Assembly (NCBI GenBank): GCA_036172245.1
Contig: JAYWIR010000040.1
Location: 1,054,001-1,118,000, forward strand
From: Raillietiella orientalis
Taxonomy: Eukaryota
DNA: 64,000 nucleotides
Direction of reading: 5' to 3'
The position numbers and the translations under genes are program-made. The notes below the pieces were generated by a model that saw only the letters and a program-made list of their open reading frames with translations, was not told the DNA's origin and did not search any database. Positions within the stretch are counted from its first letter, which is position 1; every line of letters begins with the position of its first letter. Of the stretch, positions 1 to 64,000 are shown piece by piece.

Positions 1-547
1 AAGTTCCCAGCACGAATGGGGTCGCGGCATGGTTTCTTCAGGAAAGCGGGATCGGCCACTGCGGCGAATCCCACTCGATCGTGTCGTGGGAGTGTCGTTT
101 GGCGAGCGTGAAGGCGCGCTTCTCGAGAAAGCGGCTGCGGAAGGCGAAGGAGCCATTCGTGCCTCGCGAGGGGGAGTCGGAAGTCGAAGGGAACGCGCGG
201 ACGCCCCCCGTCGGGGACACTTTCATCGGAAGCGGCCGCACGCTCGCGAATCGCTGCCCATCAAAAATCCCGAAAGCTGTCGACACTCAAAGGAAGGCGC
301 GCTGATTCCACGCACATTCAGCTACAGATTGATTTCACCATGCGCAGATCTTCACCAGCTTGAGGGACGTGCATCTTGGTGACAGCCACGTTCTTTGCAC
401 AGACGGATTTCTGGGGAGTGGTGATACCAACGAGTTGTTGGCTGCTTTGTAGGTACACACGGGATTAGGGATCACAACAACTCCATGTACGTGCGTGTCA
501 CGTGCATTAATGTCTTGAAATAATCCAAGCATAGGTGGCTATGCTGA

Positions 548-1302
548 GGTCCAGCAGCCGGACGAAAGCCGCCTGCGCGCTCCGCCACGAAGCATCCGCC
601 TAGGAAGTCTCGGCATCGCCCATCCGATCGGATGCTGCATGTCGCTCGCGTGCGATGCCAAGTTGCCGCCTGATTGGCTGATGCGCGGGAGGCGCGCGGC
701 GCGTCGCGTTCGGGGTGCGCGCGAATATTCGCGTCACTCACGGGAGCCACGCGCGCGCAGATCGACGGGGAGCGGAGGCAGACTCGCAAGGATTCTCAGC
801 AAAACGCCACCAGGCTGGCGGAAAAATGGCGAACCGGGAGCATCGCTGGCTGATTCTTGCTTGTTTGCCTCTCCCGAGGACTGCAGGAACGAGAAAAGGA
901 GGAAAGGGAAAAGACAGCAGCTGAGCGGTGAGCCGTTCCGTGTGATGGATGAGCCGCAAGTCGATGGTCGCGACACCATCGAAGCGTCGGGAGGTTGCGA
1001 AGGCACGAGGACGGCTGTGAATCCATTAAGTGGGCGGCTGTCGACCACTTGCGGAGTTGCTGACCGATCGACCGCTTCTTCGGAAACGTCCTTGGTCCCG
1101 TGAGCACGGAAGCAATGCTGCTGCATCTGCCAGAGGGCAGCTCTACGAACGACCCGGTTTGCGTGGACGAGGAACGCCTCCGTCACGAAAGGAAGCGGGC
1201 GCACCCGTGCCGACCACATGAGCGCTTGCCGAACGAGGAGAGGGAGCGGAAGCTGGGGGCACGAGCCAGAAGCTGGCTGCAGGTGCAGGAGGGTGCGGGC
1301 GG
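548..1302 (+). repeat. ~755-bp GC-rich module with promoter-like motifs, present in three copies (here, ~23405-24159 minus, 40644-41398 plus)
   Basis: Near-identical direct copy at offset 40096. Contains tgattggctg (reverse CCAAT), ggcggaaaa (E2F-like), aaaatggcg (YY1/start-like) and a possible donor g|gtgagc near 928. Confidence 0.85.
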
Positions 1303-3248
1303 GTACTTGTAGTACCTTAGTGTTCCGTAGGGGTACTTCTGCCCGTCAGAAGCCTGGGCGGATCGTCTCCAGAAAGTGGAGTTGGCGATCGGCCCGTTCC
1401 TGGAGGGCAAGTCTCACTTCCGGAACGGGCCGCGGTATGGAACGCAAACTTTGCGGCCCCCATCCTTCGCCCCCTACTTTTTGTTTGCTCCGTTCCCGTG
1501 GAAATAAAGAAAAGGACGAAGGACCTCGTGCGCATCGCCGTTTGGGGAAACGGGAGGCCAGAGTCCCTTTGATGGACTTGTGTGCTCCACGTCGGGATGG
1601 CGCTCTAGAACTCTTGACGTTGGAGCGGATGGAAATTCAGCTGCGATGGCAAACGTTGGCCGTCGCTGCGAAGTTTTGGAGCACCCCTTGGTGCGTTCCG
1701 GCCCGTCTTCTCGTCAGCCGTGTATCCGGAACGGGAGGAATTGCATCTCATCCTATGTGCCGCGGCAAGAAGATGAGAAGATGCGGCCTTCTCCTCGGAC
1801 GCACGGCCGCGCTGGCGAAGGAGAACGGGTGGATGATCTGCAGCCGCGGCAACTCGAGCGCATGTGTGGAAGAAAGAGTTGGCACGTGGGCGGTAGTGAA
1901 TGAGAGCAGCCACGAGACGTGGAATCGTCTGCTACGCAGCCGCTACGCCCGAGATCCTGGAGTGTCCAGCCAGGAGGACGTGGGCAGAGACGACCTGACT
2001 AGCTACGGCGCAGCCCTTCCTACGGAGAGCCCTCGTTAGCAGCCGGATGCCGAGGTGGCAAGTCTCTTGCCGTATCGCAGGCAGAGAAAAGTTGATGAGC
2101 TGTTGGACCAGGGGAGAGCTGGCGGACGCCACGACCCCGAGCGTCCTACCGCGAGGACTGAAGAAATAAGGAGAGCTTCCCGGCATCTCGATGGATGACC
2201 ACCAGTGATAACCGGTAGAAGGGTCCTTCCCCTAAAGTGGCTGGAGTCGGCGCTTATGTTGTTGCACTGGGGTCTCCCCTGCAACGCGCGCCGCCACCAC
2301 TGGACACGGGTCGTTCTCACCCGGTCACGCCGTTCACGGTGTGTTTATTACTAAGCACTTTGGATTTGCGGTTCTAGGCCCCGCTACCGCCAATAGTGCA
2401 TGGGACCTGCCAGGAAGCCGGTTCGCAGACCGGCTTGACTCTCCATGGCAGCGGAGGGGATAGGGGGTAAAACAAATAGAAAAAAAAATGAAACATTCAA
2501 AAAAAGAAAGAAACTATTTGGAAGGCCGGCAACGGATCACAGCCCGCGTGAGGAAGAGACCATCCTTTCCAGGATGCCCTCGAGGTCCCTCGTCATAGCT
2601 CCCAGATGGGACCAGCCGATCGCGATTCGCAGGTAGCGGGCCGAGTGAATCCGAACTGTGCCAGGTGCGGGGAACGGGAATCCTCCCCGCAAACCTGCTT
2701 CTTGACAGTGTCGCCCTCCGGCCCCTTTTGGAACGTTTCGGGACGACCCTCGGGATCCCGGAGGGCAGCCCTCCTGGAGATGTTTTTCGGCTCCTCTTCG
2801 TGCGGGACGCCCCGTAGCGAGCCGCAGCCTTAGCAGCGCTCAGCTGAATCCGCGGTATTGTGGCGGCCTGGAGTGGATCCGACGAAGTAAAAGATGCAAA
2901 CGATACGGACGTCATCGAGTACGCGGTTCGCCTCCTGCGAATAGCAACCCGATGGTCCCACCTGGGAAACAGGCAGAAGCACCTCGTCGCATCCTGCAAA
3001 AGATGGAATCAAAGGGACCGTGATCCCTTCCCGACCCTTCGAAGAACTATTGTTTTTTCAATTTTATTGTTTATTTATTTTATGTTTCCTTTTGTTTTTT
3101 CCCCATCCCCCTCCGATGCCGTGGAGAGTCAAGTCGGTCTGCGTACCGACGACCCGGCAGGTCCCTTGTTGTCTTGGCCGCAGAAAGGCCTTGCACTGCA
3201 ATGGTTGTCAGTTTGCGATAAACGTCCCGGCTTGACCGGGTGGCAACG
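1303..3248 (+). mobile_element. 5'-truncated, decayed L1/Tx1-like non-LTR retrotransposon (C-terminal ORF2 plus 3' UTR)
   Basis: Broken frames give YLSVP..EAWADRLQKV, LMDLCAPRRDGALEL (post-RT LCxPxxxGGLGL-like motif) and LLHWGLPCNARRHHWTR..NPNCARCGERES (zf-RVT-like knuckle). Homologous to 35807-36960 and 43678-44579. Confidence 0.75.
2312..2628 (-). mobile_element. Short 3'-end fragment of the same LINE family nested in antisense within the zinc-knuckle region of the 1303-3248 copy
   Basis: The reverse complement matches the family 3' UTR (T-rich tract, ggagagtcaagccggtctgcg..., ...gaccgggtgagaacg) and splits the host between HHWTR and RVNPNCARC. Confidence 0.75.
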
Positions 3249-6200
3249 TAGCGAGAGTGCCCTCGGACCGTCAAGGGTCGTGGAGTCGATGCGAGCAGCC
3301 TCTTTCCTCAGGTCAAAGGGTTTTCGTGTCGGATCGTCGACAGGGGCGGCGCTTCATCCTGGAGGACGACCGCTCCTCCTGGAGCAGCAGTGCTTCCAGC
3401 AACAGTCTAAGAAGGCTCTTCTCTCGGTGGTCGCATGGAGCTGTTCAGGTCGACCGTCGCGGCTCGCACGCGCACTCGCCGTGCAGTACGCGCGATCTGC
3501 CCTTCGAGCTTCTTCGGTGCGTCGTGCTGTGCGGCGATGTCGCCGCCAGCGATCACATGCGGGGTCTCGCAGGATGCGGAGAATCTCCGGCATCGGCGGC
3601 TTCCGATCGACAACTTGGGATCATCTGCGGGGTCTCATCTCCATGCACGCAGCGGTCCGAGCGTTTCGCCCGCGAGCCCCGGTTACGAGCGAACATTCCG
3701 TCTGATCCAGGACTCGTCAGCGACGATCTCCCATCTCCTCCCGGCGAACGATTCGTTCGACCCGCTCCTCGGGACGAGCAGCGATTGGTTGCACGTGTTC
3801 GTGCGTGTCCTCGTAAGAAGAACACGATAGAGCGCGGATGAACGTCGTTCGACGTGCAAGTAGAGGACATCACCATGTCACGGACGAAATGCCAGGAAGG
3901 AGGAACGGTCAACTTCTCTCGTCCATTCGCAGCACGCGGGACCTCACCGGAAGAGAGTCTCGTCGCTTCGCAGCCGTCGCAGAATCGCCCGGCGAGAGAT
4001 GCGAGCGTGCCAGAAGGTGCCAGGGAAAGAGTGCCAACGTCTGCAAATTCTCTTGCAGCGCTTCCGCGGAAGGACGTCAGTCGGTGTTGAGGATCGGAAC
4101 ATGTGCAACGGTGTGTAGCCTTGTTGTCAAGGGAAGGAGAGTCTCCTTGCGGTGTCGCACCGCAGGTAGGCAGCGGTCGAGACTCCTTGCCTGCTGACCG
4201 TCGAGCGGGAACACATGCGGGAACCTTCTCCTCCGAGGCTGGAAGGGCAACTGAACTCTTCCATCCATCCGATGAAGCACTTCAGCAGGTGGAACGGCTG
4301 CGCGTGGTGCGAGAGCAGCTCACGCACCGCTTTCGGAAACCAACTTCCCGCGGTAGTGCCAGGACTCTCCCCTTGGATTTGTTCGTTCCTCTGCAGCCCC
4401 GCGGCGAACCGGCTGCACACCGAGGTTCACGCACTCTCCAAATTTCCGAAAGGTGAAGCGCACGGCAAAGTGTTAGCGATCCCATCTCACGCGGGGGTGC
4501 CTCTTTTCCGTTTCGGAAGCGACCACCCCTCGCATCCGAGCTCGGGAGAGATTCGAGCCGCTGCCGGCCCGATATGGCGGACGACATCGAGGACCGCATC
4601 CACGGGTTGGCCCTGGGGCATCGGGATGGAAGGAACATCGCCGGCCGGCAGGATTTCTTCCCGTTCCTGCTTGGATACGGACGTCGCGTGGATTCGCCTC
4701 CGGCTTCTGCAAGTCCGCAGCACTCCGCGGCAACCGCATTGCTTCGTGTTGTGCGCAATCTTCTCGCTCGGCGATCGCCCCCCTCATCTCAAAATCCTCG
4801 CCCATTGGGGCGCTACGCACGCCAGCAGAGTTCGACGTTGGCCGTTTGCACGAGGGGATCCGCTGCGGCAGCTGCGCGAGCGGACGTCGCGACAAAAGGT
4901 GATCGGCGTTCTTCAGCTGTGGACCTTCTTGCACGGTTCGAGCGCAGGTGGAATCCCGTTTCGACGCGATGCCGGGGGTGATCACGCAGCATCTCAGAGG
5001 GGGAAGGAGAAAGCGAGCCGAGGACCTGCGTGGAAGGAACAGTTCACCCGTTCGGCCGTAACCCCCCCAACATGGCAAAAAAGAACTTGCAGTGCCCGTC
5101 GAAGATGATGCGCTGGGCTGAAGCGCGTTTGAATCGCTGGACGGCGCTCCGATCGGAAGTGACCAGAGGTCTCCGTTCCTCGCATTCTGCTTTCGATCTG
5201 CACGCATCTCTTCCGGTTTTCCTGAAATGCTCATCTTCAGCATTTTCGGAAATGCGGCACATGGCGTGAAGACGAGGGAGGAGTCGTACCGAGTTGCCCC
5301 TTGCCGAAGAGCAGTTCCGGGAGGTTTTTTCGTGAAGACTTTCCGACGAGCGCAGCTGCCGCCCTCGGTGAGAGGGCTGCTGAGCCCAGCTTCCTCAGGA
5401 ATGTCGTGTCCCGAATTCGAATTGCTCCGAAGGTAGGCCAAGGCCGGGATCGCTGCAAAACCCCGAACGTCCAAATCTCCGAATCGAAACTCCCGCATCC
5501 CTGAGTCCCGAAAGATTAAAAAAAAAAAAAAGAAATCGAAACCCTCGTTACCTCTGTTGGTGCGTCTGAATTGGTAAGGTCGATGCACATTGGAAAGATG
5601 CAAAATACACGTGTTCCACCTTACTCTATACATGAATATGCATGTGTGCACTTTTGCACGGGCAGAGGAATGCGCAAAGTTGCTTGCAACGTCGATCCTC
5701 ACCAACGTTTACCAACATACGTAGGATTGCTTCCAAAGGAAAGTGTACTAAAGTGCCCACTAAGAACGTATGTGCTGCAAAGAAAGTAAACATACATGCT
5801 TATTAGGTACACAAACGCGCATCGACAGATACATTTGAATTTACACTCATTGAATATGTGACTATTTATGCACTTGGTATGCTCCAGTTATCATCGACAC
5901 CATTTCTTTTGAAGTTAATAATTCGGTGCTTGCATTTTCGTCTCCAATGTATTTATCACGTGGGCAAATATGCGAAAGAGATGCAGCAAACACGTGCGTC
6001 GGCCAACTTTCGAGATTTCGACTTTCCGGTTTGCTATCCGCGCCGCCAAGCCTTCTCTTCCTCGGCATGAAGCTGCGAAGGACCGTGTCGTACAGGCTTT
6101 CGCGCGGCTAAGAAGGAAATTCCGCGGGGAGTCTCCGCCTTGCGAGGGCACTTCCGATCCTCTAAACACCAAGAACTTTCTCGAAAGCACGGAACATTTG

Positions 6201-9200
6201 CGCCGCAATATTTCATGCTCCCCCTGCTGTCTCCTCGCCTGCACGCCCTCGAAAGACTGCGGTGAAACAGCTGAGGGCAGATCGATCGCATCCCATCATG
6301 TCGCTCATTTGTCAGGAAGCGACAGGGTCCCTTGCATCGCACCAAACCGGCATCCACTTGGCAGGTGGACTCGGGTGTTCCCACGAAAGGGGGCAACTTT
6401 CTTTTCTGGAGAAATCACTCAGCGAGCGCCGCTCGAACGACGGCGCTCTTCGCCGTCGCAGTCGCAAACTTTCGATCGCCCGTCATCTGCTCGCACCTTG
6501 CAAGAAAAAGCACCGTGGGCGCACACGCGTCGACGGCAGCCCGCGCACGCACGCCCGCGTCCCGGTTCACCTCCAGGAATTTCAAGTTTGGAACTGGCAA
6601 CCGGACGGAAAGAGCGCTCTTCGCGGAATGTCCCTGGACGAGAGCCGCCCATGTCACACGCACTCTTGTGTGCCGAATGCCAACGCCATTCCCTTCCCAC
6701 GCTCGCATTGTACGATCCGCACTGCAATGGCGCCAACAGGTCTCCATGTGCGCTCAGCGACTTGGCTATCTCGCTACCCTCCTCTGGCCTTGCTTTCATC
6801 AACCCGTGCTCAGCTAGTGCGACGTCCGTGGAAGACCTCAGTCCTCCTCCCCATCAGTGCATCGGAGGGATGCATTTGAGCTTCCTTCCCGCTCGACCAG
6901 CGTCGCACTTGCAATGCTCAACATTCCCATTCTTCGATTGTGTGTCTCACGCCTTGCGAGAACATTCGCCAAACGAATTTTTGTATGGGCTGCAAGAAGG
7001 AAGCAGGGCGTTCCTCGGGGCACCTTTCAGCTGTCGCAGCTTTCAACCCAGCCAGTATACTCGAATTGATGTCCTCGAGCCCAAATGTACTTGGACGACG
7101 ACGGATGAGGTTCGCCTGCCGCAGGGAGAAAGTTGATGTTTGGCACGCACGCAATGATGCAAACACGCAAAATCTCTTTCGAAGGATGCCCAAAGAAAGT
7201 CACGTTCCTTCTTCAGCAAGCAGCCCACCGAGACGATTTCCTATCCCAAGGTATTCCTTGGCCGCTTTCTTCGGCTATCTTCCATGGACTTCGGGTGCCC
7301 CACGGGAAAATGCATCCGCTCCTCTCAAAGTTTCGTTTTTCCAAAGCAAATGAGCACCCGCTGAGCACGAAACCAGAAGTGGAGCCCGCATGCTGCCATC
7401 GTTTGAGGACGTAGGTCAGCAGCAGTTCGCGACTCGCAACATGCAACGGGCGTTCCATCGACGAAACGCAAAGAGCAGCGTTGAACGCTCGAATTTGCTT
7501 CCGATGATGACGATGACAAGTTCGTCACATGCAAAGGCACTGGGCGAACGCGAGCCAATTGGGATTGCACAACCGCAACAGCTCCCGAAATGCGTTGCGC
7601 GCGGCGTTTCGAAAGCAAGGGATGTTTGGGAGGCGGCCACACGAAGTTGGCGGCCGGCAAGCTGGTTGGAGTTGCTCCCTTCAGGAAATCCGTGCAGTGT
7701 GCTACTCTTCCTGGTTCCTGCTTCCGGATAGGCGATCGCGCGAGCGAAATCCCGGTACGGTGATCCAGGAGGAAGCGCTTCAAATTTCGTCATGCGATCG
7801 GGTGGAGATGACGCGTTCGCCACCGTTTGCGATTCAGCATGACGAAGAGTGCCCACAGCGAAGGAAAGCGAGGCAGCAGTTGGGTCGCGCAATGCTGCAC
7901 GTGGGCGACAAGTTTGCCAAATGCATCTCCTTCCCGCAACACTAGGAAGAAGACGGAACGCCAACGCCAATCCGCTGAGCAGGAGTTGCATTTCCGGGAT
8001 GCACAGCTGTCATTCCAGATTTTCGTGTTTACACTCTACACCGCCAGTCTTTTTGCTTTCCAGGATTCCGCCAAACAAATGAGAGCAGCGGCAGGAAAAC
8101 ACATTACTGGCTCTCTGTCCAAGATACCATGCCGAACTCGGCCACTTAACCACAAGATACGGCCCTCTATCCATCAACGTGTAGTAGAAATGACCAACTC
8201 GCTGTTCGTGACAAGTGACCTCTCGCTGGCCAGCAAGGAGGCCCAAAGTTTCCGGTCGTTGTTGGAATTGGGAACGTTGAGGGAGGAAACCACAATCAGG
8301 ATGAAATCTCCAGGATGGTGCAGCAGGCGACGACGATTTGGGCGACTGCCATACCGTCCGTGCAATTGCAGCGAAATCCACTCGACCAAGCGCGCAAGCG
8401 ATTCCAGCCAGCACCTCGCCTATGGATCGGATTGGAGGGCTCAGCCATTGCCCACTGGCCACCGCACAACCGTCTCCAGGGTGCTCCGCTCGTTCAGCAG
8501 GGAAGTGTGTCCAACCGTCGGGCGACACCGCCTTCACTTCAAGCACCCGCACCCGCTGGCCAGTCTGAGCACGCAGCGGACGGGAGCGTCAGCGCCGTGG
8601 ACTGGGCCTGGCCGAAAAACGATCCACCTGCAGGCATCCTGCGATTATCCACGCTCCTCCCGTTTGAACTGACGCGTGTGTGGGAGGACAGCAGTTTTCT
8701 GCAGAGGCTTCCCTAAGGCCGATGCGGAATCGCGTCCCTGCAGCGGAAATACGGTTCGCTTGCACCACTGGGACTCGTGGTCAGCAGTTGAGTCCGCCGA
8801 CGAGAATTGGCGGGCACTACTCTTGTCGTAGTTGCGATTCTTTGACCTGACCCAAAACGTCGTGAAGCCATTCTGTGAACACGCGGTCACTTTTCAGATT
8901 TCCCGAGAGGAATCAACGCGTCGCTTGAAATCCGTATTTTTCTCTTCTCTTTCTCCAGGCGGATCTTGCAGAGCCTGGTGCTGACCGTAGGAATGGATGC
9001 TTCGTCGCACATGGGGTCAAGCAGTTCTGGCACCATGACGCCTGCTTCGCTCTCGGCCACCGGAAGACCAAACGATTGGAAGGGCGGAAACTGCGGCTTC
9101 CCGTCTTTGGTTTGAGGAACGGCCCAATCCGTCATGCAGTTCCTGCTTTTCCTTCTTGCTGTTTCCGGCGTGCGTGGGAATGGATTCCGGGAGGCACTGC

Positions 9201-12200
9201 GGACAACGCTCCACGTCCGAAACACGTTGACCTGGAGAAACTCTTGGAGAATGGAATTTGGCTCAAGGAATCCGATGCACGACCGATGGACACGGGCAGT
9301 GCGTGAACACGTTTCCGAAGCTGCAAAGCCGGCGGAAGAGTTTTCTTTCACTCAGCGGTTTCAGAGGACAGCTGAAGGAATGGGCTGCCCCGATCAGCCA
9401 CTTTGGCTGACAGCACAAAGGGGAGAGCGACCGAAGAGCGATCATTGGAGCAAGGCCCGGAGAGGCTGGAGCCACAGCAGCACCAGCAACGATGCCAGCT
9501 TGGCAGCCCGAAAAGTCCGAAAGAATTCTCCGTGCCGGCAGTGCAGCCGAGGGCATTGCTGCTGTTTGTTGCATTCTCCGTGCAGCCATGTTGCATGGAG
9601 CCGTTTCCTGTTCCAGACCAGGAGACTTGCCATGCTCCCCCCAAGCTTCCAATGAGTTGATCCCTTTTACGATGCATTTCGCTCTTAAAGTGGTGTTCGA
9701 GGTGACACCTCTGCATGGATGCAAGTTGCGACACGTGCGATGGATTCGTGCAGGAGGGCACCGTTTCTCGCGGGATCATTCGTTTCGGCACGTTTTCTCC
9801 CCCCTCCCCATTCCCTGCACCATTCAGCCGAGCAAACACAAGACGGTGGATTTTCGCCGCACTTGCGTTTTCCATGCGCCTCCACAAGCCGGAGGCGGTC
9901 GCACGCACTCGTGCAGGAGCAACTGGACGATGGCTGCGTTACGATTCGCCGAGTGGTCCTTCCTAGGAAAATGCTGCTCTCTTCGTCTTTCCTTCATGCT
10001 TTCTGCACGCTGGAAAATTTCGGACACCAGGAGAGCTGGAGAGCGCTGGGTGAAGAACGGATAGCGGACTGCAATCGCCACTGCAGGCAGAAGAGAGAAA
10101 GGCATCAACGTAGTCGCTATGCATCGTCTGCTGACCTCAGAAATAGGCGGAAGACCGAATGCCACGCGGATAGGAAAATCTTGAATGGCATTCAGGCGGA
10201 TAAAGGTTCTTGCCTGAATCCATCGCTGGCACATCAAGGAAACTCGAAGGAGGTCTCCTCTTCTACCAGCGTTCATGAAGTGGCATCGAAGGAGTTCTTC
10301 CGAGAAATGGACGCTCGTGTTCCAGGTGATGCAGGAGGCATCCAGAGTGAAGATTTCTGTGGCAACTTCCGAAACGTCCTGCTCAGTCCAAACTGGGCTG
10401 AACGGTGAGCGTCAGGTGCATCCATGGCCTCCTTGCGTGACAGGAAGTCGCTCTCTGTCGATCGAGTGTTGTGACTTTTTCACGCTGTCATTGGTTGCCA
10501 TGATGAAACGTCAACATGTCGCTGTCACCGGAACGGATCCACACATGCAATGAAGCCTTGGATCCCAGGAACGCTGACTGTCGTTGATCCCTCACACTCT
10601 GCAGCCTGTTGAAGACATCCTCTCGCGTGACGCAAGGATGGCGATTCCTTTTCCTACCGGCTGATGTGGCTCGAGCACAAATTCGCTCGTTGGTTGGCGT
10701 TGTCGCTCGTTTCGAACGAATTAGAGCTTCAAATTCGAGGCGTCGTTTCCTTTCAGGATGAGAGCGTTCGCATCCGTTGTGGACGTCACTCGTTGTTCGT
10801 TTCGTCGCCAAGTTGCGGGCTTATCGGCCGAGGGTTGTCTTCTCCCCCGGAGGGTTGGCGAAAGATTGCGCGCCCTCAGCATCGCAATGCATTTCTCTTC
10901 TTTTGCGTGCGACGTGCCGGGGCGCACCACTACTGCACGTTTCTTCGACGCGCTGCGAAATGCACAGCAGTCACGCGGCGCCGCCATGCCTTCTGATGGT
11001 TGGGAGGCCACCCGACAACCAACATGTTCGCCGCCAGTCTGTGCATCGTCCAGAAATCACAAACAGTGGGTTCCGTTTGCTGGATTTCCAGGAACTTCAC
11101 CCAGTCATCGGCTTCCGGCATCCCGCTGCGTACGTCCGGAAATGCAGGCGCGACGACTGAACGCCTGATGCAAGGATGCTCTGCAAACGGGTGTTTCCCG
11201 CTGCTGGACGCGGCTTGGCGAAAGCTGCGCTCTCGAGCAGCCTGATTGCCATGACGACGTCGCAATCCTCTCGTCCCGACTCCTACCTCACGTCCAGTCT
11301 GCAGCGATGGCGGTTCGGCCGCTCGCGCGGTCGCCCGCCGTTGTCTTTCATGTGCTTCCGCCGCCAGCGAGAAAAGATGTATGCACGGCAGACTTGAGAC
11401 TCCGGTATTGTCCTGGACGTGCCAGCCAACCTGCCGTAGGACAGGGAGCCGCCACGACACGGGTTCAGCCTGCGATCCAGCACGATTCTCGCTTCGTGCG
11501 CAAGTGGCACACCCTCCGACGAGGCCGCTCGCCAGCACCGGCAGGGTCGTCCTCCCGACGGAAGGAAAAGCGCGCGGGGACCGTTCGGTCGCGTGCTGCG
11601 CCTCCTCGTACCAAGCGAGCCGCGAGAGGAGGCGACACGCGCGAAGACCCCCGCGGTCCGGAGCGAAGAGGGGTGTACAGGCGATCCCCCACCCCAGCCA
11701 GCCTCTGAGGCGTGGCCGCCGTCCGAACGGCACCCGGCCACCGGCACGCAACGGGGTGCTCCGGAACGACGGCGTTTCCATGCTCCTCCTCCATTGCGGG
11801 AACGTGCCACCTGGTGGGTGGAAAGGGTTGTGAGCCCAAGCATGCTGCTCAGGATGCGGGCGGGACCAGGGGATTTCCGGAGATCCTCTTTTCCTCCTTC
11901 TCTGCTCCTCCTCCTCCGCATGAGTAGCAGCACAACTCCTTTCTTTCCCTATTTTTGTTCTGGTCTCTTCCACTCCTTCCCTTCCAGGACGCTATCCCCA
12001 CGGGCACGCCAACCGCCTCCTGGGCTGCTCCTCCAGGAATTCTACCGACTGTCGCTGGACCGCTCTCACGGGGCAGCATTCCTTCGCTCGGAGCTTTTTT
12101 CTAGAACGCTTGAGCCAAGGTCTCCAGGAGAAGGTCGGTTCTGGCGGGACTCCAATGCGTGAGAATCCCCCGGAATTCCGTCAGGGATTTGAAAACTGGG

Positions 12201-12849
12201 TTCGAAGGCAGAGAATGGAGATCCGCCACTATCTATAAGCTGTCCGGGGTCCTGGGTGGATGTGCCATACGGGTCGCCGTTCCTTCCCTTTCTCGCGAAC
12301 AGATGGCGCTGCGTGCAGGAAGGACGATCAATCGAGAATGGCGACGACGGTGCGAGGAGCATCTTTCGAGATGGTAGAATGGCACTCCGCTCCTCCTCCT
12401 GAAGCATCATCGCCGCCGGCCGCTAGGTCTCGCTTAAAACGGACACCCCACGGGTGCGTGGACACGAGGGAAGCCGCTCGACCATTCGCGGGACTGGGCC
12501 ATCGTTTCCGAGCCAGACTCAAACAGAGAAGAAGAAAGAGGATGCAGCTTCACCCAGGTGGCACGCAAGGCAGCGTGCGCCGCTGCGTGCGGAACCCGGA
12601 AGCGCGTGCTGTTTCGTGCGTGGGGGAGCAGCTTCTGTAGGAGCACTGCGCGTGATTGGCACGCGCGCAGTGGTTTCGCGGTGCTGCTCCACCGAGGCAG
12701 CCGATCGGCCCTGTTGCTACGCGTTCTGCTACCACAGAGACAGCGTGCGCTCGCGTGGAAACCCAGGCAACGAATACGCGCGCGATGGTACAGATGGTAC
12801 TCTACCTTGCACGCATCCACGTCCTCTCCAAGCACCCTTGTTTCCTGTG

Positions 12850-13330
12850 AGGATCACCCACCCACATTGCAGGAACTCTCCTTGGACGCAGGGTACTGGA
12901 AGCGGAAGGGTGTTGCAGGGCAGCCTCGAACGAGGTCACGCTTGAGAACTCAGATTGACCTCTGGATTGCACGAGCAGTGACGACGATGGGTACTGCCCA
13001 CACAACCGGGAGGTTGCGTCGGTGTCCATAACCTCTTTCTCCTGACCCCAGTTTAGCGGATCTCGCCTTGGGCTGGCAACAACCCGGCTGCAGCAGCTCT
13101 TTGGTCTCCGCACGCATCCCTCCGTGACCGTTTCCGGAGAAGGATACGTGACCGCAGGTCGACAGACAGGTGGAACGAACCGTGTACGCGTTCCTGACTA
13201 CCCGTTGAAGATTCGTCGCCGCCGTCAGGCTTGGGGTTTTCCCGTGAAATGGGAAAGCGAAGAATGTGTGGTCCATGGAGGAGTTTCTCGCGTGGCATTG
13301 AAGCAAGTGTCCACACAAGAAGGACACAAG
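12850..13330 (+). mobile_element. Possible highly decayed LINE APE-endonuclease fragment
   Basis: LSLDAGYWKRK...RTQIDLWIA resembles the L-D-WR...SRIDY motif, and WESEECVVHGG resembles the WE.K..IRG linker. Frameshifted; motif resemblance only. Confidence 0.3.
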
Positions 13331-13889
13331 AAACGTGCTTCCGGGAAGGGGGCGAGAGCCAAAAGCTCTCCCCAGGCGCTTCCATACCGACCATCATCAG
13401 CGCAAGGATGACCCGCATTCGCTGACCCTTCACTGCAGCGAGCGACAGGCAAGGATGCTCTCTCTCTCACTCTTCGGACCTCGTTCCAGGTCTCAGCTTT
13501 GGCTCTGCCTTCATCATGAAACGCGCGGAAAGGCATTCAGCTGCTCCCGCATCTACGTGGCATGAGACCGCCTGCTGAATACTGATACATCTTCTCGAAA
13601 ACCTATTTGCTTGGGGCGAGCGAAAGACGCCAAAGCGGCGCATAATTAGAACCACCGCGGAGGTCGTCCGCCTGCTCGATGACGCGCGTCCCCACCTAAT
13701 GAAGGATCGCGACACTTGCCGCTCGACACTTTCGTGTGTATATATGTGGGAGCAGCGCCGCACCAGGTCGAACATTCTCCAGGACCGCCAAGAGCCTCCG
13801 TTCAGCGTGGGTACTTGGCAGCTCGTAACAGCACCCCTACGCCTTGCGACAGAACCATCTGGAACCAGTTGGATTGCTCGAAGGCACCA

Positions 13890-15294
13890 ATGCTTCCCGT
13901 TATCGGAACTATTATCCTGTGCTCCTGCATTTATCCTCCGTTCGCCGCACTCCAGGTACGGAGATCTGCGTAAGCGAGCGCACGCACTAAATTTTTGCAT
14001 CATGTTAGACGAATGGACGGTACTTTCCGCAGCACGTGGATACGGAACGGGAGATGAAAGAAGAGGAAAGTCACTGTAGGTTCACCATTCATCCCGGAGA
14101 GAAGTACGAAACCCCCTTGTCGACCGCAACTGGCACCTGTTACTATATAAGCGATGTGAGTTGCAACTTTCTCAGTCCGCTCGTACAATCCCATGACACA
14201 GGACGCTCCATTTGCACAGGAAAACTTCGTCTTGAGAATCACAGTGAGGAGAAATTCAGTTAATTATGACACGTGCAACCATTCTAACGAGACTACAGGA
14301 TTTGTAGAGATCGAAGATGCCATAAGAACGAAAAGGTGAGAGCGCTTCGGTTGGTGTCTCCGACTTTCCGACGTTTTCCGGCGACGTTGCTGAGGGGAAT
14401 TCTTTGCTGACCACCAGCGTTGCTTTCTATTCGCGAGGAGCAACGCAGGTCGTGCTGACATTCGTGCACGAAGCCTTCCTGGTCACTACTTGGGAGCCCT
14501 CCCACGGGGGACGGGAGGTTTGGTTCGCGAGCTGCTCTTGCATGAAGAGTGGGGAACGCGGTCTGAACAACACCCTTTCCTCCCGGGACCGACTCTTTCC
14601 GGGAAAGAAAGTGCGACCACTTCCCTGGAGTAACAACCACTGTGCTCTACGCAGCTTCTAATTTCTTTTCCTCCCATCCAGGTTTTCGATGAAGAATTTG
14701 CAAAAGGAGTTCCTGCACAATGCAGTTGGCGTTACTGAGATCAAAGTGAAATGGGACATATATTCTGGATACGTTGTGATGGTATTGGAAGCCTTCGCGT
14801 TCCCGGACAACCCAGTGGAAATTGGCAACGGGGAAGCTTCGTTGCCGTTGCTCAAAGTGATATGCTCGCCTTTCGAGAGCTTGGATTTCGTCCAACTCAA
14901 TGTAAGTGGCAAGCATTTCTTGTGGGAGCGGCTGCAGGCAGCTGTGGCTGCTCCCGTCACTTATTCGGAAGGTTTCCGAACAAGCCTGCGACTCACTTGC
15001 AAAGATTGCCTGAGATGTGAAAGAATACAACGACCTCTGACTTCGTCTACTTCTGCTCCTTAGAATCCTGAAAGCAAAGAAGTTGTCCTGAATACAGATC
15101 CGAAAAATCCGGACAAAAACTACGACCTGTACGTCGTCTCCCATTTTACGCGAAGCAACGAGGCAGAGATGGTGAACGTTCGTAATGGCACAGCGAGTGG
15201 GACATTGAGAATCCTCGAAAGGATAAATTACGTTTTTAGGACTACAAATGAATTCAGCAGTCCCAATGTGATGGTAGTCTTTACGCACAAGTAG
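13890..15294 (+). CDS. 5-exon gene for an uncharacterised 251-aa putatively secreted protein (exons 13890-13955, 14033-14155, 14220-14335, 14682-14901, 15064-15294)
   Basis: All four introns are GT..AG with consistent phases (0,0,2,0), giving 756 nt of open frame. Exon 1 is the signal-peptide-like MLPVIGTIILCSCIYPPFAALQ. Mature region runs HVDTEREMKEEESHCRF...PNVMVVFTHK with 4 Cys and sequons NHS, NET, NGT. AATAAA at 15367-15372. A diverged paralogous exon at 27978 conserves the acceptor and frame. Confidence 0.85.
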
Positions 15295-15408
15295 AGGCAG
15301 AATGACTGGAGCCGTTCAGCGGTGAATGCCCGTCATGAAAATCATAATGGAAACCGAGTGTACGGAAATAAAACATCTTCAGGGATTGGTTTGAGATGAT
15401 TTCGCACG

Positions 15409-18400
15409 GTCCATCGGTCGTGCATCGGATTCCTTGAGCCAAATTCCATCCTCCAAAAGTTCCTCCAGGTCAACGTGTTTCGGACGTGGAGCGTTGTCCG
15501 CAGTGCCTCCCGGAATCCATTCCCACGCACGCCGAAAACAGCAAGAAGGAAAAGCAGGAACTGCATGACGGATTGGGCCGTTCCTCAAACCAAAGACGGG
15601 AAGCCGCAGTTTGCGCCCTCCCAATCGTTTGGTCTTCCGGTGGCCGAGAGCGAAGCAGGCGTCATGGTGCCAGAACTGCTTGACCCCATTTGCGACGAGG
15701 CATCCATTCCTACGGTCAGCACCAGGCTCTGCAAGATCCGCCTGGAGAAAGAGAAGAGAAAAATACGGATTTCAAGCGACGCGTTGATTCCTCTCGGGAA
15801 ATCTGAAAAGTGACCGCGTGTTCACAGAATGGCTTCACGACCTTTTGGGTCAGGTCAAAGAATCGCAACTACGACAAGAGTAGTCCCCGCCAATTCTCGT
15901 CGGCGGACTCAACTGCTGACCACGAGTCCCAATGGTGCAAGCGAACCGCATTTCCGCTGCAGGGACGCGATTCCGCATCGGCCTTAGGGAAGCCTCTGCA
16001 GAAAACTGCTGTCCTCCCACACACGCGTCAGTTCAAACGAGAGGAGCGTGGATAATCGCAGGATGCCTGCAGGTGGATCGTTTTTCGGCCAGGCCCAGTC
16101 CACGGCGCTGTCGCTCCCGTCCGCTGCGTGCTCAGACTGGCCAGCGGGTGCGGGTGCTTGAAGTGAAGGCGGTGTCGCCCGACGGTTGGACACACTTCCC
16201 TGCTGAACGAGCGGAGCACCCTGGAGACGGTTGTGCGGTGGCCAGTGGGCAATGGCTGAGCCCTCCAATCCTATCCATAGGCGAGGTGCTGGCTGGAATC
16301 GCTTGCGCGCTTGGTCGAGTGGATTTCGCTGCAATTGCACGGACGGTATGGCAGTCGCCCAAATCGTCGTCGCCTGCTGCACCATCCTGGAGATTTCATC
16401 CTGATTGTGGTTTCCTCCCTCAACGTTCCCAATTCCAACCACGACCGGAAACTTTGGGCCTCCTTGCTGGCCAGCGAGAGGTCACTTGTCACGAACAGCG
16501 AGTTGGTCATTTCTACTACACGTTGATGGATAGAGGGCCGTATCTTGTGGTTAAGTGGCCGAGTTCGGCATGGTATCTTGGACAGAGAGCCAGTAACGTG
16601 TTTTCCTGCCGCTGCTCTCATTCGTTTGGCGGAATCCTGGAAAGCAAAAAGACTGGCGGTGTAGAGTGTAAACACGAAAATCTGGAATGACAGCTGTGCA
16701 TCCCGGAAATGCAACTCCTGCTCAGCGGATTGGCGTTGGCGTTCCGTCTTCTTCCTAGTGTTGCGGGAAGGAGATGCATTTGGCAAACTTGTCGCCCACG
16801 TGCAACATTGCGCGACCCAACTGCTGCCTCGCTTTCCTTCGCTGTGGGCACTCTTCGTCATGCTGAATCGCAAACGGTGGCGAACGCGTCATCACCACCC
16901 GATCACATGACGAAATTTGAAGCGCTTCCTCCTGGATCACCGTACCGGGATTTCGCTCGCGCGATCGCCTATCCGGAAGCAGGAACCAGGAAGAGTAGCA
17001 AACTGCACGGATTTCCTGAAGGGAGCAACTCCAACCAGCTTGCCGGCCGCCAACTTCGTGTGGCCGCCTCCCAAACATCCCTTGCTTTCGAAACGCCGCG
17101 CGCAACGCATTTCGGGAGCTGTTGCGGTTGTGCAATCCCAATTGGCTCGCGTTCGCCCAGTGCCTTTGCATGTGACGAACTTGTCATCGTCATCATCGGA
17201 AGCAAATTCGAGCGTTCAACGCTGCTCTTTGCGTTTCGTCGATGGAACGCCCGTTGCATGTTGCGAGTCGCGAACTGCTGCTGACCTACGTCCTCAAACG
17301 ATGGCAGCATGCGGGCTCCACTTCTGGTTTCGTGCTCAGCGGGTGCTCATTTGCTTTGGAAAAACGAAACTTTGAGAGGAGCGGATGCATTTTCCCGTGG
17401 GGCACCCGAAGTCCATGGAAGATAGCCGAAGAAAGCGGCCAAGGAATACCTTGGGATAGGAAATCGTCTCGGTGGGCTGCTTGCTGAAGAAGGAACGTGA
17501 CTTTCTTTGGGCATCCTTCGAAAGAGATTTTGCGTGTTTGCATCATTGCGTGCGTGCCAAACATCAACTTTCTCCCTGCGGCAGGCGAACCTCATCCGTC
17601 GTCGTCCAAGTACATTTGGGCTCGAGGACATCAATTCGAGTATACTGGCTGGGTTGAAAGCTGCGACAGCTGAAAGGTGCCCCGAGGAACGCCCTGCTTC
17701 CTTCTTGCAGCCCATACAAAAATTCGTTTGGCGAATGTTCTCGCAAGGCGTGAGACACACAATCGAAGAATGGGAATGTTGAGCATTGCAAGTGCGACGC
17801 TGGTCGAGCGGGAAGGAAGCTCAAATGCATCCCTCCGATGCACTGATGGGGAGGAGGACTGAGGTCTTCCACGGACGTCGCACTAGCTGAGCACGGGTTG
17901 ATGAAAGCAAGGCCAGAGGAGGGTAGCGAGATAGCCAAGTCGCTGAGCGCACATGGAGACCTGTTGGCGCCATTGCAGTGCGGATCGTACAATGCGAGCG
18001 TGGGAAGGGAATGGCGTTGGCATTCGGCACACAAGAGTGCGTGTGACATGGGCGGCTCTCGTCCAGGGACATTCCGCGAAGAGCGCTCTTTCCGTCCGGT
18101 TGCCAGTTCCAAACTTGAAATTCCTGGAGGTGAACCGGGACGCGGGCGTGCGTGCGCGGGCTGCCGTCGACGCGTGTGCGCCCACGGTGCTTTTTCTTGC
18201 AAGGTGCGAGCAGATGACGGGCGATCGAAAGTTTGCGACTGCGACGGCGAAGAGCGCCGTCGTTCGAGCGGCGCTCGCTGAGTGATTTCTCCAGAAAAGA
18301 AAGTTGCCCCCTTTCGTGGGAACACCCGAGTCCACCTGCCAAGTGGATGCCGGTTTGGTGCGATGCAAGGGACCCTGTCGCTTCCTGACAAATGAGCGAC

Positions 18401-21400
18401 ATGATGGGATGCGATCGATCTGCCCTCAGCTGTTTCACCGCAGTCTTTCGAGGGCGTGCAGGCGAGGAGACAGCAGGGGGAGCATGAAATATTGCGGCGC
18501 AAATGGTCCGTGCTTTCGAGAAAGTTCTTGGTGTTTAGAGGATCGGAAGTGCCCTCGCAAGGCGGAGACTCCCCGCGGAATTTCCTTCTTAGCCGCGCGA
18601 AAGCCTGTACGACACGGTCCTTCGCAGCTTCATGCCGAGGAAGAGAAGGCTTGGCGGCGCGGATAGCAAACCGGAAAGTCGAAATCTCGAAAGTTGGCCG
18701 ACGCACGTGTTTGCTGCATCTCTTTCGCATATTTGCCCACGTGATAAATACATTGGAGACGAAAATGCAAGCACCGAATTATTAACTTTAAAAGAAATGG
18801 TGTCGATGATAACTGGAGCATACCAAGTGCATAAATAGTCACATATTCAATGAGTGTAAATTCAAATGTATCTGTCGATGCGCGTTTGTGTACCTAATAA
18901 GCATGTATGTTTACTTTCTTTGCAGCACATACGTTCTTAGTGGGCACTTTGGTACACTTCCCTTTGGAAGCAATCCTACGTATGTTGGTAAACGTTGGTG
19001 AGGATCGACGTTGCAAGCAACTTTGCGCATTCCTCTGCCCGTGCAAAAGTGCACACATGCATATTCATGTATAGAGTAAGGTGGAACACGTGTATTTTGC
19101 ATCTTTCCAATGTGCATCGACCTTACCAATTCAGACGCACCAACAGAGGTAACGAGGGTTTCGATTTCTTTTTTTTTTTTTAATCTTTCGGGACTCAGGG
19201 ATGCGGGAGTTTCGATTCGGAGATTTGGACGTTCGGGGTTTTGCAGCGATCCCGGCCTTGGCCTACCTTCGGAGCAATTCGAATTCGGGACACGACATTC
19301 CTGAGGAAGCTGGGCTCAGCAGCCCTCTCACCGAGGGCGGCAGCTGCGCTCGTCGGAAAGTCTTCACGAAAAAACCTCCCGGAACTGCTCTTCGGCAAGG
19401 GGCAACTCGGTACGACTCCTCCCTCGTCTTCACGCCATGTGCCGCATTTCCGAAAATGCTGAAGATGAGCATTTCAGGAAAACCGGAAGAGATGCGTGCA
19501 GATCGAAAGCAGAATGCGAGGAACGGAGACCTCTGGTCACTTCCGATCGGAGCGCCGTCCAGCGATTCAAACGCGCTTCAGCCCAGCGCATCATCTTCGA
19601 CGGGCACTGCAAGTTCTTTTTTGCCATGTTGGGGGGGTTACGGCCGAACGGGTGAACTGTTCCTTCCACGCAGGTCCTCGGCTCGCTCTCTCCTTCCCCC
19701 TCTGAGATGCTGCGTGATCACCCCCGGCATCGCGTCGAAACGGGATTCCACCTGCGCTCGAACCGTGCAAGAAGGTCCACAGCTGAAGAACGCCGATCAC
19801 CTTTTGTCGCGACGTCCGCTCGCGCAGCTGCCGCAGCGGATCCCCTCGTGCAAACGGCCAACGTCGAACTCTGCTGGCGTGCGTAGCGCCCCAATGGGCG
19901 AGGATTTTGAGATGAGGGGGGCGATCGCCGAGCGAGAAGATTGCGCACAACACGAAGCAATGCGGTTGCCGCGGAGTGCTGCGGACTTGCAGAAGCCGGA
20001 GGCGAATCCACGCGACGTCCGTATCCAAGCAGGAACGGGAAGAAATCCTGCCGGCCGGCGATGTTCCTTCCATCCCGATGCCCCAGGGCCAACCCGTGGA
20101 TGCGGTCCTCGATGTCGTCCGCCATATCGGGCCGGCAGCGGCTCGAATCTCTCTCGAGCTCGGATGCGAGGGGTGGTCGCTTCCGAAACGGAAAAGAGGC
20201 ACCCCCGCGTGAGATGGGATCGCTAACACTTTGCCGTGCGCTTCACCTTTCGGAAATTTGGAGAGTGCGTGAACCTCGGTGTGCAGCCGGTTCGCCGCGG
20301 GGCTGCAGAGGAACGAACAAATCCAAGGGGAGAGTCCTGGCACTACCGCGGGAAGTTGGTTTCCGAAAGCGGTGCGTGAGCTGCTCTCGCACCACGCGCA
20401 GCCGTTCCACCTGCTGAAGTGCTTCATCGGATGGATGGAAGAGTTCAGTTGCCCTTCCAGCCTCGGAGGAGAAGGTTCCCGCATGTGTTCCCGCTCGACG
20501 GTCAGCAGGCAAGGAGTCTCGACCGCTGCCTACCTGCGGTGCGACACCGCAAGGAGACTCTCCTTCCCTTGACAACAAGGCTACACACCGTTGCACATGT
20601 TCCGATCCTCAACACCGACTGACGTCCTTCCGCGGAAGCGCTGCAAGAGAATTTGCAGACGTTGGCACTCTTTCCCTGGCACCTTCTGGCACGCTCGCAT
20701 CTCTCGCCGGGCGATTCTGCGACGGCTGCGAAGCGACGAGACTCTCTTCCGGTGAGGTCCCGCGTGCTGCGAATGGACGAGAGAAGTTGACCGTTCCTCC
20801 TTCCTGGCATTTCGTCCGTGACATGGTGATGTCCTCTACTTGCACGTCGAACGACGTTCATCCGCGCTCTATCGTGTTCTTCTTACGAGGACACGCACGA
20901 AAACGTGCAACCAATCGCTGCTCGTCCCGAGGAGCGGGTCGAACGAATCGTTCGCCGGGAGGAGATGGGAGATCGTCGCTGACGAGTCCTGGATCAGACG
21001 GAATGTTCGCTCGTAACCGGGGCTCGCGGGCGAAACGCTCGGACCGCTGCGTGCATGGAGATGAGACCCCGCAGATGATCCCAAGTTGTCGATCGGAAGC
21101 CGCCGATGCCGGAGATTCTCCGCATCCTGCGAGACCCCGCATGTGATCGCTGGCGGCGACATCGCCGCACAGCACGACGCACCGAAGAAGCTCGAAGGGC
21201 AGATCGCGCGTGCTGCACGGCGAGTGCGCGTGCGAGCCGCGACGGTCGACCTGAACAGCTCCATGCGACCACCGAGAGAAGAGCCTTCTTAGACTGTTGC
21301 TGGAAGCACTGCTGCTCCAGGAGGAGCGGTCGTCCTCCAGGATGAAGCGCCGCCCCTGTCGACGATCCGACACGAAAACCCTTTGACCTGAGGAAAGAGG

Positions 21401-24400
21401 CTGCTCGCATCGACTCCACGACCCTTGACGGTCCGAGGGCACTCTCGCTACGTTGCCACCCGGTCAAGCCGGGACGTTTATCGCAAACTGACAACCATTG
21501 CAGTGCAAGGCCTTTCTGCGGCCAAGACAACAAGGGACCTGCCGGGTCGTCGGTACGCAGACCGACTTGACTCTCCACGGCATCGGAGGGGGATGGGGAA
21601 AAAACAAAAGGAAACATAAAATAAATAAACAATAAAATTGAAAAAACAATAGTTCTTCGAAGGGTCGGGAAGGGATCACGGTCCCTTTGATTCCATCTTT
21701 TGCAGGATGCGACGAGGTGCTTCTGCCTGTTTCCCAGGTGGGACCATCGGGTTGCTATTCGCAGGAGGCGAACCGCGTACTCGATGACGTCCGTATCGTT
21801 TGCATCTTTTACTTCGTCGGATCCACTCCAGGCCGCCACAATACCGCGGATTCAGCTGAGCGCTGCTAAGGCTGCGGCTCGCTACGGGGCGTCCCGCACG
21901 AAGAGGAGCCGAAAAACATCTCCAGGAGGGCTGCCCTCCGGAGATGTCGTCCCGAAACGTTCCAAAAGGGGCCGGAGGGCGACACTGTCAAGAAGCAGGT
22001 TTGCGGGGAGGATTCCCGTTCCCCGCACCTGGCACAGTTCGGATTCACTCGGCCCGCTACCTGCGAATCGCGATCGGCTGGTCCCATCTGGGAGCTATGA
22101 CGAGGGACCTCGAGGGCATCCTGGAAAGGATGGTCTCTTCCTCACGCGGGCTGTGATCCGTTGCCGGCCTTCCAAATAGTTTCTTTCTTTTTTTGAATGT
22201 TTCATTTTTTTTTCTATTTGTTTTACCCCCTATCCCCTCCGCTGCCTTAGAGAGTCAAGCCGGTCTGCGAACCGGCTTCCTGGCAGGTTCCGTGAACTAT
22301 TGGCGGTAGCCGGGCCTAGAACCGCAAATCCAAAGTGTTTAGTAATAAACGCCCCGTGAACGGCGTGACCGGGTGACAACGCCCCATGTCCAGTGGTGGC
22401 GGCGCGCGTTGCAGGGGAGACCCCAGTGCAACAACATAAGCGCCGACTCCAGCCACTTTAGGGGAAGGAACCTTCCACCGGTTATCACTGGGGGTCATCC
22501 ATCGAGATGCCGGGCAGCTCTCCCCATTTCTTCAGTCCTCGCGGAAGGACGCTCGGGGTCGTGGCGTCCGCCAGCTCTCCCCTGGTCCAACCGCTCATCA
22601 ACTTTTCTCTGCCTGCTATACGGCAAGAGACTTGCCACCTCGGCATCCGGCTGCTAACGAGGGCTCTCCGTAGGAAGGGCTGCGCCGTAGCTAGTCAGGT
22701 CGTCTCTGCCCACGTCCTCCTGGCTGGACACTCCAGGATCTCGCGCAGCGTGCAGCGGGCGTAGCGGCTGCGTAGCAGACGATTCCACGTCTCGTGGCTG
22801 CTCTCATTCACTACCGCCCACGTGCCAACTCTTTCTTCCACACATGCGCTCGAGTTGCCGCGGCTGCAGATCATCCACCCGTTCTCCTTCGCCAGCGCGG
22901 CCGTGCGTCCGAGGAGAAGGCCGCATCTTCTCATCTTCTTGCCGCGGCACATAGGATGAGATGCAATTCCTCCCGTTCCGGATACACGGCTGACGAGAAG
23001 ACGGGTCGGAACGCACCAAGGGGTGCTCCAAAACTTCGCAGCGACGGCCAACGTTTGCCATCGCAGCTGAATTTCCATCCGCTCCAACGTCAAGAGTTCT
23101 AGAGCGCCATCCCGACGTGGAGCACACAAGTCCATCAAAGGGACTCTGGCCTCCCGTTTCCCCAAACGGCGATGCGCACGAGGTCCTTCGTCCTTTTCTT
23201 TATTTCCACGGGAACGGAGCAAACAAAAAGTAGGGGGCGAAGGATGGGGGCCGCAAAGTTTGCGTTCCATACCGCGGCCCGTTCCGGAAGTGAGACTTGC
23301 CCTCCAGGAACGGGCCGATCGCCAACTCCACTTTCTGGAGACGATCCGCCCAGGCTTCTGACGGGCAGAAGTACCCCTACGGAACACTAAGGTACTACAA
23401 GTACCCGCCCGCACCCTCCTGCACCTGCAGCCAGCTTCTGGCTCGTGCCCCCAGCTTCCGCTCCCTCTCCTCGTTCGGCAAGCGCTCATGTGGTCGGCAC
23501 GGGTGCGCCCGCTTCCTTTCGTGACGGAGGCGTTCCTCGTCCACGCAAACCGGGTCGTTCGTAGAGCTGCCCTCTGGCAGATGCAACAGCATTGCTTCCG
23601 TGCTCACGGGACCAAGGACGTTTCCGAAGAAGCGGTCGATCGGTCAGCAACTCCGCAAGTGGTCGACAGCCGCCCACTTAATGGATTCACAGCCGTCCTC
23701 GTGCCTTCGCAACCTCCCGACGCTTCGATGGTGTCGCGACCATCGACTTGCGGCTCATCCATCACACGGAACGGCTCACCGCTCAGCTGCTGTCTTTTCC
23801 CTTTCCTCCTTTTCTCGTTCCTGCAGTCCTCGGGAGAGGCAAACAAGCAAGAATCAGCCAGCGATGCTCCCGGTTCGCCATTTTTCCGCCAGCCTGCTGG
23901 CGTTTTGCTGAGAATCCTTGCGAGTCGGCCTCCGCTCCCCGCCGATCTGCGCGCGCGTGGCACCCGCGAGTGACGCGAAAATTCGCGCGCACCCCAAACG
24001 CGAAGCGTCGCGCGCCTCCCGCGCATCAGCCAATCAGGAGGCAGATTGGCATCGCACGCGAGCGACCTGCAGCATCCGATCGGATGGGCGATGCCGAGAC
24101 TTCCTAGGCGGATGCGTCGTGGCGAAGCGCGCAGGCGGTTTTCGTCCGGTTGCTGGACCTCAGGATAGGCACCTATACTTGGATTATTTCAAGACATTAA
24201 TGCACGTGATACGCACGTACATGGAGTTGTTGTGATCCCTCATCCAGTGTGTACCTACAAAGCAGCCAACAACTCGTTGGTATCACCACTCCCTAGAAAT
24301 CCGTCTGTGCAAAGAACGTGGCTGTCACCAAGATGCACGTCCCTCAAGCTGGTGAAGATCTGCGCATGGTGAAATCAATCTGTAGCTGAATGTGCGTGGA

Positions 24401-24706
24401 ATCAGCGCGCCTTCCTTTGAGTGTCGACAGCTTTCGGGATTTTTGATGGGCAGCGATTCGCGAGCGTGCGGCCGCTTCCGATGAAAGTGTCCCCGACGGG
24501 GGGCGTCCGCGCGTTCCCTTCGACTTCCGACTCCCCCTCGCGAGGCACGAATGGCTCCTTCGCCTTCCGCAGCCGCTTTCTCGAGAAGCGCGCCTTCACG
24601 CTCGCCAAACGACACTCCCACGACACGATCGAGTGGGATTCGCCGCAGTGGCCGATCCCGCTTTCCTGAAGAAACCATGCCGCGACCCCATTCGTGCTGG
24701 GAACTT
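15409..24706 (-). repeat. Right arm of the giant inverted duplication (may extend further right)
   Basis: Mirror of 1-9291. Paired coordinate sums are 24707/24693/24699/24700, reflecting a few small indels. Confidence 0.97.
21451..23404 (-). mobile_element. Mirror copy of the L1/Tx1-like fragment, with its nested 3' fragment at ~22065-22381
   Basis: Reverse complement of 1303-3248 within the right arm. It retains a 14-nt stretch (ctgcacgctgcgcg region) missing from the left copy. Confidence 0.75.
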
Positions 24707-27700
24707 CCCCACGAACGGACTTTCCGAGCGGGAACGGAGGTGCCTGGGAAGCGCATGCTGCTCCCAGCATCCCGAAAGGTGTTCCTGCTCGGATGGAGTG
24801 CAACTCCGGAATGACGTCAGCAAAGTGCGATGCCGACTGCAGGACAACCCATAATCCCGTAAGCGCGCGCCTGACCTGGATGCGCACCTTGCGAAGAAAC
24901 CTTCTTCCGTCCGCCAACGGGTAACGCGCAAGAGGTTTCCATCCACTCTTCGCTAGCCGCCCTCCCTAAACGGGTCCTCCATTTCTTTGCAGAGGGATTG
25001 GCGCCAAAGATTTGCATGAGGATCCCTAACTTGGCGCTTGGTCCGCAGTAGCACCGGTGGAGACTGTCGCGGAAGGTGCCTTGTGCCTTCCAGACCGTCC
25101 GGTGCAAGGGAAGCAAAGGAATTGCAGGATCAGTCGATGCAGGGGAAGAACGGGATAGGAAAATCAAGCGGCGTTCCAACGTGCGTCACAGGAGTTGAAC
25201 GAACTGGTCTCCATTTCCGCGGAGCTGCAGGCATTCCCTCCCGTCGCCCGTCCCGGCCGTGTCTGATGTTTCCCATCTCCCGGCGCGTCTGGATGCGGAT
25301 TCCTCTGTATCGTTGCAATCCGTGCTGAGTGCTGCTATCGGTGAGTTCCGGCAGCTTTGTGGATTGGCGCACCTGCATTGCTGGGAATGCACTTTTTATT
25401 TATTGTGCGAAGATGTAGCTCCTTGGGAGTGAGAATTCCCACGACTTCATCTGCTGTCCATCGACCCCGGAGAAGCCGGACGTGCGATCGGGATCCGCTT
25501 GACTGAGGTGTTCCTTCGGTGTCCATTCAGAGCTCGCGTTCAGTCGCAGCCCCAATGCGGTCCAGAGAAGTTTCACATCTAAAGCTCGAACCGGGTCGCA
25601 GACATGTATGCTTCCGAAGAATTCCACACGCTCCGGGAGCCTGAACATCTCCTGCTTGTAGCTTGTTACCATGGCGTCGTTATCCCCACCCCTTGCAGCA
25701 GAATTGGCCCCTTGCTGACCACCAACTGCAGTCTTCGACGCTCGGGCAGCCTGAGCCGATGTCGCATCAAGCATTTCCGGTCCTCAAGAGACGCTCATCC
25801 TTGCTAGCTGGCTCATCCTTCCGAGGAAGGCGTTATGCAGGAAAGGCCACGCCCTCGCTTTGTTCTCGGTGACCCGCTCCCGCTCTGCAGAGTCGATGCT
25901 CGGTGTGTTGATCCCCTGGAGATGCACCACTTGCGAAAGCTGCCGTCCCATGTGAGCTTCTAGCACGCGAGATCCGACAGCAGCAAGAAAGGGGGGGTTC
26001 TCCCTCGTTTCCCCGAAGTGACTGGACGCGTCAAAAGAGAAGTTTGCAGCGTCTGCCGCCACTCGCACGTTGAGACGAAACCGTCAACGGAATGAAGATG
26101 GTGAGCTTCCATCCGCAGTACCGGTGATCCACGGAGGGCACATCGAATCGGTTTTTCTCGTCCTTCGATGTCGGCTGGCCGAGAGCGTCCCGTCTCCGAC
26201 GGTGTCCGGGAGTGCACCGCGCTCGCAGGACCGTGTGTCGGCGCAACCCACTACCGGAACCCAACATCCGCCAGGGAAAAAAGCGCTGAACGGTGGACAG
26301 AGGAGGCGAACGCCTTCTACTGACCCGCGACAATTCCTTGAATGCAGTTTGGAAGGTGGGGGCGGAGATGCCGTTTTCATCAGGAAGCGAATCCCTTCCG
26401 CTCCCTCGTTCGGATGCCCGCTTCCCTTGAGCGGCAGGAAGGCGCTCAGCAGCTCGGTCGTTCTCTCAGGAGGAGGACGAAGAAGTGCGTTTGACAAGAC
26501 CGAAATCCCTCGTGCGCAGGATCTCCAGTGGGTCAGGTCGGAAGCGGAATGCAAGTCGGCGGCCAAGGGTCGCAAGGAAGCCCTTCTCTCTGTCAGCTGT
26601 CATTCCTGACAGCATCCCTGCAGTCCCTCGTCGCTCCGCAGTTGCAGATGCAGGCGGCGAACCTGTTTTCCTCTGGGTGCTGAAGAAAAAAAATGCCCTG
26701 AGAGACGTCCGAAAGCGAAGCGGCCGCCTCGGCGGACTTCTGCCTGTGGAAGGGAGAATCGACCGTCCGCACGAGGACGGCATCCCTTCGAAATTGCGCG
26801 GGGCCAATCGTTACAAGGGTGAAGAGGAGGAGCACTGTACGGCGACCACCGCAACGGTGAGCTGGCAGTAGGGACGAGGCCGAAAAAATTCCTAAAGTGA
26901 GCAAAAGTGCAGCGACCTTCTCCGCCGGCGTCGGTGGTGCCCATGCCATGGCGTTCGGTGCGTCGGCGTTTCACGAAGGAAGAGAATCACGTAGGCCACC
27001 ATTTCGTAGCGCTTTATCGGCGAGACGAGTGCTGCATTTCTCTCGCGGAGCGCTGTATCACCCACGCGAAGGAAATTCGCACGCTGAGATGAGGATCTCC
27101 ATCGAGGGTGGCTGCGGAGCGAAATGTCACCGGACGGCTCCTCGGGAACACCTCCAACGTACAACACACTTCTGTCCTTCTTTCTTATGGAGGAGTGTTT
27201 CGACTCGTCGGCGATTTCCGCCAGTCCACGACAAACGCTTCTCACCATGGGAATTGTGAAGATTCTGGTGGCTGGGTTTGCCGCCAAACTGCCGCAGGAA
27301 GATTCGCTTCCTCGTGGCTTCCTTGAACCCGACCTTCCACATCGGAGATTCCCTTGCGGGAAACGGCAGAGAAAATCTCGGATGGACGGATGAACGAGGT
27401 GGCCGCTGCTTTCGATCCTTCCTGGCATTTTCCGTGGTTCCGGCAGCTGCAGTCATCTTGCCAGCCCATGCTGCGCGCATCCGCGCCGTGGGCATTGCTT
27501 GCCTCCTCCGACACGAATACCGTTTCCTCCCGGATCGTGCAGCATCCACTTTCCAGACGTGAGATCGTTCATTGGGGCGCGCCCAAGTTCCCCACTGCCC
27601 CGTGACCACCTGGACACGGCGTGAGTCCAAGCAGCTGCCCATCCCCCCTCTCCGGTTCGGCACAGGTCGTAGTGTCGGCGGAATAACGACGCCGTGCGTC

Positions 27701-27756
27701 CGGACGACCTTCACACGCACACGTTTCGGGTGTTTCCGGCTCTTCACCCGATTGCG

Positions 27757-27945
27757 GTTCCATCCGCTCCACGCGGGACCCCACCGGAACACCCTCTCGT
27801 CTCTTCGGAGCCATCGTAGAATCGCCCAGCCATCGATGGTACGAGCGTGCCAGAAGGTGCCAGGGAAAGAGTGCCAACGTCTGCAAATTCGCTTGCAGTG
27901 CTTGCGCGGAAGGACGAGTCCTTCTCGCTCGGCGATCCGCCCCCC
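27757..27945 (+). repeat. Diverged patchwork copy of arm sequence (~3920-4076 joined to ~4760-4783)
   Basis: cgagcgtgccagaaggtgccagggaaagagtgccaacgtctgcaaattc is identical to 4002-4050 and is followed by cttctcgctcggcgatc matching 4760. Confidence 0.85.
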
Positions 27946-27977
27946 GACTCAGAAAACCCCTTACTTCTGTTCCTTAG

Positions 27978-28193
27978 AATACAGAAAAAGGAACGGTTGT
28001 CGTGTCCACAGATCCTTAAACTCCGGATGAAAACTACGACTTGTATTCCCTCTCCGTTTTCAAGAAAACCAAAAAGTTACAAATTCGTAATCAGTTAGGG
28101 AGCATGACACTGAAAATGGGCCGAACGACATTCTACGTTTTTAGGCCCGCAGAAGAATTCAGTAGTCCCGGTCTTCTGATAAACTTTACGTGA
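27978..28193 (+). pseudogene. Orphan last exon paralogous to exon 5 of the secreted-protein gene, with an in-frame stop
   Basis: Acceptor tacttctgttccttag matches tacttctgctccttag. NTEKGTVVVSTDP*TPDENYDLY...FYVFRPAEEFSSPGLLINFT* aligns to NPESKEVVLNTDPKNPDKNYDLY...NYVFRTTNEFSSPNVMVVFTHK*. TAA at 28017-28019. 3' UTR similarity continues to ~28270. No upstream exons seen. Confidence 0.85.
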
Positions 28194-28408
28194 GTGAAGA
28201 AGCAGAATGACACCAGAGCAGCCCTGGAGCAGATGTCCGAGATCGAAATCACTAAGGAAACGAGTGCACATAAAATCAAGCATTCGCAGGTATTCGCTCT
28301 GAGATGACGTTTAACGTTCTCACCTCTTTACGCCACAGTCCACCGAAAGTACTGTGCCTGCACATTGGCGAATCGTGTACTTGATTTGGCGTACTGCGAA
28401 ATTTCGAG

Positions 28409-28444
28409 GGCGCAAAGCCCTTATCCCCATAAGGGCTTTGCGCC
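28409..28444. repeat. Perfect 16-bp inverted repeat with a 4-nt loop
   Basis: ggcgcaaagcccttat-cccc-ataagggctttgcgcc. Confidence 0.95.
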
Positions 28445-29054
28445 GAACTTGATATTCTTAAATGCAAAGTTGATCCTTTAAACAAAATAAAAACAAGAAA
28501 AACAAGAAAGAAAAGTTCGAAGACTTTGAAAAAAAAAGTTTTGAATGCAAAGAGGCTAGTCAACATACTTGAAATATGAGATACATTATATCAATGGAAA
28601 AATAGAATTCCGAATTCCCATTTGTAATTCCACGAAGAAAGTGCTCAGCTTGAGAGATGCGCGCGATCTGAAACCGAATTCTGTTTGTGCTTTTTCGCAG
28701 GAATCACGAAATACCCATTTTTTTCCTCGGTGGCAGAAGGTCCTTTTTTATCTTTCTTCCAACCAATCCACCTCTTTGCTAAAAAGAAGTTCGAATCAGA
28801 GTGGAATTTCGTCATCAGAAAGATGGTTTAACATATATTCAGTCTGTTATGGTAAGAATGCCTCATGCATTTTAGAGATTCGATTCCGAGCTTCACAATT
28901 TGTTACATTTTCGTGCGCCGTTTCACAATCCCCCCAAATCAACTAGTCACCCTAAGTATTAGTGCTTGGACTATTCGAACTGTTAGATTCGATCGCGAAG
29001 TCTTTCGTTCCACATTTGGCCGTTTTTTTGCCTTGTTACTACAACGGAGTGGAG

Positions 29055-32000
29055 ATGATTTCAGTGGATTCCAAAACTGCTAAAAAACTTCCTGGTTCCT
29101 TTAAGAGGAGAACATCTGGGAAGACTGTTGTTTTCGTTTCAGTTGGTCCGCGGAGCGCAAGCAGTTTGGAGGATAGGGTGGGTGTGCTTTGCTGAGAGGT
29201 CCCACCAACTGTTCGGTTGCAGGAAAGCCAACGAAACGGAAACAGTATGAATTTTACTGATTCCGCGGAGAGATATTCAAGAGATTTGATAGTTGATGTA
29301 AGTGCATTGCAGACGTTTTTGTAACATTTGGAGCTTGTCTAGCAAATTGTGTACTTCATGCTGTACGTTTGAAGCATGTACATCACAAATTGATGCATAA
29401 GTGACGATTTCTGTGGCTGGCTGTGTGTTTCGTTGATACTTGTGTCTGCCATATGTAAAGTTGCGTAGGACTAAGGTTGCCTGTAATGTGTGAATGCAGT
29501 GCATGCTTTCATCGTTCAAGTGTCATGGAAATTCCGTGCTGAAGCGTAGCAAGCAAGCATCCCTTTCCATGCATGATCATTCCCTTTGTGATGCATGTAT
29601 CCGATTCTCGAAATCATGGGCGGCACGCGTATCGTGAGGCCTTTTGTCGGCAACATTTCTGTACTCTTGATCGTGTTGTTCATGAAAATGAATCGGTGGT
29701 TGGTAGAAGAAGATGATTTCATGTTCATTCCACGTATTTTACAAAAGTTTGCCTTCTCTGTCCATTGCGTGAATGCTCTTTGCACATGTGAATGCCAATA
29801 CTTGGCGATTGTCTCGACCCATTCTTTAATCCGCATTCGATTCACCAGAAGTTGCCTTTTGTGATTTGAGGTCTTTGCAGTAGGTTCGGCATCCCGAATG
29901 GTGTGCTCGTTCCATGAGTGGGTCTGTTGTAGGTGTTGCGTTTGAAAACAAACCAATTCCATTTCCACGACGCGAATGGAAACAAATGGAATACATACGT
30001 CTCTGTTTCCCTGTCAAACTACGGAAACGGAGTTTTTTTGGAACGGAGTGCATTTGCATGAACGAAGCCGTGTAAGTGCAAGCAGCACTGCTTTCCTCAT
30101 CGTTTCTTCGCTTTTGCCAGAAGCGTTTCTGATTTGTTTGCATAGCAGGAAGCATTTATTGTGTCTTTCGAAAACAGTCGGTCGTATTGGTTCCCAGGAA
30201 CAGCGTTGCCTTTTGCTAACTTGTTGGCTACGTAAGGGTGTTCTTCTATGTATCTGAACTGTGTGATTGTGAGGCACCAAAAAATGAGGAGGAGGAGGAT
30301 TCCTCCAGATGTCATGAGGAAGAAGAAGTAGTACCTTTTGTAGAAAAAGGTTTGTTGATGCATTGTGCTTTATTGTAGGTTGGCTTCCTTCATAGGAAGT
30401 TAGAAGCTAAAACTGAGGCTGTCATCATCTTGACTGAAGATCTGGAAAAATGTCACGTGGAAAGGGATTATTACAAAAATTTGTGCAAGAAACTGACCCA
30501 TAAAATCATGGTAAGTCTGTTTTATGTGCAAATTGTGATCGATGGATTTCTAGTAATGAGCCATCTTAGTTTTATTGCGAATTTAGATCAAGGAAGTTCC
30601 CCACCTGAATAGCATGGATCTGGAAGACTCACAGAGTGAAGAGGAAGAGCCCAGTTACAATTTGAAGTTTGAAGTGAAAAATTTGCGTGAGAAACTTCAA
30701 GAGGCACGTGGAGACATCAATGTGAGTACAGTTTTATGAATGGTATGCAAGCCAACACATTGTGTTGCCAAGCAAGTGCTTTCCTGTGTGGTTGATTCGC
30801 ATGTTCCCTCACTTTGTCAGTTTTCTTTATGTACTGGGAAGCCTGTACATGCCTTCAAAGTGAAGGAAACTCTTTAGGATCACATGGATAGGTGCAAGCA
30901 CTTTCACAGATGCTTCCGTCCAATTTTGCGGATTGTGAAAGTGTGATGGATGGTAGCTTTCGTTTCTAGGTGTTTGGGTTCATTAGGAGAGGACGAAAGT
31001 TTAGTTTTTTGGGAACGCATGTAGTGCTAATGGCTGGCATGCAAGTGTATTGGAAACATTGCACGCTTGAGTCTTTCCATAGCTGCTGCACGAATTTTCT
31101 TTGCTGCATTGATCACTGAAAGAATTGTTCACGTTTGCAGTTTTTGCATTTTGATTTTTGAGCTGAAGCATTTCCCTTGCACACTTGAACTGATTGCTGG
31201 TAACAAACCAGTGAATGAGTTTAGTGTAATGTTTGGAAAAAAGAATTTCCATTGCTGCTGCATGGCTTGGGATTCGTTTTAACTTAGGACACCTAGTGAT
31301 CCTATTCAGTCCACAATAGTGATTGCTCCCAAGTGAAAATTGGAAGCGTGCATCAATTGTGTCATTACTTCATCAAGTTGTGTATTACCTGTAACTGACA
31401 AGCATCATTGTGTAATTGATTGTTTGTTGACGAGTTGCGTGGAAAGGATGAGTTCCTGGAAAAGAGGAAATCCCCACGAATCAGTGAAATCATTTTGGCT
31501 AATATAATATGTCGAACACCTGTTGCGTGTTTGCTGGAATGTGGGGGAATATATTGGGATGAATGTGGTTGAAAAAGTGGAAGGGCAGGAAAGCTTTCCC
31601 AATATTAAGGTGAAGGTTGGATCCAGCAACGATCGTAGTTTGGAAAATGTTTTGCGGACTCTGGGTTTCATCCTGTTTTTTTTCTTTTTTGTATAGATAT
31701 TGCGAAACGAATTGCATATGTACAAATCTTTGGATCTGGAAAAGGTTGTTTTGAATTCCGAAAATAGCATCAAAGAGAAAGATATGCTTCTGAAGCAAAT
31801 TGAAAGACTTCAGCAGAAGGTATGTTGTTTTGTGTGTATTTTTTATGCAGTCTTTGATTCAGTGTTTTGCATTGGAGAACGATGTATCTTCCCTGTTGGA
31901 TGAAAAAGAAGAACTGATTAAAGAAAAGGAAGTGTATAGAGAAAAAGCCACCCGACTGAATCACACTGTTAATGAACTCTTGAATAATGAAGATTCGGAT

Positions 32001-35000
32001 AAAAAATATTTAGACGTGGACGCTCTTTTGATGCAGAATAGGTAGAAGCCTCTTCTTGTTCTTTCAGTTGTCTTGCATTTGTGAACCCTTTTCCTCCTTG
32101 TCACCATTTTAGGTACCTCCAGGAGAGACTTGGCCAAATGGAGGAGGAAAAAAAGTTTACTTTGCAAACAATTTGCAAATATAGGGTAAGCAATGTCCTG
32201 TTTCACGTTTATGTATGCTGTGTCTCTTTTTTCTCCTTGCGATTTATAGCTGCTCTGAGGAGTTTATTTTTGGCTTGCTGTGCTGTGTTGTATGCCATTG
32301 CATTTATTTTGTAGGGGAAACAAAAAGTTTGTCACTTTCGATCCATCGCTTCCCAGAATGCATAAGTGCATCAAATGAAACACCGCAACCGTGCGAAAGG
32401 AATTCTTTAAAGTAAATTGTTTCAATTTGTTAAAGATGGCATTGGTTCATTCCTCAGAAAATGTGGCAATCTGTGGTGTAAACGTGAAAGAAAACTTGGT
32501 GAAAAAGCGTTTGCACGGTGTTCAGAGTCTTTGTACTGTATTGAAGCTTCAAACTTTGAAAAGTAATGAATTTCCTTAATGCAAAGACTGAGTGCTTTTA
32601 TTTGAATGTATTTTCATACAGTGCGCAATGGGAATGTGATGGTTCCTTAGAATGAGTGAATTTCATTAAATGAAATGCTGTGCCAATACTTTTCCTTTTT
32701 GTATGTGTGGAAATGTTTGTGCAATTTTATTTTCGTGGAGGATTGTACAGAACGGAACATGCGTTTGATGCATTGATCAGATTAAGGGTCGGCGAATTTG
32801 CAGTGGTTTGAACGCTTATATGGAAATAACGTGAATGAGTGGCGATTGTGTGCTTGAGGTTACAGAGAAAAGTGAAAACCTGGACGTTTTTTCGAAACTG
32901 ATTGCTTCAGGCTGTGCAGTGCGATGTGGACGCACAAGCATCTGCATTTAGTGTGAGCCTGTTTGCAAATTTGTCCGGTCCATTCCGTTTGCCGTTCTCA
33001 TCAAATTTGTTCGAAAGTGAACTTTGCCATCTTCTTGAATTCCTAATCAGCATGTTTTTTGGGCTGGTGCAGACTTGGAGGACTTTAAGATGAAAGGATC
33101 GAAATCCGACCGGAATGCCTGAAACTGATCAAGCAGCATTGCATTGCAAGGTGTTGTGAATGTGACATTGCTGCAACCCCATAACTGAAAAAGCCGGTTG
33201 AAAGTGTTGTTGAGTGGAGGTGTTTTTTGTCTTGTTCTCTGCACAAGTTTTTCTTGCGGATGTCTCTCATTGATTTTTGTGTTTGAATCAAGTTTGAAAT
33301 GTATGTTTTGTGTAACGGGCTTTTCTGGATTTTAGTAAAAAGCATGGTGAGTGGATTGTGCTGCTACAGTTTTTCACAGTAGTGGTTGAACAGTATTGGC
33401 ATTGCGTTTTGGTTTTTCTAAGTTCGTTTTGGTTATTGAAAGGAATGAGTGTAATATTTTATTATGTAGAACATGTTGGAATCAAAGAAGAACAAAAACA
33501 TTCAGAGATGGAAAAATCCCTCTGGAGAGACTCTAGTTATATCCACGAAGCAAGGTGAGTTGCTTTTGTTGCAAGCTCATTTGGGGATGTCATTTGTAAT
33601 TTTTTTCAGTGGAAGAGCTGTTGAATCAGCAAACGTCATCGTGCAAGCCTGCTTCAGATGGTGAATACCATACTCTGTGTAGTGCACTATTAGAATCCTT
33701 GAGGGATAAAGGTTTGGCACTTTCTCATCAGAGAAAGGCAAACAGGTACTTTCCATTTTTCGTCATGGACTGCCGCCCCTCTTTGAGCCCGTTCGTGTTT
33801 ACGGAAATGGCCGTGAAATCCACTCGGAAGACTTCTTCCTGCCCTAATTGGAAACATCTTGTTTAGCTCAGATGCATGAAAAAAATCATTTCTTTTGTAT
33901 GGCCGTTCGTGCTTTTCAGCAACCGAATGCATTAAATGGTGGTGCCTGGAAGACTGTTTAGGTAATGGTGCCATTGATGCAACTTTGTTGGCAGTCGGTT
34001 GCTGTTATGTGAATGATGCTACAAACGTAGGTCTCTTTGACGAAGGAAAGAGAAAAAGCCAAGAAAAGCTCTGTGCTGTTCTGTTCCCGTCCTGGTTGTT
34101 CTCATTCTTTAGGCACTGAAATGACAATTTCCAAATTCACTGACAATTATCTTTCTACTCTTGTGAACAGATGGCTATTGTTTCGCTGTCTCGCGAAGGT
34201 TCGTTTCAATTGGTTTCAGCAGATGGAAGAAACAGAAAAAGGCGTCTTGCGAGCACCCATTGCCCCTTTCCTTTCCAACGGATGACATTTGCTAGCGATG
34301 CTTGGCGTGGAAATGGGGGGTAATGGCAGAGGTTCCATAGGCGGCAGACCTGGGGGGTAATGGCAGAGGTTCCATAGGCGGCAGACCTGCACCAAATCAC
34401 GTGGAATGAAAGTGCGAGGTTGACGGACATTGGGGAAGCCGAAATCGGCTTCTGTTCTTCGGGTTTTTCGATTGCATGCCGCAGGCCAAAACTCACTCGA
34501 ACTGCAAGGGGGAATTTCGCGCACGCACGAAACAAATGTCTCTTATTTTCTTCGCAAAAAAACAAAAAACGAAAAGGAAGGAAAGCAAGAAAGAAAAAAG
34601 ATAGGGATAGTCGTGAAAGCTCTGAGCCTTGGAGTCGAACCGGGAAAATAAGGGCAGAGGAGGCCGATGAGTGGATTGCTCAGCCTTTGGGCAGGCCTGA
34701 AAGTTGCCCCGAAGATGATCACACAGGGAGATTGCCAATGTTATGCTGAAGTGGGATGCTGGAGGGAAGGAAGAAAAGCAGCAAACCGTTTGCATAAAGG
34801 TGATGGAAAAATGCAAGAATGCAAGGAGGAGAGGGAATGGAGGAAAGCGCCTTCCTTTTCGTGCCTGAAAGTCGAAAGTATTGTGTCTGTGATGCTGAGC
34901 CATGCGTGGCATCTGCTGTGGCAGTGCGTGTTTTGGTGGTGGTGCGTTTTTTCCACCCATTCACGGGTTTGATGGGGTGTGGTTTCAGGATCCTGGGCAT

Positions 35001-35367
35001 GCGTGTCAAGGAGTTGGAGGAGAGGCTGCAGGAAGGTTTTAGTGCCGGCATGTTTTCTGCTGATGCACGATCCCCGGATGAGCGAAGGAATGTGGAAGCT
35101 GGAGAAAGTCCAGAGTGTTCGATCGCAGCATCGGAGGAACGCACGCAGATGGATGCGGGCGCACCCCGGTCGAACTGGACGACCGAGTCGTGCACTCCGG
35201 TGGATGACGAATGCGGAACTTCGTTGTGCAGCCGGAACCAGCAAGTTGCCTGCAGGATTCGGGGCGCTCAGGAGGAAGGCAAATGCACATCCGGGCTTCC
35301 TCCCAGTCTTCAGCGACTAGTGGACGATGCCATTCATCAGATCAAAGAAACCCCTTTGCGGGTGTAG
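29055..35367 (+). CDS. CCDC149: Coiled-coil domain-containing protein 149, 9 exons, ~454 aa (29055-29177, 30379-30510, 30587-30721, 31697-31819, 31863-32041, 32113-32185, 33470-33554, 33610-33745, 34989-35367)
   Basis: Phase-consistent GT-AG introns, 1365 nt in total. Family motifs RKLEAKTEAVIILTEDLEKCHVERDYYK, LQEARGDI, LLDEKEELIKEKEVYREKATRLNH, DVDALLMQNRYLQERL and ALLESLRDKGLALSHQRKANRILGMRVKELEERL. AATAAA near 35438. Exon 1 is the least certain. Confidence 0.92.
34314..34389. repeat. Exact 37-bp tandem duplication in CCDC149 intron 8
   Basis: tggggggtaatggcagaggttccataggcggcagacc x2. Confidence 0.95.
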
Positions 35368-35806
35368 ATTTCGTGGGGCCCGCGCCTCTGCCTGCCTTGC
35401 TGTTGACGTTGTCCTTCGTGGGGGGGAGGAAAAGCAGAATAAACGTTTCGAAGAGGCCTCGCAACCGAGACTGCTCGTCTGCTTCTCTCGGAGAGACGAG
35501 GGTTTTCCACGTGTTCGCCGTAACACTCGAGAGCTTATTCGTCTCCCGAGCGATGCTGGAGCGATTCCTTTCCCCACGATTGTCCCTTTGGGATTGGCGC
35601 GCGTTTCAGCTTTCCGGTCTTTCGGTCCTTGCCGTCAAGAAGAAAAGTACGAGGGCAAAACTGATGTCGCGAGGGTTGTTTTCCAGGTGACCCCAACTCT
35701 ACCATCTCCTGCAAGCGTTCCGTCGAGTTTTAGGTAAGCGTGGCGATGCATCACGCCGCAGGAGTGCAGCTGAACGATTGCGTGGTACCTTGGGAGGCCG
35801 CATCGT

Positions 35807-36960
35807 CGTTGCCTCCCGGTTACACCGGGGCGTTCATTAAATTCGCTGAAAACGTGGTATGAGGCCTCACTGCGACCAACACAACTGTGGACCTGGCGGG
35901 TCGCCGGTACGCAGACCGGCGTGACTCCAAGGAAGTGGAGGGGGATGGGGAAAAAACAAAAAGAGAAATAAAACAGAAAGAAAGAAGAAACAGACTTTGG
36001 AGGGCCAGGAAGTGATCAGTTGCCAGTGAGAGGAGGGTCCATCGTTTCCAGGTTGCCCTCGAGGTCCTTCACAAGTCTTCCCAGGTGGGGCCATCGGGTT
36101 GCTCTCCGCAGGAAGCAAACTGCATCCTCGATGACTCCCTTCTCGTTGGCATCTTCATCGTGCGCTTCACTCCAAGACGCCACAATCCCACGGATGCAGC
36201 AAAGTGTTGCCAGGGCTGCAGCTGGCTGCAGGACATCCCGCACGAAGAGAAGGCCAAAAACGTCACTGGGAGGGCTGCCGACCGGGATCCCGAGGGTCGT
36301 CCCGAAACACTCCCAAAGAAGACAGGAGGGTAAGACAGTCGACTATCAGGTGCGGGAGGCATTCCCGTTCTGTGCACCTGGCACACTCAGGATTTAGTCT
36401 GCCCTGCGTCCAGTGGTAGCGGCGTGCGTTGCAGGGAAGACCGCTATGCAACAGCAGAAGCGCCGACTCCTTCCAGTTGAGGGGGAAGATCCTGGATCCA
36501 TTCAACACCGGGCGCCACTTCAGGGCATCCGTCGGGATACCGAGCGGCTCGCCCTATCTTCAAAGTCCACGCGGAAGCATGCTCGGGTTCGTGGTGTCCG
36601 TCAGCTCTTCCCTGGTCCAACCGCTCATCTTCTTCTCCCTGCCTGCGATCCGACAGGAGACTTTCCATTTGGTCGTCCGGCTGCTGGCAACGGCCCTCCA
36701 TAAGAAGGGCATCGCAGTAGCTAAAGGGGTCGTCTCTTCCCTCGTGCTCCTGGCGGCACACTCCAGAATGTTCCGCTGTGAACAGGGGGCGTTGTTCGTA
36801 AAACGCAGGCAGGTCCAGCTGTCGCTTCTCCGGGCATTCAACCTCACCTATGCGCTAACAGATTCCTCCAAGCATGCGGTGGAGTTGGCGAGGCGGCATA
36901 CCATCCAGCCGCTCTCCTTGACTAGTATGACTATGCATCCGAGGACGATTCGTTGCTCTC
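35807..36960 (-). mobile_element. 5'-truncated L1/Tx1-like LINE fragment (best-preserved zinc knuckle)
   Basis: PLNWKESALLLLHSGLPCNARRYHWTQGRLNPECARCTERECLPHLIVDC matches the zf-RVT-type CxxC...H...C pattern, followed by the family 3' UTR. The 5' boundary is approximate. Confidence 0.8.
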
Positions 36961-39919
36961 GCTCCAGTATCGAAGGGGCAGACCCCACGGGAACCGCGAC
37001 ATCCTGTGAATCGATTGCGCGGTGTGCACTGATCGGTGTGATTTGTCTGCGTCGTTCCCGTTGCCAAGCGTCGTCGTCGCGAGATTTTCAGTTCTTCACT
37101 CGGAAGAGTGGACCGTATTCTTTAAGAATCCACAGCTGCGATGGTTTTGCTTGCCGACGAAACCGAATGTCGGTTGCATGCTTTCGACGTATACTGTGGC
37201 GGATGACGAAGGTGATGCACCGTCGAGTTCCGGTGTCATGTGAGGTGCACGGTCTCCCATTGCTGCTCAGGGAGCACCGACGACTTTGGTCGCATGAGAC
37301 GCGTCTGTCGTACGGTCCGATTTTCATAGGCGATCTCCTTCGACCACATGGGCGCAAGCGCAGTGCTGTGTGCGTTTTGACGAGAGTTCTTTCACCACAC
37401 ACTGCGGAGAGCTTGTTCGGATGGCGGAATCGTCAACCGGAATGGCGGCAGTGCATCCTGCTCGTGTTCGAATGTCCCTCTTTGCTGCTGCAGCAATGTC
37501 CAGCTGCCTCGATGGTGCTAACGTCGAATCGGACACTGTTGAAACAACGTCAACGGTGTGATCCTCTGGGGCCTCTTCAAGAGCGTCGTGGTTCTCGTCC
37601 GTCCATTTCGGCCTTGGCAACCAGCCGCTGCCAATAGTTGCGGGCTCCAGCACTTCTGGCGCACGAATGGTCGAACGGAAGGCTGGAACGCTTTCGTCTC
37701 GCTGCTTCCTCATCCAGAGCCTAGGTGCGGGGCATCACCGCAGAAACTCTTAGCGCTATTTGTACGCAGAGACCGAGACCCAGTGTCGCGGAGTCCTGTG
37801 GAAAAGAGAGCTGCGGTCCATGGGTACCCCACCGAATGGACAATGAGCTTTGCGTCGTATCCCAGGGATCCTCCAGCTTGCGTTGTCTTCCGTGGCTCCT
37901 TGGGCATCCCACAAGTCTCCTGTACTCTTGCATATCGCTGCTGGGTTCAACGTGTGGATGCTAGCAGGCTGTGTGTAAACTGGGAGACTTGGGAGCGCCA
38001 AGATACGTGGCAGACGGCAAGCACAGTGCGCGCCCAACGGCGTAAAGGGCAACATTACCGATCAAGGTTAGGGATCCCGCCTGCCCCTGGACGATGGCCT
38101 CACAGCGAAGGAAGCTTGCCACCACCTCCTCCATCGAGGAGGACGGTCGATGCATTGGCTGCTCATCGGAGCCGGGAGGAAATGCCGTGCGCGCGAAAAC
38201 ATGCGAGCGCTGCTCTTTGCACGGAGGAGAACGGCTTGAGCTGTGGGGAGCGCTGGCAAGCGAAACGCCCTCCTCCAGTCGTAACGTCGGGACGCAGTAA
38301 AAAGGAACGGAGCGTCGGTTTCCGAACGCGCTCCGAGTTCAAGCTTCTCGACAGGTGGACAACCCGCGGTGTAAGCCGGACAGATGGCCCCAGACGGGGC
38401 AAAGCAACGCAGCAGTTGTGCTCAGCTCCGTGGTCCTTCCAGGCGCGCCTGCTCATCTACTCCACTTCGCTTTCGATTCCGGTCTCTGGCGGCGGCAGCC
38501 CAAGGGCATCAGACGTTTGCGGGGGATGTGCAGAGACGCTGCCGCATAGCCCGTCTGGCGAATGACGAGCGCTCAGCGGGGGTTCCATTTTCGGGTAGGG
38601 ATGGTCCTGCTCCGTGGAACCGGAAAGTGTTTCTGGGCGAGATGCGGGCCGGGTAGATGCGAGGGGTACCCATCACTGCTCGCCTTGCAGACGTGGCCAC
38701 CTGCTGCACACCTCTACGGGGCCCTCTCTCCACCCCTCCTTTGCTGGCGCTGCGACTCCGTTCCTCCAGCTGCCTGCATTTCCCTGCCCATTAGGAGCTG
38801 CCTTGCACAGGGGGGCGGCTCGGTTTCCTAGATGAAGGGGCTCCGTATGATCACGCCCTCGCACCTTCCAATTCTCCCGACGGGCAGCAACCGAGCAAGA
38901 TGCATCTCCCATTGATGGACGACAGCAAAAAACCATGTCGCCAGCCACTGTTCGCCGAGCAAACGCATCCGCGGTATCGCAAGGCGAAAGTTGCGCCTTT
39001 CCTCAACGAGCGCGTGGGGACGAGCGAACGAGAGGGGGACAAAATCCACAAAGCGCATGTCCTTCCCGAGCCTCTTCCTCAGGTCATCTACGAGAGTGGG
39101 CGAAGAAGCTCAGGCTGCCTTCCATGTCAGGATGGGCTTCTCCTGCGAAGGGTCGAACGCCACTCCAATTCCCTCTGAAAGGTTCGCGACGACTTCCGAT
39201 AGAAGGACGCTGTGACGGCACGGACGTTCCTCGCAGCACTCGGAATCTGCAGCCCTTGGAGAGACGGCGTTCCTGCAACGCTGGAAGCCACCACGAAGGA
39301 CTGTTTAGTTTGTAGGCAGCTGCTATGCGACGACGCTCCAAGGGATCCCTTCGTGCGAATCGCTTCTTTTCCAGGACACCATCGGCACACGCGGACCTGC
39401 CGCCAGCAGGACGTCCGCAAAGATCGGTGCATTCCGCAACGTCTCCAGCCATCATTCCTAGTAGTGAAAATCGCTTATAGGAAATAAGATCACTCTCTTG
39501 TTCTACCTCTACTCTTATCCAGGTTCAGTTGCCGATGCTGCTGTGGGGCGCCGTTGACTGCTGCGCACTCTTGCACTCGGGTGATGATCAGGTCATCGTT
39601 GCAAGACAACGATGTCTGCCATTCTTGTTGCTGCTGCCATCTTTAACCACCATTAGTGCTGCCGCAATGGTTGCAAGGAGCATTCAAGACGAAGACGCAC
39701 GTATTGCAATGATTGGCTGCGATGCAAACGTGCGTGTCACTTTATCGCCTCATCGTAAAGAGTGGTGCGAATGTCTCGGAAGTTATACGGTGGAATTTTC
39801 GGGATGTGCACGCCATCAGGAGCGGAAAGGGGACAACGGAAAGGCCATGGACAAAGAGCAAAGCACGCGAAATGTGCAGAAGGTGTGCAAATGTTAATTT
39901 TTCGGATCTGACAGCCATC

Positions 39920-40278
39920 AGTCTCATCTCCGCGGCGCCGGAGAAGCTCATTTTGAAAAAGTGGAACAGTGTATCCAGTTGCTGGAGACTGATCACGTTT
40001 CAAGCGCCCTTTGCGACATCCGGAAGCTTCTGGAAACAGCGTGCTTGCACCACTGATCTTCTTCGGCTTTTGTTTGGAAATCTCAGACTGAACAGATGTT
40101 CAGAGTCGCAGTTCAAGCAAAAAGAAGTTAGGGGTACGAATTGCAGAACCTTTTTGATGAGGAGGAATCGTGGTTTCTTCCTAAGCATCACGACGTTTTC
40201 ATTCGTCAACAGCCTCCACAACCTATGAAACATCTCAGAAGCCTCTCTCGATCCTCCTATGGCAGCCATTTGACTTAG
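39920..40278 (+). pseudogene. Possible decayed exon of an unknown gene
   Basis: After an acceptor-like ...tctgacag, one frame reads like protein (EAHFEKVEQCIQLLETDHVSSALCDIRKLLETACLHH*...YELQNLFDEEESWFLPKHHDVF) with two internal stops. No family recognised. Confidence 0.25.
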
Positions 40279-40643
40279 TCATCGGATTTATTGCGTTTCT
40301 CATTGCACTTCCAAGGATCGCCATGGGAATCCAACGGAAAACAGAACGGAAACGGAGCCATGGTGACAGCCAGGGAAAGCCATCGGCAGGACTTTCGACG
40401 GCGAGGTTCTCTGTTGCATGCGTCCAATTCCCACGTTTCGGACTTTCACATTCGCTCGCCCCGCTGGACATCAGTGAAGGAAAGTGGATGCCACCCTGAC
40501 ACGTCCACAGGTGGAAGGGATGCAGCCTGCAGCGAATTCCGGTCGCGCGCGCGGGTGGGATTCGCTGGAGGCGCTGTGCGGGCTCCTCGCTCCCGTGAGG
40601 AAGACGAGAAGGTGGACAGACGCCCTTCTCCCTGGAAACCGGC

Positions 40644-41398
40644 GGTCCAGCAACCGGACGAAAGCCGCCTGCGCGCTCCGCCACGAAGCATCCGCCTAGG
40701 AAGTCTCGGCATCGCCCATCCGATCGGATGCTGCAGGTCGCTCGCGTGCGATGCCAAGTTGCCGCCTGATTGGCTGATGCGCGGGAGGCGCGCGGCGCGT
40801 CGCGTTCGGGGTGCGCGCGAATATTCGCGTCACTCACGGGAGCCACGCGCGCGCAGATCGACGGGGAGCGGAGGCAGACTCGCAAGGATTCTCAGCAAAA
40901 CGCCACCAGGCTGGCGGAAAAATGGCGAACCGGGAGCATCGCTGGCTGATTCTTGCTTGTTTGCCTCTCCCGAGGACTGCAGGAACGAGAAAAGGAGGAA
41001 AGGGAAAAGACAGCAGCTGAGCGGTGAGCCGTTCCGTGTGATGGATGAGCCGCAAGTCGATGGTCGCGACACCATCGAAGCGTCGGGAGGTTGCGAAGGC
41101 ACGAGGACGGCTGTGAATCCATTAAGTGGGCGGCTGTCGACCACTTGCGGAGTTGCTGACCGATCGACCGCTTCTTCGGAAACGTCCTTGGTCCCGTGAG
41201 CACGGAAGCAATGCTGCTGCATCTGCCAGAGGGCAGCTCTACGAACGACCCGGTTTGCGTGGACGAGGAACGCCTCCGTCACGAAAGGAAGCGGGCGCAC
41301 CCGTGCCGACCACATGAGCGCTTGCCGAACGAGGAGAGGGAGCGGAAGCTGGGGGCACGAGCCAGAAGCTGGCTGCAGGTGCAGGAGGGCGCGGGCGG
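40644..41398 (+). repeat. Third copy of the 548-1302 module
   Basis: Near-identical direct repeat. It diverges exactly where the LINE begins in the arm copies (gggcgg|g vs gggcgg|t). Confidence 0.93.
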
Positions 41399-43147
41399 TG
41401 CTGACATCGGACCCTGGCCCGCGGAAGGGCGACGTCGCCACGAATGACGATGCCCCGTGAAGGGAAGACGGGCAGTGTGCGGTGTGGGCGATCTGCCCGG
41501 AAGAGAAGAGGCGACTGGGTTCGTGGGGTCACGGAGAGAGGTCGGCGGCCTGTCGATCCAAGCTGGAGACCTACCGGACGCACCACGCCAGCAAGGCTCC
41601 ACAGCGACGTGCGCCGCCCGATCCACTCAGCTTCCTCTCCGTCCGAATCGCACCTCAGTCGCGAGTTCACGCGTTTCCTTGGTAGCCACCGCGAGCTGGA
41701 GAGCAACGTTTGCAGGACGCGCTCACGGAGCGGTGTGCGTGCGCGAGAGAACGCATCTGTGTCTGTCTGCCATCTTGCTTGCATCCGTGGTCATCATCTG
41801 CAGCCGAGAACGGCACTCCAGCGCGTGCACCCCGAGTGAAGTGTCCGTGCGTTCGCAGCCATCCTGAGGCGGCAGTTCCGTCCGCATGGAGGCCCATGGT
41901 GGACGCGCGGGGATGGAATCATCGCACGCCCCATCCGTCACTTCGCATTGCCAGTGGATTCCCCCCCCCCCCTTCCACGCTGTCCGGTATCGACTTGTTC
42001 TTCGATCGCCCTCGTCGGCGAGGCGATGCCGCCGAAGACGAGAATCTTTCCCGTCGCGATGAGCTCACGCGATCTCGCGGAAGATCGGGACGCTGTGCAG
42101 GTTTCAGGACTACGGACGGCACGTGCGGTATGGGAATGCAGTTGCGTGCGTGATTCGCGGCCGAGGCAAGGCAGGGTGCGTCTGAGTAACCTCGTCCGGC
42201 GTGGGAGTCATGCGGGACTTTGGAGCGAGGCATTCGTCTGCGAGTTCACCCTCGTTCCTGGGACCTCCGAGAATCGGGTGGTCATTTCGCGTCTCCTGCG
42301 GACATTGGGAAGGCGGAACAGCTGCCTGGACCTGGATGGTCGCCAAGGCGGTGGGACCCTGGGCGTAGCTTCCGCCTCACAGAAGGCGGAGGAGCGCTGG
42401 ATCGATTTGGTTTCTGGGGAAAAAGCTGGCCATTTTCTGAATGAGGAGACCCTGTTCGATTTGAAGACGGAAATGCTGAGAAAGACGACTCGTGGCAGGG
42501 TCCCTCAGTAGGGAAAGGTACACCCTAGCACCAGATTTCTTGGAGGCCCCGGCGTACTATTCTTGCATTTGATACATTGTATTTCACTCTTTGTGCTAGA
42601 CTGACGGTCATAGGGTGGCCTTTTCTGCTTGGGCGATCCGCTGGCGCGTCGCGGGGCAGGCCACTGTGCCGCGCCCTACTCCTTTGCTTCCTGAAGACTG
42701 CGAGGAAGCGGAAGTCTTCCTGCTGGTATCAAGGGAGCAGCTGGGTCGTCTGCAGTTGCCAAGGACGGACGCTGCAGCTGCGAGCGGCCGTTTCCCGGCA
42801 GTCCTGCAGATGGCACTGAGGCTGCTTACCAGAGTGCGCGGGTGGTGCAAGAGGGAGAAACGGGGGGTAGCTGCACTTCCTGGGACGTCGGGACGGTCGA
42901 AGCAAATCATAGTTTTTGCTCTCACCGGGCAAGTGTCGCGCGCGCAGGCGCGCTCAAAACAGGGAGACTCTCAAACAGGGAGACCTGCCTACGAGTCAGG
43001 GCACGCGTGCTGGACAAACAAGCCGGTTTTGCTGCTGCTGTTGTTTTTCAAAAGACCAGTGGCGACCTCACAGGGAGATGGTTACAATTGGTCTGAGGTG
43101 GTCGGAATCCTTTTTGGTTCTTTCCTGGTTCGCTGCTTTCTTCCCAG

Positions 43148-44740
43148 TTTTTTTTTTTTTTTTTCCTTTTTTTTTCCGACTTTCTTTTTTTCGGTTGTGA
43201 GGGGGTACCGAAGAACCGTCCGCCCTTTTAGGAGGGGCTCACGAAGCCCTTGGATGTTGTCCCCGCCATCCGAGGGTGCGTGTCACTCTTCAAGTTATCG
43301 GGGGTTCCCCAGAGGGACCACCCTTTGACTCCAGGAATGCTCCGGAGGAAGGAGCTCGTCCCTCTCGCGCTTGATAGGTAACCTGAAGGGAACACGCGCC
43401 CTGGTTGTCTCTAGAAGGACTTCCCGTCATTTCTTCTCCGTAGGGACTCCCGAAAAGGATCCTCTCCTGGTTTCCCTCTCTGAAGAGAACTTCGAAGGGG
43501 GTAGCGTGCTGCTTACACTCGAGGCGATGGAAGGGTACCCCTTGAGGGGGAGTGAAGGCTCCATTTTCACGACCGAAGGGCTCCCTGATTCCTGGAAGGA
43601 CCCTGAGGCTCGACTTCCGATTTAGGCTAGTGAACGAGGCCATCCGGGAGTTTCCGGCCTCCTCCAGTGCCGCACCCTTTCCACAGTAACCTCCCATCTA
43701 GCCGCAAGGCTAGATGGGAGGTCTCCGTGGAGCTCTCCGGGAGGAGAAGAGGACTGGGGGAGTGGAAGACGGGCCAGCTCACCGACTCGGCGACCCCAGG
43801 TTCTCGATCTCGTGGACTTTTGCGTTGGGGCGTGCTAGTGCGTATTCCAGAGGGGGACCTGCAGTGGCTCCCGGCATTCATGAACACCCACACCCTTTCC
43901 TTAAAATGGCAGGAGTCGACGCTGCTGCTGCTGCTGCATAGGGTCCTCCCGTGCAACGCCCACTGGTATCATTGGACACGGGTGGGTGGACCCAAACTGT
44001 GCAAGTTTCGGGGAGTGGAAATCCCACCCGCACCTCCTAGTGGACGTATCACCCTCCGGCCCCTTTGAGGACTCTTTGCCGCGACTCTTGGAACCTCCGG
44101 CGGCAACGCAAGAGGCGTTTTCAACCGTCTCTTCCTGCGCGACACTCTTAAGCAGGCTGCATCCCCAGCAGCACTGCGCTGCGTACGCGGCAGGACCGTG
44201 GCTGCATGGAGTAACCACTCAAGAGGCCAGAGCGATAAGGACGCCATCTATTCTGCTGTCCTCTTCATGGTGATAGCGTCAAGACGGTCTTGTTTGGGAA
44301 TCGTGAAACAAGAGCTTGCCAGCATCCTTATATGAACGCCCTACAGCACCAGGTGATCCCTTCCCGAAGCCTCCCCCCCATTTTTTGACTGTATGTTTTT
44401 TGTTTTATTTCTTTTTTTCCTTTTTGTCTCCCTTTCCCTGTGCTGCCGTGGCGAACCCCGCTGGCCTGCGTGCGAGTTCCCGCAGGTTCCTTCTCGTAGT
44501 TATAAGCAACGTGGGAGAATCAAATGTTCTGCCATGTTTATTTTTTACAAATAAAGGCCCTGTCATGACAGGGCGTCAACCAGTGTCGCACCCGAATGCA
44601 GGCCAGCCAGCGTCATCTTGCGGACACGAATCGAACCCACGATGCACCCCCTATTTCCCTGGCGTCGGCGTCCCACGTGGGGATTCGAACCCGCGACGCT
44701 TGGTGCCACGTGCGCGAAGGTCGCGGACTCCGAAATCGAC
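43148..44740 (-). mobile_element. tRNA-derived SINE (same family as 57021-57423) split by a LINE insertion: head ~44594-44740, body and poly(A) 43148-43677
   Basis: The minus strand has two B-boxes (gggttcgaatccc, gggttcgattc). On the other side of the LINE, cggaagtcgagcctcagggtccttccaggaatcagggag matches 57231-57269. The poly(A) appears as a T-run at 43148-43191. Confidence 0.75.
43678..44579 (+). mobile_element. 5'-truncated L1/Tx1-like LINE fragment with a 14-bp target-site duplication
   Basis: LKWQESTLLLLLHRVLPCNAHWYHWTR..C motif. Flanked by ccagtgccgcaccc (43664-43677) and ccagtgtcgcaccc (44580-44593). Confidence 0.85.
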
Positions 44741-46479
44741 CGGTTTCGGAAAGCAAGATGCCTTGCAGGTGCGAAGTCTCGTGGATCCGAGGGCGAGCAA
44801 GGAAGATTGCGGGCGCCTGCAGGCATGAAAATCCCCTGGAGCGAAATGCGTCGAGGCCCAAGCCGACAATGTGGAGTCACCCGGAAGACGAACGGGAAAG
44901 GCAGAGAGAAGAACCAGAAGACAAACCAGGCAGGAAAAAAAAGAAAAAAGCAACAATAAAAAAAAAAAAAACACGCCTTAAATTTCAGTATGGCGTTTCG
45001 TGTTGCTTTTTTCAAAAAAAGAAAAAAGAAATCGAAATGCTCTTCCACTAGAACGCGTGGATGTGACGTACCAGCCGGTAGGCGGAACATGGTCATCCGA
45101 TTACACGTTAACCGCTCGATGGGACCGACGTTTTCTCCGTCCGATGCAGCTCGAGAGACTGCCGTCTTCGGATGAGAGGCCTCCGCTGATGGCGCAGTAA
45201 TGTCGGTCGTGAGAACCTCGTCCGCCCCCGACGGTAAAGAGGCGAAGGTGCGGAATTCTGCGCGCTGGCCAACGAAGGTGCGTCTTTTGTTCCAGGGGTC
45301 ATTTCGTGAAGCCTCGTGCGGATCGTGAAGCGAGGAGGCCCGGAGGGAAACGCGCGGACCTTTTGTTGTTGGTGTTCCCCCCCCCCCTCCTGTTTGTGCC
45401 TTTCTCGTCTTCCTTTTCCTGCCGTCGCTCGGAGCTGCTCCCCCCCCCCGTCCCCCCAGATTGCGGCTTCGTTCCTGGCGGAAGCTTCTCTCGGTCCAGA
45501 CGTTCGGCGGGAAAGCGTGACCGCGCGCGCGCGAAACACGCGATGCCACCGCCTCGCGGGTGCTGCTGCCTCCGAGGCAAAAAACCAGCTCCACTTCCCG
45601 GCCGAGCACCTTTTCCTCTGCTCTGGTGAGTTCTCCGCTACCCGCCTCCCTGCTCCTCGAAGACGGAGACGTCTGAGAGGAGAGGACACGTGCGACCCCT
45701 CGTATAGACTTCGCTCCCCTCTGGCAGGCGGCCGCTCGCCACGCGACCAGCTACCTCGCAGCCTCATGGGGCGTCGCCGGGAGTTCGAGGATTCAAGACA
45801 CAAACGGAGAAAAGAGCGCGGGAAAGGCACGAAGACAGCCAAGGAAAGAGGACGATGAACTCCTTGCATGAGTTCCTCGATCCATCATTGCTGTCGTTGT
45901 TGTTCCTTTTCCGTGGTCATGTCCCGTGAGCGCATCCGGGCTCCCCATGGACATGCCTGTCCCTTGGCGACTCTCGTGCCAGTTTTCACGAAACCTTTCC
46001 GTTCCAAATCAGCTCTCCCTGCTCCTGGAAGAGTCCGTCGCCCAGCTCGGATTCCCGCGAAGGTCACCCCACCGCCGACGGAACACGGCTCTTGCGCCTT
46101 ACCGGATGCATCCCTTCCGTGGTCGTTCTAGAAAATGTCCTCGATGAAATCCAGGATTTTCGCGCTCTGGAAGAAGGGACCTTTCTCCCTGACTCTTTCA
46201 CCCAAGCTGGCTGGACAGAGAGAGTATTCTGGAAACACCAGGGGGAGCAAGACGGCTTCCGGGATGAATCCCAGGGTGCCGGATTTCGGAGCACACAGCT
46301 TCAAGACGAGGGTGGAGAAGCCAGATGAGAATTCCAATAGAGGAGTTCCGACGCCGGATCCATATTAGGCGATACGAGCGCCCCTCCCTCCATTTCAAAC
46401 CCCTTAGGCAAGGTTTGGGCATCTTCTGCAGAGGACGCACGGAACCGCCCTGACACCGAAGCGCCCACTGGACTCTCCG

Positions 46480-46840
46480 GCTAGAAGTGCTCTACACAGA
46501 AGTCTTCCGGAAGACTACCAACCCGTAGACCTGTTCACCATGAAACTCTAGCGAGTAGGGCTGGAGTAACCGCAGAAACCCCTGGCTCCGAACGGCTGAG
46601 GATCCCAGCGGCGGAGGTGAGTCCTCCTCCGCATGAAACACCTCGCCACCCCCTATCCCTTGGACACCCGTCGCGGACCAGCCCTGCCATAACCACGACG
46701 AAGCTGTACAGATGGTGGAGCTGCTCAGCCAGGTGTCTGAGCGGTGCCTGACTGACAAGGAGATGCAGTTGCGGATTGCCGTCGATCGATTCTCAAAGAC
46801 AAGTAGCAGAGGAAAGGAAAAGCCTTCCTAGGGGAGAGGA
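46480..46840 (+). mobile_element. Possible very decayed non-LTR reverse-transcriptase fragment
   Basis: LPEDYQPVDLF resembles NYRPISL, and CLTDKEMQLRIAVDRFS resembles FL..R...V.V....S. Many stops and frameshifts. Confidence 0.22.
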
Positions 46841-47599
46841 GGTGCATGCCAAATTCCCGATTCCACCATGTCGATCCGAATGCACCGCAGCAAGCATCAG
46901 GGATATACTTCTGCATGGCTTTGTTGGGACGCTGGGCTGAGTCCGTCGAGCCACAAGAAAAGAGATGGAAGAGTCCTCCTGCAGCTCATCCGGAGACGCC
47001 GCTCACGGGAATAATCACACCGACGGCGAAATTCCCGCCACACTGTAGAGAAAATGCTGGATGGGGGGGGGGGGGGGGGGGGGGAAGATGGATTGATGAA
47101 AATGGCGCTCTCCACAATAGAAGGAACTTTCGGTTCATGTGGAGTGCGTGCGGCAATGCGTTGGTTGTCTGATTCTTCCCTAACGAATGTCCTCCCGCAT
47201 TTCGTAAGGACGACGCTCAGGACTGCTGTTCTACTCCCGACTCGAAATTCCTGCCACAAGCAACTTCCTGCACCTTCCTCTGATTGGCTGATGCGCGGCT
47301 TCCCTGATGTTCTATCGCCCCTTCACGCGGCAGTCCCCAGGAAAAGTAGGCGTTCGTTCCTGCTATAAATGGGAAGATCACGAGGCATGAGTACCCCACT
47401 TGCTTTTCTTCTGCTCTTCGAAGGGTTTTTTCTCGTCTTCAAAAGTCCAAAGCTTCCCCTCGGAGGAAGTGGAGTCGAAATGTTCTGTTGCTGCATTTAA
47501 CAGTAGCTTTTCTTTTGATGCTGAACGCGTCATGGTTTCCAAACCTCTTAGGATATCTTGCATCTCTGTGGAAGTTCGCGTCATCACGTTCAAGGAGCA

Positions 47600-48155
47600 C
47601 CTTCTTCGCAAAAATCACACTTCGCGGTCGATTCTCCGTTCCAAGTTTCATCCAACCCTTTCGTACAACTCTCACGGTACAGTCCTTTCTGCGATCTCCA
47701 GTGGAAGCGCGTCCACAGTGAGACGGCTGACCTACAAACTCGGTTTCATTCGAACGAATTTCCAAAGGATTTCAGATAGACCGTCTAAGGGGAAAAGCTG
47801 AAGCTGCAACTACCAAACCCACTCGTTTGCACATGCCGAGCATATCGAGAATCGTTTCTTACTCCGCGCTGCAAGGAAACCGAGCGCCCTTCCTACTATC
47901 TCAAAGACTGCTGAAAGGTCAAAGGGCGCTGTGTGTTCAGTCCATTACCTTTCGATCGCCGACTGCCGCTTTTCCACTCCGCATCCTTGTCGTCAACAGC
48001 TTCCGTCAGTTCCATCGCAAGTCAGGCTAATCAGCGCGAGTACCCCTTATGCAACCCATTCGCTCGCTCTTTGGATGAATTCCGTCAGCAAATACATCGG
48101 TGCTCTTCCATATGTCAGTGCCTTCCCTGGGTGGTACGCGAACCAGGGCTGGTGA
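47600..48155 (+). mobile_element. Possible decayed Penelope-like RT N-terminal fragment
   Basis: In order: SILRSKFHPT (GLKF.PT-like), TISKTAERSKGAV..Y (I..ADKGGAV-like), VRLISASTPYATHSLALW (RPIVS...T..LAKW-like). Confidence 0.3.
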
Positions 48156-48699
48156 GCATCTTCCTGTGACCTCAGTAACTTTCAAGCTGCTCACGCGCTT
48201 TCATGACGGCTGCGGTAGTAGGAAATGCAGCATCACTACGAACTACGCACATGAGCTTTTTCGGATGAAATTCTTTCTGCTTGATGTAAGAGCGCATCCG
48301 GGATCTCTTCGTTTCGTCACCTGACGCTGGAAGGATCTCCGCCGCTCCCGTGAGCACTCGCGGGACTGTGGGGAGCACACCAAAGTGGTATCGTGGTGGG
48401 TTCGGTAGATGGGAACTCGTCGAGATGAGGGGAGAAGATGAATCGCTCCCTCCCCCCTCCCTCCCCCCCCCCCCCGAGATGTGCACGAAAGCTCGCTTTT
48501 CTCCCTAAAGGTGGGGGTCACGCATCCCCTGGGGTCCTCCGGCAGCCTGGTCGGCCTCAACGCGAGCTGGCAAAAGCGGGGGGTATCCGCCACCACCACG
48601 GAGCAGCGGACACCTCCTCCCCCTCGGAGTGCACCGCGACAAGACGATCACGTCTCGGTGTTTCCGAATTCTCGGATTGTGAATCACCGGCAGAAGTGG

Positions 48700-48895
48700 G
48701 TTACGTCAGTTCGCGAAGTGTGTTCGTCCGTGCAGTGGATGTGCGCGTTGCCGGAGCAACCGTCCCGACGAAGTTGCTCCCTGGAAGTCATGAAGTTGGT
48801 GTTCGGCTTGCCGGTTGTCGGGATCACCTGCCGTCAGGTTGTCGTTTGCCGGGTGTCGGGCATGTGAAGAAGGGAATTTTGATGAGTGATAGCAG
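48700..48895 (+). promoter_or_regulatory. Candidate TSS and non-coding first exon of the LRRFIP-like gene
   Basis: Inr-like tcagtt near 48706 in CpG-rich sequence, donor-like cag|gtatcc at 48895/48896, then a shift to AT-rich intron-like sequence ending at the acceptor before 50235. Confidence 0.4.
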
Positions 48896-48989
48896 GTATC
48901 CGAAACTATCAGATAAGGAATTTCAAGGTTACCGATGTTTTCGTGGTCAGTTCACATGCTTGCACATCCCTTGGTACGTAGAGTTTTTG

Positions 48990-49030
48990 CAGAGAGAGAG
49001 AGAGAGGAAAAAAATATATATATATATATA
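48990..49030. repeat. (GA)n and (TA)n microsatellites; also (TG)n near 49472-49489 and a G-run at 47063-47084
   Basis: Directly visible simple repeats. Confidence 0.9.
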
Positions 49031-50244
49031 GCACTGCGACAGTGGAAAAAAAAGGAAAAAAAAAAAGGTTGCTTCGACACATAGGATTGCAATTGTACAT
49101 AATTAGATGGGATGGCGATTACACCCTTCAGTTTCGTTGTGGTCAAAACTCGCATTCGAAAATGTGCACGCGAACTGGTGAAATGGGACATGGAAAAAGG
49201 AACGTGAGATTGCACCTTGCCATTTCAGAGGAAAATCTAGCTTATGATTCTTTGCCTTCTGTATTGAATGTACAGTTTAAGAGTAGACTGAAGTAACGTA
49301 CTGTAGAGCTTAGAAATGAGACTGCTTAGCCAGTTCAAAGAATATGGGAAACCTACCGTCAGGTGGAGATGACAAGAAAATGGTATTATAGTAATGCTAT
49401 GTTGATTTATTTCGATAAATGTGGCAGTTCACCCATTTAGCATAGTTGTATGTGAATCCCAATTTGAACAGTGTGTGTGTGTGTGTGTGATCTCGTGGGT
49501 TGTCCAGTTGTAAAAAGCTCAGCCCATCGTAATATTTTTAGAAGATGAATATAAATATCAATTTCAGAAATCGTTGGAATGGTTGTTGACTTCCTTGTTT
49601 GATTCAAAAGCCATATGTGATATCTCAAGTTATTTAGAATCCCACAATTGAGCTCATATTAATCCGGTAGTTCTCCATAAAAATTTTGCCTAATGTATTA
49701 GTGCTGCATGCTCTTTTGCTTACCATCTCTGGTCCAGTTTTCGTTAGATTGATTTTACATTTTTAATAAAGCACAAAAGATTTATACCAAAGCACGATTT
49801 TAGGAAATCATATTGAAAGTTCGAGAGGTGTATTGTAGTTATAGATATCTAGCAGAGTACAAACATTTCTGTAGTTCTTCATAAAGATGTGATGTTATTT
49901 CAGCTGTAAAGTGAATTTGCAATGTATCTGTGATATGTTCTGTGCATGAACTGAATTTTCTAAAACAGATTTATTATTCCTGCCAAGAGCTTCCTATTTT
50001 TGTGTACTTTCCATGCATTCATGATGTAAGATAGAATATTCAAGACTACATGAGATGAATTACGTTCTTTAGAGGGTGGTAAATAATTTTTTATTGTTAC
50101 TATTTGCATTGCTCATGTTGGAATTTTAGAGTTTTTTTGTTTTTTTTTTGTCTTTTGGGGAAAATAGCTTGCACTGCCTCAACCTTTGGTTTGCAGCTAA
50201 AGTGGACTGGTATAAATGTAACCTGGTTTTTCAGATCCCTAAAA

Positions 50245-50334
50245 ATGGAACACCCATGTGGTGGTGGCAGACGGCGTTCCATAATGTATCAGTATTCAAC
50301 AGAGGATCAAGTTTTTGATGAAATTGCTAAAGAT
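50245..50334 (+). CDS. LRRFIP: First coding exon of a leucine-rich repeat flightless-interacting protein (LRRFIP-like); later exons not found in the window
   Basis: Acceptor tttttcag ending at 50234, then 90 nt encoding MEHPCGGGRRRSIMYQYSTEDQVFDEIAKD and a gtaagt donor. Resembles the LRRFIP N-terminus (GRKR...FSAEDEALSNIARE) just before AEARL. Confidence 0.75.
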
Positions 50335-52031
50335 GTAAGTGATTTCAGCTTGATTTAAAAAATTTGCATGCTTATGGGAGTCTGTGAATTTTGTTAGATA
50401 TTTCAGATATTATTATATCATTTCTTTTTCACTGTTTCTTAAAATTATGGCAATCATAGTGAATTACACAAATTCTCCAGTTGTCATTACATGGACTGTT
50501 CTCCAAATTATGGTTTCCAAAATCTGTGGAGATAAGTACCATCATTAGTGCCATCGCAAAATTGAATAATTTTGGTTAATGATCATCTTGGTATATCCTT
50601 TTAAGGAAAAGATTTTGATCAAGTGCAATAGATTGGATGTAGTCTCTGTAACAGTGAATGCTTGTGAAGGATGTAGCTGCTGATTGAATTGATTAGATTT
50701 GCTTTTATTTCTTTATAGACGTCTGTTTCATTTTTCATTCTAATCTTCTCTAATTATTGTGCTGCATTAAATCAAAGCTTTCTGCATGGTAACTGGACGA
50801 TTATTATTCAACTGTTTCATGGTAATTAAGCTTGTAGTAGTCTTTAGTTTCTGGTCTATTCAATTCGGATATGCTGCATTCATGGAACTGTTCAATTGCA
50901 GTTTTCAAATGTGTTCTATGCTGTGTTACCTTTAGAAAGTTCATTGGTAAAATTGTGAATTTCAAGTAGCAAAGTAATCAAGCCATAGAATCCCAAATGG
51001 CATTTCATTCATTCTCATTGTTTGTGTAATATTATGTAATTATGATGGAATTTAAGTCAAAATATCTCCTTTTGGTATTGTATCTTCTTAAGTACATTTA
51101 CATGTGGATTTTGTATAGCTTTGTCAGTCTGTTATTGCTGTTCATACATAGGTTGCTTATTCCAGTGTATATCCGTTAACTTTCGTTTCCAAAGTGTTTT
51201 CTACAGGTTTGATTATGAATCATCCTGCTTCTCATGTGTGATGGGTGGGCCATTTCTGTATAGTCAGCTATTTCATCCACATCAACATATTTTCAACTTT
51301 TGGGTCCATGATTCTAGTGACATGATTTAATGTGTAGATTGCAGTGTGAAATTAATTTAAGAATGAATTACACATTCTAGTTTTCATTTTGAATTTTTAT
51401 ATTCTTCATTTATTTTTTGTGAATACTGAATGATGTGCATATCCAGTTGCTTGTCCATAATTACTTCATTATATTTGCAGAACCATGACTTGCATAAAAT
51501 ATTTTAGTGCTTTTTTCTCAACAAATGTGTTTTCGTTTGGATGTAAAGTTGTTGATTTGAAATGCAGGTGAGAGCACTCTTAAAGTGTGACCAACATTCT
51601 GCAGTGGCTTATATACTAGACTGTTTAGTTATTCATTTGAGTTGTTTGTAGAAATTGTGTTACTCAGTATCTATGCATTCAATTTTTTTGAAGACAGTTG
51701 CTGGTAGCTTACTTTCTTTTAGTAAATGATTAAGCTATTGTAGCAAATGTAGTATAGGCCAAACTTGCATGCAGTAACTATTTTGTTTCTTGCTTGGGAA
51801 AGTATTTAAGACTTAATTTTAGTTATGTAATAGACTTGATTTTTATAAGTTTGTGATTCACGTTTGGTGTTTTATCGGGTTAATTACTACTATAATATTT
51901 GTGTTTAGCATTTGAATAAGTAACCAAACTGAATTTCTATGTTCTGGATTTCTCTAATCCAGTTGCCATCACCATGGGTAGATAGATCTGATTTCAATTT
52001 ACTTCAATTTTTAATTACTAATTTAATTTTT

Positions 52032-52149
52032 ATTTGTGAAGAAAATACGTGTTCACACTTTGTATGGCAGATAACTATCCATTGTGCGCATATTCATATG
52101 ATAAAATAATCTGCCATACAAAGTGTGAACACGTATTTTCTTCACAAAT
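52032..52149. repeat. Perfect 41-bp inverted repeat with a 36-nt loop (mini-MITE or intronic hairpin)
   Basis: atttgtgaagaaaatacgtgttcacactttgtatggcagat (52032-52072) and its exact reverse complement (52109-52149). Confidence 0.95.
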
Positions 52150-52759
52150 TTTCATTTCAGAATTAGAGAACACATTTTATTGTAATAGCCCTTTCTTCCA
52201 CATCAAGTTTTATGAGATTCTCTCTGAAAAAAAAATCCCGATACCTTCCCATCCCTGTTTACGTTTTGAGTTTGTATACTATTTTGCATAAAAGTTTGTG
52301 AGAGCCTTTTGAGGCCTCACAAAACTGAGGGCAGGCCTCCAGGGTCCCCGAGGCAAAAGAAACTGAAAATTCTCAAGCAAACACTGAATAAATGTAGGTA
52401 TCAGTGGTTATTTCATGGAAGCATTGCATGTTCATTGGATCATTAATCAGCGAAATTGGAAATAATTCGCTTTGGTAAGCCATAGTGCATTATTAATTGC
52501 TGTACATTTCCAGCGAGCAAATTCATAATTTATGTCTTTGACTTGAGCATTTGAGTCCCAATATATGATTGAAGGGTCCCAACATTCTGGTGCAGTTTCT
52601 CTCTCTAGATAGGAAACGATAAATATGTTTGCAGTCCGTGGGTTGGGATGTAAAACTGTATTTTCTGTAATAAAAGGGGTGGGGGGGAGGAGACTTAGGT
52701 AAACTCAGGACATGAGTAGACTCGAAGTAAGCTTCGAAGAAGAGAATTTTTTTTCCATA

Positions 52760-53189
52760 CATCTCTCAGTAGACATGATTGCCAACTCAAGAGGCTGACG
52801 GCATGTTTGTTGTTGCATAAAGTGGAAACAGGAGCCAGCGATGTTTGTATTTTCTTGCTGTTTAGATGGTTCGAACGAGTATGTGGCATTTTTGAGGAAC
52901 GCAACTCTGAAGCAGAATCGGAAATCTTATCTGCCTGAAGCTCCAGAGGACATGTGAGGAAATCTAAGCATTCGGTTGTGCAAAGCCTTTTGTAATCTCC
53001 CAATTCGTAATATGCTTTTGTAAATTGGTGCATAAAGAAACGCTTGCCACAGTTGAGACTGCGTGTGCTTAGTCTTTGGCGCCCACGGCAGTGTCCGCAA
53101 CGAGCATGGCAGTCTTGTTTCGAGTAAGGAATAATTTTCGATGTGTCAAGCAAAGATGACATGTCGATTCGTGATGGTAAGTAAGGCAT
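52760..53189 (-). mobile_element. Decayed Penelope-like GIY-YIG endonuclease region
   Basis: PYLPS...CHARCGHC...LCTTECLDFLTCPLELQ..ISDSASELRSSKMPH follows the PLE order PY.P / C..RC..C / C.T.NVVYLI.CP....YVGET...LR.R...H, with the core motif eroded. Confidence 0.45.
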
Positions 53190-56100
53190 TGCATAGGCAT
53201 GATAAGTTGACTACCAGATGTTCCGCGGCCCGATTGCTAAACGCTTCACGTAATCATGAGCTGTCCAAACCACATCTTTCTCTTGAAATTAGCATTTGCA
53301 GTCCGGCTGTTGACCGAATAAAGGTTTTCTAAAATTCGAATGTATCCTCAAGTCATTGCTTTGGCTGATTCAATTAACTCCAAGAATGAGTGTTAGCTTG
53401 GTTAATCAAAGTGTTACACCTGTAAGAAAAGTATGTAGATACAGCCGTGGATCATTTAGATCAGGTAATTGATTCTGAAAGGACATTCAAAAGTAGAAAG
53501 TAGGTCTTCACTGGCGTGTGTTTTTTTTTTCCATTGGATGATGGAAATTATGGTTAGCACTGCCGAGTCTCCATGACCGTACTATTTCCAATAGTTGGAA
53601 TCTTAATTTTTTTTTCCCCTTTACCCGTCTATTAAAGTTTTGGTCGACTTTGATTTATAATGCTTTGAATAACGACCGACAGTCCTAAATCTTGGATGTG
53701 TTCTGGCCTAACCTTGATTCTCATTTGTGCACACGAAAAGGAAATTGACACACTGAACATATCTGCGAGTTCATTTTTTTTTCCCTCTCTTTATCTCCTT
53801 TTCTGTGAGTCCATATGTAAAAGTGATTCGTACCATGTCTCTGAAATGAAAAAACTCTTATGTTTGGTAACTTGCATTTTATTATAAATGCCATTTGAGT
53901 GGGTGTTTGGAAAGGGGAAAAAAAAAAAAAAAAATCACGTACTGAAGATCTGCACGTGACCTCATCGATGCACGCCCTTAAAACCAGGTATTCAGTGTGT
54001 TTCATGCGTTCCTCGTAAAAGGAAAAAAAACACACACACGCGCACATTCAGGAAGTTCATTTGAATTTGAGAAGATGTGTAATGAAACGTGGATAAAACT
54101 ACTGTGGTACAGATCGAGTGCCTGCTGTCTGCTCAAGAGAGCAGCGTAGCTGAAAACATATGAGCTATCGTTGTCGTAGCTCTTCTTAAGTGCAAGTGTA
54201 CAAGGTGTACTTGAATTTAAGAACTATTCGAACTGGTTACAGATAACTCTTGGATGTGTGAAAAGTGCACAATTGGAGGCTGAATGTATCAAAGAAATCT
54301 GTATCGATGTTCACGATAGTTAGTTGCTTGTTTGTTTGTTTTTGTAATTCGTGTGCATATTGTATCGAAATTTGCAGAAATGGCCTCCTTGTGAAATGGG
54401 ATTTCTCAGTGTGTGAGATAATCCCTTGATTGTAGTTTGATTTGATCTCAGTCCGTCATTGAAACACAGGTGGAATCTTTTAAGCTTTTTTCATGTTTCC
54501 CAGAACGAAGGTATATGAAAATATTCTGACTCTTCCCCCCTCCCCTTCAAAATGATGCCTAAGACCCAGACAGTCTATAGAAGGCTCAGTTCGACAGTGA
54601 TTCTGCGGAAATTGCTTCGGCTGTATGGCAGGCGCTGTACACACTTATTTAGAAATGTGTGTTCACGAAATTCGTGTAACAGTTGAAACGATGTACGTGG
54701 GTATTGCGTATTCATTTGTTCACATTACGAAGTTGTTTGTCTTTGGTTGTTGATGATGATTGTAGGCACAGTTGATGGTTCCATTGAGGACCATGCCAAT
54801 TCCTCTTAAAATTCGAGAATTTTCGCGTAGAGCATTCAACTTCTAGTGGAACTGTTTTGTTTTCGTTGCAGCCTTTTACTCTCGCGGACATCAGAACTAT
54901 CCAAAGTTTTGTGCGTTACTTTTCATTGTATCTTTCTGCAGATCCCATTTCCTACCTGCTTATAATATGTGCTCCGAAGTCTCGAATCAGTAATCGTGAT
55001 GCCTTTGTAAATATGTAAAAACAACGAGCGCCCCTGATATGTGTACGCTCTTCGGCCCTGCATATAATAAAACTAGGGGAAAAAAAAAAATACAGACATT
55101 TGGTTGGTATGTTTACGAAAGCGATATTGCAAGTTTCCTTGTGAAATGAAATTTCGTAGGTTTGATGGAAGTGTTTTTATTTAGCTTGTATGTAATGGCC
55201 TAAACTCCCGAGGGATTCATATTTTCTTATTCGTATAATGAACAGCTCCCAGCCAGCAGTTCAGAAACCGCCCTACATCGAAACGAGTTGAGAATTGGAC
55301 ACGAAAAGTGAGGTTACGTGTAATTTCTTGTCGTCATCGAGAAATCAGTGTCGACAAAAGAGGAGAACGTAAAAAGCGCACCTTGGATCTTTGTACTTGG
55401 GTCTTGTGTTTGTAATGCGCCTCACTCTTTCCCATATACACCTTATGTACATTGTTTGCTTGCTTGTCCGGTTGCATAAACGAAACCCAAGACCCAGAGT
55501 TCACGAGTTTTTTCAGGCTTTGTAAATTGGGTGCTTAGAATGGAGTCTCTCAGATCCATTGCTTGATGAAATTAGCGATGGGATCCGCATTCTTACCGAG
55601 TCATTAGAAATTGAGAAAGATAGGATGAAATAATAAGGTCTCGTTGAGAAATCCGAAGTTTCAGGAAAAATTCCTGAAGGCAGGATTTTTTGGTCACAGT
55701 GATCTAAAAGGAATGTTGAGCAGGATTTTGCAAGGTATTCTCTTCTACTTGTGTATCTGCCATGCCCCTCGGGTCAGTGTTCGTAGCATCTTCTTTCTAC
55801 GGTTCCTGTTTCCTCTGAACATAGCATCTCTCACCTTTGCAACCGAACCCCAACGTCAATCGGTCACAGCACTTCCGCGAGTGTTGAGGTGACCTTTGTA
55901 TCCAGCATGGCGCAAAAGCATGGTTTGCCATCTTGGAATGTTTTCACAGCTCCATCTGCACATTCTTCTCTTGCTTCGCTCAATTCGTTCTTCTCGGAAA
56001 AATCCAGCGGCACGTGCCGTCCTCTGAAGCCTTTTTCGAAAGAGCAGCTGGATTTGTTTTTCCATGTATGCCGGTGTTTTCTCGTTCGCGGAAATGGCGA

Positions 56101-57020
56101 TGAGAAACGGAAACATTTCATTGGGAACGCATCTTTGTCTCTTAACTCATTAATTCTTGTCTCACTGTCACTTGGAGCTCTCGTGAAATCTCAGCTGTCA
56201 AGGTCATACCATCGCCAAGCATTCCTTATAGTCTTCCATGCCGTTTGAAATATATACTTGATGCTGCTATGAACATGTCCTTATGTACCAAACCCGGATT
56301 TTCGTATCAAATGATCGCACGGATCTGTGAGCGGTGATTCGGAAACTGCGTTTTGATTACTAGGCTCTCGAAAAGTCACTCGTTGCAGGGCTGTCCCTGC
56401 TGCAGAATTTCATCTCGCGGCCGTAAGTGATTGCAGAAGGTGCAGAATCGTTATCCAGGTACACTCGCGTTCAGGGAACTGTTTCCAAAACAGGATTATT
56501 TGATAGTCGACGAGCGTACTTCAGTAACCTTAGCATGGACGTATTTTGCCTGAAGAAGCGAGTTGGGCGTTTGCACTTGCTCCCTTAATTTCTGAATGGT
56601 GGAGGAATTCCGATGAGATACGGTGTCTCTTCGTGAGAACAGTGTATTCACAATTTCAGGTTTCCTGAGAAAAATGCTGCGACACGTAACTTTCGTTAGT
56701 GTTCAGTATCTTTTACCGCACATATCGGAGGACGTCTAAGATCGCATCAATCCGCAGTAGTCGCGGAAGCTCCCTACTTGTAGATCTGCGGGAGAAGGAA
56801 CGTAAAGCGTGGGAGCTGAACATCGTACGCGTGTTCTCAGTGGGCTGCCAACATCAATGTGGGCCGAGTGACGAGACTTCGGCTGCTGCAAACAACTCAG
56901 CGCTGGTGCAGATTTGCAAGCATGAATCACAGACTGCTGTATCAACAGTAAAGATAGTTGGGTTATCCAGCAGAAACTTTCCATAATAGGATACTTCATT
57001 CGGTTCGTGAAAACTTTGAT

Positions 57021-57423
57021 GGGCCCGCGTCGGAGGCCATGTGGTTACGGTGGTCTCCGCGTGTGGCACTCGGCGTGGCGAGTTCGAATACTCTGCAAGA
57101 ATCAACGCAAGGAGTTTGTACGCGCGTCGTGGGTTCGAGTCGGAGACCCGCGGGATGACGCTGTTCGGCCTACTTCCGGGGGCGGCGCCCAGTAGTGGTG
57201 CAAAGTGTTGCCCCCGACGAGGTCCCACAACGGCAGTCGACCTCCAGATCCCTTCCAGGAATCAAGGAGTGGGAGTTCCCCTCCGGTTGTGCATAGGAGC
57301 GGACGCCCCTTTGGGGGGGGGGGGGACCCTCCGTAGAGAGTAAAGAAGGGGAGTCAAAGAGCTGCGTGGGACGCTGGTTCTTTAAGTACTCAGCGACCCC
57401 CCACACACAAAAAAAAAAAAAAA
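57021..57423 (+). mobile_element. tRNA-derived SINE with two B-boxes and a poly(A) tail
   Basis: A-box-like tggttacggtgg, B-box-like gagttcgaatac (~57080) and gggttcgagtc (57131), A-run at ~57409-57423. Homologous copy at 43148-44740. Confidence 0.75.
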
Positions 57424-57899
57424 GCTGAAAGCGAAGAAGGATTTCCATCGTCCCTAGGCGAGTTATGATAAAAATTTCGTGATGCCCACCCTGCAAACTA
57501 CAAGTTACTTGCTTTTCTGGAAAGTAAACTTGTATGAGTAAAAACTTGAGGCGTTTCGCCTCTTCCAAGCTACCCTTTTTGATGTTTTTTCTTCTTCTTT
57601 TGCGCGGGGGGGATGCATTATCCCAAATGGTTTCTGTCCGTGCAACGCCACAGAAAACCTATGAGCAATAATTACTCAAAGAAGCGCTAATCAGTAGCTG
57701 TTTGGAGTGAGTTGTCGTTGGCATTAACTCCATTTCCGGGTTGTGAATTCCAAGCAACAAAACACCAGCCAAGACGAAAGTTTGTGCTTGGAACAGGAAT
57801 CACTTGCCTGTAAGGGAGCGTCGATTCCAGAGTGCAGCGCCTCCATGATATTAGCCCAGCAGAGAAATCGACCAGCGTTTCATCTGCGGGTTTCCTGGA

Positions 57900-59000
57900 G
57901 AGATCATGTTGCCATCGGTGGCAGCTGGATCCTAAATCTTCGTGCGATCGGAGGCTGACGAAACGAGCAATGTTTCGAATCTGTGTACTTAAGACTTGCA
58001 CATCGAAGAAGTTGGGTGGATGCTTTCTAGCCAGGAACGGGAGCTAAAGAATTCGCGTTACTCATCAGCATGACCTCTCGTACTTGGTACCTTGGATCCA
58101 TCACTCTCAATCCCATGTACTCTTGAAAGCATTTTCTTCCGTTCTTCCCGTATTTTTGTACTTTCCCATCGGAAGGATCGGAAAGAGTTTCGGAGGGAAG
58201 ATGAAGTGCTTTAAGGCATATCATGTTCGAGTCTTCCAGTACGAAGCTGAGGTACGCTAATGCGAAACTTGCAGGGATGCCTTCGCTTTTCCTGTAGGGC
58301 AAAGGAGGATGGTGTAGAAGTGAATTCCAAGCAAGTCTCCTTAATTCTTAGTGGATATTGGTGGTTTCACAGGGGTTTTTTTTTTGTGTGTGAGTTTGAA
58401 GACTAGCAGGAAAGCGTGTGAATATCACTATCACTTCTTCTCTCTTTCTCATCGAAAACCACCCTCTTATGGAATCACTGGGGGCTCGTATCAAAGCCGT
58501 GGCTTTTCAGGGTGGAAGGCCGTTCGACCGCAGAAACGTTCGGAATTTCGTTTCGCGACTTGGGAGTTTCTGTGGCATACGATCGGTCTTTTCAGAACTG
58601 CACCAATGCGTGGCTCCGCGGGGGAGAGCTTGCCGAGAAGGACTGGCTTCGAGCATGGCAGCTAATTACTGTTAATCGAAAGAGTAGACTTACTGATAGC
58701 GTTGTTCCCGGTAAAGACTTATGGCTTCCGTCGTGGCTGATTAGCCGCGTGAGATTTCTGCAGTGATTTCGGAGCCGTTTGCCCAGATCCTTGGACAAAT
58801 CGAAAGTGACCAGGGATGGTGCGTACTTCAAAGAGTGGTTCATCCACCAAACCTCCGGACAGCGAGTGCAGGAGTGAACCGGGCGACCAGATCAAGACAA
58901 ACTTATCCGCGGTATCCAGCGTGTGTGCTTGCTGGGTGCGCTGTGCAAGTTTAACACGGCATTCCACCTCTACACTTTTGAATGCATTGAGTGCACTTTT
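57900..59000 (-). mobile_element. Decayed Penelope-like reverse transcriptase
   Basis: Ordered motifs across broken frames: TLDTADKFVLIW...LVDEPLFE, FRLTVISC, PYRKSEGIP, EYMGLRV, KHPPNFFDVQVLSTQIRNIARF (S.HP...R..RIC-like). Confidence 0.42.
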
Positions 59001-60559
59001 GAAACCCCAGTCGGGCCGCGTTTCCTCGCCTTGCAAACGGTCATTTGAGATTCGGTGAGCTGTGGTCAGCAACCCTGTTGTGCGCTCGGGTTTTGCTGCT
59101 GCCTCCAACGACCCCGTCTCGAAACTGCGCTATGGATGTCTGCAGTTGCCTGTGCACTGCCAACGTCGATCCTCGAGGCTTTCGATCGTGGGAGCACGAA
59201 AACTGCGAGTGTGCAGCCCCACGGGCAACGTGCCGAAAACCATGTTCATAAGAATGGACTCTTTGCCGAGATTCAGCACATTCCAGAACGTCCACAAATG
59301 ATTCTTGTAATGCGATCACGGAAATCGTATAGGAATGGAGACTTTGCGTCTGTAGAGCTTGGGTTTACGTGATCATTGGTGAACCACGCATAGGATGGGC
59401 TGCTTTTAAGTTTAAACTGTAATGTGGGAAGTATGATATCGTTTTTGCTTGCAGTATTTGCCGTTTCCCCGTTCTGACTTCTCGTTTATGAGACGGTGAT
59501 GGTGTTTCCTCAATCATTTTATATACCCTATGGAATTCAGGGTTCCATTCAGGGAATTCGGGGAACAGTAAATTTTCAAGTGTCGTAAAGAAATGTACCC
59601 TCTCTTGAATTTGATGACTGCTTATTAATGACGAGTCTTGGGCATTCCTAATTGAATAAGCGCAAGATGTAATAAAGCAATGCAAACCCTTGATGAATGA
59701 TAATCACTTTTGCAGGAAAATATGCACTGCATTTGACGTCTGTTAATTTTTGTGTGATTAAGTATGATGTATTCATGATAGGTGTATATTTACCGTGGGA
59801 TGTGTACGTAGGTACGCGCACACGCGAAAAACCCTTTGTCCAGAAGACGGGAGTGCAATTAACTTATTTCCACCATAAGCCTGTCGTTATTATATCACAA
59901 AACGCCTAAGTCAGTTTTAGATTCCGACAGTTGTCCGTGAATAGTGAAAAAAAGAGAATAATAGGGATTTGTGGAGCATGTCGCTATTGTGTTGGAACAA
60001 GTGTTCAGGGTGCGTAGTACTTACCGACTCGTTGCAGTAGTGGGTCTGGCATGTCAGTGCGTATGTTCGCGTGTCTTGAGAGTCCCTGTGAAGTTCGTTT
60101 ACCACCAACACGCGTAGTTTCCCATGTCTGGTGACGCTGTGATGCGAGAAAATGACATCCTTATTCACTCGTCTGGTGGAATCCTGCTGCTGCTTCATGC
60201 GTATGGGAAACTCCATGGATGTGGAAACCTCTCCTTTGGCCTTGCATGACGAATATGAAAAGTTCACCTCTGTGACCGTTGAAGCTGTGAATTATTGTAA
60301 CGAAGAGGTTGTCATCGTTTCGTTGCTTTCTTGATCGAATTCACTTATCTTGGACCGACATGCATTTGCATAAATGGGCCCTTGTATTTGCTCTTGCTCT
60401 TATGAAAGTTGCTGAGTATGTTCAAAGCAAACGTACCGGGAAATTCAGTGTTCTGAACGTTGCCAGTAAAACGATGCTGCTGTATGTATATACATTTTAT
60501 TATTTCATTGGTTTGATGAGGTGTGCACTCGTGTGCGGGAAACATCAGCTGAACATTTT

Positions 60560-61530
60560 TCGCTTTGCCTTTTTTATGTTAGCACTTGACTCCGAAAACG
60601 AAGCGATTCGGAGCTTGCGGACCCATCGGTGCCCTGCGAGGTGCTGTGTGACCTTGTTCCCATTCAATGGACCTGTAAGATCTGCTTCAATCGCGGTAAT
60701 TAAGAATTGAAACGAAAGTTCCATCGTGAACTCGGTTGCACCAATTAAGGAACAATCTGTTCCAGCCATCCGCTTCCGAGTAGCTTTAATGGCAGTGTGG
60801 AAGAATCTGAAGGTTTTGAATTAGCTACCATATGTGATGGAATTTCGCCCCGCACGACACGTGATTTCTCTGCGGGATGATGCAGCGTTGCAGCAGGATG
60901 GGTGCAGATGTAACAGTTGTCTCGTTAATTCAGTTGCCGAATTCGGGAATTTCCCATGCTGCTGCTCCTTCGACTCGAGAAGTGTAAGGGATTCGATCCA
61001 TACCGTGTCAGTAATTGACGCACACAGCTCTGAGCCACCGTCTCTGAAGAGCAGTGCGCGGAAAACTACGGGCACCATGATCTCGAAGAAAAAGTGTCTG
61101 CCCTTATCGAATGGATCGTGCTGGCGAGATGCTGTCTCGGTGCAGAGTAGGCCATTCAGTGAAACGGAGAACGGAAAGAGAAGTGGGGAATTATTCTTTT
61201 TCTCAAGCAATGCATCAGATAGGTACCAAACACCTTCACGGCTGTTCGCAAAGTCCGACATCGTGGATCGGATGGTGGGCCATCCCACGCGTAATTCAAG
61301 TCTGATCCGAGTGGGAAATCGGCGCGGATAACTGGATGCAGGCGTGGGTGGGACCCTAAAGGGGAAAAAAAAAATTTCCCTGCAGAATTGGGAAAAATTG
61401 CAGTCGGAAGTCTTCGAAGCGGCAAGACGCGTGCTGGTAGCTATCAGCGGGCAGAAGTCGCTGCGATTTTTGTCGGCATCCAATAGTTTTGTTCTCATTT
61501 GCCTGTTCTTTGCTTTTTCCATTTCCCGAA
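60560..61530 (-). mobile_element. Decayed Penelope-like reverse transcriptase (second copy)
   Basis: Ordered motifs: KLLDADKN, PASSYPRRFP..R...GWP, LFPFSVSLNGL, FFFE...RDGGSELCASITD, FTMELSFQFL, RKLRIAS. Confidence 0.45.
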
Positions 61531-64000
61531 TTTCAATCTTCTTTGGCTGCATCAGGTTTCATCCTGTAATCCAATTAAGAGTTTCTTAGGTGCATTGACG
61601 TACGGAAGGTGAGAGAGATTTGTTACCCGTTTCTTTACAGGTTTCGGTTGCCTCATTTCTTTTTGTTCGTAACCAGCTCCTTTTCTTCAGGTTTGTTCCT
61701 AACTCACTGATGAAGCGTTCCCACCCACCCACCCCCGCATAAACTTTGATTAAAAGGACATTTGAAAACAAATGATGAAAGTTCGATTCTTCAATTCCCT
61801 CCCCCCCCCCCCGGGTAAAGAATGTTAACTCCCGAGGCAGTCCGAAAACCCATGTTTTCATGAAAGGCAATTTCCGTTCCCAGGTGAGAGGTCACGAGTC
61901 TTTCATTCAAGCTGCATGTATATACATTTTATACGCACGCAAAGGCAAAGAGCTGTCGCCACCGAGTTTTTTCAGGTTAGCAACAACTGGAAGCTCCGTT
62001 GAATGCTGGCAGCCGTTGCCATGTCGGTATTGTCCACTTTTTGCGCAGGAATTCTCTTTCAGCGTGTCGCGTTCCCACTATGTACACACGGAAGGTCAAA
62101 AACTGATAAAGGGGGCAATAATTGCGGAAGTGGTCCCTCTGTGGCCCACGTCGTATGGCGAATGGGAAGCGATCCCATAGACGTCGAGGTGTATGGTGAG
62201 GTGTAGCATGGCTCGGGGGCGCACCCCAAGACGAAGCCCGAACAGCAATCCGATGGCAGTGCTTAGGATATTGACATGACACAGGCCTCAGGGGAAAGTT
62301 ACCGCGCCTACTCTTGTTCTGGCTTGCCCAGCCAAACTCGCCCTGAGAACTTCATGAACTCCCGGCGCCGAACATTTGCTACGTTGAAACAGACGTGGCG
62401 CACTGATGAGTTGTTTGCTTAACCGCCGAAGAGAAATTATTTCACGATCGCTCCCGCATCAAAGGGAACGATTGGCTGCGCAGAAAAAGAGAAAGTGAAT
62501 TCTCATCGTGTTCACTTTGAACTCTCTTGCTTTGCTTTGTGTGACTTGCGCGACCGATGACGACGGTTTCATTTAGGAGACACAACGTATCTCCCAACCA
62601 TGCTGCTGCTTCATCTTAACCGCAAACAGAATCCTGCAGTTTTGTGTGTGTTTTCCAGCATAATGCGTATATGTGCGATGGAGCTACGCTGGAACGTTCT
62701 TCGCTTCCCGCCCTCGTGAGTGTTGCAGTAAACACTCTTTCGCTTCATGATCCGTTTCGGATTCCAACCGACATTTCGAAAGGCCATCAAACGTTTCTGT
62801 TCTTCGCCGTTCCGACTTTTCGGTTGCTCTTCGTCTATTCGTCACGACGGCGCTCGGAGGTCGAGGCGGACTCTGTGTTCCTTTCCTAAGCTCCTCGGCG
62901 GCGAACCCGACCCCCTCTGGCGGGTGGCTGGCGGCACCATCGCTCCTCCGCCGAAGCGGTCGTGCGTGGTGCCCATCCACCATCGTGTCCTTAGCGCACA
63001 CTCTTCGCTTATCACCACTGGAAACGGGGACTCTGCTCGTTTCGTTTGACTCTCACTGCTCGCCAGTCGGAGGTGCGTTCGGGTAGGGAAGGCGCGAAGG
63101 GTAAGCGTTGGCGAAAGCCTTCTTTTCATGTGGTAACATGCAGTGAAACAGATGCCCTCTGGCGTAGCAGTCGGGAGCAAAGATAGCTTCGTCAAAAAAG
63201 AGTGGAGCTTCTTGAAACTCATCCAGCTCATTCCTGTTCCCCCGTTCGGTTCTCGACCACCTCTCTTTTCAGTGAATACGAAGGGATTTCCGTGCCTTTT
63301 CATTTTTCTCCCTCATCTTGGTCGCTGTTTCTCACGGCTGCACGCATCAGTGAACCTTGCTTGCTGCTGCACCCTTTATGACGCTGCATTCACCCTGATG
63401 GGCATTTTCTTTCTTTCATGTTTTATTTTTTGTGCACTACATGTGGCGGTGGATGGGCCATTATTTTCTTAAAGAGGCTTCCTTGGAAACCGGAGAGAAC
63501 ATCTTTCCGAGCAGGGCCTGCACAAATGCCACGGAGTCGTAAAACCAGATGCAGTGGCTTCCGGTTCAGCCTTGAAGGTCCGGAGGCTGCGAAGCTGCTG
63601 CTGCGTGTTTCCGATTAGCCACCTTCCTCCCCCAACGGATGTTTTCCAGCAGCGCGGGGCAGCAGGTTGTGGCTAGAGTGTCAGCTTGCCTGGTAAAGCC
63701 ACTGCTGTCACGCTGGTGACGTCCTCACTTCCCAGATCGAGACGCGAAAATTCCGATCATTCAGAGCTCCTTGTGTGGACATTCTTTGGTGTGTGTGTTG
63801 GAAAGGGGGGGGGGAAGGCAAGAAAGAGTGTTGGCGACTGGTGATTGTCCAGGTTTGACGATCGTGCGCGCAAACTGCACGGAAAGGAGAATTTCGTCCG
63901 TCTTTCTCCTCCGTTTCAGGTGTTCCCGTGTGCGTGTGCTTTTCTCTTCGCGCGATGTAGGGGTCGTCTTTACCTCCCCGACCACCATGCCACTCCTCCC

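Follow-up and report, generated by a model that had tools for sequence, protein, structure and literature searches.

Inverted multiplication of genomic segments has been described in several systems, each of which resembles in part the locus analyzed here. In human de novo copy number variants of the DUP-TRP/INV-DUP type (MECP2 and PLP1 loci), a segment is triplicated with its middle copy inverted, one turn lying at a pair of inverted repeats and the other at a microhomology-type join, as outlined in the pertinent sections of the report (PMC11293582). Triplications of the ODIRA type are interstitial, have the orientation +,-,+ and keep their unique flanks; their turns are closely spaced short inverted repeats, and secondary rearrangement lengthens the spacers, according to the corresponding part of that account (PMC10766186). 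Long inverted arms that carry genes, enclose a spacer and bear signs of gene conversion are found in the human Y-chromosomal palindrome P8/VCY (PMC6790999) and in Folsomia candida, an arthropod whose assembly contains several long inverted structures (PMC5490193), to the extent that the two sources detail them. At the level of single genes, the primate L/M opsins are described, in the relevant portion of PMC3213168, as having homogenized introns and more divergent exons between neighboring paralogs, and the excerpted account of snake toxins (PMC2711939) depicts block replacement of coding segments, termed exon segment switching (ASSET).

The locus considered here lies on contig JAYWIR010000040.1 (C40) of Raillietiella orientalis. 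The window denotes the whole stretch of 64,000 nucleotides that was analyzed, and positions without a contig label refer to it. The locus most likely represents a known kind of structure, not a switch or a mobile element. It is probably a segmental duplication, namely an old inverted triplication that arose locally in the genome of an arthropod and was shaped by gene conversion.

Organization of the locus

Self-BLAST of 264 kb revealed three copies of a segment of ~24 kb, denoted X, in the orientation +,-,+ and spanning ~101 kb. Copy A (+) occupies C40:998415-1022744 and copy B (-), the inverted middle one, C40:1038897-1063291 (24.4 kb). The inner part of copy B (1-9291, minus strand) lies in the window, and the remainder extends upstream of it to C40:1038897. 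Copy C (+) is present as a full right arm of 24.0 kb at 15409-39447 (C40:1069409-1093447). The order along the 101 kb is G1(-) U X_A(+) G2(-) S1 G3(+) X_B(-) U' G4(+) X_C(+), where G1-G4 are paralogous genes; the right edge of copy C then passes into unique DNA. U and a G gene form a block whose two copies face each other in inverted rather than direct orientation.

Copies B and C form a palindrome around a spacer at 9292-15408. Positions 1-9291 match 24706-15409 in inverted orientation with 98.9% identity over 9306 columns (77 mismatches and 4 gap openings). The first-pass annotation had reported inverted arms of at least 9.3 kb and a spacer of 6117 bp. Re-measurement returned the same spacer size, and the arms are real, but they are 24.4 and 24.0 kb long and a third copy exists. 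Copies A and B form a second palindrome, with 33-kb arms around the 11-kb S1 (11,139 bp), no second copy of which is present in the 264 kb examined.

Several smaller features mark the arms and their edges. A dispersed repeat of ~1.9 kb (1296-3249), which contains an internal inverted duplication, is a passenger in the arm; further copies of it, 65-86% identical, are numerous on other contigs. For the arm-specific, spacer and CCDC149 DNA we found no dispersed copies outside this locus, the counts being lower bounds. An extra copy of the arm stretch 548-1302, a candidate conversion partner of copy B, is located in the right flank (40644-41398, +); its identity is 99.6% with B, 97.7% with C and 97.4% with A. 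In this stretch, copy B resembles the flank copy (99.6%) more than it does copy C (97.7%). Copy C alone carries a scar at 28410-28443, in which ~370 bp are deleted and replaced by an inverted copy of the left flank, forming a 34-bp hairpin. It is a scar of the template-switch type, a templated inverted insertion. At the junction between G4 and copy C (15400-15415, +), the homology of G4 to the 3' flanks of its paralogs stops at the first base of copy C. If the former flank of G4 resembled those of G1-G3, the join at 15408/15409 would involve a 4-nt microhomology (GTCC) and one extra base.

Every copy of X includes the conserved gene CCDC149, which was modeled in copy C as eight exons (30396-35367, +), the 5' exon or exons lying outside the model. 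All eight are open and have GT-AG splice sites in each of the three copies, which differ at 6 sites in 1210 exonic bases. Assignment to the CCDC149 family is based on PF09789, matched by four of the six exon pieces scanned, three of them above the curated cut-off (E values of 4e-10, 5e-13, 4e-10 and 6e-4 for profile positions 1-38, 150-201, 256-300 and 202-225, respectively). What distinguishes the gene here is the presence of three near-identical copies at one locus, the only one at which it was found (counts again being lower bounds). The two copies beside the spacer point outward. CCDC149 lies beyond the stretch covered by the first-pass annotation.

Family of secreted-protein genes

The spacer gene, G4 (13890-15294, +), consists of five exons (13890-13955, 14009-14155, 14220-14335, 14682-14901 and 15064-15294), all with GT-AG sites, and codes for a predicted secreted protein of 259 aa. 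Its N-terminus contains a hydrophobic signal-like stretch, and there is no hydrophobic membrane segment beyond it. The AATAAA motif at 15367-15372 (+) ends 36 bp ahead of copy C, in agreement with the first-pass description of a signal-peptide gene with AATAAA less than 40 bp from the arm edge. That description had taken the gene to be single, which does not hold: three intact paralogs (G1, G2 and G3, 281 aa each) are located 31-77 kb upstream. Frames and splice sites are intact in all four five-exon genes, as are the four cysteines of the mature part, and G genes sit at the segment ends, at every turn of the inverted structure. Moreover, each copy of X contains an exon-5 relic (27978-28193, +, in copy C) that has 43-45% amino acid identity to G4 exon 5 and one in-frame TAA; no exons were found upstream of it. 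That G4 belongs to a diversifying secreted-protein family is supported by the four paralogs, their mosaic exons and the 37-38% identity of G4 to the others.

No homolog of the G protein was detected in databases, which include no close relative of this arthropod. By eye the protein resembles a CUB domain, but a match to the CUB profile was not obtained: profile scores fell within those of shuffled sequences (48-96 of 250 and 29-250 of 250 shuffles scoring as high), the hhalign probability was 0.2-0.5%, and none of the 136 PF00431 matches was on C40.

Similarity among the G genes is uneven. Their upstream regions and intron 3 are 84-97% alike, as against 46-60% for the divergent exons. Intron 3 of G4 (14336-14681, +) is 88-89% identical to those of G1-G3, which share 97% among themselves, whereas the flanking exons 4 and 5 of G4 are only 46-58% identical to their counterparts. 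Between G4 and G1, differences amount to 38/346 sites in intron 3, 93/220 in exon 4 and 122/228 in exon 5. In the same pair, codon positions 1 and 2 of exons 2, 4 and 5 differ at 168/394 sites, compared with 71/243 in introns 1, 2 and 4 (Fisher p=0.0007, for exons chosen after the data were seen). In the pair G2 and G3, exon 4 is the same at all 220 sites and exon 2 differs at 67 of 144; G2 exon 2 (53% identity) lies between introns of 88% and 94%, an apparent exon-sized swap with sharp edges. Exon 2 occurs in the family in three versions, exon 4 in two and exon 5, with the relic counted, in three. Since NG86 dN/dS values among the genes are below 1 (0.47-0.84) and, in exons 2, 4 and 5, differences are more frequent at third codon positions than at the other two, positive selection is not demonstrated. 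The exons of G4 are much older than the arms, whose divergence is 1.3%, and the G family predates the triplication.

The spacer itself had been described as unique, yet most of it has a counterpart beside copy A. Positions 9292-10475 are 95% identical to that region overall (96-100% in most 200-bp bins), and the range per 200-bp bin is 91-100% when ~12258-13800 is included. The upstream region of G4 (12258-13889, +), presumably comprising its promoter and 5' UTR, matches that of G1 at 91-98% up to ~13800. The only stretch without a counterpart is 10476-12257, which is replaced beside copy A by ~1.7 kb of non-homologous sequence.

Divergence and probable gene conversion among the copies

When all three copies are aligned over 23.9 kb, 125 SNPs are private to A, 176 to B and 164 to C. 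Pairwise divergence is 1.23-1.44% (arms 98.6-98.8% identical), with B and C differing by 1.44% substitutions. The private SNPs are strongly clustered: there are 135 changes of label along the alignment compared with 307 +/- 10 in permutations (0 of 10,000 as low). The longest identical tracts per pair (1442, 2069 and 1504 bp) exceed the 99th percentiles of 722-810 bp expected under uniform placement (0 of 2000 placements for each pair). This clustering argues against a fold-back artifact and for patchy gene conversion. The arms thus appear to have been homogenized by conversion tracts, although the SNP pattern does not separate crossover from conversion. In the distal 1.3 kb of copy C, C-private variants are denser than in the remainder of the copy.

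Clusters of 1-2-bp indels in copy B, opposite 33000-37200, resemble consensus errors; therefore, error may account for some of the B-private variants and, with them, for some of the clustering. The affected stretch falls outside the 9.3-kb arms, where the differences are the 77 substitutions and four indels.

Possible spacer inversion and hairpin RNA

Inversion of the spacer by arm-to-arm crossover is physically possible. However, the spacer contains all five exons of G4 together with its AATAAA and, upstream of the gene, ~4.6 kb of further DNA, so that a flip would turn the gene and this DNA together and would not act as an expression switch. An invertible switch was accordingly rejected: inversion would leave the promoter-gene and exon connections unchanged, with the proviso that the true start site may lie elsewhere. 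Hairpin dsRNA transcribed through the arms, mentioned in the first-pass annotation as a known property of long inverted repeats, is not favored by the gene models, in which the flanking CCDC149 copies point outward and the G4 poly(A) signal precedes the arm. The first-pass view of the locus as rearrangement-prone is supported.

Alternative explanations

An assembly artifact, in which a single contig was built from allelic haplotypes or from chimeric reads of the fold-back type and the three copies stand for only one or two loci, is unlikely, even though the assembly does contain redundancy. The hits obtained on contigs C65 and C77 are the same down to their coordinates, C141 and the end of C3 overlap over 28.7 kb with 100% identity, and the two 13,056-bp ends of C198 are 100% identical inverted copies. 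The error-prone appearance of part of copy B would also fit, and an arm divergence of 1.2-1.4% is within the range of heterozygosity. Nevertheless, three versions with 125-176 private SNPs each exclude two alleles of one diploid. In a fold-back chimera both arms would be copied from a single molecule, but 8 differences between B and C lie in the 291 bp next to the junction. In addition, the turns hold different intact genes (G2, G3 and G4) and spacers of 6-11 kb, and copy C continues into unique DNA. It is improbable, too, that selection on CCDC149 dosage shaped the locus with the G genes being incidental. The triplicated segment is indeed the one with CCDC149, and all three copies are open with 6 variant sites, but intact copies are expected without selection at 1.3% divergence, and the G family is both older than the triplication and present at every turn.

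We also consider it rather unlikely that the locus is an active diversification system or invertible cassette, in which the palindromes frequently shuffle exons of G1-G4 or flip the spacer, so that a secreted protein of host interaction would exist in numerous haplotypes or somatic variants. The sharp-edged swap of G2 exon 2, the excess of exon over intron divergence between G4 and G1, and the position of all G genes at turns are in line with it. Such an excess, however, may also arise from ordinary germ-line conversion and purifying selection, as put forward in the part of PMC3213168 that deals with the opsins. Furthermore, a pool of silent donors is absent: all four matches to exon 2 and all four to exon 4 fall in intact genes, and exon 5 alone has extras (four intact copies plus the three near-identical relics). 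None of the 116 scanned ORFs contains a recombinase family, and the upstream region would move with the gene in a flip. Least probable is capture of the gene by a transposable element, a very large one of the foldback or composite type; the first-pass annotation had envisaged a foldback or composite element. Long inverted arms around a spacer and the dispersed repeat within them might suggest one, but the arms hold an intron-rich host gene and no dispersed copy of the locus was found. A target site duplication (TSD) at the outer arm ends was likewise not found: the outer end is fuzzy, homology of B with A runs on past it, and comparison of 961 offset pairs (+/-15-nt offsets) gave nothing better than three 4-nt words. 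No Pfam family, transposases included, was found in the 116 ORFs of at least 88 aa from 1-13800 and 24700-27960, the ORFs of 27960-39447 having been scanned in part. Non-autonomous elements lack a transposase.

Proposed origin of the locus

The inverted triplication would have arisen stepwise, through template switching during replication or through the repair of breaks, one turn falling at the inverted G2/G3 pair and the other at the putative microhomology join. Non-allelic gene conversion may later have homogenized the arms, its tracts being 1-2 kb long, and replaced intron 3 and the upstream region in the G genes; the old, divergent versions of the exons would have been retained or exchanged as blocks. 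Selection would then retain the divergent exons, yielding several co-regulated variants of one secreted, putatively beta-rich protein, with CCDC149 as a passenger of the triplication. Flips of the spacer by B/C crossover might occur occasionally as a neutral structural polymorphism.

This scenario departs from each of the known systems. Structures of the DUP-TRP/INV-DUP type, in the form presented in the sections on MECP2 and PLP1 (PMC11293582), have a direct duplication of the stretch that the inverted pair encloses, which is missing here. A single event of that type is insufficient because S1 is single in the 264 kb and the G4 exons are so much older than the arms. Unlike these human de novo variants, the arthropod germ-line locus is old and multi-step, since its copies are 1.2-1.4% diverged and converted. 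Instead of the short inverted repeats of ODIRA, its turns have spacers of 6117 and 11,139 bp. In contrast to P8/VCY and the Folsomia palindromes, it comprises three copies in two nested palindromes with arms 98.6-98.8% identical, and conversion tracts are evident, whereas the passages on Folsomia candida in PMC5490193 report no concerted evolution. Compared with opsins and ASSET, whole exons at 46-60% nucleotide identity are involved, in four genes in inverted orientation; the G protein, of no recognized family, is not known to be a toxin. Five other long inverted duplications (92.8-100% identity; a biased pick) occur in the same assembly, a feature in common with Folsomia candida.

Implications

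It is conceivable, though unlikely, that exon shuffling is a permanent function of the nested palindromes and serves a new family of secreted proteins involved in recognition or host interaction. The homogenized introns and upstream DNA would serve as recombination handles by which whole exons of ancient divergence pass between the four inverted genes, the chimeras would differ among individuals or tissues, and this sparsely sampled arthropod lineage would grow and maintain gene families mainly via inverted duplications genome-wide. Frequent exon swaps or the existence of both spacer orientations would make the locus an arthropod case of diversification by recombination. If the other inverted duplications are not real, they are a warning about this assembly; if they are, the genome would be useful for palindrome biology outside sex chromosomes. 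The locus is a clear case, from an invertebrate, of an inverted triplication that is old and was shaped by gene conversion; it harbors an uncharacterized family of secreted proteins in which the exons are older than the introns. It is also a compact locus for studying how inverted architecture lets paralogs share regulatory DNA yet keep different coding exons.

Three copies of a 24-kb segment form two palindromes

Self-BLAST of the window bore out the near-identical inverted arms described in the first-pass annotation: positions 1–9291 match 24706–15409 in inverted orientation at 98.9% identity over 9306 columns, with 77 unevenly distributed mismatches (41 transitions, 36 transversions) and 4 gap openings. 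An inverted repeat so long and so alike is far beyond chance. These 9.3-kb arms are, however, only the inner part of a longer segment (X), a third copy of which lies upstream of the window on the same contig (C40, of which the window covers 1054001–1118000; bare coordinates are window positions). Comparison of 264 kb (the window plus 140 kb of upstream and 60 kb of downstream sequence) with itself revealed three occurrences of X, each of ~24 kb: copy A (C40:998415–1022744, + strand), copy B (C40:1038897–1063291, −) and copy C (C40:1069409–1093447, window 15409–39447, +). Copies A and B with their flanks make up a second palindrome with ~33-kb arms and a spacer (S1) of 11,139 bp. The entire structure spans C40:992094–1093447.

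The spacer between B and C is 6117 bp long, as annotated, but not unique: most of it has a counterpart beside A (9292–10475 and about 12258–13800, 91–100% identity per 200-bp bin) and only about 1.8 kb does not. All six genome-wide spacer matches are on C40, at this locus only. Likewise, its gene (G4; five exons, 259 codons, GT–AG introns) has the annotated signal-like start and AATAAA (at 15367) but is not single. Three paralogues with the same exon structure, 281 codons and open frames lie at the ends of X: G1 (C40:992451–993917, −), G2 (C40:1023379–1024842, −) and G3 (C40:1036796–1038262, +). All four start with a hydrophobic signal-like stretch, after which no membrane segment was found, and have four cysteines of the mature part in common; the proteins are predicted to be secreted. 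G4 is 37–38% identical to G1–G3 (94–98 of 257 residues). Searching the genome with exons 2, 4 and 5 gave four, four and seven matches, respectively, all at this locus. The three extra exon-5 matches, one per copy of X, are relics with one TAA; their identity to G4 (41–45%) exceeds that of G1–G3 to G4 (26–30%).

X carries a CCDC149 gene: of the six exon pieces scanned, four match PF09789 (three above the cut-off), and in all three copies the eight modelled exons keep open frames and intact splice sites (6 variant sites). The genome holds no other full copy of this DNA, only a 46-bp match on C32. None of the 116 ORFs scanned in the rest of X matched a Pfam family, and a scan of the window for Rfam families found none. 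The stretch at 1296–3249 (also 21451–23411 and 35807–36945) belongs to a family of dispersed repeats, about 1.6–1.9 kb long and represented on numerous contigs, which contain inverted segments and gave no ORF with a Pfam match; it is a passenger in the arm. Copy C has a 34-bp hairpin (28410–28443) where A and B have ~370 bp, a deletion with templated insertion of an inverted copy of the left flank, and a private 37-bp tandem duplication within a CCDC149 intron (34314–34389). Copy B has a specific 67-bp insertion, mostly a poly-T run, in a CCDC149 intron (C40:1045273–1045340), followed by a stretch dense in small indels, possibly errors of the consensus.

Several neighboring features were also recorded. 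Just left of the triplication, one open frame of 5274 codons (C40:973523–989344) gave no Pfam match in the 3332 residues scanned. S1 contains a decayed non-LTR-retrotransposon-like stretch (C40:1026900–1029500, − strand; zf-RVT, E 0.002, below cut-off). Two low-GC, G-skewed stretches resembling the CCDC149 gene body (C40:1030200–1034000 and window 49000–57000) are probably intron-rich genes; the ORFs scanned there gave no confident Pfam match. A short imperfect palindrome (52032–52149, 83% over 120 bp) lies within the low-GC right flank of the locus. For an exon of bifunctional coenzyme A synthase (C40:920512–921270), identity to the best full-length matches in the database is only 27–30%.

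Origin and nature of the locus

In an assembly artefact the copies of X would be alleles or a fold-back chimera rather than separate loci. Redundant contigs are indeed present in the assembly, and B shows error-like small indels opposite 33000–37200; 21 of the 52 alignment indel events are of 1 bp, 17 of homopolymer type. Nevertheless, over the 23.9-kb three-way alignment A, B and C have 125, 176 and 164 private SNPs, respectively (pairwise difference 1.23–1.44%), and three versions are impossible as two alleles of one diploid. A chimera should be identical at the turn, yet within the final 291 bp B differs from C at 8 sites. We regard an artefact as quite unlikely. As to redundancy, CUB matches on C65 and C77 are identical at identical coordinates, and C141:1–28691 and C198:1–13055 overlap at 100% the ends of C3 and C21, respectively.

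The proposed foldback or composite element is not supported: we found no target site duplication at the outer ends, no transposase family among the ORFs scanned and no dispersed copies of arm-specific, spacer or CCDC149 DNA in the genome. Crossover between long inverted arms, 24 kb here, could flip the spacer. However, G4 and 4.6 kb of upstream DNA would flip together with it, so that G4 expression should not change; as to an invertible cassette, the ORFs scanned gave no recombinase family, and no silent donor pool was found. Hairpin RNA from the arms would have no evident read-through source, since the CCDC149 copies beside the spacer point away from it and G4 terminates short of the arm.

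With its +,−,+ order and unique flanks, the locus has the layout of an inverted triplication. DUP-TRP/INV-DUP rearrangements, as outlined in PMC11293582, involve one template switch via an inverted repeat pair and a second join by NHEJ or microhomology. Here, G2 and G3 flank one turn, and the second has a candidate 4-nt microhomology, assuming that the former flank of G4 was paralogue-like; homology of G4 to the 3′ flank of its paralogues ends where C begins. In contrast to such rearrangements, S1 occurs only once in the 264 kb, and a fresh ODIRA product, as outlined in PMC10766186, would have shorter spacers. The distal end of C has more private variants than its interior, and the exons of G4 are far older than the arms. 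Because of the single S1, the long spacers, the variant-rich end of C and the old exons, the locus behaves as an inverted triplication, yet not as a canonical single-event DUP-TRP/INV-DUP.

Probable gene conversion and mosaic genes

Private SNPs occur in runs (135 label changes, where permutations gave 307 ± 10), and the identical tracts reach 1.4–2.1 kb, about twice the 99th percentile under uniform placement. B at 548–1302 shares 99.6% identity with a copy in the flank (40644–41398) but 97.7% with C. The G genes are mosaics. G4 and G1 are 87% identical in the 400 bp upstream and 89% in intron 3, versus 60, 58 and 46% in exons 2, 4 and 5; for G2 and G3, exon 4 is 100% and exon 2 only 53% identical, with flanking introns at 88 and 94%. 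In exons 2, 4 and 5, picked after the data were seen, 168 of 394 first and second codon positions differ between G4 and G1 versus 71 of 243 positions in introns 1, 2 and 4 (p = 0.0007), but third positions differ even more. Neither the third positions nor dN/dS (0.47–0.84) support positive selection. The simplest reading is that conversion would have overwritten the non-coding parts, while purifying selection would have kept divergent old exon lineages. Gibbon L/M opsins, as reported in PMC3213168, are similar in that homogenized introns accompany divergent exons. An active exon-shuffling locus is improbable.

Inverted duplications elsewhere in the assembly

Five other places, chosen via paired opposite-strand matches (a biased pick showing recurrence and saying nothing on frequency), were all long inverted duplications: C3:1103040–1152586 (19.2-kb arms, 99.93%; 11.2-kb spacer), C198:1–31994 (13.06-kb arms, 100%; 5.9-kb spacer), C4:1150852–1248358 (13.2 kb at 98.5% and 6.0 kb at 92.8%), C10:4705001–4959507 (arms at least 12.3 kb, 99.3%) and C43:722339–1242986 (arms at least 19.0 kb, 99.4%). 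One C198 arm is identical to the end of C21, which gives no alternative orientation because C21 ends inside the arm. A 77%-identical paralogous stretch is common to arm and spacer of C198 (7569–8376 and 17461–18241), and the pairs on C4, C10 and C43 include CUB-domain matches. The five reflect either a tendency of the whole genome to form inverted duplications or a trait of the assembly. Palindromic blocks are reported in the arthropod Folsomia candida (PMC5490193), and human Y palindromes are described as labile (PMC6790999). The locus belongs to known kinds, namely inverted triplications or palindromes that undergo gene conversion, and paralogues with homogenized introns.

Putative function of the secreted proteins

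Neither a homologue nor a fold was established for the G proteins. A resemblance to CUB domains, noticed by eye, did not stand up in two profile tests, and exon models gave only beta strands, at low confidence. The best database matches of tolloid are mostly chelicerates, crustaceans and insects (53–67%), with no close relative, and the cuticle family PF00379 has 14 genome matches; we infer that the animal is an arthropod. With no close database relative, the orphan status of these proteins is weak evidence of novelty. Considering the secretion signal, conserved cysteines, no recognizable catalytic family and retained exon diversity, our best guess, with the chances about even if the reading of the locus given above holds, is that they are secreted binding proteins whose variants differ in target.
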